Origin: Candidatus Aenigmatarchaeota archaeon | GTDB lineage: Archaea > Aenigmatarchaeota > Aenigmatarchaeia > QMZP01 | NCBI GenBank assembly: GCA_043824495.1 | Contig: JBDRSV010000024.1 | Span: 96,001-160,000 of the forward strand | Direction: 5' to 3' | DNA length: 64,000 bases | In this document: piece by piece, positions 1-64,000 of the stretch | Layout of the letters: the number at the start of each line of letters is the position of its first letter | How positions within the stretch are numbered: the first letter of the stretch is position 1 | The notes under the pieces: model-generated | The model's database searches: none | What the model was told of the DNA's origin: nothing | What the model saw: the letters and a program-made list of their open reading frames with translations, nothing else | Program-made: the position numbers and the translations under genes

Positions 1-2
1 CA

Positions 3-149
3 AGAGACCAGAAAAAATCTGTAAAAGAAACAGTCAAAGAAGTGAAAACAGAAAAAGAAACAAAACCGGTAGCTAAACCAGATAAATCAAAAGTTCCAGC
101 GAAAGAAGCTAAAACCACTCCTAAAAAATTAACAAAGGAAGGGAAATGA
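3..149 (+). CDS. 3' end of an upstream ORF, Lys/Glu/Pro-rich tail; probably uL24 by synteny
   Basis: Open frame RDQKKSVKETVKEV...KEGK* running in from the window edge; uL24 normally precedes eS4. Confidence 0.45.
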   Translation, partial: RDQKKSVKETVKEVKTEKETKPVAKPDKSKVPAKEAKTTPKKLTKEGK

Positions 150-190
150 GTTACTTTATGCTTAAATAGTTAATAATTAAGAGGTTTGAT

Positions 191-901
191 ATGTCACATT
201 TAAAGAGATACGCGATGCCAAGGAACTGGCCAGTTGAGGTCAAGAAGAAAATTTTTATAGTTAGACCTATGCCTGGGCCTCATGCTATAAATAGATGCAT
301 ACCTCTAAAAATTCTGATTAAAGATTCTCTAGACTATGCAGATACATCAAGAGAAGCAAAGAAAATTATCACATCAGGAAAAGTTAAAGTTGATGGTGTG
401 ATAAGAAGAGATGTTAAGTTTCCTGTGGGATTGATGGATGTTATAGAATTGCCTGATGCAAAGGAAGCTTATAGAGTTGTTCTCAATAGAAGAGGAATAA
501 TATTGAAGAAGATAAAATCTGATTCTGATAAGAAATTATGTTTAATCAAAAACAAAGTGAGTGTTAAAAAAGGACATTTTCAACTAAATCTTCATGACGG
601 TAGAAATATACTCCTAAAAACAGGAGCTGACGCTTACAAAACAGGCGATTCCATTGTTATCCAACTTTCTGATAATAAAATACTCAAGCACTACAAACTA
701 GAAAAAGGAGTACCAGCTTTCATATACGCAGGAAAGAATATGGGTGTCTCAGGAACAATAAAGGAAATCAAAAAGAAGAAAACAATGGTAGAGAAATCTG
801 TTATTATATTTAAGACTGATGAAAAAGAAATGGAAACCCTTAAGGGTTACGTTTTCCCAGGTTACTTGGATTTGGGTGAATCTGGAAAGGAGAGTAAATG
901 A
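191..901 (+). CDS. rps4e: 30S ribosomal protein S4e
   Basis: HLKR..P..W N-terminus, PGPH, VKVDG..R.D..FPVGLMDVI. Confidence 0.97.
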   Translation: MSHLKRYAMPRNWPVEVKKKIFIVRPMPGPHAINRCIPLKILIKDSLDYADTSREAKKIITSGKVKVDGVIRRDVKFPVGLMDVIELPDAKEAYRVVLNRRGIILKKIKSDSDKKLCLIKNKVSVKKGHFQLNLHDGRNILLKTGADAYKTGDSIVIQLSDNKILKHYKLEKGVPAFIYAGKNMGVSGTIKEIKKKKTMVEKSVIIFKTDEKEMETLKGYVFPGYLDLGESGKESK

Positions 902-1407
902 CAGAAAACCCAATGAGACAGATAAGAATAGAGAAGGTCACTGTAAACATGGGAGCAGGTGAAGCCGGAGCTAAGTTAGATAATTCTGTTAAGCTTATTG
1001 AAAAATTAACAGGAGCTAAAATTGTTATTACAAAAACACATAAAAGAACCACATTCGGTGGACCAAAGAAAAAACCTATTGGAGCCAAAACAACTCTAAG
1101 AGGTAAAAAAGCTGAAGAATTCTTAGAGCTAATGTTAAAAGCTGTTGAAAATAAATTAAGAAAAAAACAATTTGATGTTAATGGAAATTTCTCTTTTGGT
1201 ATAAAAGAATACATTGATATACCAGGTGTCAAATACGATCCAGATATTGGAATTATGGGAATGGATATCTGTGTAACATTACAAAGACCTGGATATAGAG
1301 TTAAGAATAGAAAAATAAATCAAAGAAAGATTGGGATGAAACACAACATTAAAAAAGAGGACTCCATGGAATTCATGAAAACTAGATTTAAGGTAGAGGT
1401 AGTTTAG
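898..1407 (+). CDS. rpl5: 50S ribosomal protein L5
   Basis: NPMR.IRIEKVTVNMG.GE, GNFSFGI.EYID.PG..YDP.IGI.GMD. Confidence 0.97.
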   Translation: MTENPMRQIRIEKVTVNMGAGEAGAKLDNSVKLIEKLTGAKIVITKTHKRTTFGGPKKKPIGAKTTLRGKKAEEFLELMLKAVENKLRKKQFDVNGNFSFGIKEYIDIPGVKYDPDIGIMGMDICVTLQRPGYRVKNRKINQRKIGMKHNIKKEDSMEFMKTRFKVEVV

Positions 1408-1629
1408 ATGTCATTTTTAAAAGTTAGAAAACAGATAGAGAAAAAACCTATCAAGGTTGCAAGATATGATAAATTTAACAAACCAAAAAAGAGAAAATTC
1501 GGAAAAAATATTCATAGATGCGCAAAATGTAACAGAACAGGCGGGATGATAAATAAGTACGATTTACATTATTGTAGACAGTGCTTCAGAGAACAAGCAG
1601 AAAAATTAGGATTTGTAAAATATAGTTAG
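1408..1629 (+). CDS. rps14: 30S ribosomal protein S14 (zinc-finger type) with basic N-terminal extension
   Basis: C..C...G.I.KY.L..CRQCFRE.A..LGF.KY. Confidence 0.95.
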   Translation: MSFLKVRKQIEKKPIKVARYDKFNKPKKRKFGKNIHRCAKCNRTGGMINKYDLHYCRQCFREQAEKLGFVKYS

Positions 1630-1637
1630 GAGTTAAT

Positions 1638-2024
1638 ATGAGACACGATTTAATTTCAGATGCATTATGCATAATAAAAAACGCAGAATTCATTGGTAAA
1701 AAGGAGTGTAAGGTTCCTGTGTCTAAGTTAATTAAAGGTATGTTGACAATCATAAAAACCAATGAATACATTAAGGATTTCAAGTTAACACATGAAGAGA
1801 AAGGAGATTATTTTCATGTTCATCTTGCAGGTAAAATAAATGATTGTAATTCTATTAGACCACAATACTCATTCCAAGTAAAAGACGTTGTTAAATGGGA
1901 AAAAAGATTCCTTCCAGCAAGAGAGATAGGAATTTTAATTATTACCACATCAAAGGGCATAATGGATCAAAGACAAGCAGAAAAAGAAAAATCCGGTGGT
2001 AGATTACTGGGTTATGTTTACTAG
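1638..2024 (+). CDS. rps8: 30S ribosomal protein S8
   Basis: D.ISDAL..IKNAE, G.INDC..I.P, GILIITTSKGIM, GG.LL.YVY. Confidence 0.96.
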   Translation: MRHDLISDALCIIKNAEFIGKKECKVPVSKLIKGMLTIIKTNEYIKDFKLTHEEKGDYFHVHLAGKINDCNSIRPQYSFQVKDVVKWEKRFLPAREIGILIITTSKGIMDQRQAEKEKSGGRLLGYVY

Positions 2025-2032
2025 GTGATTAT

Positions 2033-2296
2033 ATGATAACAAGCAGAGACATTAAACATGCAGAAGAGCAAAAAAAATTGTTGATTGGAACAAAAAGTAT
2101 AGTGAAATCACTAAAAATCGGGGAACTGGAAAGAGTCATTTATGCTTCTAATTGCCCAGAATCCACATTGAAGGATATAAATTATTATTTAAAATTAACT
2201 AAAACTGAAGTGGAATTATTCGATGGAAATTCTTCAAAACTAGGTGAAACCTGCGGTAAACCCTTTAATATACTTATGATCGCAATAAAGAAGTAG
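2033..2296 (+). CDS. rpl30e: 50S ribosomal protein L30e
   Basis: IG.K...K.LK.G....VI.ASNCP, LG..CGKPF. Confidence 0.92.
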   Translation: MITSRDIKHAEEQKKLLIGTKSIVKSLKIGELERVIYASNCPESTLKDINYYLKLTKTEVELFDGNSSKLGETCGKPFNILMIAIKK

Positions 2297-2302
2297 ATAA
2301 AT

Positions 2303-2707
2303 ATGCCAATAAAACTAGAAACAATGACAATTAGAACTATTGCAACATTTGAAAACGTAACGAACGTTCATGCGGTGGATTGCATAATTGCAGACGATTA
2401 CATGTGTTTTCTTGTTGATCCTGAAAAAGTTGGCTTAGCAATTGGCAAAAACGGATCAACAATAAAACAATTAAGAAAAATGTTTAATAAACAAATAAAA
2501 GTGTTCGGTTACTACAGAGATCCAGAATCTCTTGTAAAGGGGGTAATACCCGAAGTAATTGAAATAGAACAAAATAGTGGAGCTTTGGTAGCTACTCTCC
2601 CAAGCGGAGAAAAATTATCTATAATAGAGAAAAACAACAAGAATATTAAGATACTAAAGGAAATATTAAAGAGACATTTTTCCATCAAGACATTAAAACT
2701 CAGATAA
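2303..2707 (+). CDS. nusA: Archaeal NusA (KH domains)
   Basis: F..VT.V.A.DC, VGLAIGKNG..IK; follows L30e as in other archaea. Confidence 0.88.
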   Translation: MPIKLETMTIRTIATFENVTNVHAVDCIIADDYMCFLVDPEKVGLAIGKNGSTIKQLRKMFNKQIKVFGYYRDPESLVKGVIPEVIEIEQNSGALVATLPSGEKLSIIEKNNKNIKILKEILKRHFSIKTLKLR

Positions 2708-2712
2708 GATAT

Positions 2713-3342
2713 ATGATTCAAATGAAAATTAAGATAATAAAAAAATCTGGAAATGACCTTGAATTCACAGCTGAAAACATCAGTATACCTTTAGCAAATG
2801 CACTTAGAAGGATAATGATTTCTGAAGTGCCAACATTATCAGTTGACTGGATTGATATTCATAATAATACATCTGTTTTGTTTGATGAGATGATATCTCA
2901 CAGAATTGGTTTAATTCCAATAAAATTCAACCCTGATAAATTTAACTTTATAGATGATTGTAAATGTGAAGGCAAAGGATGTACATTGTGTCAAGCAGTG
3001 TTCTCAGTGACCAAGAAAGGTCCATGTATTGTTTATTCGGGGGACATGAAACCTGCAAACAAAGAAGCAATTTTCACAGATCCTAAATTCCCTATAGTTG
3101 AACTTCTAGAAAATCAAGAAATCAAACTAGATGCTATTGCAAGACTTGGAATAGGACAAAATCACTCAAAGAATCAAGCAGCTATAGCAGCATATGAATA
3201 TGATGGTGACGGAAAAGCATTGAAATTTAAATTTAAGATAGAGTCTGTATCAGGTTTGAAACCTGATTACATTGTTGAAAAAGCAGCACATATATTAGAA
3301 TTAAAAGCAGCGGAATTTAAGAAGGAAGTCAATAAGATATGA
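2713..3342 (+). CDS. rpoD: DNA-directed RNA polymerase subunit D (Rpo3)
   Basis: LANALRR.MISEVPT.....I.I..NTSVLFDEM.SHRIGLIP, Cys cluster CKCEGKGCTLC. Confidence 0.95.
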   Translation: MIQMKIKIIKKSGNDLEFTAENISIPLANALRRIMISEVPTLSVDWIDIHNNTSVLFDEMISHRIGLIPIKFNPDKFNFIDDCKCEGKGCTLCQAVFSVTKKGPCIVYSGDMKPANKEAIFTDPKFPIVELLENQEIKLDAIARLGIGQNHSKNQAAIAAYEYDGDGKALKFKFKIESVSGLKPDYIVEKAAHILELKAAEFKKEVNKI

Positions 3343-3551
3343 GCGCTCAATTGGTTGTATCCTGGATCCTTGGTAGCATATTCATGCTAGGAGGGGTATG
3401 GATAATAACAAACCTCGAGATGAATCTTGGGGTGACCGAGTCCTCTTATATTGTCGCTCTTATTATAGCATTTATCATGTTCCTTCTAGCTGGTTTCCTA
3501 TGGATTTCGGTTGCCGTGGGTACAGAAAAACAGCCGCATCACCACCATTAA
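3339..3551 (+). CDS. Small two-TM membrane protein with C-terminal HHHH
   Basis: Two hydrophobic helices; start overlaps the rpoD stop. Confidence 0.7.
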   Translation: MSAQLVVSWILGSIFMLGGVWIITNLEMNLGVTESSYIVALIIAFIMFLLAGFLWISVAVGTEKQPHHHH

Positions 3552-3661
3552 TTCCGAAATGAGCTATTCCTGCATTTATAAATATTTATATCAATAAGAA
3601 CCAATATACTCACAAAATCTATATAAATCCTTGAGCTGAATAAGCTCATACAAGTGATATC

Positions 3662-4084
3662 ATGGGACAATTTGGAGCACGAGAATTAAAGAAAAAGAGG
3701 AAAAAGTTTAGATGGAAATCTACAAAACACAAGAGACATCAGCTAAAATTATGGAAGAAATCACCTCTTAGAGGAGCTCCTATCGGAAAAGGTATAGTTC
3801 TTAAGAAGAAGGGTATTGAACAAAAACAGCCACATTCTGGTATTATTAAAGCTGTCAGAGTACAGATAGTTAAAAACGGTATTAATGTTACAGCATTTGT
3901 ACCAAAAACAGGTGCAATCAAGCATATAGACGAGCATGACGAAGTAACAATAGAAGGAATGGGCGGATCTCAGGGTGGAGCTGTCGGTTCTATGCACGGT
4001 ATCAAGTTTAAGGTTTTCAAGGTGAATAATATTTCTTTGAAAGAAATTCTAAAGGGGAAAAAACAGAAGTCTAAGGGCGGTTAA
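3662..4084 (+). CDS. rps12: 30S ribosomal protein S12
   Basis: KQPHSGI.KAVRVQ..KNG..VTAFVP, IDEHDEV. Confidence 0.97.
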
Positions 4085-4086
4085 TT

Positions 4087-4677
4087 ATGTCAATATTACT
4101 TTTTAATAGATGGGATACGAGCAAAGTTGAAGTCCAAGATCCTAGTCTTAAGAGATATGTTAATTTGGAACCTGTTATAGTACCTAGAACTAACGGTAAA
4201 ATGAGAGGTCAGCACAAATATAAAGTTAATATAGTTGAAAGATTCACAAACAGACTCATGGTTAATGGCCATAGAGGAAAAAAACATAAAATCACATCAG
4301 GTCATCATGTTGGAAATACAGCAACACTTTTCAATCACATGAAAGCTGCTTTCACAGAAATAGAAAACAAGACAAAGAAAGATCCTGTGCAAGTTCTTGT
4401 ACACGCAATAGAGAATTCTTCAGTAGTTGAAGAGGTTGCTTCTTACAGAATGGGTGGCATAATGGCTAGAAAAGCTGTTGTAGTGTCTCCTCAGAGAAGG
4501 CTAGACCTAGCATTAAGATACCTCACGCAAGGAATCTACAAGAAGAGCTTCAAAAACAGGCAACCTCTCTCAAGAGTCATCGCAGATGAGCTCATAGCTG
4601 CTGCTAACAACGACACAAAAGTCTTCGCAATCCAAGAGAAAAACAGAATAGAAAGAGAAGCCGAAGGCGCTAGATAA
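4087..4677 (+). CDS. rps7: 30S ribosomal protein S7
   Basis: LF.RWD...V.V.DPSL..Y, IVERF.N.LM, V.VSPQRRLD.ALR. Confidence 0.97.
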   Translation: MSILLFNRWDTSKVEVQDPSLKRYVNLEPVIVPRTNGKMRGQHKYKVNIVERFTNRLMVNGHRGKKHKITSGHHVGNTATLFNHMKAAFTEIENKTKKDPVQVLVHAIENSSVVEEVASYRMGGIMARKAVVVSPQRRLDLALRYLTQGIYKKSFKNRQPLSRVIADELIAAANNDTKVFAIQEKNRIEREAEGAR

Positions 4678-4763
4678 TTTTAATGTGCTATTTTTAGTGT
4701 CAGTAATTTCGTATAACAGGTAGCTCACACTACTTTTTTCTAAAAATAAAAGAAATTGGGTAT

Positions 4764-5189
4764 TTACCCAATGTAATTAGCTTGTCCTGCACCTTGAGGT
4801 TTCAAGACTGGGATACCTATTGGTGGTGGTAGCTGTAAATCGTCAGCCATGTAAGCTATCTTTAGAAGACATCTCCTGAATAAGTGATTCAAGATTTCTA
4901 TGTTTATTTCTTCTGGTAATTTTTTGTCTTTTTTCCAAGCTTTCATTACTATTGCTAGTGTTTTTGGAAGATAGATAACTTCTCCGCCTACCTTGATGTC
5001 GGCCAAATCAGGTGCATATTTTGTCTCAAACTCGAATGTTACGGACATTCCTTTTTTGTTAAGTGTTCCGATGTTTACTTCTTTTACACCTATGATTTTT
5101 GGTGTTGAGTTTACTTTAATTTCACCCTTAATTGGCTTTGGTTTTTTATTTGCCTCAAATGAGGTAAATGCGAGTCCTATGATTGGCAT
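4764..5189 (-). CDS. Conserved archaeal hypothetical protein, possibly SecB-like fold
   Basis: Clean 141-aa ORF; beta-rich N-half and C-terminal LQLPPPI motif reminiscent of SecB (inference). Confidence 0.6.
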   Translation of the reverse strand: MPIIGLAFTSFEANKKPKPIKGEIKVNSTPKIIGVKEVNIGTLNKKGMSVTFEFETKYAPDLADIKVGGEVIYLPKTLAIVMKAWKKDKKLPEEINIEILNHLFRRCLLKIAYMADDLQLPPPIGIPVLKPQGAGQANYIG

Positions 5190-5303
5190 ACTAATCTCCT
5201 TAATATTATGTATACTATTACATATTGTTATTTAAATGCATATTATGCTCTCATTTACGAATATTTCTTCATATATTTATATTTCCGTACACAAATCTAT
5301 ACT

Positions 5304-5837
5304 ATGAATATTCTCATACCAATGGCAGAGGGCTTTGAGGAAATAGAAGCTATTACAGTTATAGATGTTTTCAGGAGAGCTGGAATCAATACTATCAGCG
5401 TCGGTCTTCCTGGTACAATGGTCACAGGAGCTCACGGCATCAAAGTTTTTGCTGATAAGAGACTTGATGAAGTGAATATAGACGATTTTGATGCTCTTGT
5501 TCTTGTTGGTGGAGATCCTGGATACCACAATCTAGGTAAATCACAGAAGATAATAGAAGCCATCAAGAGGTTTGAAGCAGCAAAGAAACCTGTAGGAGCT
5601 ATATGTACTGCGCCAGCTATTCTAGGTAAGCTAGGTCTACTAGACGAAAGAAGAGCAACAATATATCCCGGAATGGAGAGAGAGATACCAAGACCAAGAG
5701 GAAACAGAGTCATAGACGATGATAATATAATAACATCACAAGGACCTGGAACAGCTATGGAATTTGCTATCCAGATTGTGGATAAACTCAAGGGTCCTTC
5801 AATAGCGGGTAAGGTAAGAAGGGAACTGGTGGCTTAA
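5304..5837 (+). CDS. DJ-1/PfpI/YajL family protein
   Basis: GFEEIEA....DV.RRAG, D.L.L.GG, GAIC.AP, ITSQGPGTA.EFA; likely start ATG 5304. Confidence 0.93.
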   Translation: MNILIPMAEGFEEIEAITVIDVFRRAGINTISVGLPGTMVTGAHGIKVFADKRLDEVNIDDFDALVLVGGDPGYHNLGKSQKIIEAIKRFEAAKKPVGAICTAPAILGKLGLLDERRATIYPGMEREIPRPRGNRVIDDDNIITSQGPGTAMEFAIQIVDKLKGPSIAGKVRRELVA

Positions 5838-6062
5838 ATGAGCGGATTAACTGCAGCCGAGAAAGAAATTCTAGAAATAATGTCAAAGAGACTTTTAGTA
5901 ACAACAAGAGAGTTGAACAAATTCTTGAGCTCTGATAAATACAATGGAGGAACTGATTTTAGTTTACAGAGACTTGTAGATCAAGGATACTTAGAAAGAG
6001 TAGAATCCTTAGGGACAACTGTTGTTGTAACTCAGAAAGGCTTGAGAGCTCTAAAAGCTTGA
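5838..6062 (+). CDS. Small winged-helix-like protein
   Basis: L.RLV..GYLE...........T.KG pattern; abuts the upstream stop. Confidence 0.6.
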   Translation: MSGLTAAEKEILEIMSKRLLVTTRELNKFLSSDKYNGGTDFSLQRLVDQGYLERVESLGTTVVVTQKGLRALKA

Positions 6063-6125
6063 GTAAAGATCTTTTTATAGTAAAATGACATATATAGAAG
6101 TACTTCGATCGAATGATCTTAGAAT

Positions 6126-6289
6126 AGCCCCGTAGTGTAGTGGTCAAAGTTTGACAACCTGTGTGCTCGCATGTAGTTGTCTACACGACTAGGCATATCG
6201 GGCCTTGGTTTTCGCAACTAAGGATCTGAGCGAGAAATCGCTGTGAAAGAGGATACCCGGTGACTGCGGTTCGAATCCGCACGGGGCTA
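6126..6289 (+). tRNA. tRNA-Gln(UUG) with two introns: 6148-6192 (position 21/22) and 6209-6254 (position 37/38)
   Basis: Acceptor AGCCCCG/CGGGGCT, D-stem GTGT/GCAT, anticodon stem TCGGG/CCCGG, T-arm TGCGG-TTCGAAT-CCGCA; bulge-helix-bulge-type junctions at both introns. Confidence 0.9.
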
Positions 6290-6321
6290 TCATTTTTATT
6301 GTATACTTACAATTATTTCTT

Positions 6322-8007
6322 ATGTATCCACTAGAAAAGTTCAGAGACGATATTAAATCAGTGATAGCTGAATACAAAAAGATAAAGAAAGATGAAGTTG
6401 TTTTAGCAAAACCTCCTCAAGGTATTCCAGCAGATTTAGCCTATCCATGTTTTGGCTTGGCTAAAAGAGAAAAAAGAGATCCAGTAGAATTTGCTCTCAC
6501 AACAGTGGAGAAAATAAAACCTAGAGGATTGATATCCAGAATAGAAGCTAATGGTCCATACATAAACTTCTATGCAGACTGGAGTAAGATGGGAAGCTTA
6601 GTTTTGAATGGAATAATAAAAGAAAAAAACGCTTATGGTAAAGGAAAGAAAAAGAATAAGATTCTAGTGGAACACACTTCAGCCAATCCAGATGGTCCTT
6701 TACATCTAGGTCATTTCAGAAACACTGTTATAGGAGACTCTTTAGCAAGAATATTACGATTCTATGGTCATGAAGTAAAAACAGATTTCTATGTAAATGA
6801 TACAGGAAGACAAATAACTCTAGCTTCTTGGATGTATTTACAAAATGAGCCTAAACCTAAAGGTAAGCTAGATTGGTGGGTTTATGACTTGTATTTCAAA
6901 TGTAACCAGAAATTGAAAACCAATCCAAGTATAGAAAATGAAATAACAGATATGATGCTTAAGTTTGAAAATGGAGATAAAGAACTAAGAAAAACACATG
7001 AGTTCATAGTTGATCAATGCTTGAAGGGGCATAAAGAAACTCTAGAAAGCATTGGAATTAAAATCGATAGATTCTCAAAGGAAAGCGAATTCCTATTCAC
7101 TGGAAAAGTTGATGATGTTTTGAAGAAGATACTCAAAACAAAGGAAGGAAAATCGTCTGGTAAAAGAGTATGGGTTGACTTGAAACAATTCAAAATAGAA
7201 AGAGAATTCACTCTAACAAGATCTGATGGAACAACAATTTATCCAGCAAGAGATTTGGCATATCATGCAGACAAGTTTGAAAGAGCAGATCAAAACATAA
7301 ATATTATAGGAACAGATCAGAAATTTTACTTCAAGCAGTTAACATCAACTCTTGGTTTACTATTTCCAAAGAAAACAGAGAATTATCATGTTTTGTTTTA
7401 TGAGTTTTTGCTGTTGCCAGAAGGAACAATGTCTACACGTTTAGGTAAATTTATTTCAGTTGATGAACTTGTAAAGAAATTTACAGAAACTGCAAGAAAA
7501 AGTATAGAAATAAAAAATCCAAAATACTCAACTAAATTCAAGGATGATATAGCTAAGATGGTTGGTATAGGTGCATTGAAGTATGCAATGATAAAAGTTT
7601 CGCCTGAGAAAACATATTCTTTCAGTGTGGATGACAGCCTAAATTTCGAAGGTAACACGGCACCTTATATTCAATATACTCATGCAAGAGCTTCTTCGAT
7701 ACTTCAGAAAGCTGGTAGTAGCAAACATGTAATCAAGTATATAGGAGAAGAAGAGAAACAAGTCATGAACAAGTTAATGGAATTCCCATATGCAGTGAAA
7801 AGAGCTTCTAAAGAATATAGACCACACATAATAGCTAACTATGCATATGATCTAGCAACGTCTTTCAATAACTTCTATCACTCGGTTCCTGTACTGAAAG
7901 CAGAAAAAGACTTAATAGGAACAAGACTAGCTATAGTAAAAGCTGCTCAGATAGTTTTGAAAACAAGTCTAGATCTTCTAGGTATAGAAGCACCTGATAA
8001 GATGTAG
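6322..8007 (+). CDS. argS: Arginine--tRNA ligase
   Basis: VEHTSANP.GPLHLGH (HIGH), MSTR.G (KMSK-like), YIQY.HARA.SIL, LGI..P.KM. Confidence 0.97.
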   Translation: MYPLEKFRDDIKSVIAEYKKIKKDEVVLAKPPQGIPADLAYPCFGLAKREKRDPVEFALTTVEKIKPRGLISRIEANGPYINFYADWSKMGSLVLNGIIKEKNAYGKGKKKNKILVEHTSANPDGPLHLGHFRNTVIGDSLARILRFYGHEVKTDFYVNDTGRQITLASWMYLQNEPKPKGKLDWWVYDLYFKCNQKLKTNPSIENEITDMMLKFENGDKELRKTHEFIVDQCLKGHKETLESIGIKIDRFSKESEFLFTGKVDDVLKKILKTKEGKSSGKRVWVDLKQFKIEREFTLTRSDGTTIYPARDLAYHADKFERADQNINIIGTDQKFYFKQLTSTLGLLFPKKTENYHVLFYEFLLLPEGTMSTRLGKFISVDELVKKFTETARKSIEIKNPKYSTKFKDDIAKMVGIGALKYAMIKVSPEKTYSFSVDDSLNFEGNTAPYIQYTHARASSILQKAGSSKHVIKYIGEEEKQVMNKLMEFPYAVKRASKEYRPHIIANYAYDLATSFNNFYHSVPVLKAEKDLIGTRLAIVKAAQIVLKTSLDLLGIEAPDKM

Positions 8008-8138
8008 AGTGATTAAACGGTAAGCATAATCAAGCTAATAGCACTTATTATAATTATTTATTTAGTAGTTTCTATTTTCCAATGTTACTGGCCTGCGAGT
8101 ATGCTTGAAGAAGTCTTATGTATTTATGGTCCACTATT

Positions 8139-8669
8139 CTAGACACTATTCCACAATCTCTGAATTAGTTGATTCATTGTAATCTTTTTCTGGAACAGTT
8201 CTTTTACATCATTCTTTTCAATCTGCACTCTTATCTGTGCCTTATTCTCTAAATCATTCTTATAAGATTCAACTCTTGCAACTAACTCTGGTTTTATCGC
8301 TTCATTTTCAGCTTCTACTGCAAATTTTCTTACAAAAGAAGCATCCATAGCTAAAAGATCATTTGCAATTCGTTCTCTGTAAAGAGACTTAACCATTTTT
8401 GTTATTGTAGCTGCTTTTTCTACAGTAGCTGAATCAGATGCTTTCTGTACCACAAAAGCTTCTACACTCCCTGCACTAACAGGAACAGCTTCTTCTATAC
8501 CTAAAGTATCTCTGTAAATACTCTCTTTCTGTGCAGATGTTGTAGCTTGATGTTTTATTACATCAGATGATCTTATGTCTACTAGAGCAAATCTTCCAGA
8601 AGCTTGTACAAGAGACATTGATAAAACTAACAAAATTCCAATTATCATCAAAGTTAATTTATAGTTCAT
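8139..8669 (-). CDS. Secreted hypothetical protein
   Basis: N-terminal signal peptide; backbone-like composition. Confidence 0.7.
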   Translation of the reverse strand: MNYKLTLMIIGILLVLSMSLVQASGRFALVDIRSSDVIKHQATTSAQKESIYRDTLGIEEAVPVSAGSVEAFVVQKASDSATVEKAATITKMVKSLYRERIANDLLAMDASFVRKFAVEAENEAIKPELVARVESYKNDLENKAQIRVQIEKNDVKELFQKKITMNQLIQRLWNSV

Positions 8670-9465
8670 TGAACCACTCCGTTAATTTTATTGAGTGTGC
8701 TGGATATGTTTTATCCACCACCAATATTTTTTTCTTCTCTAAATTCTTAAGCGCCGCTGCAAGACTAGATTTTGATATTCCCGATTTCTTTTCCAGTTCA
8801 CTTCTCCTGATAACTCCTTTATTTTCTACGACTATATTTACAATCTTCTTTTCATTCACTGATAATGTTTTTATGACCGATTCCTTTTTGGATAACCCTG
8901 GTTTCATTTTGTGTATGATTAATCCAATTCCAATGATTATGATAATACCAATAGCTGCAAACACGAATATAATTGGGTCGGTAGTCTTTGGTAGTTCCTT
9001 TTCAAATGAATATGATATTTCAATTGAGTTTATTCCTGCCCACCGAAGTTCTGTTATATCTCCAGTTTGTATGTAAGCTGAAGGATTTGATGAAATTATT
9101 TTTGTGTTGTCAGGCATCAAAATAACAATGTTGTTATTTTGTAATCCTGTATCCATATTGAATTTCCAGTTACCGTCTGTTTTTGATGTGAGTAGAGATG
9201 TTGTGTACAAAACAACAGCTTCTCTAGTTTCTCCAATTGACACTTCTATATAATCATCATGCACTAGATGCAACCCGCCTCTTACTAGTACCTCATCCAC
9301 ATCTGCTGGGATTGGTAGACGATAAATACCTGATCCTGTTATTGTTATGCTTACTAATGTGTTTCCATTATCTTCTATGATTATGTAATATTCGGTTGCT
9401 TCTTGCGCATACACTGTCGGTATCAGCGCGAGCAATCCTATCATGATCAGCAATACAACTTTCAT
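8659..9465 (-). CDS. Membrane-anchored protein with extracellular domain, one TM helix and C-terminal winged HTH
   Basis: Signal peptide, TM at IFVFAAIGIIIIIGIGLII, HTH I.RSELEKKSGISKSSL...L..LE.K. Confidence 0.8.
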   Translation of the reverse strand: MKVVLLIMIGLLALIPTVYAQEATEYYIIIEDNGNTLVSITITGSGIYRLPIPADVDEVLVRGGLHLVHDDYIEVSIGETREAVVLYTTSLLTSKTDGNWKFNMDTGLQNNNIVILMPDNTKIISSNPSAYIQTGDITELRWAGINSIEISYSFEKELPKTTDPIIFVFAAIGIIIIIGIGLIIHKMKPGLSKKESVIKTLSVNEKKIVNIVVENKGVIRRSELEKKSGISKSSLAAALKNLEKKKILVVDKTYPAHSIKLTEWFNEL

Positions 9466-9498
9466 ACATGAAAGTTAATTTTTGCCTACTTAAATATG

Positions 9499-9522
9499 AC
9501 CTGGGGGAAGGGTTCCCCAGGT
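9499..9522 (-). terminator. GC-rich hairpin downstream of ORF 9531-10226
   Basis: ACCTGGGG...CCCCAGGT inverted repeat. Confidence 0.55.
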
Positions 9523-9530
9523 ATATAATT

Positions 9531-10226
9531 TTACCAGTAAAGACCTGGTCCGAATGGGCCGATTGGTACTTCTATTGGTTTATTTGGTTTAGGTTGTGGT
9601 GTGTTCCACTCTTCAGGGAACCCTGGTCCTATACCACAGTCCCCGCATACTGCTATTCGTGGGAATACTTTGTATTCACCGTATGAATAGTCTCCGTAGA
9701 TATCCATGGCTTTCCAGTGATTTCCACTGTACCAACCAAAGAAGAGCTCATCTTCATAGAAGCCAGCGAATTTGTGGTTCTCATAAATTCCCCATACTTT
9801 GACTCCATTATTATCTTCACCAACAAAATATCCATTTGCGTATGTTCCCCATATAACATTTTCTCCGTCATGTGTCCATAGAATAAATCTATGTGGTCCT
9901 GTGTAGTAGGGCATTGTTTCTCCTGTTGTATCAGAAGATCCTGTACTTGGAGCTTCCATTTTGTCTACTGTAGCTTCGTAACTTGAAGGTATAGAAGCTG
10001 TAGCTTCTGTTTTAAACTCTTCTAGCTTATCTGCTACATTCGTTTTCACGATTTCTATATGCTCTGTGTTCACGCTGTTAGCGAATCCAAATCCCCTCTT
10101 CATATCATTCAGTTTCTGAATAAGAGGTTCATAATCCTCGCTTGAAACAGCTTGTGTTGAGGCAATTCCTAGTGCCAATACTGACACGAAAACAATTGCC
10201 ATAATATATTTGGTGTCCATTTTCAC
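9531..10226 (-). CDS. Secreted hypothetical protein with aromatic/Gly-rich C-terminal domain
   Basis: Signal peptide; SD-like GGGGGTGTGA upstream. Confidence 0.75.
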   Translation of the reverse strand: MKMDTKYIMAIVFVSVLALGIASTQAVSSEDYEPLIQKLNDMKRGFGFANSVNTEHIEIVKTNVADKLEEFKTEATASIPSSYEATVDKMEAPSTGSSDTTGETMPYYTGPHRFILWTHDGENVIWGTYANGYFVGEDNNGVKVWGIYENHKFAGFYEDELFFGWYSGNHWKAMDIYGDYSYGEYKVFPRIAVCGDCGIGPGFPEEWNTPQPKPNKPIEVPIGPFGPGLYW

Positions 10227-10294
10227 ACCCCCTTGACATCACCAAGGAATGAACAGGATATAAAGACCATACCGAACAAAAGTGAACAATCATG

Positions 10295-10320
10295 TTATAT
10301 CCCTCTAATTAGACAATATA
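10295..10320. repeat. Block-end motif, copy 1 (block A)
   Basis: TTATATCCCTCTAATTAGACAATATA. Confidence 0.85.
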
Positions 10321-10322
10321 AA

Positions 10323-10353
10323 ACAATCAGGTGCCGAGTGCACACCTAATTGT
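10323..10353 (-). terminator. Terminal hairpin of block A
   Basis: Minus strand ACAATTAGGTG-loop-CACCTGATTGT followed by TTT. Confidence 0.6.
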
Positions 10354-10370
10354 CCTTGCCAATCCTCTTC

Positions 10371-11477
10371 TCATCTCAGCTTCAAAAACGCTATATGAGG
10401 TGCAGGCAGCCACTTGACTAACGATTCAGTCCAAGAGAAAGACCATTTCAGCTTCTTCTTCATCTCGTGAACCTTCATACATTTCACCGAGACTAGATTC
10501 CAGTTCAGGATGCCGAAAGCTGTGCCCAAGAGACCACCGACAAGCATAACGAAGCCCTGTCCTACAAGATCCATTCCGGCGGAGGAAACGAGAAATTTGT
10601 AAGCGAGAAATCCGCCCAAGACTCCGTCAACTGCACACAACACTCTCTGGAAACAGTGAACCATCTTGATGATGTTCCAGATAAACTGACCGATAAATGT
10701 GAGGACCACCGAGATGCACACCAAGACAACGAAAATGACGGTCAGTGCAGTGAGAATTGGGTACCAGACAGAAAGTAGAAGCAAACTGAAGAGAATGTAT
10801 CCCATCGCGTTGAGATACCCGAGTTTTATTTCTCGGCGGTTCTTCTCCTCAAGGAAATACCTCCTTCTTAACACACCGATGTCGTATTTTTGGTCCGTGT
10901 GTCTGCTTATTCCGAGAGCCTCCCCAATACTCTTATAGTTGTACAAAACGTCTTCCCCGCTAGCGTCTTTCTTATCGACCATCATGAAAGGATAGAAGAA
11001 CCTTCCGCGATCACGACTTCCAACAAAAGCGAGGAAAGAAAGAACGCCGGAAAAGATCACAACACAGGCACCAGAGAGCGCCAACAGAAGAATGCTGCTG
11101 AGAGCGAGTTGAAGGATGTTCAGTGTTTCAGCATCTGCGAAAAGACCGGAAAATATGTGATGTGCTGGCCACAAGCCGAGCACAAGACTCGGAAAAAGGA
11201 ACGGGTGTGGCTTCGAGCATAACCAGTCCTTGGCTTTTCCGTAGTTGTCTCTGATATAAAACGGCCAAGTTCCGATATCATCCAACATCTCTCCGAGCAT
11301 CACTTGGATCGCTTTGGCCACCTCACGGAGGTCGTAACCAAAATAACCAGCTGCTCCGCCGGCCAGGAAAGCAGCAACCCACATGTACAACTTGTCCGGC
11401 ATCAGCCACATGGCAGTTGCACAGAACACGATGCCTCCAATGAAGCATCCGATTCCGATCTTCATCCAATCTTTCAT
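10371..11477 (-). CDS. Multi-pass membrane hypothetical protein
   Basis: 368 aa, many TM segments, SD AGGAGA. Confidence 0.8.
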   Translation of the reverse strand: MKDWMKIGIGCFIGGIVFCATAMWLMPDKLYMWVAAFLAGGAAGYFGYDLREVAKAIQVMLGEMLDDIGTWPFYIRDNYGKAKDWLCSKPHPFLFPSLVLGLWPAHHIFSGLFADAETLNILQLALSSILLLALSGACVVIFSGVLSFLAFVGSRDRGRFFYPFMMVDKKDASGEDVLYNYKSIGEALGISRHTDQKYDIGVLRRRYFLEEKNRREIKLGYLNAMGYILFSLLLLSVWYPILTALTVIFVVLVCISVVLTFIGQFIWNIIKMVHCFQRVLCAVDGVLGGFLAYKFLVSSAGMDLVGQGFVMLVGGLLGTAFGILNWNLVSVKCMKVHEMKKKLKWSFSWTESLVKWLPAPHIAFLKLR

Positions 11478-11544
11478 GGCGAAAATCTCCTTCTCGTTGT
11501 ATTTCTTTGTTTATAGTTATCGTCCTAGAATTAATTCAAAACAA

Positions 11545-12051
11545 TCATATCTGCAAAGGTTCAAGCAGATACATCAGACTTCGGTCTCGTAATTCTGTCC
11601 TCTTATAAGGAGGGAGATCTATGAGACAAAGACTGGAAATACTCACGTGCATGGTTTGATACTTGGTTTCGTCTGCTTGGTACATTCCCGTAAAGATTAT
11701 ATTATTCAGGACAAACCCGGAAACTACTGTCCAGATCCAGAATGCCATCCATCCATCGTACAAGAAGACGCTGGCAATCGCTGAAATGATTGCACCCACT
11801 GCGAGAACACCTACCTCAAAGAGAAGCATCGTAAAGATATCTCCCACGGGGTCGTTTTTGTCCTCTTCCCACCAATCCTCCATGACGAGTTCGTGGATAA
11901 TCATGTCAATGAGATTCTGCCTGTTCTGCATTTTCTCGTGGTAGGCTATGAAACGAGTTGGTTGACGAATGTTGTGCCAGATGATCAATCCAATTGGCAC
12001 CCAGATGACTGCTGTAGTGACAAGCAGCCAGAGAACTACTCTAGTTTCCAT
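11545..12051 (-). CDS. Membrane hypothetical protein
   Basis: SD GGAGGGG before ATG 12051; three hydrophobic segments. Confidence 0.7.
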   Translation of the reverse strand: METRVVLWLLVTTAVIWVPIGLIIWHNIRQPTRFIAYHEKMQNRQNLIDMIIHELVMEDWWEEDKNDPVGDIFTMLLFEVGVLAVGAIISAIASVFLYDGWMAFWIWTVVSGFVLNNIIFTGMYQADETKYQTMHVSISSLCLIDLPPYKRTELRDRSLMYLLEPLQI

Positions 12052-12275
12052 GTCCCCTCCAGGATTGATTGTTAGAAAAAATACTAGTATAATCACTCTC
12101 GTTAATTGACATTTCTGTCTTTCGTTGTCGTAGAGTATTGATTCCTAAATTACAGATGATGACTTTACCTCGAACAAGAATCTTGTGCCAGGTGCTAAAA
12201 GTTGTCAGCGATGATAAATGTGGAACATGATGCATAGAATTTAACCTAAAATTTTATAAACCTATACAAAACCTT

Positions 12276-12300
12276 TTTATACCTCTTAATTGACAATATA
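12276..12300. repeat. Degenerate block-end motif, copy 2
   Basis: TTTATACCTCTTAATTGACAATATA; aligns with one gap. Confidence 0.45.
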
Positions 12301-12304
12301 TAGT

Positions 12305-12694
12305 ATGAAGAAAAAAGCAAAGAGGACCACAAAGAAAACAGTGAAAAAACCAGTCAAGAAAATAAAAATAGAAAAGAGAGTAACACCAAAACCAAAAAAA
12401 GAAGAGAAAATTAAATGTCCTTATTGTAAGAGTTCTAGAGTGGTTTGGAGAGGATATAGATACAACGAAAAGACTGACAAGCACTTAAGATTATGTAACA
12501 ACTGTAAGAGAAAGTTCACAAAAAGAGACGAGTTCTTCCGTATGAGATTCGGTGAAGAAGAGATAAAAAGAGCTGTGGAATTATACAAGAAAGGTTATTC
12601 TTCTGCAGAAGTAGTTCAGAACCTGAAAAGAAATCATGGAATAAAGGTTTCAAGATGGACTGTGATCTGTTGGCATAAGAGATACACTAAGTAA
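12305..12694 (+). pseudogene. N-terminal zinc-ribbon + HTH fragment of an IS6/IS1-like transposase, no DDE domain
   Basis: CPYC.S..V...G.R......LC..C.RKFT, then AVELY..G.S...V...L......VSRWTV..W; ends before any catalytic domain. Confidence 0.65.
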
Positions 12695-12713
12695 TTATTT
12701 TTTTTATCAGTTA

Positions 12714-12736
12714 TTATATCCCTTTAAATGGACAAT
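12714..12736. repeat. Block-end motif, copy 3 (block B)
   Basis: TTATATCCCTTTAAATGGACAAT. Confidence 0.85.
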
Positions 12737-12741
12737 GCAAA

Positions 12742-12778
12742 GGGAGAGGTGCAGTATTCCACATCTGCACACTCTCCC
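12742..12778 (-). terminator. Terminal hairpin of block B
   Basis: GGGAGAG-GTGCAG...CTGCAC-A-CTCTCCC; TTT follows on the minus strand. Confidence 0.7.
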
Positions 12779-12809
12779 ACCACATCACCTTTTCAGGCTT
12801 TGCAGATTT

Positions 12810-14684
12810 TTACTTCAGAAGCGTCATCTTTTTGCTTTCCGTCAGGCTGGCCGTTTGCAACCGATAGAAGTACATACCGGACGCGACGGCCTTACCGTAG
12901 CGGTCGGTTCCGTCCCAGCTAACCTGATGTGTTCCTTCGGGCTGGGACCCGTTGACGAGAGTGGCAACGTTGCGGCCGAGGATATCAAAGACCTCTAGCT
13001 TTACGTCTCCTCCCTGAGTCAACTGATAGGAAATCACGGTTCCGGCGTTGAAGGGGTTCGGGTAGTTCTGGTTCAAGCTGAATGATGTAGGAACGGCTCC
13101 TGTTGTCTTGTACGCGATGTTCAGCGTACCTAATGGAATCCACCCAGCCGGAACTGTCCGGCTGTTGTTGATCTCGTCAGCTATCGTTTTGGCCAACTCG
13201 TGATCGCCGAATGGATCGTCGATCAAGTTGTCGCAGTATGTTACCGCCTGTGACACAGTCGCGCCGTCATCGCTAATCACAGCGGTTTGTGCCAGTTTGC
13301 CGCTAGCGACATTGAGTAGCAAAGCCATGAGTTGCTGTCTGGCTCGATCAATCATGTCAACGCTGCCCTTGAGGTTCAGCAACGTCTTCGCGACTTCGAG
13401 CTTGTCTTCACAAAGATCCGACACGGGTGGATCGTACACGACGACCTCGTTCACTGCGTTCGAGTTGAAGTGGCCCGCGATGAGGTCGAGATAGCTACAC
13501 AGAGTTGAAGCATCGATTTGCGCGCGGCCATTCCCACCAGTAGCGACGCCGACGTTGTGTTTCCAGAAGCCGATTGTTCGTTGTTCTCCAGCGTCTGACG
13601 GGCATCCCAATTCAAAGTCGATTTGGGCTGTGCCTTCACAATCGAGATCGACGGACTGTTCGCTCGGAAATGCCGTATACCCGAGGGGGCCAACAAATGA
13701 TACCATGTAGCTGGCCTCACCCGGGAGGTTCTCGAAATCGTAGTAACCGGCTTCATCAGTCACAGCCGATTCTACAAGTACACCGGTGGCATCGAAGACA
13801 TCAATCGTGATACCAAGAACAGAGCAGTCAGCACTCAGTGTGCCCTCAATTGCGGCGAAGCATTCTTCCTCTCCACCTCCGCATGCACACGTTCCATCTT
13901 CCACCTCAATGGCGGTGATGGTGTTGTCGTAGGCGTCCTTTGACCAGACGACGGTCAACGGCGCGAAGTTGATGACGTCGCATTCGAGATCCTCATCCCG
14001 ACCACCGATCGTCGCGAAGTCACTGAGATACACGCCCGTTGTCTTGTCAATGCGAACGATGTTGCCCAGACCATCGCGCCCGATGTAAAGGGTGTTCCCC
14101 GTCCCAACAATAACACCACTTATTCGATCCAGTGTATTGCCGGCCGCGTCGGTCGGATACAACGTTCCCAGATAGGCTCCCGAGCCCGCATCGAAGTGGT
14201 CAATGCCCGTTGATACATCATCGGAAACCCAGACACTGTTATCCGTCGCATCAAAGCCAATGCCGTCGATGAAACAGAAGCCCGGTGTTACCACAGAAAA
14301 CTGGAAAGTGGCTACGCCGGTGGTGGGATCGATGAGATACACGTTCGCCGGACATTCGTTGTCACTGCCTCCCCAGATCATGTTGCGCGTATTGTCCCAT
14401 GCAATAGCGCCGATCGAAACTGGTGTGCCATCCGGTTTGAAAATGGAAACGAAGCCGAGATCGGTGCCGAATTTGTCTATCGAGTAGAGAGTTGGGTCGA
14501 AAGAGTTGGTGTAGAAAATCACACCATCACATCCAACTGCAACACCGATACCGACACCAGACGAGCTTGGAACAGGAACTGTGACGTTCGTGATGACATC
14601 ACCGGGAGCTGCCATTGACGTAGCGGTGATAGCGGTGAAGAGGCAGAACACAACAAGCGCAGTGAAAGCTGTGAGACGCTTCAT
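12810..14684 (-). CDS. Secreted bacterial-type protein: beta-propeller-like domain, carboxypeptidase-regulatory-like domain, C-terminal T9SS type A / FlgD-Ig sorting domain
   Basis: Signal peptide; C-terminal FSLNQNYPNPFN..T.ISY.L...V.L.VFDILGR.V.TLV.G....G...V.WDG....G..VASG.YFYRL......KKM.LLK. Confidence 0.9.
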   Translation of the reverse strand: MKRLTAFTALVVFCLFTAITATSMAAPGDVITNVTVPVPSSSGVGIGVAVGCDGVIFYTNSFDPTLYSIDKFGTDLGFVSIFKPDGTPVSIGAIAWDNTRNMIWGGSDNECPANVYLIDPTTGVATFQFSVVTPGFCFIDGIGFDATDNSVWVSDDVSTGIDHFDAGSGAYLGTLYPTDAAGNTLDRISGVIVGTGNTLYIGRDGLGNIVRIDKTTGVYLSDFATIGGRDEDLECDVINFAPLTVVWSKDAYDNTITAIEVEDGTCACGGGEEECFAAIEGTLSADCSVLGITIDVFDATGVLVESAVTDEAGYYDFENLPGEASYMVSFVGPLGYTAFPSEQSVDLDCEGTAQIDFELGCPSDAGEQRTIGFWKHNVGVATGGNGRAQIDASTLCSYLDLIAGHFNSNAVNEVVVYDPPVSDLCEDKLEVAKTLLNLKGSVDMIDRARQQLMALLLNVASGKLAQTAVISDDGATVSQAVTYCDNLIDDPFGDHELAKTIADEINNSRTVPAGWIPLGTLNIAYKTTGAVPTSFSLNQNYPNPFNAGTVISYQLTQGGDVKLEVFDILGRNVATLVNGSQPEGTHQVSWDGTDRYGKAVASGMYFYRLQTASLTESKKMTLLK

Positions 14685-15228
14685 GGATTTTTATTCCTTA
14701 GGTTGTGAGGGAAATATGACCCTCCGGGTTTGTTTTTCGATTAGTTTCTGATTGTTTGTCGTTTACCACGTTTCCAAGTTAAGGTCCGCGAATCGCTATT
14801 TTCATTGGCATCCTCTCTTTGGGTTAATGTTGTCCGCACAAATTGCGGGATTAAAAGAAGGAAAGACACAAAAGATAGAGTATGTCTTATGTAGACTGAG
14901 AGTAAAATCATTCGAAGAATAAAGCTAATACTATTAAAACAAACATGCATGTTTGATGTGTTTCTTTTCATGTTTTTTGTGTTAGCCAATGTACCGTTTC
15001 TATGGTTAATTGGATTGATTGAGTTGCAATCAATACAAATTTAAATGATGTTCGAATGAGTAGCATGATTTAAATTGTATACAAAAATTGACGTTGATTC
15101 ATCGTCGTTTTTTTGTGTTTTGGTATTTTTTTTGATTCTAGCTTGTCGCTTTTGTCAAGTCTTTAACTCAAGTATATAGCTTACAGGTATTTAAATGTTT
15201 TCTAACACATTTTTTTTAATTTTCTTTC

Positions 15229-15250
15229 TTTTATCCCTTTAAATAGACAT
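15229..15250. repeat. Block-end motif, copy 4 (block C)
   Basis: TTTTATCCCTTTAAATAGACAT. Confidence 0.8.
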
Positions 15251-15257
15251 ATAAAAA

Positions 15258-15321
15258 GGCAAACGGGCGAAGATTTGGAGCCAAACTCTTCTTGATGTCT
15301 CACCTCCGCCCGTTAAATGCC
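15258..15321 (-). terminator. Terminal hairpin of block C
   Basis: GGCA-AACGGGCG...CGCCCGTT-TGCC; TTTTT follows on the minus strand. Confidence 0.65.
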
Positions 15322-15549
15322 GTTGTCCGGCCTATCAATTTACCCGCCGGTTAGGTGAGCACATGTGCTCGTGTCCCAGAGGCGCATGTTTTCATGCCCT
15401 CCTTTGCCGGGTTCTTACGCGAACGTGCTGCTTGACCGAGATAATGTAGCTGCCAGATTCCCCACAACCTTGTTATTGGTGGAACCGCGACAGCGGTCGG
15501 TCCAGTCCGTATGCATCGTAGCCTCACTTGGTGAAGGACTGCGAATCAA

Positions 15550-15579
15550 GAGACGGGGATTCAGAAGAATCCCCGTCTC
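15550..15579. terminator. Perfect 13-bp hairpin
   Basis: GAGACGGGGATTC-AGAA-GAATCCCCGTCTC. Confidence 0.55.
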
Positions 15580-16223
15580 ACGAGTTGACGGTTGGTACGA
15601 GATATATCAAAGGAAGTCTTTATGCCATTGGGTGCATTCCGAAACCTTTAGCCTCGTCCGTCTCCGAGGGATCCTATCAAAGGTTTCATAAAGGAAATTT
15701 CATGGACCTCGTTACGATAGGATCGGAGTGGCGTAAAGCCACGGCCAGAACCTCGAGGTCCCCCAGGATAAGATCACCGTTTGAATATGAGTCAGCGGTG
15801 AACGTAAGGGTGCTGGCGATTCTTCTTCGCATTCAAACCCTCCAGGGAACACTTCGTAATTTGTGTTGTCAGCGGCTGTTTACGAATCGGCGGTGATCGT
15901 TTCCACCACGGTACATGTCGGCGTGGTGACAAACGATGAAGAAGCGACTTCAAAACGCGCGCGGCCATTGCTCGGCGGCGGCGAATGAGCCCAGGCATTG
16001 ACGGCGGTCGCGGCGGTATTCATCCAGGAAGCGACCACTGGTGACCCGCGAAGGGTCGGTAATCGGTTCATAGAGCAAGCTCCATTTCTTCCGATAGGAA
16101 AATTCCAATCCACTTTACAAACTCTCGCCTAAACAGAAAGTATTGTCACATAACTTTCCGTCGCAAAAGAGAATGTGAAGAGGAAACAATTTCGTACACC
16201 TCGTCAAGAGATCGTCTCCATTT

Positions 16224-16589
16224 TCACCCTACATGGGCTAGGCGAGAGGATAGACCAGTTGCTGATAGAGATGTAGAGGGAACCGTTTTCATCCGAAGAT
16301 CTCTCCCGTCCCTCAGGGAGTAAGTTGCTCGTCCACCAGGTTCCCATACCAAGGGAGCTGGCAACTCTGCCATTCTCTCTATCCGACTCTCTGTTGTCAT
16401 CGCCACTACGGCAACAACTCTTAGCCTATCCGGCGTAGGATTATGAGAGTGTAGAGCGAATTCCTCGTTCCATGTTTGTTCTGTATCGCTGCCTGTTATG
16501 ATATCCAATCCTGAAAACGGGATTGGGTCAGCGGTATAAACAATACAGGAACCATATATGAGGTAGCAGAGTGTCATGATTCCCAGCAT
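16224..16589 (-). CDS. Hypothetical protein with hydrophobic N-terminus
   Basis: SD AAGGAG upstream of ATG 16589. Confidence 0.55.
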   Translation of the reverse strand: MLGIMTLCYLIYGSCIVYTADPIPFSGLDIITGSDTEQTWNEEFALHSHNPTPDRLRVVAVVAMTTESRIERMAELPAPLVWEPGGRATYSLRDGRDLRMKTVPSTSLSATGLSSRLAHVG

Positions 16590-19004
16590 GACAACTCCTT
16601 ACAAGGGCACATGGTTATATGGTAAATGCTCTCTCCGTCAACAAATCGTGCCCTCTAAGACATGTTTAGGAGAGAAAGGCGACAACTCATGAAGTGTTCT
16701 TCAGGTGGACCCGTCATCACTGTTATTGCGTTGACGGCCTTCTCCTTGACCCGGACTTAGACGTGTGGCTTTCGGTGTTTTCGCGGCGCGTTTCTGCTGT
16801 TTTGGACTACGCTTCTTGTTGCTCGGAAGCCCGTCTCGGGCACCACCGTGACACGTCATGAAAGACCTCGTTTGTGAGGAGTTCAGTTCAAGCTTGTGCT
16901 GGAACTGTTTGGAACGAGGAATTGTTACTCTTTACGGCGAGCGATTGTGTGTCATCGTAACTCCTTGACAATGGTTTCCACAAGCTCCAAAATAAAAAAG
17001 AGCTGTTGTTTTCAAATTCAGTTGGGAATCTCCTAGCCCGCCCCCAGAACTGACTAGAGGAGATCCCCAACTTTTGTACAGCGCACCCCGTGCATTGTTT
17101 TCAGGGTGGAGGGGCCCGGCGGTCAACTGAGCCCCTCACTGGACGAATCGGTCACAGATAACATGTTACGCATTACCGACTCGAAATCTATGCCACGGCA
17201 GTAGATGGAAGTGGTCGCATCTACCGCCGGGCTTCACGACGTTGTGCATTTTGTCGCCTTCAGCCTTACACAACGCCGTTATTTCCCCACCCACAGGGAA
17301 TTTAATATCGCGGGGCCTCACTCAGGAGACCCCGCTTCCGTTGGGTTTACTACCGAATTGTTCGGTAGCGTTCTTCCACGACAGACATACGCACATGCGC
17401 ACGTCTTCATTTCTTTGAGGACCTACTCATCTCCGATTTGAGTAGGTCCTCGGCTCCCCACAACCCCCCGATCAGCACCGGGAATTTTTTTGAGGGGAAA
17501 TCTGAGCAGATATCTCAGACTCCCCTCCCGTCAGGTCTACCGACCAGCACTTCCGGTTGGACGCCGGAAATTCTTTATTAGAAGGGGTTTCCCCTCTCCA
17601 AGAAACCCCTTCCTCTTCGGCGTAGCGCGTCTCACGCGCTTTAGTGCATCGATCCCCACCGATCAGGTAAAACCCTTGGATGGTTCTCTCCCCGAACCCC
17701 CACTGAAATATTTTGGAACCCCTCATAGATCCCCGTAATCTCCGAGAGGTTCCGACAGCAGCACCATACAAATGGGACTACCGTGACAATCAAAAATACC
17801 GGAATCCACCGCGTCAGAAGAGGATTCCGGTATTCTACATCGCTGGTTGTGTTGAGAGCTTACCCCTTACTGGTCTTAACGAGTATGTTACGTCGGACTT
17901 CCTTTCACCAAATATACGGGTCACTACAGAATACCCGATCGATCCGCTTTGTTGTCTTAATCTCACCAGCGGATAGTGACGCGGTTACAGCCAGCGATTT
18001 CGCCTTTATACAACAGGCGTCTCCAAACCAAAATGGAAATTGGAGTTGTTGCTTCCACACTTCCGGATTTCCCCCTCCGGTAAACTCTAAGGTACTGATA
18101 GGTGACCGCTCGTGTTTCTTGTGTTCGCAATTGCCGATTGCATCAAGCTCTTCGTAGATCTAGATCTGGAAGTAATTAGCAAACGATCACAATAAACAGA
18201 CAACTGGGAGAAGTCCATTTCTACCAGTACCTGGATTTTCTAACCCTCGGGAGGTGTGTACAAGCCTAAGCAGAGTTTGTCCTGTTGAATTGGCCCCGAG
18301 GGTAAGTGGCCTTCCGGAAGAGAATTGGTGAGGTCCTGTAACAGAACTCTATCTCATTCCGGGGTAAAGCTCAAGGCACAGCCAGAAGGAGACGTATTAC
18401 CTTGAGAAGTTGGTCTCCCGAGTGAAGAAATTCGAGATGTCCCATCGATGAAGGACATCTCTTCTCCACTCGGGCTCATTCGTCAGCCTGGAAGGAGAAG
18501 TGCAAGAGTTTTCGCGCAATTACTCTCTCTCCTCCCGGGAAATTTATGACCTCCTGGTCCGAAACTTGTGCCGCGGTAAACCAGAAGGCGTAACTGCTAG
18601 GCTATGTGACGGCCACAGCAGTAGGGATCGAATCCAATACACGAAAGACAGCTAAGACTAACTCTGTCTCGTGTGGTTTACGAGTAAAATTCAGAAATCG
18701 ATAGTCTTCGGCCTCTTCGAGGGAAACTGCTTAAGCGCTTAATTGCAGCGCGTTATGTTTCCTGGTAAGTGACCTGTTCTCTAGGATGTACCGAAGGCTA
18801 ACTTAGTTAGTCTCGGGAAATTCGCGTGTGATTGGTAGAAATGAAACATGAAATGTCCTTATATATAAATGTAATTTAATTACTTAAATAGGTTGATGGA
18901 TAGCTTTAAAAAGGTACTATTAAAATTATTTTTTTGTGAAGGGATCGATATACCAAGTGCTTCCAAAAATAAAGAGTAGAAAAAAATAAGAGTGAAAAAA
19001 GCAA

Positions 19005-21047
19005 TTAACCAATGAATTCAACCTTTTCAAAACTGCCGTTTTCTTCAAATTTGTCTAATGTTGATACGAAAATTATTACTTTTTTCTTGTCTTCTTTACA
19101 GATTCTAGCTGCTTGTTGTATTACCATGTTCTTGATTCTGTCTGAAGCACATATGAAATGATTGCTTTGTTTCAAGTCCTGATAAATTAATTCTCTATCA
19201 TCTGTGTCTTCAACCATTATAGTTAATTCTTTTCCATCGTTCTGTAAATATATTCTGTTACCTTCTTGTTCACTCTTCCATCCGACTTCATTAAAGGTCT
19301 GCATGATACCTGTTAAGTTCAATTCTTTTTTCTGTGTTGAGTTACCAAATTTATTAGTGAAAACTTTCTCTCCTATATTTGTAAGAAAGTAATAACATAA
19401 TCTATTCTTCTTAACTTTAGCATCAGCTGAATCAACTAATCCGTTATAAGTTAAGTTCTCAACCTTTTTCTTGAAAGTTGCTCCTGACATTTTTACATTT
19501 GTGTATATCTGAGATGTGTAAGCAGCACTACCATTACCAATGGTTTTCATCATAGCCCACTCTTGTTCTCCTAAATCCTCAATTGGAAGAGAGTTTATGA
19601 ATTCTTCTTCCTTTACTGGAGGAGGTGAGTAGCTATCTTCTTTAGCTATTCTGTCTTTCATGTGCTCTCTGATATCATCATCTACAATAGAGTTCTTAAC
19701 CAGTTTAGCCTTGTCGAATTTTACAAGGAATGGTTCTGGGAAATTCATAGAGTGTCTCAAAAGCATGAAACCGTGACCTACTGGCAGTCTTCTTAGATAC
19801 TTACCTTCTTCTCTAGAATCAAGACCAAGCATGTTTGAAGCGTCTTGAATATCTGAAGTATGTTTTGTATCCAAACCTAGATTCATGTATATATGAGTAG
19901 AAGTATTACCAATTGCTGGATATGAAACTAAAGATGGATGCTGATCTATGTATATCATTCCTAATCCTAATTCTCTAATTTCTCTAAATATTAATTCTAC
20001 AACGGTTTCTGATCCTAATTTGGCAGATTTTTCTCTGTTAAGAACATGATGAGCTTCTTCCATCACTATACATCCTATGACTTCTTCTTTTCCGCCTTCT
20101 ACGAGTAACCAATCTCTTATCCACTGTAGAATTATTTCTATGATAAAGCTCTTATCATTAACATCAAGAGCATCTAATTCTAGAATTGTTACCTTTCCTT
20201 TCTTGAAGAAATCAGATGGTTTTATACCTTCTACACAGTCGAATATATGACCTGTGTCTTTGAAGCATAATGACTCTAATGGTCTTTCAGCTGTTGCTAA
20301 CCAGTTTCTTTCTCTTGTTGGCAGCTTACCTTCTGCATATTCTGCTAAGTAATCTTTAAGGTCAAACAGTGTTGGATTTTTCTTTTCCTTGAAAACTCCA
20401 TCTAAAGCTTTCAAGATTACGTGTCTTCCACCACCGAGTAACCAGTAAGAATGATCGAATATTGAAGAGAACTCTTTCATCCACTGTGTTTGACTAATTC
20501 CTTTAGGACCTTTCAGTGGATTGAATTTGAAAGGAGCTACGCCTCTTCCGATTGTGTAAATATCTATTTTGTCTTTAATTTTAGTTGATAGTAAATCTTT
20601 ATAATTTCTCTTAGAGAAATCAAATATCAAAACAGGAATATCCTTTTCTGCTAATTCTTCAATTAAGTTATATGAAATATTTGTTTTACCATAACCAGAT
20701 GAACCAAATATTCCTATATGTGTAAGTAAGTTTTTCTCTTCTAGCATGATTGGATATAAACCCTTTCTTCCGTATAAAACATCACCTAATCTAATTGTTC
20801 CTTTAGCTGCTGCTTCTTGGCTAGGAGGTTCCATTAGTACTGTATCTCTTAGATCTTCATCAGCAGAAACTGCGGCTTTTATAACATCAAGTAGTTCGAA
20901 GATTCTTTGTCTTACATCTTCGTTTCCAACTAAGTAAGCTTTACTTAATCTCAAAGCTTTGTCTTTACCCAAGATTGGAGTAAGCTTCTTAATTTCATCT
21001 GCAATTAGTTTTTCTTGAATATTAATCATTTGTACCACCCAAATCAT
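19005..21047 (-). CDS. HerA/DUF87-like P-loop ATPase with C-terminal winged-helix region
   Basis: Walker A GIFGSSGYGKT, Walker B IVMEEAHH, RE.RELG.G...IDQHPS. Confidence 0.88.
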   Translation of the reverse strand: MIWVVQMINIQEKLIADEIKKLTPILGKDKALRLSKAYLVGNEDVRQRIFELLDVIKAAVSADEDLRDTVLMEPPSQEAAAKGTIRLGDVLYGRKGLYPIMLEEKNLLTHIGIFGSSGYGKTNISYNLIEELAEKDIPVLIFDFSKRNYKDLLSTKIKDKIDIYTIGRGVAPFKFNPLKGPKGISQTQWMKEFSSIFDHSYWLLGGGRHVILKALDGVFKEKKNPTLFDLKDYLAEYAEGKLPTRERNWLATAERPLESLCFKDTGHIFDCVEGIKPSDFFKKGKVTILELDALDVNDKSFIIEIILQWIRDWLLVEGGKEEVIGCIVMEEAHHVLNREKSAKLGSETVVELIFREIRELGLGMIYIDQHPSLVSYPAIGNTSTHIYMNLGLDTKHTSDIQDASNMLGLDSREEGKYLRRLPVGHGFMLLRHSMNFPEPFLVKFDKAKLVKNSIVDDDIREHMKDRIAKEDSYSPPPVKEEEFINSLPIEDLGEQEWAMMKTIGNGSAAYTSQIYTNVKMSGATFKKKVENLTYNGLVDSADAKVKKNRLCYYFLTNIGEKVFTNKFGNSTQKKELNLTGIMQTFNEVGWKSEQEGNRIYLQNDGKELTIMVEDTDDRELIYQDLKQSNHFICASDRIKNMVIQQAARICKEDKKKVIIFVSTLDKFEENGSFEKVEFIG

Positions 21048-21570
21048 TAAAGATCTTTAAGATCTTATTTTCTGTTTGTAGTTGTTCCAGGAGCTCTCTT
21101 AGCTCTGTTTTTAATTCTAATCCATCTCTCCAAAAAAGAATATTTTCTTGTCTTTTTTCTTTTCTGAGAATAGAAACATCAAGTTTGAAATTTCTCTTTT
21201 CATCGATGTCTGTGATATGATTCATCATATCGTCTTTTTCTTCGATGTCTTCTTCAATTTCTTTTAAGAATGTTTTGTGGAGAACTTCTCTTTCTTTCAT
21301 AGTGTTTTCAATTTCACTAACTCTTATTTGCAAGAATTCTACTTTATCGAATAAGCTTCCAATAACTAGAGGATCATCTCTTTTTAGAGCAGTGAGTTTA
21401 CTTTCTTCAAATCTTGGCATTGATCTTTTCTTAATAATTTGAACTTCTCTAACTTCGGGTTCATCTAGATCAATCTCATCATGTCTAATTAAAGACTCAC
21501 GTCTTCTCTTTTTTGTAATGTCTTCATACTCGTCAAGAGTTTTATAATAGGGTTCCATTAATCTGTCCAT
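21022..21570 (-). CDS. Coiled-coil hypothetical protein
   Basis: Glu/Lys/Leu heptad-rich; overlaps the ATPase start. Confidence 0.8.
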   Translation of the reverse strand: MDRLMEPYYKTLDEYEDITKKRRRESLIRHDEIDLDEPEVREVQIIKKRSMPRFEESKLTALKRDDPLVIGSLFDKVEFLQIRVSEIENTMKEREVLHKTFLKEIEEDIEEKDDMMNHITDIDEKRNFKLDVSILRKEKRQENILFWRDGLELKTELRELLEQLQTENKILKIFNDLGGTND

Positions 21571-22432
21571 AATAATTACCTCGAGTGACCATTTGTCACT
21601 ATCTGATAGTTAAAATATGTATAAAGGGTTTATAAAGCTTTCGGTTAGCTTGCAGTGTGCTGTTTTTGAGCGTAAAAATCGTGTACGAAAGACAATTTTC
21701 TTGGGTTTCCATGACTTTTGTGCCAACGAAAGACATATTCTGTCTTTAGTAAGAGAGTTAATAAAGATTTCTGTCTCGCGCCTTATAAAGGATCCGAATT
21801 GGATATTTTATATAGTAATTAATTACTATTGTAGAGATCTTTATTTACTTAAGTCTTTACATAAATAATTCTCAAATACTTTTTGTCTTTGCTAAAGTTT
21901 AATGCAGATTTTCCTCGAAACTTTTGTGGAAATTCTTGAAATCAAATGTCTTCTAGTTTTGCTAGAGCTTTTGAAGACATGGAAACTCTCATAAAACCCC
22001 AACCGAAAAGTATTTAAACCCTTTGACTATAATTTCACTATAGATTAGTGACAACAAATTAAGAAATGTCTGAGTTATGTGTGGTGTCAAATCCTACATA
22101 ACTATCTTTACAATCTACGCAACTTTGAATAAAAAGAATTTCGGGTTAAACTCGCAATTCTAAACTCAGAGAAATTGAGTGCACAGGAATTTAGGCGCGG
22201 CCTAAAATCCCCATAAGAAATCCAAAAAAATGACACGCTTTGTGTCAAAAAATGTGATTTGAGGGGGTTTGATTTCCTTAGCTCTGAGTATCTACTTTTC
22301 GAAAACCACGAAGACTCGCGTAACAATTCTAAGCAATAAATATAGTGAAATTCCAGACTTCTGTAGACTTTCGCTGTCTGACATAGAAATTAACAAGTTG
22401 ACAATAAACGGAAACTTCTGGGAGGGATTGTC

Positions 22433-22795
22433 ATGAGAAATATCATGAGCTGTGTTTTCCTGCTGCTCACATTATTCCTGGTGAGTTGTGCGAAAAGTGG
22501 TCCGGAGCTGGGGAGTGATATCCGGATCAGTGGAACAATCGTCGACATGAGCGAAGGAGGTAGTAGGGATTTCCTGATCCAGTCCGGAGGAAAACTCTAC
22601 CATTTCGGTACTCGACTGCAATTTAAATGGAGTAAACTTCGTGCGGGACATTACGTCACCGTGGATGGGAAGTTTGGGGGACCGTGCGAGGAAGCCTCAA
22701 TGTTCAGACGCTACATGTACGACGACGAAGGGAACTTCATCAAGTCCCTCGAGGTCTATGACATCATCCATGTTTCGAACGTGGAGAGGCAGTGA
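22433..22795 (+). CDS. Putative lipoprotein with OB-fold-like domain
   Basis: Lipobox-like FLVSC; SD GGAGGG. Confidence 0.7.
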   Translation: MRNIMSCVFLLLTLFLVSCAKSGPELGSDIRISGTIVDMSEGGSRDFLIQSGGKLYHFGTRLQFKWSKLRAGHYVTVDGKFGGPCEEASMFRRYMYDDEGNFIKSLEVYDIIHVSNVERQ

Positions 22796-22924
22796 TCCCA
22801 CTGAGTTCATCCAATTCATCGGGTGGACCCAGATGAGATTATTGTCTAAAGGCTAAATCAGCAGGCCTTGAATTGTTGGTAGGGATCATTGGAAGATTCC
22901 CAAAAACATGGCAAGGAGGGCAAC

Positions 22925-23077
22925 ATGTCGCAGGGAACCAAAAACACCAAAGACACAGGAACAAGAGCGTTTCTGGTTATCGACGGAACTACAGGAGACC
23001 TCATTCCTGTGAAAGCATCGTCTGGACGAAAAGCTGAGCAAATCGCCGGCAGCGTAACCAGACAATCCCGCAAATAA
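22925..23077 (+). CDS. Small hypothetical protein (50 aa)
   Basis: SD AAGGAGGG before ATG 22925. Confidence 0.5.
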   Translation: MSQGTKNTKDTGTRAFLVIDGTTGDLIPVKASSGRKAEQIAGSVTRQSRK

Positions 23078-23214
23078 AATTACCCACTGTGAATTCCCCA
23101 GGAGTATCATCCGCCCGGAAGATACTCTGTTCTCCCCCATACTACCATAGGCCACACGGAGCTCATCAGGTTTTCACTTGGTGGGCTCCAGTGAGATCTT
23201 TGGTGGTTAACGTT

Positions 23215-23290
23215 CCATAACCGTTTCATTCACAACCTTTTGCCGACCTTGTCTGCATTGCAGCTCAAGGAAGTGTGTAAAGGAAGGAGA
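23215..23290 (+). promoter_or_regulatory. Repeated structured 5' leader, copy 1
   Basis: Near-identical to 27737-27807, with a compensatory stem change. Confidence 0.6.
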
Positions 23291-23295
23291 GTGTC

Positions 23296-23997
23296 ATGTT
23301 ATTGCATGTAACAGTAATAAGCCGCGGAGACAGAACAACGATCGATGTTCCCAGAACAGAATTCAACTGGGATACCAATCAATGTCGCGTAGTTGAAGGT
23401 GCAGAGGAAGCTGAAAGAAATCTCGGGGTGGCGGAGAATCTCGAAATCCGTAAACCCGCGGCTTACCAGGGACCCTATTTATACTGTATTGTAGAGGTGG
23501 GGTTCGAGGAAATTTGTTTTCCCCCGACTTTCCTCAAGTGGATCGAGAATGTTCCCGAGGATGAGAAAAGAGCCATCCTTATCGTTCCCACCAAAACCAT
23601 CCGAAAGGCCGATGATAGTCACTATATGGGATCTATAGATCGTTATAGGTATTATCCTCATGGTGAAGTCTTCCTGATTGGTCGCAGAATCATCGTGAGG
23701 AACATCTACCTATCACCTGATAACATCAAGATGGTGGTGGATAAAATCCTTGCCCGACTGAGTGACGGCCTGTTCCTCCGGTTGGCCTTTGAGTTTCTCC
23801 AGGCTACGCCGATCAGTGACAATCCTACGGTGACTGGAGAACATATCACCATGTTGGATAATCTCTTCACGGGGACGCGTTCCCTTCGGAGAGGAGATTC
23901 AACTCGTCGCGAACGGTTCAATCATGTTCGGGCCGTGATTGGACATATGGCCAAACACGGGATAGTTCTGTCTGGCAAGATCGAACCCGTGAAGTAA
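23296..23997 (+). CDS. Hypothetical protein
   Basis: 233-aa ORF with SD AAGGAGA. Confidence 0.75.
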   Translation: MLLHVTVISRGDRTTIDVPRTEFNWDTNQCRVVEGAEEAERNLGVAENLEIRKPAAYQGPYLYCIVEVGFEEICFPPTFLKWIENVPEDEKRAILIVPTKTIRKADDSHYMGSIDRYRYYPHGEVFLIGRRIIVRNIYLSPDNIKMVVDKILARLSDGLFLRLAFEFLQATPISDNPTVTGEHITMLDNLFTGTRSLRRGDSTRRERFNHVRAVIGHMAKHGIVLSGKIEPVK

Positions 23998-24050
23998 TCA
24001 ACGGCTTGGAAACCAAGTCAAATCAACGACAATGAAAGTTGAGGTGTAAT

Positions 24051-24371
24051 ATGAATAGGCGAATACAGAGTATGATTGTGATGACTGCGACTTTGATAGC
24101 TGTTGCAGTCTTTCTCCAAGTCTCACAGCTTCACGCGGCACATTTGATGGCAACCGCAATTGCAATTGCGGTTGTGGTGATGATCGTTGTTAACATGGGA
24201 AGAGTTCCCAACACTCGGCAGAAGTTTCGGAACTTCTCTGTCGGAGCCGTTTTCGGGAGCATCTTCCTGTGGGAGTTGTTCAAGGTTACGTTCTTGAATC
24301 ACCCTGCGGCTCTTTGGAGTGTGGTTGTACTCGGAGCTGCGGCAGTCTCATTTCTGACGTTCCGCCGGTAG
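24051..24371 (+). CDS. Four-TM small membrane protein
   Basis: Hydrophobic; SD GAGGTG before ATG 24051. Confidence 0.7.
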   Translation: MNRRIQSMIVMTATLIAVAVFLQVSQLHAAHLMATAIAIAVVVMIVVNMGRVPNTRQKFRNFSVGAVFGSIFLWELFKVTFLNHPAALWSVVVLGAAAVSFLTFRR

Positions 24372-24385
24372 TACTGAAGTTCACC

Positions 24386-24432
24386 GGGGATCCCGATCAA
24401 TCTGGTTGGGATCCCCTCAACCTGACAATAAA
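24386..24432 (+). repeat. GGGATCC hairpin + CAACCTGACAATAAAC, copy 1
   Basis: Homologous to 25298-25344. Confidence 0.7.
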
Positions 24433-24469
24433 CTGTTGTTAAATGTTCCATTACACCAAGGAGGGCGCA

Positions 24470-25288
24470 ATGCGTCACCAACGTTTCATCACCACAGTAC
24501 TGGCACTCATGTTCTTGACTGTGCCGGCAATGTTCAGCAGTGCGGTTCTGGCCGATCCGATTTCATCCGGAGACGGTCAAATGTATGTGGTCCAACAGGG
24601 AGATTGGTTGACGCGGCCGATCATCCCGACACTCTACTCGGATGTGTTGAAGCCAGGCGACTTGAAGAGTGCTCTCTGGATCGCTGACATCTTCGATACA
24701 CTCAACATTAACATCACCCACCGCGACAAAATTCGGGCGTATGATACCATCATGGCGCCGTCATTCGCGGCGTTGAAGAAGTACAAACATCTCGCACCCG
24801 CCGACGTGGTCATCAACCTGTTCGCCACGTATGATATCGCGTCCATGGAACTTGTGGACGCCGAGTTTGTAAGAAAGCGCATCGAGGACTTTGAGGGTAC
24901 TTACTGGTACAAAAATCGAGCCGCGTGGGCCCGAATTTTCGGAGTCGGTAATGGCACGTATGTCTGCGGTGACACCGTGATGCCGTTCTCATGGTTCATG
25001 AGCTGCAATACGGACGGTAATACGGGAATGACTATCTCCATCTCCATGGACGAAGGAGATCTCACCGCAGTTCGCAAGGTTCCAGGTACACGTAACGGAT
25101 TCTGGGGAGCCAGTCGTGACAATAAGTTCACATACGTGGGCTTCGGCAACGACTGGATCGATCGTTGCGACTGGAATGACGAGACCGAGAGCTGGGACAT
25201 TCCACCAGTTCTGAATGAGATCGTCGGAACTCTCAACAACTTTCCATTCGTCCAGTATATGACCGTCGTCGCGTACGAACTGGAATAG
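24470..25288 (+). CDS. Secreted hypothetical protein (paralog 1)
   Basis: Signal peptide; SD AAGGAGGG; GNG.Y...F.W...NTDGN motif shared with the next gene. Confidence 0.8.
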   Translation: MRHQRFITTVLALMFLTVPAMFSSAVLADPISSGDGQMYVVQQGDWLTRPIIPTLYSDVLKPGDLKSALWIADIFDTLNINITHRDKIRAYDTIMAPSFAALKKYKHLAPADVVINLFATYDIASMELVDAEFVRKRIEDFEGTYWYKNRAAWARIFGVGNGTYVCGDTVMPFSWFMSCNTDGNTGMTISISMDEGDLTAVRKVPGTRNGFWGASRDNKFTYVGFGNDWIDRCDWNDETESWDIPPVLNEIVGTLNNFPFVQYMTVVAYELE

Positions 25289-25297
25289 TTGTTACAG

Positions 25298-25344
25298 GGG
25301 ATCCTGACCAATTCGGTTGGGATCCCTTCAACTTGACAATTAAC
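25298..25344 (+). repeat. GGGATCC hairpin + CAACTTGACAATTAAC, copy 2
   Basis: Homologous to 24386-24432. Confidence 0.7.
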
Positions 25345-25388
25345 GTAACATGTTAACAATGAATACCAACAGAGAAGGAGAAAGTCAA

Positions 25389-26714
25389 ATGTGTAACATC
25401 ATCATCCGTACCATCGTGGCACTGGCACTCATGGTTCTGATCGTGCCGGCCATCACCAACATCGCAATTGCGGACGGAACGCCGTGTGGTCTCACCGTAG
25501 GTAATGGCAACGACATCGATCGCGACTTCGTTGCATTCCTCAACAAAGAAGGAATCAGATGGTTAACAATCGAGGAATTCGTTGAGTGCTACTCCCAACT
25601 GATCGGTCCAGGTAGTACCATGTTGAGCACCACTCGGGGATATGGCTGGGGATATATTGACGTTCCTTTCAAGTTTGGCGATTCGGTCGCGTCTATAGTG
25701 AACATGGAGATCATGCCAGGCGTCCGGATCAATATGGCTTGGGATCAAGCGGTCATCTTCTACAAATATGCGAATAATCATGGAATGCATATTCTGAAGA
25801 AGACGGAGAATGACCGTGAGGTTCCGGCCTGGAGCGGCTTGATTGATGAAGCTACGGTGCGTCAACATGTCAACGGCTTCGAAGTGTCCGCGCAGATTCC
25901 GAGTGATGTTCTGGAATCGGATGTTGCGATTATCCGGATGCGAGATTTAAAGGACGCCTACTTGGCCGAGAACACCGACGTTATCGAGTCTTACCTCATC
26001 GAGAAGTTTGACCTCGACGACGATTCCGAGCCGTATTCTGACAATCGGCCAAATATATTTCATCGCAGTGGCGAAGTCTTACTGGACTCGGAGATGTTCT
26101 TCGTGTATGAAGGTCTGGAAATTCTCAATCTCATCATCAATGATCGGTGGATTGGTGTACGATTCCCCGGATCGACCTATATCCACTTCATCAACATCGG
26201 ACCGAGAAAAGTCCACGACTTGAATGCCAACTTCGTCGAGACGAAAACTCCGAACAACACCGGCGGTCAGATCAGTATCCCGCAGGATGTGATCGAAAAG
26301 ATGACGTGGATCGATTCCGTCTATTCGGATAGGATGTCCCCGAATCCGATGTTAGGTTTCGGAAACGGTGAGTACCTGGCGAGCTCTGGGATCGTTTCGT
26401 TCGCGTGGGTTGCCTGGACCAACACCGATGGCAACCTCCAGTTCTATCTCAATGTTCTCCTTAACATTGATCATCAGGTGACGATCGAGACTGTGTCTCA
26501 CTACGGTGGGCCTGATGTTTGGAGGGCGTGGAGTCCGAATCAGACCTGCACAGAGGTGGAGACTGGAAACGGCTGGTGTTATATTCACTGTTCCCAGTCG
26601 GAAAGTGGACCTCGAATCTGCGACTATAGACAAGCCTTGGACGATGCAGTCGCGGCGTTCAATGGCATCGATTTCTTCACGAACATGAAGGTGATCATGT
26701 ACACGGTGAAGTAA
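25389..26714 (+). CDS. Secreted hypothetical protein (paralog 2)
   Basis: Signal peptide; SD AAGGAGA; shared C-terminal domain. Confidence 0.8.
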   Translation: MCNIIIRTIVALALMVLIVPAITNIAIADGTPCGLTVGNGNDIDRDFVAFLNKEGIRWLTIEEFVECYSQLIGPGSTMLSTTRGYGWGYIDVPFKFGDSVASIVNMEIMPGVRINMAWDQAVIFYKYANNHGMHILKKTENDREVPAWSGLIDEATVRQHVNGFEVSAQIPSDVLESDVAIIRMRDLKDAYLAENTDVIESYLIEKFDLDDDSEPYSDNRPNIFHRSGEVLLDSEMFFVYEGLEILNLIINDRWIGVRFPGSTYIHFINIGPRKVHDLNANFVETKTPNNTGGQISIPQDVIEKMTWIDSVYSDRMSPNPMLGFGNGEYLASSGIVSFAWVAWTNTDGNLQFYLNVLLNIDHQVTIETVSHYGGPDVWRAWSPNQTCTEVETGNGWCYIHCSQSESGPRICDYRQALDDAVAAFNGIDFFTNMKVIMYTVK

Positions 26715-27002
26715 AGCCGAACGCCACGAATTACTAATCCGCTCTTCTTCCCAAAGAAGTGTGGCTAGTGTGAAAGGAGTATGGGAAGGTTCCACAGTAG
26801 TAGCATCAACGGCAAAAAGTAAAAGACAAAAAAATGAAGGCCAAACCCGAGGAGGAACTCGAAGTGAAGACGAAACGAAGGTCATGCCAATATCCCATTT
26901 CGCCCATGATGGCGACTCATATTCTCATAGTCTGACCGGCCGCCGGCGACGCCACGGGCCTCTTATATAGTTAGCGGGGCCCATCGCCAATGCAGTCAAA
27001 AT

Positions 27003-27083
27003 CCCGGGTAGGCTTCAACCCCTACCCGGGGTTCCAAATGAGCTCATCTAGTTCAGATATTTTCTAGGTGGGCCCATTTGGAA
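27003..27083 (+). repeat. Double-hairpin intergenic element, copy 1
   Basis: CCCGGGTAGG..CCTACCCGGG then TTCCAAATG..CATTTGGAA. Confidence 0.7.
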
Positions 27084-27147
27084 TTGTAAATGATTGTTGA
27101 CTGTTCAATGAGCGTTCCGAAAGGAACATTGCAAGGAGATTTTTATC

Positions 27148-27612
27148 ATGACACAGCAGATGACATCAGTACCAGATGGTTGGGGCGGAGCAGGTGGCGA
27201 CAGTCTCGGCACAGATGCACTCGAGCTTCTGAAGAAAATGGGATTCGACAATGCAATGGGACAAGCGTTGCTCGGCAGCTTTAATCCACAGGGTTTCGTG
27301 GATGCGCTTCTCACGTTCCGACCGTTCCCGGTTGGCGGAGTCTCTCCCGAAGCTCGGAACGAGAGCAGAGAAGCTCAGTGGATTTATCTCACATGGATCT
27401 TCACCAGTCGGCAGAGAGCCTCCTTTCCCGTCGAAGGGGTGAGTGGCCTTGCTGACTTCGTGGATATTGTCCGGAAAGCACAGAGCGATGCGGACGCGAA
27501 CGAACATGCAGTTCGAATCTTGTCCAGGTTTGGGTGTGTCGATCTCCTCGTTGGTGAAGGTCGGACCTTCTTGCACACGAAAGCCATCGATTTCGCTAAT
27601 TCCCAAACGTAA
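27148..27612 (+). CDS. Hypothetical protein
   Basis: SD AAGGAGA; 154 aa. Confidence 0.7.
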   Translation: MTQQMTSVPDGWGGAGGDSLGTDALELLKKMGFDNAMGQALLGSFNPQGFVDALLTFRPFPVGGVSPEARNESREAQWIYLTWIFTSRQRASFPVEGVSGLADFVDIVRKAQSDADANEHAVRILSRFGCVDLLVGEGRTFLHTKAIDFANSQT

Positions 27613-27634
27613 GTCCGCGACATCACCAACCAAT

Positions 27635-27720
27635 CCCGGGAACAAGACAGTTCAATCTGTTCCCGGGTTCCAAATGAGTTCATGTGGTTTGATTTCTTGA
27701 CTAGGTGGGCTCATTTGGAA
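27635..27720 (+). repeat. Double-hairpin intergenic element, copy 2
   Basis: CCCGGGAACA..TGTTCCCGGG then TTCCAAATG..CATTTGGAA. Confidence 0.7.
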
Positions 27721-27736
27721 TTGAGTTGTAGTAGAA

Positions 27737-27807
27737 CCATAACCCATTCACGACCTTTTGTCGACCCTGTCTGATATCAGTTCAGGGAAGAATCTAAAGG
27801 AAGGAGA
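27737..27807 (+). promoter_or_regulatory. Repeated structured 5' leader, copy 2
   Basis: See 23215-23290. Confidence 0.6.
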
Positions 27808-27812
27808 ATTCA

Positions 27813-29804
27813 ATGCATTCACTCCAAGAAGTAAAAGAACACATCAAGACAACGATGTGCAAAGCGGTTCAAGTGAATCGCTGGATGATGTGGATCGCGC
27901 TCGTCGTCATATGTATTGTGGCGATTGAGTTGTTCGTTTGGTTGCCTTCACTGCCAGAAGAGGCGCAAGACGTCCTTTCCCCATTCATAGAAGGTGGAAA
28001 CAGGAATGCAGGCACGTTATTACTCCACTTCTTCTGTTTCATGGGTGCATTGGTGTCTATCTTCTTCAAAATCTTCGGTCCGATCACAAGATCTTATGAT
28101 AATACACTTTTCTGGGAACTCCATCTGGGTGGAACAAAAAGGATCGGATTCCGCCTGGGTGACTGGCCTACTGGTGTGTTCATTGAAGCGGCAGACGTTC
28201 TCAGTGATTTACCAGCGAATGTCAGGAAAAGAATTCCGTGCACCCAGTATGCTGTTTCTCGAATTAAAAGCGTAACGGAATTCGACGACAGCGGTAGAGC
28301 CATCGTCCCACGGGATGAGAGTGTGTCTTCTGTGAGATTCGCCACAGTGGATGATGGTCGACCGGGAACGCTCGACTTGGATAGGGTGTTCTCCTGGGCG
28401 CATAAGTACATCCGAGGCTATTATATCTGCCTGGCCTTTACATGTCTGTTCCTGGCTTGGCCGGTGATAACCGGCTACTCGATCGCGAGCTTCATGCACG
28501 ACCTCCCGGTCCAGATCCACGACATCGCTGTTGACCCATCTCAGAATTCGACGAAAGTAATCGTCAGTTCTGATCGCAATGTCCGGTATGACTCAAGAAT
28601 CGAGGTTGCAGATGACTGTGTCTGCTCCCGATTCATTCTGAACATATACCCGGCAAAGTGTGATTTCCTGGAGGAGATCTTTGCCAGTGACTATGTAATG
28701 AGAGGGTATTATGGGGCTCGAACCAACACCGGGCAGCTCTCCGAAGCAACTGGATGGAATGGTGTCAGGCAAATCAACATCAGACAAGTTGGTGACACCA
28801 TCAAGATTGTACTCGGCCTGAAAGATATGGTTGAGTACGCAATGAGTCGCTCGTCAGAGCACGGCACAAAGGATCTGGTCGTTGGTCTGGACACGCCAGT
28901 CGAGTCCAAACAGACATCGGGCGAATATTGGACCGCGAACAAGTTCGCAGATCAGTACGAAGTTCCTGACAACAATGCCCGTCGCGAGTCATCGTGTGGT
29001 GAATGGAAGTCGTTCGTCAGATTTGTATCTGCGGATAGTAACAACGTATACTTCTCTGCCAGATACGGTGGAGTGTACAGAGTGGATATGAATGGATGGA
29101 TTGACACGATCGTCCCAAACAACGAGGTTGATTACTACCACACGCCAGTGAGTAGCGGTAATAAACTCGCTGGCATCCATGATGGGAATGATCTCTGTAT
29201 TGTGGATATGGATACCAGAAAGGTCAAGAACGTCACCCATGGACAAATATGGGACGTCGATTGGGTCTCGGACACCGGACTCGTGTTCTGGAGAGATCTT
29301 GATGGTGTCTGTTACTACTCCCTCTCTGCGGACTCGTCTTGGTCTTTGAACAAAAAGGCCAAATTCCCATCTGTGTGTGGGGATAAGATATTCTACCTCA
29401 CACACTTACGCACCCATCGGGATGAGTGGGATTCCACACTAATCTGGGAGATGAGCCTTGACGGGTCTTCCAGAACCGTAGCTAGGTTGAAGGGAGGCTA
29501 CTCACACCTGAGTATGTCTTCGGACTGCTCAATTGCAGTTCTGAAAGAGCCGTATAGTTCTGACCGCACGTGGGTCAATAGAATCAAAACATTCTCCTTC
29601 AACGACTGCATTATGACAACACTGACGGAGTGTGGTGAGTCTCCAAGGATCACTACAGACAATCGAATTGTTTATGTCAAGTTGTATCCTGTGGAGGGGC
29701 GTGGGGATTTCAACTCGAACTCAGAAGTCCGGATCATGGATCTGGACGGCAGAAACGACACCTTGATTGTCAACAGAGAGGAACTCCGGAAGTTTCCGAT
29801 GTAA
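27813..29804 (+). CDS. Membrane-anchored protein with AMIN-like domain and TolB-like beta-propeller
   Basis: Three TM helices; QINIRQ..DTIKIVL.L (AMIN-like); repeated W/D.DG propeller-type motifs, ending EVRIMDLDG.N. Confidence 0.7.
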   Translation: MHSLQEVKEHIKTTMCKAVQVNRWMMWIALVVICIVAIELFVWLPSLPEEAQDVLSPFIEGGNRNAGTLLLHFFCFMGALVSIFFKIFGPITRSYDNTLFWELHLGGTKRIGFRLGDWPTGVFIEAADVLSDLPANVRKRIPCTQYAVSRIKSVTEFDDSGRAIVPRDESVSSVRFATVDDGRPGTLDLDRVFSWAHKYIRGYYICLAFTCLFLAWPVITGYSIASFMHDLPVQIHDIAVDPSQNSTKVIVSSDRNVRYDSRIEVADDCVCSRFILNIYPAKCDFLEEIFASDYVMRGYYGARTNTGQLSEATGWNGVRQINIRQVGDTIKIVLGLKDMVEYAMSRSSEHGTKDLVVGLDTPVESKQTSGEYWTANKFADQYEVPDNNARRESSCGEWKSFVRFVSADSNNVYFSARYGGVYRVDMNGWIDTIVPNNEVDYYHTPVSSGNKLAGIHDGNDLCIVDMDTRKVKNVTHGQIWDVDWVSDTGLVFWRDLDGVCYYSLSADSSWSLNKKAKFPSVCGDKIFYLTHLRTHRDEWDSTLIWEMSLDGSSRTVARLKGGYSHLSMSSDCSIAVLKEPYSSDRTWVNRIKTFSFNDCIMTTLTECGESPRITTDNRIVYVKLYPVEGRGDFNSNSEVRIMDLDGRNDTLIVNREELRKFPM

Positions 29805-29822
29805 GCGTGTAGTTATCATTCA

Positions 29823-29852
29823 CACCCCGCCTGGATTCAATTCCAGGCGGGG
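29823..29852 (+). terminator. Perfect 12-bp hairpin
   Basis: ACCCCGCCTGGA-TTCAAT-TCCAGGCGGGGT. Confidence 0.7.
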
Positions 29853-29885
29853 TTGATCATGAAATAAAGAGAAGGGGAGTGTACC

Positions 29886-30890
29886 ATGATAAAAATGTTT
29901 GGTAAACTGCTCTGCGGAGTTGCCATGGTTGTAGGCGGGTTGATCGCAGTGCTAGCGACGATCACTTTCTTCGCAGTCATTGGGAACATGGTAATCGATA
30001 CTTACAAAATTGGCATGCATTTCTCTCCGTTGTTACCGACAGCCTTCATCAGCCTTTGGGTCGCCGCCGTCATGCTTTGGATTACCACCCTCGGCGCGAA
30101 AGGCCTCGGATGGTCGGTATCATGCCATTTGAAATTCAACATCGGTTACGGTTCCATGCTGCTGGGAATCGTCGGCGTAATTGTGATCCTGGGATACTAC
30201 ACATATCTCTTCACCTTTGCTGACATCCCAGGACAACTGGTTGTCCTCAGTATTGACGGTATGGAGACGTTCAGTCGGGTGGAAGTTCGTCTCATGAAAA
30301 TCATGGATTTGGTGCCTCTACTATTCGCATCCATTTGCACCGGATTCACCGGACTGGCTCTCTGGTGGGGACGAATACAATCAATCCGGTTTCCGTTCTC
30401 CCGTTGGTTCGGAATCGCTGTCGCGATGATTCTTGTTATTGTCATGGCAGTGCCTGTTCTTGGTCAGGCCGATTCCACAGGCTTCACTGAGGCCAAGACC
30501 CATCTTTGTGGGATGCAGATGAATTATGCTGAATATTTCGGTGAGTTGTTCGCGGCGCGTTTCGCATCCCGGGAACTTGATATCAATATCTTCGATGCCG
30601 ATGAAGAGTGGATGTGGAGAATGGTTGATTCAACATTCTACCGAAGGGATACACTCTTTGCTGTCAGAGACGGGTTCTCGTCGGTATTTAATATGGCCGA
30701 AGAGAAGGCCGAGCTTGTGGCCGCGACTGATCTGGCGAGAATTGTCGGGAAAATCAGGGGAATCCCGGAAGGTGAACGCGTTCCTTTAAGGTATTGTTTC
30801 CGTGGGGGACAGTTCATCAAGAAAGATACAAACAGAGGTTACCATGCGGTTGTAGTGCAGATTCTTCCGCTGTCTGAGAATCTGGAGTGA
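29886..30890 (+). CDS. Multi-pass membrane protein with soluble C-terminal domain
   Basis: About five TM helices; SD GAAGGGGAG. Confidence 0.75.
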   Translation: MIKMFGKLLCGVAMVVGGLIAVLATITFFAVIGNMVIDTYKIGMHFSPLLPTAFISLWVAAVMLWITTLGAKGLGWSVSCHLKFNIGYGSMLLGIVGVIVILGYYTYLFTFADIPGQLVVLSIDGMETFSRVEVRLMKIMDLVPLLFASICTGFTGLALWWGRIQSIRFPFSRWFGIAVAMILVIVMAVPVLGQADSTGFTEAKTHLCGMQMNYAEYFGELFAARFASRELDINIFDADEEWMWRMVDSTFYRRDTLFAVRDGFSSVFNMAEEKAELVAATDLARIVGKIRGIPEGERVPLRYCFRGGQFIKKDTNRGYHAVVVQILPLSENLE

Positions 30891-30930
30891 AACCAACATT
30901 ATCCTTTCAACATTTGATGGAGGACGGGTC

Positions 30931-31277
30931 ATGAAACTAGTCTTAAATCGTAGGCATCTTATAGATCCCGCCAGTGTCATTGGGCCACGCGTGAACTGGT
31001 TGTTCTCCTGAATGGCCAAGAGGTTCAGGTGCGTCCTATCGACCAGACGATAATTCTGATCGGACGCGATCCGGAATGTGACGTAATACTCGATAATCGC
31101 GCCGTCGACTTCTTCCATGCTCACATTGATTTCGGCGAGAATTTTGTAGTAATTGACAACGTGTCACTCAACGGCACGTTTGTCAACGGAGAAAAGGTCG
31201 AGAAAGCGGTTCTCCGTCCTGGTGATGTGATCACAATAGCCAGGTATGAGATTCACATCCGGTCCCTCCGGAAGTAG
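30931..31277 (+). pseudogene. FHA-domain gene split by a frameshift near 30985
   Basis: SD GGAGG + ATG 30931 in one frame; ELVVLLNG...IGR.PECD......V...HA....SLNGTFVNG (FHA) in another frame with no good start of its own. Confidence 0.7.
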
Positions 31278-31305
31278 ACGACGCGATGGTAGTCTTGTTC
31301 CAATT

Positions 31306-31334
31306 CCGTACAGGTGTTTACAAAATCTGTGCGG
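31306..31334 (+). terminator. Terminal hairpin of block D
   Basis: CCGTACAG...CTGTGCGG followed by GATTT. Confidence 0.55.
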
Positions 31335-31341
31335 GATTTGT

Positions 31342-31364
31342 ATTGTCTAATTAAAGGGATATAA
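31342..31364. repeat. Block-end motif, copy 5 (inverted relative to the other copies)
   Basis: ATTGTCTAATTAAAGGGATATAA. Confidence 0.85.
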
Positions 31365-31445
31365 GAGTTAAGGCTTTGCACAAAAACTCTGTTTTACACA
31401 AAAACTGTGCTTAGCCTAAAAAATTCAAGAAAAAGGAGGTGAAGC

Positions 31446-31664
31446 GTGAAAAAGGTTAAAAGTTGGAAATCTAAAGATAATAATATGATGATTACTCCAA
31501 GATTAGTGTTAATGTTCATTTTTGGACTTATTGCTATTTATGGTCTTTTTGCTGCTCTTAGTCCAGAAAGGTATATAATTCCTCTAGTTTCAGGTGAATT
31601 TGCACAAATTATTGGGTTTATTATATTTATCATAGCAGGTTATTTTTTTGTTAGGTTTAGATAA
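31446..31664 (+). CDS. Small two-TM protein (transposon cargo)
   Basis: SD GGAGGTGA; hydrophobic. Confidence 0.6.
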   Translation: MKKVKSWKSKDNNMMITPRLVLMFIFGLIAIYGLFAALSPERYIIPLVSGEFAQIIGFIIFIIAGYFFVRFR

Positions 31665-31929
31665 TATGGACAAAATACAACTTAAAAAGAATAAGATAGA
31701 TCTGGAAGCTAGATATATAATGCAAGAAAGAAATGCTATTTTATTGGCCCTCCCTGCTTTACCATTAACTTCTTTTAACTTGGGTTTGTTTGTAGGTCAA
31801 CTTGATCCATTAGTCTCTGCATTCATTGCTTTGGTTGTTTTTGAATATCTTTATTTTATTAAGCTTCATTTTGATCGAAAATTAAAGGATAAAATAAAAG
31901 AAATTGATGATCTGATGAGAATTACCTAA
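31648..31929 (+). CDS. Small two-TM protein (transposon cargo)
   Basis: Hydrophobic core with charged ends. Confidence 0.6.
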   Translation: MLGLDNMDKIQLKKNKIDLEARYIMQERNAILLALPALPLTSFNLGLFVGQLDPLVSAFIALVVFEYLYFIKLHFDRKLKDKIKEIDDLMRIT

Positions 31930-31990
31930 GGCGAATTCTGACCAAAAACCCTTGCATTGATTTATATTCCTTTCCAACTAATTCTTTCCT

Positions 31991-32644
31991 ATGACAAAAC
32001 CAATCGCACTATCGGCAAGTAGCATAAGACTTTTCCTAGAGTGCCCTCGATGCTTCTGGCTGCATATAAACAAGAAGGTAAGAAGGCCTTCGGGAGCTTT
32101 CCCATCGTTGCCAGCGGGTATGGACAAGATACTCAAGATACACTTTGATGAGTACAGGGAGAAAGGCAAGATACCAAAAGAGCTAGAAGGCAAATTCAGC
32201 GGCAAGCTTTTTGGTGATACAGAAATATTGGGTGTGTGGCGTAACAACAGAAAAGGGCTAAGACATACAGACAAAAAGAGTGGCATTATTCTCATGGGAG
32301 CGTTAGATGACCTCTTTGTCACCAATAATGGACAGTTTGCACCATTGGACTTCAAAACAAGAGGCTATCCCCTCAAGGAAGACACACATGAACACTATCA
32401 GCACCAGATGGACATTTACTCATATCTTCTAGAAAAGAACAACATGAAGACTGCAGGCTATGCAATACTCATATTCTACCATCCGAAACGTGTTACAAGC
32501 ACATGCAATGTTGAGTTTAATGCAGACCCTTTGAAGGTGAAGACCAGCATAAAGGACGGTGAGAAGATATTTTTGGATGCTGTAAAATGCCTTTCGGGGA
32601 AAGAGCCCAATCCTGGCAAGGACTGTGGGTTTTGTAGATGGTGA
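31991..32644 (+). CDS. PD-(D/E)XK (RecB/Cas4-like) nuclease
   Basis: LS.S....F..CPRCFW, G.LDDL, DFKT, Q...Y, C-terminal CGFC. Confidence 0.9.
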   Translation: MTKPIALSASSIRLFLECPRCFWLHINKKVRRPSGAFPSLPAGMDKILKIHFDEYREKGKIPKELEGKFSGKLFGDTEILGVWRNNRKGLRHTDKKSGIILMGALDDLFVTNNGQFAPLDFKTRGYPLKEDTHEHYQHQMDIYSYLLEKNNMKTAGYAILIFYHPKRVTSTCNVEFNADPLKVKTSIKDGEKIFLDAVKCLSGKEPNPGKDCGFCRW

Positions 32645-32751
32645 TTCAAATCTATTTTCAGTGTCAAACAAACCTATTTAAATAAAACAGACCACTTTCT
32701 ATTGGAACTAATTAAATATATACCAACTGAAACCAATAATTAATAGTTCAT

Positions 32752-33384
32752 ATGCTTATGGACGAACGAAAACCAGAAATAAAAATTGTAGATAGGTCAT
32801 TCTTACTTTACCTTCTATCGAAGGCCCAAGAAGCTAAAGCAGAATTAGGTAGAACCTTATTACAGAAATTTGTTTTCGCTACTGAGGTTACTACGAAAGG
32901 AAAGGGTGGTGGAGGGCTAAATTATTATATTTATAAATGGAAACATGGTCCATTTAGCAAAGAGCTTGCACAAGATAGAGAAGTTCTTCTAAAAAACAAT
33001 TTAATAACAGATAGTAATGAACTTACAAAAGAAGGGCATAAAATATTATCATATATTAATCCCATTGTTGATAAAGATTCGGAATCTAAAGCCGTAATAA
33101 GTGTAATAACTAAAACTCTTTCTGGGAGAAGCTTGTCTCATATATTAGAAATTATTTATAAGTCCGATTTTGATCTCCCAAATGGGAAAAGAATGAAAAT
33201 AAAGACAATACCAGAGGGGACTCCAATGATTTTCAGATCGGAAGAACGAGATGTTAAAAACAGATCTCTCTTCACAGAATCTACGATAGAAACACTGGCC
33301 ATAATGATGAATAAGGAAAAACATTCTTCTCTTAAGAAAGCCATGTCAATGCCGATGATAGGAGAATTCAAATATGATATATGA
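32752..33384 (+). CDS. DUF4065/SocA-like antitoxin
   Basis: GRT.LQK.VF, Y..W.HGPFS.EL. Confidence 0.7.
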   Translation: MLMDERKPEIKIVDRSFLLYLLSKAQEAKAELGRTLLQKFVFATEVTTKGKGGGGLNYYIYKWKHGPFSKELAQDREVLLKNNLITDSNELTKEGHKILSYINPIVDKDSESKAVISVITKTLSGRSLSHILEIIYKSDFDLPNGKRMKIKTIPEGTPMIFRSEERDVKNRSLFTESTIETLAIMMNKEKHSSLKKAMSMPMIGEFKYDI

Positions 33385-33779
33385 TAAAAAAAAGATTTCT
33401 TGAAACTAGCGGATTTCGTGAATTCTTCCAAAGTTTGAGCGATTTCGACAAAAAAAATGTTAAAAAAATTATAGAAAAAATAAGAGAACGTGTGGAGTAT
33501 AATATACTTAAACCAGATAGTTTTCTTCGCTATGAGTTTGCAGGCACGCGGAAAGAAAGAAGAGAAAGACTTAGAGTATTCTATCGCGTGTGTGAGGAAT
33601 GCCGAAGACTAGGTCATGATAAAATCGAAGGCAGATGTCACGATTGCCCAAGAGAAGACGATATCATTTGTCTTATATGGGGAGACGATATTCGAGACGA
33701 TGAAACATATAAAGATAAAACAATGCTTGACAGACCAGGAGCTAAAATAGATAAGAGGTCAAATGAATTCTGTGAATGA
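33381..33779 (+). CDS. RelE/ParE-like toxin with CxxC...CxxC insertion
   Basis: F.....F......DKK, LRVFY.VCEECR; coupled to the upstream gene. Confidence 0.55.
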   Translation: MIKKRFLETSGFREFFQSLSDFDKKNVKKIIEKIRERVEYNILKPDSFLRYEFAGTRKERRERLRVFYRVCEECRRLGHDKIEGRCHDCPREDDIICLIWGDDIRDDETYKDKTMLDRPGAKIDKRSNEFCE

Positions 33780-33816
33780 ATTAATTTTTTATTTTACGGC
33801 GATTTTGGCCTAAAAC

Positions 33817-34050
33817 CTATCTATCAACAGTCTCTACCCACGGCGCTTTTCTCTCAGGCAGTTTACTTCCTTTGATCACTATCTTGAATTTTAGTGGATT
33901 AGTAATATGCTTTCTGAATTCGTCTTTCCTCATTTCTGTCAAGTGTCTGACTATCTCAACAACATTGAGTCTGTATTCTTCGCTGAATCCTTCTTTTGGT
34001 GGTTTAGGGTCCTTTATTCTAATGTCTTTTAGAATTATATCTACCATCAT
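33817..34050 (-). CDS. Small hypothetical protein
   Basis: 77-aa ORF in a co-directional run. Confidence 0.55.
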   Translation of the reverse strand: MMVDIILKDIRIKDPKPPKEGFSEEYRLNVVEIVRHLTEMRKDEFRKHITNPLKFKIVIKGSKLPERKAPWVETVDR

Positions 34051-34073
34051 TATATTTGGAGCAAAGAAATAAA

Positions 34074-34379
34074 TTAGCTTTCAATTCGCGTGGGGAGCCC
34101 CGATTCTCTGAGGCGTTTTATACGTTCCTCATGAGTCATTTTACCTGTGCCTCTTTCTATAGAGTCCTTTATTTCTGTTTTAGATGCTTTGCATTCAGGA
34201 CATTTGGTATGGACATCGAGCTTTTCTGGATGATATTTTGGTATCAATTTACTTCTTCCTGCAGCATGAGCTCTCCCTTCGCTATACCAATCAAGTGTTT
34301 TGGTAATATCAATATCCGCCTTTTTACAGAATGGGCACCTGATACTTTCTCTTGTAAATTCAGGTTTTGATCTTGTCAT
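34074..34379 (-). CDS. Zinc-ribbon protein
   Basis: CPFC and CPEC pairs. Confidence 0.65.
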   Translation of the reverse strand: MTRSKPEFTRESIRCPFCKKADIDITKTLDWYSEGRAHAAGRSKLIPKYHPEKLDVHTKCPECKASKTEIKDSIERGTGKMTHEERIKRLRESGLPTRIES

Positions 34380-34384
34380 ATATC

Positions 34385-37111
34385 TTATATTTTCTCTATT
34401 ATTTTCTTCTCTTCTTCTGTTATCCCGTATATTCTATATATATATGAATCTATTTCTTTGTCAATTCTTTGTATCTCATTTTCTATATGTACTCTTCTAT
34501 CCGTTTTTTTGTCACCTATCTCATTTAAACTGTTATTCATAGAAATTATTTTATCAACTAAGTTAATGACATCTTTCTCTGTTTCTTTACTAACTAGTTT
34601 AATAGGAAATTTCTTCGTATTAGCAATTAGTATTTTTTGGAATAGCCTTTTTGAAGGATCTAAATATTTCTCTTTATGGTAAAAAGTCATTAGCTTTGAG
34701 TTTAAAATTGCTAGAATATATTTAATTTGATCAGAACTACCGTTCTTGGGTATTATATTAAATCCTATTTGTGTGTTATATAACTCCTTTTCGGTATATC
34801 CAGCGTATATTTTTGGAGGTTTACCACTGATAATCTGTCTCACGACTATACGAGGTTTTAAGAAAAATCTCTGTTCTCTGGGAGCGCCTAGCCATTTCCC
34901 ATAACTAATATATTCTGTTTGGTTCCATTTTATACCATATCTTATAATGCCTGCTCCAGATAAGAGGGGTTTGAAAGTTTCATTCTTTTTTGTTTCTGAA
35001 TGAAAAACTTTATTTTTTATTTGATCTTGTGTATGACCTTTGTATTTATCATAAGGTGTTAATCCTAGCGAGAAATCGCACAAATCTATCAAAGGTTTTG
35101 TACCTTCTTCAATCTTTTTAATTATTTTACTTATAGTAGGATTTCGAGATATATTGATAATGTTATCACGACTCCAGTCTAGTTGATTAAATGTTGTGTA
35201 TGTATTGCAATTTTCTTTGTCTATGAAACTTATCTTTTCTTCACTAGGATAAATCAAAAGTTCACATTTAGTACTTTTTGTTGGCTTCTTTTTTTGGTAT
35301 ATGAGTATTATGGTCTCTACTTTAGCCTTCTCAAAAACATTATCAGGAAGTCTCACAATCTTTTTAAGAGTCGCTTCGTTTAATAGTAATTTTCTTATTT
35401 TTGAATATGATTGATTATATAGGATTGAATTCGGTATAATAAAACCGAAGTATCCTCCATTCTTTAGTAGACGGAAAGATTTTTCAACAAAAACTGAGTA
35501 CAGATTCATTCTATTTTCTACTGTTTCATATGCCGAAAATAAATATTTAACAATTAGAGGATCTAGCTGTTTTATATCTACATACGGTGGATTACCAATT
35601 ATAATATCAAAGGAACCTCCTTCAAAATCGTCTATCCATTTAAAAGAGTCTAATCCAGCAACCTCTTCAGCATCTATTAAACTGTTTCCATGACATATAT
35701 GAGTATCAATCTCTGTGGGTAGTTTTCTTCCCTTTTCTGCAGCCTTCAGTAATAAATTCAGTTTTGTTATTTCTACTGCTTTATTGTCTAAGTCCACACC
35801 GTAAAAGTTATTCTTAAGCATGTGTGTTTTAACTGAATAAATTCCCTGATAATCTAATCTCATTTGTTTTGCTTCTGGTTTTTGCATCATACTATTCAAC
35901 AAATGATCAAAAGACTTTATTAAGAATGAACCAGAACCACACGCAGGGTCTAATATTTTAATTTCTAATGGCTTCGTTTTTTTATCTGTTATTAACTCTC
36001 CTAAAGTGTTTCTAATAATATAATCTACTACATAAGTCGGTGTGTAATAAATGCCTTGTTCCTTTCTATGTAGTCTCGAATCTCTTAATTGAGCTTTCCC
36101 TGATTTCTTTTGATCAAGAATTAGACCCAAGTATTGCTCATAAACTTGACCTAGAACATCAGCATCTATCCAGTCAAAATTATAAATGTATGTTTTGTCT
36201 TTCGATTCGTATAAATAATAAATTAAATTTTTAATTATAGATCCGTTGATATTGATTGTATCACAATCATTATCTCTCGATATAGCAAACAAACCACTGT
36301 TATATACATCATCATATGTTTTGAATATTTCCTTCAGTTTTGTGTAAGCTTTACTATCATGTAGGTGTTTTATATCGCTAAGTATAACACCATCAGGATT
36401 TATGTTTATGTCTTCACAGCGTCGAATAAATATAAGTCTGTCTAGAATTCTCTGGACTATATCATCCTTCTCATCAATAGAATACTTTTTTGCATAGGTT
36501 TTCTCAATGTCGCTAGCAATTAAACTTCTTATAAGCATCAAATCATTAAGCAGGGTTTTATCGATAGAAACCCTTTTCTTCAATCTACCTTCATCTTCAG
36601 CTTTTTTAAGGATAATATTTTCTTCAAAACTGTTTTTTGATAAGAAAAGCAAATCTTCAAAGCTGTTGATATAATCTTCTGGGGTATTGAAAACTCGGAA
36701 TTTATTTCTTATAGAATTTTCTTCCTCTACACAAAATATTCTTGTTTCTTCAAAGTTGGTTGATACTGCAAAAGGTACTCTCTTTGATAGTGCATATGAT
36801 ATTACTTGTTTATCCGCTTCTCTATCTAAAGATACACCAACCTTTTTGACTTCAAGAAAGAAAACAGTTCTGCCATTAATCTTAAAGGCGTAATCTGCGC
36901 GTCCTCTTTGACTTCCTCTATGTGCTTGAGACTGTTTATCAAAATCATTTCGCTCCCAACCAAGCAACTGAAAAAGAGGTTCAATTAATCTAGTTTCTGT
37001 ATCAGCTTCTGACAGTTTTTTATATGATTCTTTGTCAGCGTTGAATTCGTTAATTAATTTTTGAATTTCCTCCTTAATGATCTCTTTATCCATATAATTA
37101 GAATGAAACAA
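34385..37111 (-). CDS. Type IIG restriction-modification enzyme (nuclease + N6-adenine MTase + TaqI-like TRD)
   Basis: E..T...LI.PLF..LGW, ADY...EVK nuclease; DPACGSG; GNPPY. Confidence 0.92.
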   Translation of the reverse strand: MFHSNYMDKEIIKEEIQKLINEFNADKESYKKLSEADTETRLIEPLFQLLGWERNDFDKQSQAHRGSQRGRADYAFKINGRTVFFLEVKKVGVSLDREADKQVISYALSKRVPFAVSTNFEETRIFCVEEENSIRNKFRVFNTPEDYINSFEDLLFLSKNSFEENIILKKAEDEGRLKKRVSIDKTLLNDLMLIRSLIASDIEKTYAKKYSIDEKDDIVQRILDRLIFIRRCEDININPDGVILSDIKHLHDSKAYTKLKEIFKTYDDVYNSGLFAISRDNDCDTININGSIIKNLIYYLYESKDKTYIYNFDWIDADVLGQVYEQYLGLILDQKKSGKAQLRDSRLHRKEQGIYYTPTYVVDYIIRNTLGELITDKKTKPLEIKILDPACGSGSFLIKSFDHLLNSMMQKPEAKQMRLDYQGIYSVKTHMLKNNFYGVDLDNKAVEITKLNLLLKAAEKGRKLPTEIDTHICHGNSLIDAEEVAGLDSFKWIDDFEGGSFDIIIGNPPYVDIKQLDPLIVKYLFSAYETVENRMNLYSVFVEKSFRLLKNGGYFGFIIPNSILYNQSYSKIRKLLLNEATLKKIVRLPDNVFEKAKVETIILIYQKKKPTKSTKCELLIYPSEEKISFIDKENCNTYTTFNQLDWSRDNIINISRNPTISKIIKKIEEGTKPLIDLCDFSLGLTPYDKYKGHTQDQIKNKVFHSETKKNETFKPLLSGAGIIRYGIKWNQTEYISYGKWLGAPREQRFFLKPRIVVRQIISGKPPKIYAGYTEKELYNTQIGFNIIPKNGSSDQIKYILAILNSKLMTFYHKEKYLDPSKRLFQKILIANTKKFPIKLVSKETEKDVINLVDKIISMNNSLNEIGDKKTDRRVHIENEIQRIDKEIDSYIYRIYGITEEEKKIIEKI

Positions 37112-37248
37112 ATTCTAATAAGCTTTATCTTCACCAATAATTTCTGTTTCTCCTTTTCTGCCGCTGTACAAGTTCTGGTTCAGTGCGGTTCAACTTAGTT
37201 CAACTGAACTGTAGAAAACTTTATAAGCCCTATAAACAAGGATAATGT

Positions 37249-38268
37249 ATGCAAAAAAAATATTCAGCAGATTGGCTTGAAAAAGCTGAGATTGTGAAAA
37301 GAAAAATAAAGGACCTACAACTGGATCCAGAAAATGTTAGGTTTAGCCATATACCACAAATTCATAAGAGCACAAAAAACATAGAAGAAATAATGAAGGA
37401 GGATGACGGCATCTTTGACCTTTATGATCAAATACTTTCTTCAAATGGTATTATAGAGCCTATTGTAATTGATTCAAATAATATGGTCATCGAGGGTAAT
37501 CGAAGATTAACTTGTTTGAGGCTCTTGGATGACCAGGCAAAAAAAGGAGAATTAGATGATGAAGGCATATCTAGAACCCAGTTTGAAGAGGTGCAATGCA
37601 GACTCTTGCCTAAAATAGATGACGAAACAAGGGATCTTTTCCTTGCAACAATACATGTGAAAGGCAAGAAGCCTTGGAAAAGATTTAATAAAGCCAAGCA
37701 TATATACAGGCTTAACAGAATGCACAAAATAAGTTATGACGAAATAGCAAGACTTCTTGGGATGGGAAAAGCCACCGTCCAGAGAAATGTTTCTGTTTAT
37801 GTGGAGGTCAGTAAATATCACACAAGATTCTCTGACGATAAAGAATGGTTTAAGAAATTCATGCTCTATGAGCAGTTTTTTATGAGAAAAGATTTAAGAG
37901 ATTTTAGAGAAGATCAAGAAAACATAAACATTTTTGCTAAATGGGTTTATTCTGGAAAATTTCAAAATCATAAAGATATTAGAAGATTATATGAAGTCCT
38001 AAATGATGAGGACTCAAAAAATGAATTTGAAAAGACAAATATGGAGAACGCCATAAAAACATTGGAAACCAAGAATCCTGAGCTCGTAGACGCTGACTTT
38101 AAGAAAATAAACGACACTATAAGTGTTTTACAAGAAATTTCAAGAGCTAAGCTCAATGATATTGTCTCAAACCCAGAGAAAATAAAACTATTAAATTCGC
38201 TTGAGCATGAACTGAAAAACTTACTGATTGATATAGAAAGCAGAAAAGACAGCTTAAGGAAAAAATAA
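37249..38268 (+). CDS. ParB/Srx N-terminal domain protein
   Basis: L.LDP.NVRF, GI.EPIV.......IEGNRR...L, HTH-like SYDEIA..LG. Confidence 0.8.
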   Translation: MQKKYSADWLEKAEIVKRKIKDLQLDPENVRFSHIPQIHKSTKNIEEIMKEDDGIFDLYDQILSSNGIIEPIVIDSNNMVIEGNRRLTCLRLLDDQAKKGELDDEGISRTQFEEVQCRLLPKIDDETRDLFLATIHVKGKKPWKRFNKAKHIYRLNRMHKISYDEIARLLGMGKATVQRNVSVYVEVSKYHTRFSDDKEWFKKFMLYEQFFMRKDLRDFREDQENINIFAKWVYSGKFQNHKDIRRLYEVLNDEDSKNEFEKTNMENAIKTLETKNPELVDADFKKINDTISVLQEISRAKLNDIVSNPEKIKLLNSLEHELKNLLIDIESRKDSLRKK

Positions 38269-38269
38269 T

Positions 38270-48482: not shown

Positions 48483-48650
48483 ATGAAGTGTAGTTTTTGT
48501 GGTGAAGCAATAAAAGAAGGAACTGGAAAGATGTTTGTTAGAACTGATGCTAGAGTTTTTCATTTCTGCGGTTCTAAGTGCCAGAAAAACCAGAGAATGG
48601 GTAGAGTAGGAAAGAACCTAAAGTGGACTAGTAAGTTCGAGAAGGGTTAA
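48483..48650 (+). CDS. rpl24e: 50S ribosomal protein L24e (below the ORF-track cutoff)
   Basis: MKCSFCG..I..GTGKMFV..D.....FC.SKC.KN..MGR.....KWT. Confidence 0.93.
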   Translation: MKCSFCGEAIKEGTGKMFVRTDARVFHFCGSKCQKNQRMGRVGKNLKWTSKFEKG

Positions 48651-48656
48651 TTTTGT

Positions 48657-48848
48657 ATGAGAAAATATACTCTTACTTTCAGAGATGATCCAACATTTCT
48701 ACTAGAAGAATCCGGTGTTGATGTTCTAGCTAATATGACAAAACCACCTGTACGATTTTATCCATCAGGTGATATTAGAAATGACCTTCCTGACTCAAGA
48801 GATTTTCTGCTTCAGATGCTTAGAGATCGTGGTTACGGGGACAGGTAA
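48657..48848 (+). CDS. Small hypothetical protein
   Basis: 63-aa ORF after L24e. Confidence 0.45.
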   Translation: MRKYTLTFRDDPTFLLEESGVDVLANMTKPPVRFYPSGDIRNDLPDSRDFLLQMLRDRGYGDR

Positions 48849-49598
48849 CTAAACAGATTCAATAAACTCTTTTTCTAAGAAGTGTAATTCACCAGGAATG
48901 AGTATTACTGATGGTGTTGTTTTGATATTTTTAGTTATCAATTCTTTTGCTTTACCTGAAACTATTTGTTGTTCTCCACCAATTTGATAAACACCTATAA
49001 CAAGAGTTTCTTCTGTTATTACGTCTTGTTTCTTTTCTTTTTCCATGTCTATGAGAATTTCTAACCCTTCTTTGACTGTCATGTATCTGTTTTCTTCTGA
49101 TTTTACATCAAGCAAAACAAGTGTGTGTAGGCCATTTTTCTTGTTTTTCTGAATTGTTTCATAACAACTTGTAGGTTTGTAATTATCTTGTGGATAAGCT
49201 ATAGTTGTGGTGGCTCCGAATTTGTATGGTTGTAAACCACTTTCTCCTATAGCTGAGTAAATACTAGAACCATGAATTACTTGAGTTTCAATTCCTGCTT
49301 TCTTTGCATCAAGAATAATAGATGTGTGTGTAGTTGCTACTAGAGCATCTCCACCTACTAGAATTCCTACGTTCTTTTCTTTTGCTTCCTTCAGAATTGT
49401 TTCAATACCCTCTTCTAAATCACTTCTTTTGATCTCTTTTACTGGTTTTCCTATTAGCTTATTTAGTTTCTTCTCGTCTATATTCATTCTGGTTGTGTAT
49501 AGTTCCAAGTAAAGAATGTCACATTTCTGAGCTGTTTCTAAAGCTCTGATACTCATATCTTTCTCATCATACAATCCAAGTGAAATTAAGTATAACAT
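48849..49598 (-). CDS. dph5: Diphthine synthase
   Basis: MLYLI.LGL....D, LE.YT, GD.L.ATTH, GLQ.YKFG, GLHTL.LLD. Confidence 0.96.
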   Translation of the reverse strand: MLYLISLGLYDEKDMSIRALETAQKCDILYLELYTTRMNIDEKKLNKLIGKPVKEIKRSDLEEGIETILKEAKEKNVGILVGGDALVATTHTSIILDAKKAGIETQVIHGSSIYSAIGESGLQPYKFGATTTIAYPQDNYKPTSCYETIQKNKKNGLHTLVLLDVKSEENRYMTVKEGLEILIDMEKEKKQDVITEETLVIGVYQIGGEQQIVSGKAKELITKNIKTTPSVILIPGELHFLEKEFIESV

Positions 49599-49697
49599 AT
49601 TTATCCCATCTGAGCAAGCAATCCCTTTCTTCTTACTCTCTTAAATGAATAGTAGTATAACGGTATTTAAAGAATAAGTTTTACCTGTTTAAATGTT

Positions 49698-50069
49698 TCA
49701 TGTATAAAGTGGTTTTAGATCATCTACAGGATACACACCAAGAGTTTTAATGTAGGTTCTAGTTCCTTTTAGTGAATAAGCGTGTCTGATGTGGACACCC
49801 AATCTTCTTTTAAATCCACCAAGTGTCGACTCTGCGCTAACTAGTTTATCAGAAAATTCATCTAGATCATATTCTGTTCCAAATGAAGCCAAATCGTCTC
49901 TTAATCTCCTACTTCTCTCTCTAGATGATATATTTATTTCTGCTGGATTTGTGTAATCTATTCCATGTTTTCCACAGAAATCGGATATCTGGGTAAGTGT
50001 AAGAAGATCATCCAGAAGAACTCCACTAGCTTCTCTTAGAAAAGCTGCTGTGTTATCGTTATTTGCCAT
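49698..50069 (-). CDS. Hypothetical protein
   Basis: Likely start ATG 50069. Confidence 0.55.
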   Translation of the reverse strand: MANNDNTAAFLREASGVLLDDLLTLTQISDFCGKHGIDYTNPAEINISSRERSRRLRDDLASFGTEYDLDEFSDKLVSAESTLGGFKRRLGVHIRHAYSLKGTRTYIKTLGVYPVDDLKPLYT

Positions 50070-50110
50070 ACGGAGTAATAATAAGAAATAATTTAAATAA
50101 GTTTTCCATG

Positions 50111-50392
50111 CTAAACAGAACCTATAATGATTAGAGCTACTACGATAACCAAAGCTAGCATAAGCATAAATATCTGTTTCCATGAACTGAAAAAGAATTT
50201 TGCCATGAAGAATAATATTATCAGTATTAGTACACCGGCTAGAATAGTTCCTTCTATACCTATGTTACTAACAGGGTTGAGAGAACCCATTAATTCTAGA
50301 AATAGACCAAAGATACCACTCAGTGTACTCATAGTGTTCCCTATAACAAGTTGTATCATTTCAAGTATCACAATCAATGGAGCATCTGCCAT
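50111..50392 (-). CDS. Small membrane protein
   Basis: Hydrophobic 93 aa. Confidence 0.65.
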   Translation of the reverse strand: MADAPLIVILEMIQLVIGNTMSTLSGIFGLFLELMGSLNPVSNIGIEGTILAGVLILIILFFMAKFFFSSWKQIFMLMLALVIVVALIIIGSV

Positions 50393-50417
50393 TGATTAAT
50401 AATTAGTCTGAGTGCAT

Positions 50418-51602
50418 TTATTTCTTTGTGAGGATCTCAACTATGTCTCCATCCTTGAGCTCGTACTCTGCACCCACTTTCTTACGATCTGTCTTCATTC
50501 CACCTATGAATTTATCTGCTAAATCTGTGTGGATTTTTCCAGCGAACTGTTTCAAATGAGTTCCTCTAGGAACTAAATGTACGTCTGGTAGAACATTTCC
50601 ATCTTTATCTGTCATTTTACCTATGTTTGTAACTGGATAAACAGCTATCATATCGAGTGTTTCAAAAACAGTATGATTCAATATATTTTGTATACCAGTA
50701 GATTCATATTTAACAAGAATTTTTTCTTTTATGAACTCTAAAGCTGAGATTTGTTTTGGTGTTAGTCTATGCGCAACAACTATCTCAAAGTCTTTATCTC
50801 CTGGATTATATTTGATGAAACCATGCTCATTAGCTTCTCTTAAAGCTAGTTCACACTCGGCTGTACATGGAATTATATGTTTATGTTTATCATGTAAAAG
50901 TTTGAAATTCTTCTGACCATCCTCTGTATCTATTTTATTTCCTGCTATCACAATAGGTTTGTTTCTTTTTCTTAGCTCACTTACTAAATGTATTAAATGA
51001 TCTTCTTTTGTGTGCACTTCTATGTCTAATTTCTTAACTTCGTCTCTAACAGTTTCATAATCTAATTGTAAACCTGACAATTGTTCGTAAATTAAATCTT
51101 CTAGTTTTGCATCAGTTGTTTCAGCTTTTTTAGAGAGTTGTTTCCAGTTGTTTTTTAATATTTGAAACATCCAATAATCTATTTCTCTAGGTAAGAAATG
51201 GATATCTTCTTCAGGATCATGCGAACCTGCTTTTACAGGATTACCTTCCCCGTCTGTTCCTCCAGATAGATCAACTACATGAATTAGTCCTGATGCTGTC
51301 ATAATGTCTGTTAGAAATTGATTACCTAAACCCTTTCCCTTATGTGCATCCGGAACAAGTCCTGCTATGTCTATAAGTCTGACTGGTATGTATCTAATTC
51401 CGTCAATACATTTAGAATTCTTAGGCTTGCAAGTAACTCCTTGTGTCTTACAAGGACATTCTGCTGTTACGTAAGCAACACCTTGGTTAGGTTTGATTGT
51501 TGTGAATATTCTGTTGCTTATTTCTATGTCTATCAGAGTAGCTGCTTTGAAGAATGTTGATTTACCTGTGTTTGATTTACCTACAACCCCTATTTGGATC
51601 AT
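50418..51602 (-). CDS. ychF: YchF/Obg-family GTPase/ATPase with TGS domain
   Basis: GK.N.GKSTFF.A.T, FTTI.PN.G, DIAGLVP.AH.G.GLGNQFL, NK.D. Confidence 0.95.
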   Translation of the reverse strand: MIQIGVVGKSNTGKSTFFKAATLIDIEISNRIFTTIKPNQGVAYVTAECPCKTQGVTCKPKNSKCIDGIRYIPVRLIDIAGLVPDAHKGKGLGNQFLTDIMTASGLIHVVDLSGGTDGEGNPVKAGSHDPEEDIHFLPREIDYWMFQILKNNWKQLSKKAETTDAKLEDLIYEQLSGLQLDYETVRDEVKKLDIEVHTKEDHLIHLVSELRKRNKPIVIAGNKIDTEDGQKNFKLLHDKHKHIIPCTAECELALREANEHGFIKYNPGDKDFEIVVAHRLTPKQISALEFIKEKILVKYESTGIQNILNHTVFETLDMIAVYPVTNIGKMTDKDGNVLPDVHLVPRGTHLKQFAGKIHTDLADKFIGGMKTDRKKVGAEYELKDGDIVEILTKK

Positions 51603-51637
51603 ATGATATATTTATTTAGTAAATTTAAAAACGATTC

Positions 51638-52006
51638 ATGGGCTTCAATTCCGGTAACCAGTTCAGAATTGCAGGTATACTTTTGATATTGGAAACTATA
51701 GCTCTTCTATATTTCTCTATCGTTCCGTATGCATCTATAGACACTGGGATAGAAGCATTGCGCCTCGGAGACTTCGAACACTTGATGGCTTATCTCATCT
51801 ATGCTCTTTTAGCTGAGCGAGTATTAAGTCAGACAAAATTCAAGAAGCATAGAGTTATACTAGCATTCTTAATTGCAGCAGCTTTTGGTGGAATAAATGA
51901 GGTTATACAATCTTTCATTCCTTTGAGAGAAGCAGATATGATTGATTTAGCCTTTGATACTGTTGGTTCTGTCATCGGTAGCTTTTTGCTTGGTCTTAAG
52001 AAATGA
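51638..52006 (+). CDS. VanZ-like membrane protein
   Basis: D.EH..AY, E..Q.FIP.R.....D...D..G. Confidence 0.85.
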   Translation: MGFNSGNQFRIAGILLILETIALLYFSIVPYASIDTGIEALRLGDFEHLMAYLIYALLAERVLSQTKFKKHRVILAFLIAAAFGGINEVIQSFIPLREADMIDLAFDTVGSVIGSFLLGLKK

Positions 52007-52020
52007 TTTTTTATAACCTT

Positions 52021-52046
52021 CTATATCCCTTTAAATAGACAATATA
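52021..52046. repeat. Block-end motif, copy 6 (block E)
   Basis: CTATATCCCTTTAAATAGACAATATA. Confidence 0.85.
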
Positions 52047-52048
52047 AA

Positions 52049-52085
52049 GGGGAAAGTGTGATTGGTGGTCACACTTTTTCTCCCC
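52049..52085 (-). terminator. Terminal hairpin of block E
   Basis: GGGGA-AAGTGTGA...TCACACTT-TCCCC; TTT follows on the minus strand. Confidence 0.65.
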
Positions 52086-52118
52086 TTGTAGCACCCGGAG
52101 AAGCTGCTCGCGTTGCAG

Positions 52119-52549
52119 TTAATCGTCGAGGTCGAGATCCTGAATGGGACCGTCTGCGGGATCGATCGCCTTGTCGGTACATGTGAACTCATTGCCGTGA
52201 CCCTCACCGAAGTTGGCTCGGGCCGTGATCTGGAACGTGCCGTCTGTTGACGCCGCGGGGACAATTGTGGTAGGCGAAGTAACCGCGAAGAACATTGTGT
52301 CCTTGGACCCACTGGCAGGAGCAGGTTTGAACTCGATCGTTGTGTCGCTGTCGCCATAGTCGAAGCGGGCAGCGGGAGCCAATGAGCGAGTTAAACTGCT
52401 ACTGCGAAAGGCTTCAATGCCTCCGGACAAACCGAGGTCGATAGCCTTGTCCCTGGCGATCTTCTCGATTGTTGTGCTTCTTACGTCTACTTTTACATCA
52501 TTCAGAACTGTGTCCCCGAACTTCAGGTTGATTTTAATGCTGTCGGCCA
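52119..52549 (-). CDS. Hypothetical protein
   Basis: SD GGAGGGG before GTG 52549. Confidence 0.65.
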
Positions 52550-52591
52550 CGATACCCCTCCGTTTCTGCGTGATCAATGTCACGTCTGTGA

Positions 52592-53137
52592 TTAGTCCTT
52601 CTCAGCCTTCTGAAGTTTCAGACAAATGGTCTCACCGTCAGTTGCGTGGTCGTAGTCAAATGTAGTCGCAAATTTGGCGCTCCCGATCTTGATTCGAGCG
52701 TGAATCTGACACTTCTTGGGAATACTCGGGAGAGTTATCTCCCCACGAATGATCGTAGAGCCGCCTTCAGTGTCCTCATCATCTATCTTGAAGTAGACGA
52801 TGGTCCCATTCGGAGTTGCGATACAGTCATCGCCGTGGCATACTTCGGCTTTGACGGTGACTGAAGCACGAACAAAGTCGAGATCGAAATCGGTGTTCCC
52901 ATCAGCCGTGTCATAATCCAGACGTGCTTCGTACAACTCGCCGTCGATTGTTACGAATGCTTCAAGCGATCCAGCCGCGAGGACGCCCATTAAGACGATG
53001 ATACCGTTTTCTTTCACGGTGGCACGATTTTCTTCGCTTGCGTCGCCTGCGTCATTACCAAATAATACTGAGATGCCTTTTGGTATTAGCTCAGTATCTT
53101 CGTAATAGGCGGTCAGTTGAAGTGTCGTTTTATCCAT
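52592..53137 (-). CDS. Hypothetical protein, tandem beta-sandwich-like domains
   Basis: SD GGAGGGCAAAGGA; two similar halves. Confidence 0.7.
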   Translation of the reverse strand: MDKTTLQLTAYYEDTELIPKGISVLFGNDAGDASEENRATVKENGIIVLMGVLAAGSLEAFVTIDGELYEARLDYDTADGNTDFDLDFVRASVTVKAEVCHGDDCIATPNGTIVYFKIDDEDTEGGSTIIRGEITLPSIPKKCQIHARIKIGSAKFATTFDYDHATDGETICLKLQKAEKD

Positions 53138-53182
53138 TTATCCTTTGCCCTCCTTGTATGGTTTGCCTGTTCCATATAGGCG

Positions 53183-54085
53183 TTATAAACTGACTGTCAC
53201 AAGAATGTGGTGTGACTTGTCCCCATATTCACTTTGGCGCATTGGCAAGAGCATTACTCTACCAATCTTGCCTCCTATATAGTACCAGGAGGATTTAACA
53301 CCGAACTCGTATCCGCCTCCGAGAAGAAGGAGGTATTTCCCATGCTGCCAGGCAAACGCCTTGTCAGCACCGATTCCAACATTTCCGGATTTCGTATCAC
53401 CGAAGGTCTCAAAGCCCAGGCCGTGGAAGAGGCCAACAGAACTAGAGAAGACCCATTTACCCTTTCTGAAGTTCTGGTAGGCATCGAATCGTGTAGCTTG
53501 AATTCTTGCAGATCTCAGAAAACCGAGAACTGATGATTCTTTGTGATTAAGTTTCCATTCAAACCTGGTTCCAAAGTCCAAGTCCCACATGTTCTGGGAT
53601 GGTTCGGTGATCCATATGGGACCGCCAGGAATGTACTCGGTTCCGGGAGCAATGAAATTGACAGTTCTCGTTCTCACCCAGATTCTTCGAGCCCCGATAG
53701 CAAGTCGAAATTTTCCAGGAAGAACTCCGAGAGCAAACCGAATATTCGTCGTTGTGGCGATTTTTTGGAAGTCGGTCTGTGCAGGTGGTACGCCTTCTGA
53801 TTGAGTGTAACCACCGAGACCCATTAGAGTAAAGCTAGTCTCGGTACCCAGTGGGCGGAGAAGGAACGGGAGCTTGTACGAGGCTCCAGATTCTATTACC
53901 CAGAAATCTGTCCGCGAACCATACATCCCGTCTGTTGGGGTCTTGAGAATGTAGGTGAAGACTGACGAGTTGTCGTAAATTGGTGGTGGTTTGGCATCCA
54001 CTTTCACCGGAGACACTACCACCACAAACAGTGTCACTGCTGCGATGATGTTACGCATCGAGACCCTCGCGATAACTTTATGCAT
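53183..54085 (-). CDS. Secreted protein resembling an outer-membrane beta-barrel
   Basis: Signal peptide; alternating Gly/aromatic strands; ends in a strand-like HHILVTVSL. Confidence 0.6.
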   Translation of the reverse strand: MHKVIARVSMRNIIAAVTLFVVVVSPVKVDAKPPPIYDNSSVFTYILKTPTDGMYGSRTDFWVIESGASYKLPFLLRPLGTETSFTLMGLGGYTQSEGVPPAQTDFQKIATTTNIRFALGVLPGKFRLAIGARRIWVRTRTVNFIAPGTEYIPGGPIWITEPSQNMWDLDFGTRFEWKLNHKESSVLGFLRSARIQATRFDAYQNFRKGKWVFSSSVGLFHGLGFETFGDTKSGNVGIGADKAFAWQHGKYLLLLGGGYEFGVKSSWYYIGGKIGRVMLLPMRQSEYGDKSHHILVTVSL

Positions 54086-54318
54086 CGAAACCCCCTTGGC
54101 TGAACGCCGTGACCGAGTCTATAGAAATCTCTCTACTTCTATCTCAACACGAAAGACGATTTACTTGACTTTCGTGATTAAGTGGTTACCTAAATACAAA
54201 TACCAGCACTGAGATGAGATTAATCTTCTCAGATAAATGCTGGGTTAAAGGTGTGTTTAGTTGAAAAACATGAATATAGAGGATTCTTGATAATAAACTT
54301 TTAAAAAGTAGGTGAACC

Positions 54319-55146
54319 TTAAAATAGGCCGAATTTCTTCTTTTTGAACTGTTTATAGAATTCTGTCTGAGTTTTGATGGTAAATGTTTGTGTTATTGAG
54401 ATTCCCAATAACATTATTATTGCTCCTATTATTATGCTAACAGATCCTGATTGTAATGCTTTGAATAGTTCTGCTTCACTTCCGCCCATCATTGCGGCTG
54501 GTCCCAATGCTAGTGCAATTGCTCCTAATAATGGTAATGAGAATATGAATAATATTACCAACACAAGAAGTGTGATTATTATCCAAATTAAAATTACACG
54601 AAGAGGACTCTTTGTGACTATGTGGTAAGAGTCTTTTAGGGAATTGAGTATTCCATTCTTCTTAATGACTAATGACTGTAAGCTGAAGAAGAACAGTATT
54701 GAGATTATTACAGATACTATGGTTGATAGAACAGGACCAGCAAATGGTATTGCTCCGGCTATGGTACTGAAAATCATTGATATTATTGATATTAGTATAA
54801 CCAAACCTAAACCTGGTAAGAATTTAGAGTAACCAACACTCCAGCTCTTACTCACTTCCTTTTCTTTATCGCTCTGATGTATAAGAGCTATTGTTAAGTA
54901 TAGATTTAGTAATGTCCATACAGCAAACAAGAACACAAGTGAGACGATGAATCCACCTAAACTAAACAGAGCAAGTGGGTTTATAGCAGCTTCAGTTATC
55001 ACAGATAATATTGATTCTAAATTAGTTGCTGCGAGACCAAATGCTACTAAGAAGAATACTAAATGGAGTATGAAAAATGGTAACCATCTTCGAGGTGAAA
55101 ACCCGAATTTGAATCCCTTCTCCAATGCATCTCCATAATTGAGCAT
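54319..55146 (-). CDS. Multi-pass membrane protein (glycerophosphoryl diester PDE membrane-domain-like)
   Basis: Six TM helices; ..SL..SY..V...PLR pattern. Confidence 0.7.
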   Translation of the reverse strand: MLNYGDALEKGFKFGFSPRRWLPFFILHLVFFLVAFGLAATNLESILSVITEAAINPLALFSLGGFIVSLVFLFAVWTLLNLYLTIALIHQSDKEKEVSKSWSVGYSKFLPGLGLVILISIISMIFSTIAGAIPFAGPVLSTIVSVIISILFFFSLQSLVIKKNGILNSLKDSYHIVTKSPLRVILIWIIITLLVLVILFIFSLPLLGAIALALGPAAMMGGSEAELFKALQSGSVSIIIGAIIMLLGISITQTFTIKTQTEFYKQFKKKKFGLF

Positions 55147-55160
55147 AATTATACTTTACC

Positions 55161-55508
55161 TTACTTTCTTATAAACATTGATTTTCGCTTATCTATTATT
55201 ATAATGTAACCTATTATTGCAAAGAATAGCATAACCAATGTATATGGGAATAGTATTCCGGTTATGAAAAACAGATAACCTATAAATCCCCCAACAATAG
55301 CGAATATGACAACTGTCCACCCATAAAAATTCCCATCAGATGGCATTACAGCTTCAATTAAAACTAATAGACCGACAACGAAAACTATAGAACTTATGAA
55401 TAAATCGAGAGCGCCAAATACACCTGAAAAAAGTAAAGCCCCAGCAACAAATCCCTTTGCTGCACTCTTGGGATGAAAAAATGGTTGTTCAATCATATAC
55501 CTATCCAT
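55161..55508 (-). CDS. Membrane hypothetical protein
   Basis: Hydrophobic; likely start ATG 55508. Confidence 0.65.
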   Translation of the reverse strand: MDRYMIEQPFFHPKSAAKGFVAGALLFSGVFGALDLFISSIVFVVGLLVLIEAVMPSDGNFYGWTVVIFAIVGGFIGYLFFITGILFPYTLVMLFFAIIGYIIIIDKRKSMFIRK

Positions 55509-56016
55509 AAACCCCATGTGAAGTTGGTGTGTCTGTCTTTTCAATAGCAAAATAATCTTTGATTCCATTTCTGTAATTGAGTATTAAATTTCTACACTTT
55601 GCTATGTAACCTTGTCTAACTCTATCGTAAAACAAATAGGAATACATGTACCATATAGGTTTTAAGATAATACTTTTGCCACCAAAACTTGTTCTAATAG
55701 CGCCTTGTAGTTGTAAACTAAAATCTCCAGATTTGTCTTTTTTTGATGTGTGCCCTTGAACTTTTATTTTTATGTAAGCATCAGAATGTCTACTGAGTTT
55801 TACTCTCACCCACCATTTAGAGAAAAAAGAAGTTGGATCACTTGAAACGTCCCAATTAAGTTGTGTTTGAGCAGTACCTGAGGAACTCACGTGGAAAAAT
55901 GGCTTTAGACTTCCCGATATTCTTTTAACAACATCAAATGAATTTGGACCTTGGTATTTAACATAGCTAAATCTGTCTGGTGCAAGACAGTCATCTTGAA
56001 TTTGCAACTTTCCCAT
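55501..56016 (-). CDS. Hypothetical protein (paralog of 56024-56563)
   Basis: Shared L.I.DDC / Y..LFY...R..Y pattern. Confidence 0.75.
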   Translation of the reverse strand: MGKLQIQDDCLAPDRFSYVKYQGPNSFDVVKRISGSLKPFFHVSSSGTAQTQLNWDVSSDPTSFFSKWWVRVKLSRHSDAYIKIKVQGHTSKKDKSGDFSLQLQGAIRTSFGGKSIILKPIWYMYSYLFYDRVRQGYIAKCRNLILNYRNGIKDYFAIEKTDTPTSHGVYG

Positions 56017-56023
56017 AATTACC

Positions 56024-56563
56024 TCAGCTCGTTTCTACTTTAACATCTTCTGAGTTCTTGTTTAATTCCTCGAAGAATTCTCTCATTTTTCTTTGTAAAT
56101 AAACAGTCATGTGTCTACAGTCTTCTGCATACTCTTCTCTTTTTCCGTGATAGAATAATCTATGCCAAAGAGTTCTCATCATTTCGTAAAATAATGTTCT
56201 TTGCCATATTGTATCTTGTGGATATTCTGTTCTTAATAGGCCCCTGATATCTATTTTTGCATTCCCCGTCTTCTCATTTCCTTGTGCAGATAGGTCTATT
56301 CTAACAAAAAGATATGTGTTCAAATCCATATCTTTGTGTATCCACCATCGTACCTTTATCTTATCTCCCTCTTTACCTTTTCCGTAAGAATAATCAGTTT
56401 CTTGTATATCGCTATCAGCGACTTTGAATATATTTTTCATGCCTTCGTATAGGCCGTTATAGAGCTTGATTACGTTCGGACCAACAAACTTCATTGTTAT
56501 TCCACCTGGCTCTTCCTCAAAGCAATTGTCCTCCATAACTAACTTTGTTCTTGCAAAAACCAT
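56024..56563 (-). CDS. Hypothetical protein (paralog of 55501-56016)
   Basis: L.MEDNC, W.RLFY..KREEY. Confidence 0.75.
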   Translation of the reverse strand: MVFARTKLVMEDNCFEEEPGGITMKFVGPNVIKLYNGLYEGMKNIFKVADSDIQETDYSYGKGKEGDKIKVRWWIHKDMDLNTYLFVRIDLSAQGNEKTGNAKIDIRGLLRTEYPQDTIWQRTLFYEMMRTLWHRLFYHGKREEYAEDCRHMTVYLQRKMREFFEELNKNSEDVKVETS

Positions 56564-56587
56564 TAAATCACCAACTTATGTATTTAT

Positions 56588-56797
56588 TTGTCTCTAGGAA
56601 ATAAATATAAGTATAGGTGTTCTATGTTTGGATTGATAGGTATCATTGTAGGAATTCTAATGTTCCTTATTGGAGTATTTTTATTTTTCTTTTTTCCGTC
56701 GAATGCGTCTCATCAGTCAAGTAGTTTCGCTCTAACGGGTATTTTAATAGGACTCTTGTTAATGATTATAGGTGCAGTTTTAATATTTTTACCGTAG
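56588..56797 (+). CDS. Small two-TM protein
   Basis: Hydrophobic hairpin. Confidence 0.6.
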   Translation: MSLGNKYKYRCSMFGLIGIIVGILMFLIGVFLFFFFPSNASHQSSSFALTGILIGLLLMIIGAVLIFLP

Positions 56798-56804
56798 GTG
56801 AATT

Positions 56805-58355
56805 ATGGGATTAATAATAGATGACTTTAGGGATTGGGCAATGGAGTCAGGACCTTTGACAGGCACAGCTGTATGTGGATCTCCTTTCGAAATGCAGATA
56901 ATTTTAGATTATACAGGACTTAGGGGAAGCGGTTCTAACATATATTATTCTCTAATATACCAAGCACCTAAATGGAACTTCAAGGTCAAAAAAGTAGACG
57001 AATGGATAGAAGTTACACCAGCTTTTGCTGATTATTATAATATAACTATTGCACAAAAGCAAAAGATAGAGGGTGCAATTAAATCTGGGTTAGCTTCTGC
57101 TTCCCAATCTGTTGCTGATTATGAACTACTTGCTCACGATGCAAGAAGATATAGAGAAATAATAGATTATTTCAAGGAGGGTCAAAAAGACGATCATGTT
57201 CTACGTTCTCTGTTCCTTGACAGAGTGGATGTGTATACAGGAGATAATTACTCTCTTGTTACAATGGCTAAGAGGTGGCCAACAATAATAACTGATTTCA
57301 TAAGAATGGAGAGTGCTTGGACGAATCCAGACATAATTCCGGAGGATAAGCAAGTTAAGCTCATAATGAATAATCTTGATGTTTCTCAAGCTGAAGCTAC
57401 TATTCTGAAAACAAAGAATCAGCTGTTCAGAAAGTGGAAAGTAATGTTTTTCCCTGTTGTTAAGGATAGATATGCAAGAATACAGGCCATGGTTGAAGCA
57501 AGAAGAAAATCAATTGACGAATACAAGAACTGGCTTAAACCGTATGTGGCTAAATACAGAATGATAAGAGAGAAAACCGAATTAAATCCAAAAGAATATG
57601 TTTCAAATGCTTATATGACTCCTGGTTTTGGTCAATCCCAAGCATCTACAGGAGTAAGATTATGGTTCTTTAAAGTGTTCCCTCCAGAACAAATGGGTAA
57701 ATCAGAATCAGTTAGAAGTGACGGAAAATTCATGATAAATCCTTATGATGACTTAGTCAAAGAGTGGAAAAAGAAAATAGAAGAAAAGTATGGCGTTGAA
57801 ATAACAGATGACGAAGTAAAAAAACTCCTCAAAGAAAAATCATCAGGAGACAATCCTGAAATGGATCCTGGTGAGATATATTATATTCTAATAGACCTGA
57901 ATATAGAACTTGCTCTAACCAAAACACCTCCTCCACAAGGGTCAGAACAAGACAATTTGATGTTTAAACCTGTGAGAGCATGGGTAATGTCTCAGAATGT
58001 TTTGTTAATTCATTTACTTGAAATATATGCAATAGAGAAAAGTTTTGATAAATATGTAAATGAGATGGTTGGAGCTCCTAGTATAGAAAAAAATATTCTA
58101 GAAAATATAGAAAAGGAGTTTGAGGAGCCTAAAACAGAGAAAATGACAGGATTGAAAAACGCTGGAAGAAAGATCAATAGAGCTGGAAGAATATTTAGGA
58201 AGGGTGGAGAAAAGATATTTTACGTGTTTGTAAAGAAAGGTCCATATGAAACCGTTTTCGAGGAAAGAGTATCAAAGATGTATATGCGTGGTGCTGGTGG
58301 ACAGTATGGTAGGGTAATAGGCTTCATACAACAAAAAATGGGCGTTGGTAATTAG
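56805..58355 (+). CDS. Conserved hypothetical protein, helical
   Basis: 516-aa ORF, host composition. Confidence 0.85.
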   Translation: MGLIIDDFRDWAMESGPLTGTAVCGSPFEMQIILDYTGLRGSGSNIYYSLIYQAPKWNFKVKKVDEWIEVTPAFADYYNITIAQKQKIEGAIKSGLASASQSVADYELLAHDARRYREIIDYFKEGQKDDHVLRSLFLDRVDVYTGDNYSLVTMAKRWPTIITDFIRMESAWTNPDIIPEDKQVKLIMNNLDVSQAEATILKTKNQLFRKWKVMFFPVVKDRYARIQAMVEARRKSIDEYKNWLKPYVAKYRMIREKTELNPKEYVSNAYMTPGFGQSQASTGVRLWFFKVFPPEQMGKSESVRSDGKFMINPYDDLVKEWKKKIEEKYGVEITDDEVKKLLKEKSSGDNPEMDPGEIYYILIDLNIELALTKTPPPQGSEQDNLMFKPVRAWVMSQNVLLIHLLEIYAIEKSFDKYVNEMVGAPSIEKNILENIEKEFEEPKTEKMTGLKNAGRKINRAGRIFRKGGEKIFYVFVKKGPYETVFEERVSKMYMRGAGGQYGRVIGFIQQKMGVGN

Positions 58356-58454
58356 TTTAGAATTTTCTTTTCGTAGTGGTTTATATAAACTGAAATCAAT
58401 ATACATTCAGCTATTGGTATAAACTTTATAAACTAATAATTTGTTTATCAAACA

Positions 58455-59708
58455 GTGATTTGGATGGCTAAAAATAAAAAAATAACTAAGAGAGCAGTTA
58501 AGAAATCGGTTAAGAAAACAGCTGAAAAGCCAGCTAAGACTGCCAAATCAAAATCTAAACCTACTCCTAAGACCAAGAAACTAACACCAGAACAAGAAGC
58601 AAAAGAGCTTGATGATGAAAAGCTAGAAAGAATAGATCTTCTAAAGAAATTCACAAAGGATGTTTTGAAAGAGTATGGTCAGCTAATTAGAGCTATAGTA
58701 TTATTTGGTTCTACTGCTAGAGGCGGGTTCAAGAAGCACTCTGATATTGATATTTTTGTTATAGTTGATGATACAAGAGAGAAAATCACTCCTATGCTTA
58801 GAGATAAACTAGAAGACGATTTAGACAAAATAGCTAAGAGCTGCTCAAAGAAAATGTCTGTGCAGCAACCTTACATGCTCACTGAATTCTGGAGACTTGT
58901 GAGAGAAGGTCATCCAATTGTTTTCAATTTCATAAGAGAAGGAGTTCCCGTATTTGACAGAGACATGTTTTTACCTATCAAGAGATTACTTCAAATAGGA
59001 GAGATAAAGCCGTCTCAAGAAGCTGTTGAGAAATTTATTGAGAGAGGACCTAAGAGAATCAAAAGAGTAGAAAACGCAAAGATGTATATGGTAGTTGAAG
59101 ACTGCTATTATGCTATGCTTGAAAGCGCTCAGGCTGTTCTTATGTTTATGGGTAAAATACCTCCAAGACCTACTGATGCTCCAGAGAGTTTGAGAAAAGC
59201 TCTTGTAAAAATGAAATTAATTGATGAGGAAAGTGTCAAATTCCTTGAAGATATCATAGATCTAAGAAAAAAGGTTGAACACAAAGAGGTTAATTCTGTT
59301 TCTGGTGCAGATCTTGATGTATGGATAGAGAAAACAAAGAAATTCGTAAAAAAGATGCAAGACACAATAATGGAAATAGAGTTGATAAAGAGAGAGAATA
59401 TGGTTGAGAAATCATACACAATTATGAATGAGACTGCTATCACTCTTCTAAAATCAATAGAAAAAGCACCTAAAAAAGAAGATCCAATATCAAAAGCATT
59501 TGATACATATTTAGTAAAACCTGGTGTAGTTTCTGATAAATATTTGAGTGTATTAAATGAGCTTGAAGAGATGCATAGAATTGTGCATGAAGGAAAGATT
59601 ACAACAATACCAAAGCAGGATATTCTTGTGAACAGAGAGTATGTTAGAAAGTTCATAACGGAAGCGGGCAAGATTCTACGAAAGAAGAACAAAGAGCCTG
59701 ATGTTTAA
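58455..59708 (+). CDS. Minimal nucleotidyltransferase + HEPN fusion
   Basis: LFGS.ARG....SDID; CYYAM...AQA.L; RKKVEH (Rx4H). Confidence 0.88.
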   Translation: MIWMAKNKKITKRAVKKSVKKTAEKPAKTAKSKSKPTPKTKKLTPEQEAKELDDEKLERIDLLKKFTKDVLKEYGQLIRAIVLFGSTARGGFKKHSDIDIFVIVDDTREKITPMLRDKLEDDLDKIAKSCSKKMSVQQPYMLTEFWRLVREGHPIVFNFIREGVPVFDRDMFLPIKRLLQIGEIKPSQEAVEKFIERGPKRIKRVENAKMYMVVEDCYYAMLESAQAVLMFMGKIPPRPTDAPESLRKALVKMKLIDEESVKFLEDIIDLRKKVEHKEVNSVSGADLDVWIEKTKKFVKKMQDTIMEIELIKRENMVEKSYTIMNETAITLLKSIEKAPKKEDPISKAFDTYLVKPGVVSDKYLSVLNELEEMHRIVHEGKITTIPKQDILVNREYVRKFITEAGKILRKKNKEPDV

Positions 59709-59717
59709 ACATAGTGC

Positions 59718-59731
59718 TTAAATAGACAATA
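59718..59731. repeat. Half copy of the block-end motif
   Basis: TTAAATAGACAATA, identical to the cargo-side half of copy 6. Confidence 0.55.
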
Positions 59732-59981
59732 GTTTATTTTTTTTATTTTTTCTATGACCAATTTTTAGAACCAATATCAATAGATTATCTTTTTCTATAG
59801 CCAGAATTATTCTATGGTCACCTACCCGAAGCCTGTATCCGGGAAATCCTACAAGTTTTTTAACAAACTTCTCAGGACGTATTTTTATTCTATCCAGAAC
59901 TACAACAATGTGTTCTTGAGTTTTCTTATCTAATTTGTCAAACTGTTTTTTGGAGTGCAAAGAAAAAAGAATCTGATACAT
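59718..59981 (-). CDS. RelE/ParE-family toxin
   Basis: Y.I.F...S.KQ..KL, YRLRVGD.RI, LIL.LKIGHRKN. Confidence 0.9.
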   Translation of the reverse strand: MYQILFSLHSKKQFDKLDKKTQEHIVVVLDRIKIRPEKFVKKLVGFPGYRLRVGDHRIILAIEKDNLLILVLKIGHRKNKKNKLLSI

Positions 59982-60199
59982 TAATTCTTCATCTCCTTCT
60001 TAATTTGCTCCATAGTATAAAATTTACCTTCTATTATCTCCTTTCGTGAAAGTTCTATTTCTTTCTTTGTCTCTTCACTTAGTTCCGCTGTGTCTTCTAT
60101 CATGTCCCAAATAACTTCTTCATAGCTTTCGCTGTTAGAAAATTTACGTTCTGTTAGAACCTTCTGAAGGTTTTCTGATACCTGAATTGTTGTTACCAT
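59981..60199 (-). CDS. Cognate antitoxin
   Basis: TTIQVSE.....L...K....ESYEEVI..MIE; coupled to the toxin. Confidence 0.85.
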   Translation of the reverse strand: MVTTIQVSENLQKVLTERKFSNSESYEEVIWDMIEDTAELSEETKKEIELSRKEIIEGKFYTMEQIKKEMKN

Positions 60200-60249
60200 A
60201 GTAATCTATAGTGTGTTATAGTTTATAAAGGTTTCAGATTAAAACATGT

Positions 60250-60789
60250 TCAGTGTGTATTCTTTTCTATAAATTCTATAACTTTCTCAGCTACTTGTTC
60301 TGCTGTTATGTGAGAACTGTCAACAATAATATCGTAATGTTTTTCTGCTAGATGATCTAGATTGTAATATTTTTTGTATCTGAATAAATCACTTTCTTCT
60401 CTTTCTTCTAGTGCTTTTTTTGTTTCTTCTAGATCTTTGAACTTTTCATCTATTCTTTCGTCTTGGAAAACTCTTTGAGCTCTTTTTTCTAGATTAGCTG
60501 TTATGAAAACCTTAATTGATTGTGGTATGAAATAGAAACATAATCTACCATCAACAACTAGATTATCTTCTGTTTCTCCAAGCTTCTTTACGTAATCATC
60601 CACTTCTTTGTCAGTGAAATCTTCTTTCTCTCCGATCTTGTTGAATTCAGCTAGACTTATTCTTCTATCACTGGCCATTTTCCCTCTGAGATCACCTATA
60701 GAATAATGTTGATATCCAAGTCTTTCTGCAACTATTTTACCAACACTCGATTTACCTGATCCAGCTTTACCAGAAATTGTTATAATCAT
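60250..60789 (-). CDS. cmk: Cytidylate kinase (archaeal type)
   Basis: ITISG..GSGKS.V...A..LG, V.DGRL, R..SD..RY..YY. Confidence 0.9.
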   Translation of the reverse strand: MIITISGKAGSGKSSVGKIVAERLGYQHYSIGDLRGKMASDRRISLAEFNKIGEKEDFTDKEVDDYVKKLGETEDNLVVDGRLCFYFIPQSIKVFITANLEKRAQRVFQDERIDEKFKDLEETKKALEEREESDLFRYKKYYNLDHLAEKHYDIIVDSSHITAEQVAEKVIEFIEKNTH

Positions 60790-60927
60790 AATTCTCTGTA
60801 TATATTTAAGGATTTGTGATTAAAATAAATCATGACCACAAAAAAGACATATTTCAGATACCTGCTTCTACTGGTTGTGATAATAATAATTATTTTAGCT
60901 GCTTCTGGCTTTTTCTTAGGTCTGTAA

Positions 60928-61818
60928 TTATCTGACCATGTCAGCTAATTTATCAAGAATGCCTAGTATGTATTTGTCTTTATCAGGATCATCTATAATT
61001 AAAGTTCCTTTGGTGTTCAATGACATAGATTCTCTTATCAAATACTCTAGGTTTAGGTCAGACTTTGATAGAGGAATTGTCCTAGTCATTCCAGAAGGGC
61101 CGTAAGATACCCCTGAGAAGAAGAAATAAGCACTGTTTAGCCATTGCTGACCAATAGATGCTCTCACCTCGTTGAGAATCTGTTTGAAATCGTTCTGTAC
61201 CCTGAGAGCTCCTGCGCCTCTTGCATGAACATGAGCCCAGTTAATTACTGGTTCTGTTGATTGTGTTCTCTTTACTATGTCTATAACATCTTCTAAACTA
61301 CCAACTTCGTTCGTTTTACCTGTTGTTTCTATTCCTATAGTTGTTGTTGTTCTTTCTCCTGTGATTATTTCATTTATTTTGTATACCACAAGCTTCTGTG
61401 CCTGATCTCTAGGCATCATTGTGTAAAATGTGGGTGGTAGTATTAGAATTCTACAATCCATTATAGATGTGATTGTGACTAAAATCTTGAGCATTTCATC
61501 TAATTGTTCTGGGTTATCTGGGAACTTAGTAACATGAATTGAGAGTTCAATGTTGAATTTATTTGCCAATTCTTTTATTTTTAATAAATTTCCGTAATGG
61601 ACCTTGTATAAGTCAGTTGATGTTTTAACATTTTTGAATAGATCGTATGGAAGAACAAATGCTTTCAAACCAATTCTGTATAATTCCTTCAGAACTTCTA
61701 GAGCATCTTCAACTGTTTTTACAACAGGTATTTTTGATGTTCCATGTGCGATCCCTAGTCTCATGCCTAGCCTTTCTTGGATCTTCAATGTCTTCTTACG
61801 TATAATCATGTCTTGCAT
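60928..61818 (-). CDS. Endonuclease IV-like TIM-barrel protein
   Basis: LSIH, GIETTGK..E.GSL.D, INWAH.HAR. Confidence 0.75.
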   Translation of the reverse strand: MQDMIIRKKTLKIQERLGMRLGIAHGTSKIPVVKTVEDALEVLKELYRIGLKAFVLPYDLFKNVKTSTDLYKVHYGNLLKIKELANKFNIELSIHVTKFPDNPEQLDEMLKILVTITSIMDCRILILPPTFYTMMPRDQAQKLVVYKINEIITGERTTTTIGIETTGKTNEVGSLEDVIDIVKRTQSTEPVINWAHVHARGAGALRVQNDFKQILNEVRASIGQQWLNSAYFFFSGVSYGPSGMTRTIPLSKSDLNLEYLIRESMSLNTKGTLIIDDPDKDKYILGILDKLADMVR

Positions 61819-61966
61819 AATTTCTCTTGCTATATTATTGTTGAGCTGGTAGAAAAGCCTTATTTAGGCTTCAGCATCTACTTTTTAGTAGTATAACACT
61901 GTTATAATACTGGTCTAGCCCCTATAAATAGATAATACCCACTCTTAGAAAGAGAAAAAAAGGAAA

Positions 61967-62191
61967 TCAGAGTCCTGTGAGAGCTCCTTCAATATCGTCT
62001 AAATTAAGGTCTTGTATGGCTTGTTCAAGCTCAATTTCAAGCGTGTTTTCTGCTGCCTGTTGTACTTGTGCATTAACTACGTTGCCTGTTGTCCCGTCTC
62101 CAGTGCCATCAATTGGTTCTGTGCTAGGAGTTGTACAACCACTGACCACAAGAACCGCGAACAAGAAAAGTAGAGGGAGAATTGCTTTCAT
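61967..62191 (-). CDS. Small lipoprotein-like protein
   Basis: VLVVSGC lipobox. Confidence 0.65.
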   Translation of the reverse strand: MKAILPLLFLFAVLVVSGCTTPSTEPIDGTGDGTTGNVVNAQVQQAAENTLEIELEQAIQDLNLDDIEGALTGL

Positions 62192-62193
62192 AT

Positions 62194-63660
62194 TTATCCC
62201 TCCGTTGTGTTTGTCTCTGTTGTATTACCGTCATTTCCAGGTTCTTCGTCAGATGCGCAATCCGCTGGGCATGTGCCTTCGTATTCTGCTCCTAGACATG
62301 TAGGATCAGAGTCGCTACATCCGGTTTCTACGTTTGCTTCGCCTTCTTCACATACGCCATTGCCGCAGGTTGTTGTAATTGTTGAATTACCGTCTGTGTC
62401 AGTTTCATTGCCGTTGTTGTCTGTTCCGCCTGCACCATCGTTTATGTCATCCACTTCATCTTCTGTTGTATCACATTTGTCTGGATGTTCTACACAGAAT
62501 TTCTCACAGACGTCTGCGCTTGGATGATCTTCACAGTAATCTTCTAATCTGTCTTCAACGATTCTGCATGCAGTTGGATGATCTTTACAGAATTCAGCAC
62601 ATCTTTCATTATCTGCGTTACCTACACAATACTTTGCAAGTACTTCTGTGACCTTCTTACAAACAACTGGGTGCTCTTTGCAGTATTCTGCACATTTGTC
62701 ATTATCTGGGTTTTCTTTACAGAAGTTTACGAGTCTCTCTGTGAATTTTTTGCATGCAGATGTATGTTCTTTACAATAATCTATGCACTTTGCATCGTCT
62801 GCATTGTTTACACAATACTCTGCTAGACTCTTTACTACATTCAAACACTTGTTAGGGTTGTCTTTACAGAATTCTAAACAGCTTTCATCTTCTGGTGCTT
62901 CTGAACAGAATCTTTCTATTTTATCTCTTACGTAATCACAAACATCCGCATTTGGATGCTCTTCACAGTAGTTTTCTGTTCTTTCTTTTTCTAGAAGTCT
63001 ACACACTTTTTCCTCCGGATGATCTACACAGTATGTTTTGTATGCTTCTCTACATCTTGAATCATCCAGATTATCTCTGCAGTAGTTCCTGAATAATGTT
63101 TTACATCTTTCATCTTCAGAATTGTCTGTACAGAATTCACTGATTCTTTCCCTACAGTTTGCGTCTTCATTCTTGTCACAGTAATCTTTTACTTTCTCTG
63201 CAATTTCAGGAGCTTTTGCTACTCTTGTTCCTTGTAATATGTACATGTGGTATGTTGTCCCGTCTAATACAAGAGTACCTGCCCAAACTTCTTGAGTTCC
63301 TTTTAGAACTGAAGAAACATCTATTGTTCCCTTATCTACGTCATCTAAATAGATATCTGCTGTTGCATGCCCATCGGCTATAACAACGTTCTTCATGCTG
63401 TATTTAACATCGTCAAGGTATAGTACACCAACTGTTGCGTCTACAGTTTCTCCTAATAGGTCAACAGAAACAGTTGCTATGCCGGCCTTCACCATCATGA
63501 AGTCCATGGCGTCGCTTGGTGATGTTGCTATTCCTTGTCCGAGGAATCCCAAGAATTTGATTTTGTGGTCGCTTGAACTTGTCTCTACCTCAGCAAATAC
63601 AGTTGAGATAAAGAACAAGCTTACTACCAGTATAACCAAATACATGAAACTAGATTTCAT
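62194..63660 (-). CDS. Secreted protein with tandem Cys-rich repeats
   Basis: Signal peptide; many (Y/F)C..(H/N)P....C units; acidic Thr/Gly tail with CGNG.CE...CPADC. Confidence 0.85.
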   Translation of the reverse strand: MKSSFMYLVILVVSLFFISTVFAEVETSSSDHKIKFLGFLGQGIATSPSDAMDFMMVKAGIATVSVDLLGETVDATVGVLYLDDVKYSMKNVVIADGHATADIYLDDVDKGTIDVSSVLKGTQEVWAGTLVLDGTTYHMYILQGTRVAKAPEIAEKVKDYCDKNEDANCRERISEFCTDNSEDERCKTLFRNYCRDNLDDSRCREAYKTYCVDHPEEKVCRLLEKERTENYCEEHPNADVCDYVRDKIERFCSEAPEDESCLEFCKDNPNKCLNVVKSLAEYCVNNADDAKCIDYCKEHTSACKKFTERLVNFCKENPDNDKCAEYCKEHPVVCKKVTEVLAKYCVGNADNERCAEFCKDHPTACRIVEDRLEDYCEDHPSADVCEKFCVEHPDKCDTTEDEVDDINDGAGGTDNNGNETDTDGNSTITTTCGNGVCEEGEANVETGCSDSDPTCLGAEYEGTCPADCASDEEPGNDGNTTETNTTEG

Positions 63661-63757
63661 GTATTATATTATTGTTAAGATGATATTTATGTATTCTTCC
63701 ATTGTAATTGACCTATTAAAACCAACATTTATATTACCAAAAAATTATTAATCATGC

Positions 63758-64000
63758 ATGGCTTTAGATTTCTTTCAAACGTATTTTGTTAATTCAATAT
63801 TACAGAATGGTTGGTTTAATCCTATAAACACTATCGTGTACTCCATTCTCCTAATTATAGCAGTAGTTCTTGTATACAAACTACTAAAGAAAATGAACAT
63901 CAAGATAGACAAATACTTCTTTTATGCAATTGTTCCATTTGTTTTCTGGGCTTCATCTACACGTGTTTTACATGATGCTGCGCGTGCGGGTAGATTATTA
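63758..64000 (+). CDS. DUF63-family membrane protein, 5' part (runs off the window)
   Basis: G.FNP.NT.VY...L, ...PF....SS.RVL.D. Confidence 0.75.
   Translation, partial: MALDFFQTYFVNSILQNGWFNPINTIVYSILLIIAVVLVYKLLKKMNIKIDKYFFYAIVPFVFWASSTRVLHDAARAGRLL

Follow-up and report, generated by a model that had tools for sequence, protein, structure and literature searches.

The window, as we call the whole 64,000-nt stretch of DNA that was analyzed, covers positions 96,001-160,000 (forward strand) of contig JBDRSV010000024.1 of Candidatus Aenigmatarchaeota archaeon (GCA_043824495.1), a metagenome-assembled genome (MAG) of 1.01 Mb which is 80% complete; positions without a contig prefix count from the first letter of the window. 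Five GC-richer gene blocks, here named cassettes A to E, were found in it, each ending at a solo copy of a short repeat that is designated IR (inverted repeat) for reasons given below. The IR of cassette A (10295..10321, + strand; inner end at 10295, outer tip at about 10319) is followed by AAA and by a variable hairpin (10324..10353), which separates the IR tip from the last gene's stop codon and is terminator-like when read on the - strand. The cargo (10371..12096, - strand) is made up of two ORFs without a Pfam family: one of 368 aa at 10371-11477, and one of 183 aa at 11545-12096, with a TM segment at the N-terminus and a paralogue in the C11 cassette. The 5' module (12103..12262, - strand) contains a conserved leader beginning TCATGTTCCACA and a TATA-like promoter at about 12248-12262. 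Next to cassette A is the gene for a 129-aa protein with a zinc ribbon and HTH, designated ZnR (12305..12694, + strand), which is without a DDE domain. A degenerate IR-like box, the presumed promoter/operator (12276..12302, + strand), lies directly upstream of its start codon, and the full IR of cassette B (12714..12740, + strand) lies 20 nt past its stop codon.

Cassette B (12810..15228, - strand) encodes a 624-aa surface protein (12810-14684) and an 82-aa ORF (14741-14989), followed by a promoter/leader region. The 624-aa protein has a T9SS-type C-terminal sorting domain and shares 50-62% identity with T9SS proteins of Zixibacteria, and a bacterial contig carries its best full-length relative; by these similarities, this cargo gene is of Zixibacteria-like origin. 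Beyond the IR of cassette C (15229..15255, + strand, with one inserted base), the block itself (15256..18890, - strand, GC 0.50) has a leader-like 5' end at about 18640-18850. Its ORFs do not exceed 142 aa in any frame, its codon periodicity is weak, and it is probably decayed cargo. A conserved neighbour, a DUF87/HerA-like ATPase (680 aa) with a 182-aa partner (19005..21570, - strand), is located between this block and cassette D (22150..31337, + strand), which is about 9 kb long with a GC of about 0.49. All of its ORFs (22433-31277) are on the + strand; one of them encodes a 663-aa beta-propeller protein, and another contains an FHA domain. The upstream region of the cassette is unlike the class-1 leader, and its IR is at 31338..31364 (- strand). 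Cassette E (52048..54318, - strand) has its IR at 52021..52047 (+ strand), a hairpin at 52049-52086, ORFs at 52119-54085 and, at 54086-54310, a leader and promoter that have diverged. Finally, the outer half of an IR occurs alone, without cargo, at 59718..59735 (+ strand) and may be a decayed copy.

The original prediction, made from the window alone, had named five copies of the motif, and a pattern search recovered all of them (10295, 12714, 15229 and 52021 on the + strand, 31342 on the - strand), against 0.01 expected from shuffles. The copies at 15229 and 52021 show 3 and 1 mismatches to the pattern, respectively, the former score being due to the inserted base. The degenerate copy at 12276 also proved real (TATACCTCTTAATTGACAATAT, directly before the ATG of ORF 12305-12694), as did the half copy at 59718; there, 14 nt within AT-rich surroundings (TTAAATAGACAATA) match the motif's outer half. 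Scanning of the whole genome with up to 2 mismatches gave 18 copies in 1.01 Mb, all coinciding with a GC break: AT-rich DNA lies on one side of each copy and a GC-richer operon of 1-12 kb on the other, and the GC-richer side (0.38-0.55) falls on the same side of the motif in 18/18 cases (sign test p = 8e-6). The claimed GC step was borne out, with a backbone of about 0.31-0.37 and blocks of 0.43-0.54. Besides, 17 of the 23 GC-rich blocks of the genome bear an inward-pointing motif at one end and not at the other. Gene direction is toward the motif in all 18 blocks, which agrees with the proposed location at the 3' end of their genes. No inverted partner came up when the distal ends, and the 250 nt next to the inner side of the motif, were scanned with a PWM; all IRs are solo, and the blocks are one-ended with respect to the motif, as had been suggested.

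The architecture is the same across cassettes. On the 3' side, host DNA is followed by the IR, AAA, the variable terminator-like hairpin and the cargo genes; on the 5' side, the 1-12 co-directional cargo genes are followed by a common leader of about 150 nt, an archaeal TATA promoter and host DNA. The order of IR tip, hairpin and stop codon is kept at all copies, and AAA/TTT beside the hairpin is conserved at cassette IRs. The blocks had been described as unrelated, and this is correct only in part: most of them share the promoter and leader, so they are not wholly unrelated at the distal end, and for a few cargo genes a paralogue occurs in another block.

Comparison with insertion sequences showed that the motif is the terminal inverted repeat of an IS6/IS26-family element, present here as solo copies. 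It shares 24 of 27 bases with the IRR of IS_L089, the matching IS6-family elements being about 1 kb long, and in blastn positions 993-1020 of IS_L089 aligned with the cassette A copy (C24:106292-106319) at 92.9% identity over 28 nt. When three IS6 elements of about 1 kb were compared with the genome by blastn (IS boundaries were set by comparison of three insertion contexts), matches were confined to the motif copies, via the IS ends, and the common 5' leader had no IS counterpart. The alignment with IS6 ends extends about 25 nt inward from the tip (TATTGTC...AAAGGGATA). A tip G together with cTGTt and caaa motifs is the end signature of this family (PMC7986276); TTGTC and A-rich motifs are found in the cassette IRs, and the tip G is replaced by T. 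This T occurs in 18/18 cassette copies of the genome (as an A after GACAATAY in motif orientation), whereas ISs have G, and the change suggests that cassette ends are perhaps no longer cleavable. As originally stated, the motif does not fit integron attC or pdif sites, nor apparently those of rolling-circle capture. It does match a known consensus, that of the IS6/IS26 terminal inverted repeat.

The inner end of each IR faces host DNA and its outer tip faces the cargo, so that in transposase chemistry the cargo would correspond to “target” DNA and not to the transposon interior. The DDE_Tnp_IS240 transposase (PF13610) was not found in this 80% complete genome and was present in only 2 of 41 relatives. 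The original prediction of a site-specific mechanism that installs the blocks was not supported, as no catalytic enzyme was found and the repeat polarity is unlike simple block transposition. The identity of the motif itself is settled.

ZnR is the DNA-binding N-terminal domain of an IS6-family transposase, encoded here on its own. It shares 45% identity with residues 6-102 of P0242, one such transposase, and matches 39 full-length DDE_Tnp_IS240 transposases with E values down to 6e-32; its model is similar to the N-termini of archaeal IS6 transposases. Since both the motif and an encoded DNA-binding domain match IS6, the system derives from a transposon family already known and is not a wholly unknown kind of site. 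This ORF had not been connected with the motif in the original prediction. Among the 41 genomes compared, 13 had the motif, 13 had ZnR, 12 had both and 27 had neither; these genomes are related to one another and are not independent samples, so that a p-value for the co-occurrence overstates the evidence. A single ZnR copy was found in this genome. Across genera the protein is single-copy and syntenic, with 49-63% identity, and IR boxes flank it in most of 15 loci (locus GC 0.38-0.63). For example, an IR-like box is located 9-17 nt upstream of the ZnR ATG in this genome and three relatives, and in four relatives the distance from its TATA element to the ATG is 21-22 nt, the spacing of archaeal leaderless promoters, while a full IR lies past the stop codon. 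ZnR is near the DUF87 operon in nine loci, convergent with it across a variable spacer of 0.3-8.6 kb in eight, and in many relatives the ATPase closes the variable spacer of ZnR and cassettes. We infer that ZnR binds the IRs.

Empty sites in a congener, together with the bacterial-type cargo, showed that the blocks are inserted foreign DNA, as had been claimed. G001, an independently assembled congeneric genome, was compared at syntenic sites and contained two clean empty sites, one for cassette E (the whole unit is absent) and one for C5:118.5-122.6k. At two other loci, orthologous between the two genomes, the cargo is unrelated, and its replacement breaks exactly at the IR tip. Cassettes are therefore gained, lost and swapped between close relatives. 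The empty sites lack the IR, which is missing together with the cargo, and this argues against a resident IR as the target of singleton insertions. Three cassettes lie between direct repeats of host DNA (about 20, 23 and 322 bp), and 8-bp duplications did not show up at a word size of at least 8, with distal boundaries that are not base-precise. Most units are singletons with one repeat, and the repeats at 10295, 12276, 12714 and 15229 form an array in direct orientation.

These features are best read as an IS6-derived, one-ended cassette system. IS6 elements form cointegrates, translocatable units and direct-repeat arrays and carry outward promoters in their ends (Varani et al. 2021, PMC7986276). 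Most likely, cassettes would be built and spread by IS6-type cointegrate formation or translocatable-unit capture beside an IS end, with a full-length transposase, rare in the population, acting in trans; the tandem array beside ZnR would be a product of IR-by-IR recombination. In present-day genomes, the IR-ZnR pair is probably domesticated: the pair may function as a boundary (a T-tract terminator combined with a protein roadblock, an outward promoter, or both), and ZnR may act as an InsA-like repressor. We give this joint account, in which IS6-type chemistry spread the cassettes and the pair is now probably domesticated, about an even chance of being correct. Because IS6 cointegration or translocatable-unit insertion is expected to leave two IS copies, the solo IRs count against this mechanism.

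Regulatory domestication without any role of IS6 chemistry in capture is possible but clearly less probable. Here, solo IRs would be cis elements of a ZnR regulon (a putative outward, antisense promoter or a terminator/roadblock closing the 3' side of accessory operons), and cassettes would move by homologous or illegitimate recombination in the course of exchange among Aenigmarchaeota. The conservation of ZnR across loci of different GC content and the leaderless-type spacing of its IR box are consistent with this possibility; the altered tip base and the conserved AAA/TTT by the hairpin look selected and not decayed, most genomes are without transposase, and the 23- and 322-bp host direct repeats fit Campbell-type integration by homology. 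However, it leaves unexplained why one leader and one IR precisely bracket unrelated bacterial operons, why GC-rich DNA adjoins all 18 IRs of the genome and why the IR tip is the precise breakpoint of cargo swaps; the antisense promoter assumed for the 3' end of each cassette is hypothetical. IS1 InsA-type and other truncated transposase repressors are stand-alone DNA-binding domains whose adjoining IR overlaps their own promoter. ZnR has the same arrangement but differs in that it is single-copy, syntenic and kept across genera without a catalytic partner, which points to host domestication rather than to an active IS.

A somewhat more doubtful proposal is an integron-like capture platform in DPANN, in which solo IS6 ends recombine IR by IR under a trans-acting transposase and ZnR control. 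Recombination at the IRs would then be conservative, as for IS26 translocatable units; ZnR would provide specificity or control, the ZnR-IR locus by the DUF87 ATPase would be the home array, and captured bacterial operons would be given a standard archaeal promoter and leader for expression. It is improbable that the IRs are chance relics of full IS6 copies which inserted beside terminators of foreign operons and independently decayed to one IR. A target preference for terminators would give the junction of hairpin and IR tip, and the half copy at 59718 is evidence that decay happens; however, it would require that 18 of 18 copies shrank to one and the same stretch of 27 nt, sharing one altered tip, with the IS body and the second IR lost each time; the empty sites lack IR and cargo alike, and the cassette architecture is conserved across 13 genomes.

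We consider an integron-like or other site-specific system, with a tyrosine recombinase acting on the hairpin and motif as an attC/attI analogue, very improbable. Integron gene cassettes, including those of archaea (Ghaly et al. 2022, PMC9668308), resemble the present ones in having accessory, partly cross-domain genes, a variable hairpin by a short conserved core, a patchy distribution and an array adjoining a conserved platform gene. Moreover, the genome has seven tyrosine recombinase genes, one of which directly adjoins a cassette, with its 3' end duplicated on the far side. However, none is in the window, as originally noted, and the family of the adjoining gene does not co-vary with the motif, being present in 9 motif-less genomes and absent from 6 motif-bearing ones. 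The motif has no GTTRRRY attC core on either strand and no evident R/L boxes, no IntI is encoded in the window, and the cassettes are multi-gene units of up to about 12 genes, mostly scattered singletons, with their own promoter and leader; the motif is directly identified as an IS6 end by alignment. For rolling-circle capture (IS91/ISCR, Helitron-like), the enzyme family covered was Y1_Tnp, whose single gene in the genome is on contig C23, away from every cassette. Modules of the pdif/Xer type were also considered and rejected, as the motif is an unpaired IS6 end and not two arms with a 6-bp spacer. The sharp GC steps and the MAG source might suggest chimeric joins, at a short common repeat, of AT-rich archaeal DNA to that of GC-rich organisms, but the chance of such an assembly or binning artefact is negligible, as the backbone on both sides of the blocks is syntenic with the independently assembled congener, 13 genomes, and also separate NCBI, JGI and Logan contigs, show the IR-hairpin-cargo and ZnR layouts, and at usual k assemblers would not be misled by a repeat of just 27 bp.

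The closest known system is the IS6/IS26 family, which shares with the cassettes the end sequence, the zinc-finger/HTH domain (N-terminal in the matching transposases), a direct-orientation array with cargo between repeats (here at the ZnR locus) and an outward-facing promoter element in the end (putative in the cassettes), and which is known to accumulate foreign genes (PMC7986276). In contrast to this family, a 27-nt solo end with a tip T occurs here, without an IS body, second IR or DDE transposase in the genome and without visible 8-bp duplications. At their other end the cassettes have a conserved promoter and leader that is absent from the IS6 family; the common 5' leader is left unexplained by the IS6 capture model. 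Mobile insertion cassettes (MICs) and MITE-bounded gene cassettes are likewise transposase-less cargo units at IS ends, mobilized in trans if at all, but MICs have two inverted IRs with inner sides to the cargo, whereas here one IR turns its outer tip to the cargo.

The wider question is how ultra-small DPANN archaea acquire genes from other organisms, including bacteria, and bring them to expression. In this 1-Mb genome, imported operons account for about 5% of the sequence and have one common 5' expression module and one 3' boundary, which is now tied to a named transposon family and a candidate binding protein. An anonymous motif is thereby turned into testable biochemistry, namely binding of ZnR to the IR and activity of IS6 transposase on T-tip ends. 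It is probable that a transposase DNA-binding domain and its putative binding site were domesticated together. The finding would extend IS26-style gene accumulation, as on antibiotic-resistance plasmids, to archaeal genome evolution, and an IS6-derived capture platform, if true, would have an integron-like role in DPANN archaea.

The original prediction placed a motif of about 23 bp where AT-rich sequence meets GC-richer blocks, at the 3' end of the genes of each block, and these observations were borne out. A degenerate pattern returned exactly five copies in the window, at 10295, 12714, 15229 and 52021 on the forward strand and at 31342 on the reverse strand, with a chance expectation of 0.01 copies in shuffled sequence. 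The window backbone has a GC content of approximately 0.31–0.37 and the blocks 0.43–0.54. In the whole assembly of Candidatus Aenigmatarchaeota archaeon, designated G000 (1.01 Mb in 29 contigs, 80% complete, with archaeal-type housekeeping genes), we found 18 copies with at most two mismatches; the window spans C24:96001–160000 of this assembly. All 18 have the GC-richer DNA on the same flank (sign test, p = 8e-6), ORFs were directed toward the motif in 18 of 18 blocks, and 17 of the 23 GC-rich blocks of this genome had it at one end only. The final stop codon is separated from the motif by a short hairpin whose sequence varies. Scans for tRNA genes and Rfam families found none in the 64-kb window; structural RNA genes therefore do not account for the GC-rich blocks. 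A role of the motif as a promoter for the AT-rich neighbour was rejected because neighbouring genes face both ways, and a DGR target was rejected because no VR/TR-like sequence common to the blocks was found.

ZnR, the product of ORF 12305–12694, is a small protein with a zinc ribbon and a three-helix HTH. Its longer relatives comprised 39 full-length proteins (264–376 aa) with a DDE_Tnp_IS240 domain (E-values down to 6e-32), some of which, one of them from an Aenigmatarchaeota MAG, were annotated as IS6 family transposase. ZnR was 45% identical to residues 6–102 of one full-length transposase, and a structure search with the ZnR model led to the N-termini of archaeal IS6 transposases; in a PDB fold search the HTH matched only weakly, the hits being terminase and DNA-binding domains of Tc/mariner-type transposases. 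The ends of the insertion sequences (IS, about 1.0 kb) were set by comparing several insertion contexts on small transposase-bearing contigs. Read from the tip inward, their terminal inverted repeats (IRs) are GATATTGTCTAATTATAGGGATATAAT and the window copy at 10295 is TATATTGTCTAATTAGAGGGATATAAC, which matches at 24 of 27 positions. The ISs matched G000 by blastn at motif copies only, via IS ends only, and by tblastx at ZnR only. Ends of the IS6 family carry a tip G, cTGTt, an A-rich motif and outward promoter elements (PMC7986276). The motif agrees with this signature except for the tip base, which is T in 18 of 18 G000 cassette copies and G in the ISs, the next three bases being conserved. 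Judged from sequence, the end alignment and the ZnR/transposase match identify the motif as a terminal inverted repeat of the IS6 family, with ZnR as the cognate DNA-binding domain. The view that the motif fits no known consensus site thus had to be abandoned, as by direct alignment it belongs to the IRs of the IS6/IS26 family.

The two components also occur together. The degenerate copy at 12276 immediately precedes the ZnR ATG, and a full motif follows the ZnR stop codon in most genomes. In relatives, ZnR homologues are single-copy with a motif-like box upstream; the TATA element of this box lies 21–22 nt from the ATG in four of them, which is the spacing of archaeal leaderless promoters, and the flanking-box layout is kept even at a locus of 63% GC. 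Among 41 related genomes, 13 had the motif (relaxed pattern) and 13 had ZnR; 12 had both and 27 had neither (Fisher p = 2e-8 overall and 0.004 in the DUF87-neighbour subset, both uncorrected for relatedness). We infer that ZnR binds the IR. Convergent with ZnR is a conserved operon (window 19005–21570, reverse strand) coding for a DUF87/HerA-like ATPase and a partner of about 180–230 aa, for which a role in DNA handling is our guess. It was present in 18 of the 41 relatives, among them 12 of the 13 with ZnR. ZnR was located near this operon in G000, G004, G008, G010, G012, G016 and G017 and on metagenomic contigs L077, L079 and L081, and in eight of these loci (the exceptions being G017 and L079) the two were convergent and 0.3 to 8.6 kb apart. 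In the window, cassettes B and C occupy this gap; the array at 10295, 12276, 12714 and 15229 is entirely in direct orientation, and most other units are singletons. In G016 (contig L097 = G016:C45, 4982–5340), a hairpin and a degenerate IR end the DUF87 operon itself, suggesting that the operon may be the primordial 'cargo' next to the IS6-derived module.

At their distal ends, three blocks have a 120–140-nt sequence in common (82–88% identity), and profile searches revealed weaker copies of this leader, uniform in orientation, at the corresponding end of additional blocks. In gene direction, a unit starts with an AT-rich TATA-like box, followed after about 25 nt by the box TCATGYTCCACA, a leader of about 150 nt, a GGAGG-type RBS and the first gene, whose product often has a signal or TM segment at its N-terminus. 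This layout indicates that the units are complete transcription units composed of promoter, leader, 1–12 genes, hairpin and motif. The leader showed no similarity to IS sequence. A short box, ACGAAAGAC / GTCTTTCG, is repeated in both orientations at window 21680–21745 and 22360–22385 and in cassette leaders, and was also seen in cassette upstream regions that have no class-1 (shared-form) leader.

We found that cassettes were gained, lost and swapped between G000 and the congeneric genome G001, where clean empty sites for two units showed that the blocks are insertions. For example, 2.3 kb at the cassette E site (about 52007 to 54318, including motif, cargo, leader and promoter) is missing from G001, the empty site being a VanZ/convergent-gene junction at which the two host genes abut. 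Similarly, a 4-kb unit at C5:118.5–122.6k corresponds to a 137-bp intergenic spacer in G001. Two further orthologous loci are occupied in both genomes by unrelated cargo. At C5:113439, the flanking gene shows 89% protein identity, similarity between the two genomes starts exactly at the cargo-side edge of the motif, and tblastx of the cargo gave no match between them. At the second locus, next to the DUF87 operon, the class-1 leader of G001 is followed by a first gene unrelated to that of G000. By similarity, the cargo is partly bacterial: the C-terminal 56% of a 624-aa protein of cassette B matches Zixibacteria proteins named T9SS sorting-domain (50–62% identity), and its best full-length relative comes from a contig that also encodes UvrA and RuvB. 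For two cargo proteins, the ESM atlas offered nothing beyond sub-threshold bacterial leads. The cargo of cassette C (window 15256–18600, 3.4 kb, GC 0.50) has a longest ORF of at most 142 aa in any frame and weak 3-base periodicity, stop-codon reassignment under alternative genetic codes opened no long frame, and it is probably a decayed cassette. Elsewhere in the window, a myo-inositol-1-phosphate synthase gene (42090–44615, reverse strand) is split by an intein whose homing-endonuclease domain is of the LAGLIDADG type, and a 908-aa Eco57I/MmeI-like fused restriction-modification enzyme (34385–37111, reverse strand) lies near an IS4/IS5-type DDE_Tnp_1 transposase (39083–40093, forward strand) that has no relation to the motif.

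The best reading, which we hold at about even confidence, is an IS6-derived, one-ended cassette system. Several observations weigh against it. The IRs are solo, the distal ends being free of an inverted copy as initially described, and their polarity places the outer tip toward hairpin and cargo and the inner end toward host DNA. The tip base is altered, empty sites have no IR, no 8-bp duplications were seen at cassette ends, of which the distal ones are placed only approximately, and the leader is not explained by the model. A DDE_Tnp_IS240 domain was absent from G000 (80% complete) and present in only 2 of 41 relatives; full-length IS6-like genes in G017 and G012 had flanks without a clear motif-type IR pair. 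The main rival, possible though doubtful, is that the IR–ZnR pair was kept by regulatory domestication and all cassette movement was ordinary recombination. Direct repeats of host DNA surround three cassettes: about 20 bp at cassette E (a reading of the alignment), 23 bp at C5:65109 and 322 bp around C24:47400, and the latter two are compatible with Campbell-type integration by homology. The 322-bp repeat (93.5% identity) is the 3' end of a tyrosine recombinase gene (C24:46122–47345, outside the window) whose 407-aa product ends in a zinc ribbon. The gene directly adjoins a cassette, and its last 322 bp are duplicated beyond that cassette at C24:49252–49573, the layout that would be expected from single-crossover integration of a circle carrying that segment. 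Independent decay of full ISs is improbable; in G000 cassettes there was no partner IR within 250 nt of the IR inner side and no IS body. Still less credible is an integron-like tyrosine-recombinase system, as the phyletic pattern of the sole cassette-adjacent recombinase rules against it as the cassette integrase. The 1-Mb genome has seven Phage_integrase-family matches, two as adjacent pairs (C10:57.9–59.7k and C29:29.3–30.6k), one Y1 TnpA linked to no cassette, and no TnpB. Chimeric assembly is highly improbable because synteny extends on both sides of the blocks and the layout recurs both in separate contigs from NCBI, JGI and Logan and in 13 genomes that were assembled independently.

Among known systems, the IS6/IS26 family, with its arrays and translocatable units, is the nearest. 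Unlike complete IS6 elements, the units lack two IRs and a transposase; they differ from mobile insertion cassettes in lacking two IRs and from integron cassettes in lacking attC/IntI. We found no description of such one-ended solo-IR cassettes in the literature, and three features appear undescribed: cassettes that are one-ended, with a solo IR as cap whose outer tip points to the cargo; a conserved promoter-leader at the opposite end; and co-domestication of a transposase DNA-binding domain. In an IS6-derived cassette system, DNA would be captured beside an IS6 end via cointegrate or translocatable-unit chemistry, with rare full-length elements supplying the activity in trans, and the array next to ZnR would be built through IR-by-IR recombination. 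The present IR–ZnR pair would then persist in domesticated form, marking a boundary or serving regulation, and may act as a T-tract terminator plus roadblock and/or as an outward promoter repressed by ZnR.

Follow-up and report, generated by a model that had tools for sequence, protein, structure and literature searches.

Archaea of the DPANN group have very small genomes and are regarded as dependent on other cells, and the route by which they acquire bacterial genes is, to our knowledge, largely unknown. The window analysed here, a stretch of 64,000 nt from a Candidatus Aenigmatarchaeota archaeon, poses this question directly: it holds five GC-rich blocks, A to E, each joined to the same short motif within the T tract of a terminator-like hairpin, as a sequence-only reading had pointed out. 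What is this motif, and how did the blocks come to be attached to it? The five motif positions given by that reading are all correct, but its motif was too short: the recurrent sequence is about 23 nt long, TATTGTCTAWTTARAGGGATATA. The 8-mer by itself occurs no more often than expected by chance (89 matches vs 81 ± 10 in shuffles); the 23-mer has no match in 100 shuffles, and 19 copies occur in the window genome (G000), five of them in the window, and 17 in a same-genus genome (G001). The window contains the following features:

10296-10318, minus strand: motif copy A, an exact match to the 23-mer, read as an orphan IS6-family terminal repeat
10320-10356, minus strand: terminator-like hairpin of block A, 15 pairs, -18.8 kcal/mol, also called by an independent terminator scan
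10319-12228, minus strand: block A, with a leader at about 12064-12232, two membrane-protein genes (11545-12096 and 10371-11477) and the hairpin
12229-12737, plus strand: IS6-family remnant, with a decayed left repeat at about 12229-12253, a promoter, an orf1 homologue (12305-12694), orf2 deleted, and a right repeat (12715-12737)
12715-12737, minus strand: motif copy B, the right repeat of the remnant
12742-12778, minus strand: terminator-like hairpin of block B, -23.7 kcal/mol
12738-15070, minus strand: block B, with a leader at 14905-15070 (model) and one gene (12810-14684)
15230-15252, minus strand: motif copy C, five mismatches, preceded by TTTTT and a weak hairpin
15261-15300, minus strand: hairpin of block C, weak, -7.7 kcal/mol
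15253-18855, minus strand: block C, with a leader at 18679-18855 (model), 3.6 kb of 50% GC DNA
22000-31340, plus strand: block D, with an AT-rich leader region, eight co-oriented genes (22433-30890) and the hairpin
31302-31338, plus strand: hairpin of block D, -18.5 kcal/mol
31341-31363, plus strand: motif copy D, one mismatch
31372-40521, plus strand: cargo transposon, IS4/IS5-like, inserted 8 nt past motif D; its terminal repeats are GGCTTTGCACAAAAAC and its target duplication, of 9 bp, is AAGAGTTAA
52022-52044, minus strand: motif copy E, two mismatches, missing at the empty site of the sister genome G001
52047-52087, minus strand: terminator-like hairpin of block E, -18.9 kcal/mol
52007-54318, minus strand: whole insert E, with a promoter, a leader (54113-54275), genes at 53183-54085 and 52592-53137 and a small one, the hairpin and the motif

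Each GC-rich block is built as a cassette. It opens with an archaeal TATA promoter and a conserved leader (about 170 nt), continues with a bacterial transcription unit that extends from its ribosome-binding site as far as an intrinsic terminator of its own, and closes with the repeat's outer tip. Block A (GC 0.42-0.51) carries GGAGG ribosome-binding sites, its leader was detected by the nhmmer model, and its first gene is a paralogue of the gene of block C11_7151; the outer tip of motif copy A is directed toward the block and is preceded by ...GATTGTTTTA. The block B gene encodes a secreted protein with a T9SS sorting domain (Pfam Por_Secre_tail and FlgD_ig). Block C yielded no long ORF and no Rfam match, a Pfam search of the block D genes (GC 0.46-0.54) returned no families, and homologues of the 300-aa protein of insert E were absent from 46 family genomes. 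Since its leader escaped detection by the model, the 5' limit of block D is given only approximately. When the cargo transposon, which has a DDE_Tnp_1 transposase at 39083-40093, is removed, motif copy D is left about 16 nt ahead of a host gene's TATA box (gene 40569-41336). The repeat of this transposon recurs 6-8 nt past the motif at two further copies in the genome and on metagenome contig L275.

In the model search, leaders were found only at cassettes. Three cassettes have leaders that are 87-89% identical and hairpins and cargo that are unrelated, which indicates that the hairpins came in with the cargo. The gap from leader to start codon is about 0-40 nt in about six cassettes and 70-300 nt in the others. 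Cassettes are solitary or form head-to-tail arrays, with IS remnants between units in direct orientation, and at tandem junctions the motif lies a fixed 71 nt ahead of the next leader start. Across the 19 genomic copies, the upstream flank is always GC-rich (0.43-0.56) and the downstream flank mostly AT-rich (0.32-0.45), and each long GC-rich segment of the genome, C3 segments excepted, terminates in a motif copy.

Homology searches show the cargo to be bacterial, the closest relatives of the blocks being Zixibacteria-like bacteria. An M32 peptidase has 84% protein and 83% DNA identity to a metagenome contig and 72% identity to a Zixibacteria MAG protein, and the best named relatives of the T9SS protein are likewise from Zixibacteria. 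A thiolase and ECH operon in block B5 is syntenic with bacterial contig L141, whose own terminator follows the stop codon by 22 nt. Donor-like homologues had been suggested as a guide to where the blocks end; block B5 turns out to be exactly one bacterial two-gene operon, with the terminator of the donor-like contig at the same place. The cassettes are insertions: the sister genome G001 has two of the sites empty, and at that of insert E its two convergent host genes overlap and the 2.3 kb is missing. Cargo is not shared between G000 and G001 despite 17-19 copies in each, and at a site adjacent to the HerA operon both genomes have a cassette with different first genes. That the blocks are captured foreign DNA, as had been supposed, is thus borne out by the Zixibacteria-like relatives of their bacterial genes and by the two empty sites.

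The nature of the motif emerged from contigs of other DPANN archaea, where sequence comparison shows it to be homologous to an IS6 repeat. On L338 and L304 the motif bounds two genes, orf1 (about 97-99 aa), which encodes a Zn-ribbon/HTH protein, and orf2 (about 201-203 aa), which matches DDE_Tnp_IS240 (39.1 bits on L338 and 42.1 bits on L304; cut-off 27), and inverted motif copies are present at both ends on L338, L304, L273, L326 and L335. Four full IS copies of 1001-1011 bp are flanked by 9-bp direct target repeats (three exact, one 8 of 9), and in full copies the repeat abuts the transposase promoter. One G001 motif copy is identical to the L267/L304 repeat at 22 of 23 positions. The IS6 family repeat consensus has a GG tip, cTGTt and caaa, and direct target repeats are generally 8 bp (PMC7986276); the motif has the TGT core, its tip is GA and not GG, and it has no caaa block. 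Taken together, the motif is probably a terminal inverted repeat belonging to an insertion sequence of the IS6 family (IS26-like, DDE) that moves among DPANN archaea.

In the assemblies of this Aenigmatarchaeota genus there is no intact IS6 copy; there are orphan repeats, one orf1-only remnant and perhaps one miniature IS derivative. By profile match, DDE_Tnp_IS240 genes were found neither in G000, whose assembly is 80% complete, nor in G001, and the four found in family genomes all have other ends. The 0.5-kb remnant in the window, located between blocks B and A, aligns at both ends to full IS copies, and its orf1 is 43% identical to that of L338 over 93 aa (E = 3e-26) and 40% identical to that of L304. 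A 'degenerate motif' at 12276-12298 is probably no true repeat copy, and aligns to the orf1 5' UTR of full IS copies.

The joint between motif and cargo is strikingly regular. A T run of 2-6 precedes the motif in all copies of the window (5/5), the window genome (19/19) and G001 (17/17), and most copies follow a strong hairpin whose stem ends 0-8 nt before the motif, where the sequence-only reading had given about 3-7 nt. An upstream fold of -12 kcal/mol or lower was found at 15 of the 19 window-genome copies and 16 of the 17 in G001. The mean folding energy of the 50 nt upstream of the motif is -15.7 in the window genome, vs -9.1 in windows lying 100 nt farther upstream (Mann-Whitney p = 3e-4), and -16.7 vs -8.2 in G001 (p = 8e-5); the hairpin association first seen at five copies therefore holds in both genomes. 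The hairpins, described as unrelated in sequence, are not entirely so: several 3' arms read GATTGTTT, which echoes the ATTGT of the motif.

All block genes are co-oriented with the hairpin, and a bacterial intrinsic terminator is by definition a GC-rich stem-loop that leads directly into a T tract where a transcription unit ends; here the T tract is unusually short, since the motif already starts inside it. Terminators stand at the corresponding position on the donor-like contigs L141 and L136. The joint does sit, as had been proposed, in a T run whose length varies, downstream of the cargo's apparent terminator, and the donor-like bacterial contig has a terminator at the matching position behind the two-gene operon. 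Motif copies in other genomes also sit after tRNA genes, so that the association is a general one with transcription-unit 3' ends.

The joints fall into two distinct classes (Fisher p = 2e-11). The T-run class comprises 97 copies, 64 with a hairpin, and the GA-tip class 34 copies, one with a hairpin and 23 with a TATA box directly after. Copies without an adjacent hairpin, which had been named as a challenge to the terminator link, do occur, but they form this distinct class of full IS ends with the GA tip and so challenge it only in part; copies native to donor genomes, the other challenge named, did not appear, the motif being in no bacterial donor contig found. Cassette joints lack the IS tip GA and read as a T run, one variable base and TATTGTC, and are therefore not canonical DDE joints; no target duplications flank the cassettes or the cassette-type copies of the window. 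Full IS copies do not favour targets that are T-rich or form hairpins (T fraction 0.30 vs 0.37 in controls), so that a simple target preference does not explain the terminator rule. For the T-run joint we lean, with only modest confidence, to a reading at the DNA level in which transcription-unit ends are either targeted or tolerated.

Could the cargo instead have been captured as RNA? Terminator-ended bacterial transcripts would have become DNA through a template switch linking a vehicle RNA to the mRNA, with cargo running from near the transcription start to the U tract. Both cargo limits do resemble transcript ends, with a T run of 2-6 directly after the hairpin at one and, in the roughly six cassettes with the short gap, a leader ending just before the first start codon at the other; the longer gaps of the remaining cassettes do not fit. 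The missing IS tip and the one-operon extent of block B5 speak for RNA, the motif copies after tRNA genes against it, as do the terminator-like hairpins inside the 9-kb block D, a point the sequence-only reading had already raised and which we weigh likewise. In addition, the empty sites show that promoter and motif arrived with the cargo, as DNA. The only reverse transcriptase of the genome (contig C10) is the enzyme of a diversity-generating retroelement with its own VR/TR pair and is near no motif copy, and the motif is a DDE inverted repeat and not a priming site, so that the suggested priming of reverse transcription at the motif found no direct support. We regard RNA-mediated capture as very unlikely.

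Another comparison is with group IIC introns, which insert immediately downstream of intrinsic terminators, and with the cassette-genesis model of Leon and Roy. The likeness is that a mobile-element end lies a few bases after a terminator stem of any sequence; unlike these introns, the cassettes have no intron RNA domains, no intron-type reverse transcriptase and no GUGYG start, and the element end is a DDE repeat.

Integron cassettes, including those of archaeal integrons (Ghaly et al. 2022, PMC9668308), resemble the present ones in their head-to-tail arrays of co-oriented, tightly bounded units. In both, an element able to form a hairpin stands at each 3' end, some cassettes lie singly and scattered, and other mobile elements insert at the recombination site. 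For such insertion integrons offer the parallels of IS1111-attC and group IIC-attC. Here, however, what is conserved is a linear 23-nt DDE repeat in place of a folded R''-L''/L'-R' site. The hairpins are terminators belonging to the cargo, each cassette supplies a promoter and leader of its own with as many as nine genes, and the genome yielded no IntI. In the 19 copies aligned by eye, the 23-mer lies outside the hairpin and has no complementary upstream partner and no GTTRRRY. The suggested reading of a folded hairpin by an integron integrase or HUH enzyme thus found no direct support, since the motif is not an attC-like folded site, and the sole HUH gene, an IS200/IS605 TnpA (Y1_Tnp) on contig C23, is near no copy.

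A related proposal is site-specific recombination by a tyrosine recombinase, in which the motif and a few downstream bases would form an att-type site and circular cassettes (promoter, leader, cargo, hairpin, motif) would cross over just after the motif, in an integron-like or IMEX-like manner; the match to the IS repeat would then reflect a shared or co-opted binding site. The genome has seven tyrosine-recombinase matches, XerA included, yet none reaches the integron-integrase cut-off, the best TIGR02249 match (208.6 bits vs 265) being a protein that passes as XerA instead. A Zn-ribbon integrase ends 52 nt from the motif of block C24_47420, but an integrase adjoins only this one of the 19 cassettes. 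The fixed spacing at tandem junctions fits a circle opened between motif and TATA box, AAGGTT stands at both edges of insert E, and integrons have been reported in Aenigmatarchaeota (PMC9668308). Against these points, the motif has no R'/R''-type symmetry, no partner half-site lies upstream of solitary cassettes, where scores are at background, and elsewhere the motif is demonstrably a DDE transposon end with 9-bp target repeats. We consider such recombination unlikely.

Solo IS ends and MITEs with outward promoters are also short orphan repeats beside genes, with a TATA box well placed for the downstream gene; unlike them, the motif has a strict one-sided link to foreign cargo, with GC-rich DNA on the tip side in 19/19. 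A third alternative is that the orphan repeat, putatively bound by an orf1-like Zn-ribbon/HTH protein, and the TATA box form a domesticated portable promoter or insulator, its position after terminators reflecting the insertions that a gene-dense 1-Mb genome tolerates, not targeting. At copies C5_122522, C5_9074, D and C5_137363 a TATA-like box does follow the motif by about 14-25 nt, and at +43 to +47 there is either a start codon or the beginning of a leader, although copy E faces the end of a convergent gene and has nothing to drive. The repeat abuts the transposase promoter in full IS copies, orf1 persists without orf2, and the motif's T-rich tip could make up for a U tract cut short; however, the 0-8 nt spread over 36 copies is tighter than selection alone should give, and the acquisition of bacterial operons would be left unexplained. 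We judge this alternative improbable, to about the same degree as tyrosine recombination.

The closest known system is an IS26-type pseudo-compound transposon or translocatable-unit array. IS26, IS257 and IS1216 of the IS6/IS26 family form pseudo-compound transposons and translocatable units (PMC7986276). The likenesses are: (i) a TGT core in the terminal repeat; (ii) foreign segments between direct-orientation IS copies, with no target duplications around each segment; (iii) cargo that varies at the same sites in related genomes. Directly oriented IS ends on both sides of the cargo are clear for block A (the remnant and motif A) and probable at tandem junction C5_137363/140804; a matrix scan for a leader-side inverted repeat over 17 leaders did not beat background, the repeat being clear only for block A and one tandem junction. 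The differences from IS26 systems are a DPANN archaeon as host and entire bacterial operons as cargo; the full element has 9-bp and not 8-bp target repeats, a GA and not a GG tip, and a transposase split into orf1 and orf2; IS copies are reduced to orphan repeats or an orf1-only remnant, with joints lacking the tip dinucleotide; and each segment starts with a conserved promoter and leader and ends with a terminator, neither being a known IS26 feature.

Overall we favour IS6-derived repeats and cassette assembly of bacterial operons, an explanation that we hold to be probable as a whole. An IS6-type transposase, acting in trans or since lost, would have built and moved the cassettes, the array layout matching the product expected of IS26-type cointegrate or translocatable-unit formation, and the repeat with its adjacent TATA box may now also serve as the promoter region for whatever lies downstream. 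A bolder and rather doubtful possibility is a dedicated IS6-derived platform for cross-domain gene capture, comprising the kept Zn-ribbon/HTH orf1 protein, orphan repeats and the promoter-leader module, in which whole bacterial transcription units would be joined at their terminators by a non-canonical reaction (recognition of terminator structure or of an RNA 3' end) and expressed from archaeal promoters; if true, it built about 6% of a 1-Mb genome.

In this 1-Mb genome, the bacterial blocks of operon size, 19 in number and about 60 kb in all, are packaged in one and the same way: an archaeal promoter and leader precede the cargo, and a terminator and transposon end follow it. A sister species has different cargo at partly the same sites. 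The arrangement looks like transposon-derived capture of whole bacterial operons. The strict terminator joint without a canonical transposon tip is not predicted from the known IS26 family and could reveal a new mode of target selection. These observations point to a concrete, testable vehicle for gene flow from bacteria to archaea, built from IS26 relatives, a family of elements best known for assembling antibiotic-resistance regions in bacteria.

Within the window the host genes are of archaeal type (a YGR210-like GTPase, a class I CCA enzyme, HerA and an inositol-phosphate synthase); the last of these, a myo-inositol-1-phosphate synthase gene at 42090-44615, is split by an intein with a LAGLIDADG homing-endonuclease domain. 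The 8-mer that the sequence-only reading had placed at the block ends shows no enrichment by itself; what is enriched is a 23-nt motif that it begins, TATTGTCTAWTTARAGGGATATA. Five good copies lie in the window, each forming the 3' end, in gene sense, of a block of 45-55% GC set within DNA of 30-35% GC. In the whole assembly (G000; 1.01 Mb in 29 contigs, ~35% GC, 80% completeness), of which the window is C24:96001-160000, we found 19 copies, all of them with a GC-rich 5' side and a preceding T run, and 15 with a strong hairpin before the motif. Each long GC-rich segment of this genome terminates in a copy, those of contig C3 excepted, and all block genes are co-oriented toward the motif. The 50 nt upstream of the motif fold with a mean of -15.7 kcal/mol, compared with -9.1 in windows lying 100 nt farther upstream (p = 3e-4), and 0-8 nt separate the hairpin stem from the motif. 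The sister genome of the same genus, G001, which was examined almost whole, holds 17 copies, with a T run before all 17 and a strong hairpin before 16. The proposed joint within the T tract of a terminator is therefore real; since the T run varies in length from 2 to 6, it can be assigned to the cargo, the variable side, and the joint lies inside a shortened T tract.

Matches in genome and metagenome collections come mainly from DPANN archaea. Three copies in other genomes stand 2-10 nt after tRNA genes, so that the association is more generally with transcription-unit 3' ends, which counts against the suggested capture of bacterial mRNA through its 3' end. Seven viral-contig matches look like chance, with a T run in none and a hairpin in one. 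We also rejected a dif/XerA site, as the motif arms lack the 11-6-11 palindrome of the Pyrococcus dif sequence (PMC2958812) and only GGATATA is common to the two.

Comparison with G001 shows the cassettes to be insertions. There the two convergent host genes of site E overlap, and all 2.3 kb of the insert (promoter, leader, genes, hairpin, motif) are missing; at a second site, C5_122522, the downstream host gene has kept its promoter in G001, but motif and cassette are absent. The two genomes have essentially no cargo in common, and at the HerA-operon site, where both carry a cassette, the first genes differ. The empty sites indicate that promoter and motif come with the cargo as DNA, which further weakens the mRNA route.

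At the block start, a TATA-like box is followed ~25-30 nt on by a conserved leader of ~170 nt, beginning ATCATGYTCCACA. The members of this family in the window are:

12064-12232, leader
14905-15070, leader
18679-18855, leader
54113-54275, leader

Matches to the leader profile are confined to blocks in G000, plus four cassettes of G001, and TATA-like words are the only 8-mers common to the block 5' edges. The leaders of three cassettes are 87-89% identical and their cargo and hairpins are unrelated, which argues that the hairpins arrived with the cargo. The distance from leader end to first start codon is ~0-40 nt in about six cassettes and 70-300 nt in the others. Hairpins of the CGAAAGAC type recur in the leaders; the hairpins are variable, often with CACGAAAGAC...GTCTTTCGTG stems, and longer versions carry repeated TGACTTT words. 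No leader gave an Rfam match at the gathering threshold or at E <= 1, and an IS110-type (bridge RNA) reading of the leader was discarded, the genome being without a DEDD transposase.

GGAGG ribosome-binding sites and signal peptides characterise the genes of the blocks, most of which fall into no Pfam family. The M32 carboxypeptidase encoded in block C24:90150-94062 matches a metagenome contig at 84% protein and 83% DNA identity, and a protein named as Zixibacteria at 72%; Zixibacteria also provide the best named relatives of the T9SS-sorted protein of block B. In block C5:65130-68700, the thiolase and ECH-like pair corresponds to a two-gene operon also present on a bacterial-type contig (L141). 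On L141 the operon is closed by its own terminator hairpin, 22 nt beyond the stop codon; the block has a different hairpin, 5 nt past the stop codon, with the motif directly next. Donor boundaries were unmappable at the nucleotide level, the closest donors being 72-83% identical in coding DNA, with homology ending at the coding-sequence ends. The 300-aa protein of block E has no homologue in 46 family genomes, and an atlas search with the 663-aa protein of block D returned just weak bacterial beta-propeller leads (scores <0.8). Block C (15253-18855) has leader and motif and consists of 3.6 kb of 50% GC DNA with many hairpins, no ORF above ~125 codons and no Rfam match at the gathering threshold or at E <= 1; the block could represent either decayed cargo or a large non-coding RNA. 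The GC-rich block C5_113436 contains a tRNA-Pro gene together with another, tRNA-like gene whose anticodon was called as 4 nt (L006 2624-2795; G000:C5:112123-112294).

When motif copies are sorted by the preceding bases, two classes separate cleanly. Of 34 copies preceded by GA, one has a hairpin and 23 have a TATA box directly after; among 97 preceded by a T run the corresponding numbers are 64 and 10 (hairpin presence, Fisher p = 2e-11). The GA-class copies are the ends of a 1.0-kb insertion sequence in the order motif, promoter, orf1, orf2 and inverted motif copy, where orf1 encodes a Zn ribbon and HTH protein of ~97-99 aa and orf2 matches DDE_Tnp_IS240 above the Pfam cut-off. This is an IS6-family element. 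Direct repeats of 9 bp flank it, with an exact match in three of the four copies, and its tip is GA, a slight departure from the family norm of a GG tip and 8-bp target repeats (PMC7986276). In cassette-class copies it is the outer tip of the repeat that faces the cargo. No DDE_Tnp_IS240 gene was found in G000 or G001, and the IS6 transposase genes of four family genomes were dismissed as a motif source, their flanks holding no motif within 3 mismatches.

A remnant of the element lies between blocks B and A. The AT-rich ORF at 12305-12694 (+) is 43% identical to the IS orf1 (E = 3e-26). Ahead of it come the promoter region of the IS and a left repeat in decay, both alignable with full copies; the tip of this repeat (GAT) directly adjoins leader A at its first base. 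Motif copy B is the right repeat, 20 nt past the ORF stop codon, with its tip against the block B terminator; orf2 is deleted. Block A is thus bounded by the outer tips of two direct-orientation IS remnants, and its boundaries have an IS26-type pseudo-compound layout. A 'degenerate motif' at 12276-12298 aligns to the orf1 5' UTR of full copies and is unlikely to be a true repeat. On contig C5, one tandem junction resembles a 70-bp miniature IS. Beside the start of the other leaders, or at the leader 3' end, a matrix scan for an inverted repeat gave background level, the reversed-matrix control scoring equal or better, and upstream of solitary cassettes a motif partner reached only background scores, the exceptions being two tandem junctions.

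Near the motif we also observed an IS4/IS5-like transposon (DDE_Tnp_1), whose terminal repeat stands 6-8 nt past the motif at all three left-end copies in G000 and on an unrelated metagenome contig:

31372-40521 of the window, IS4/IS5-like transposon carrying a type IIG restriction-modification gene and a PD-(D/E)XK gene
G000:C5:1324, further site
G000:C11:7182, further site
L275, further site, the metagenome contig

From this offset, the IS6 motif seems to be an insertion hotspot of the transposon.

The reading with most support is that the cassettes were built and moved by an IS6-type element whose ends were later reduced to orphan repeats. The terminator T-run joint is real but is left unexplained by this model: the cassette joints lack the GA tip, and a preference of the full IS for T-rich targets is unsupported as the cause of the rule, its targets being free of hairpins and not T-rich. 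The enzymes invoked by the sequence-only reading (reverse transcriptase, HUH or integron-type) were not found in G000 in a suitable form; the sole RT is that of a diversity-generating retroelement, the only HUH gene, an IS200/IS605 TnpA, is located elsewhere, and IntI is absent. The retroelement itself (G000:C10:71679-75323; L022) encodes a 350-aa RT and has a 47-nt pair, VR at L022 583-629 and TR at L022 1176-1222, differing at TR adenines. Joining by a tyrosine recombinase is possible, as an integrase of this type with a C-terminal Zn ribbon adjoins one cassette (G000:C24:46596-47345; L010 911-1846) and the motif-to-leader spacing at tandem junctions is fixed at 71 nt. This gene is convergent with the cassette and ends at a distance of 52 nt from the block C24_47420 motif.

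Among known systems, the cassette arrangement comes closest to the IS26-type array, with cargo segments between direct IS copies. It differs from that array in that here the host is archaeal, the cargo consists of whole bacterial operons, a conserved promoter-leader is present, the repeats are orphan and tip-less, and the terminator rule applies. The element would first have assembled and mobilised the cassettes, and its ends would later have shrunk to orphan repeats; with their adjacent TATA boxes, these repeats now stand before downstream genes.
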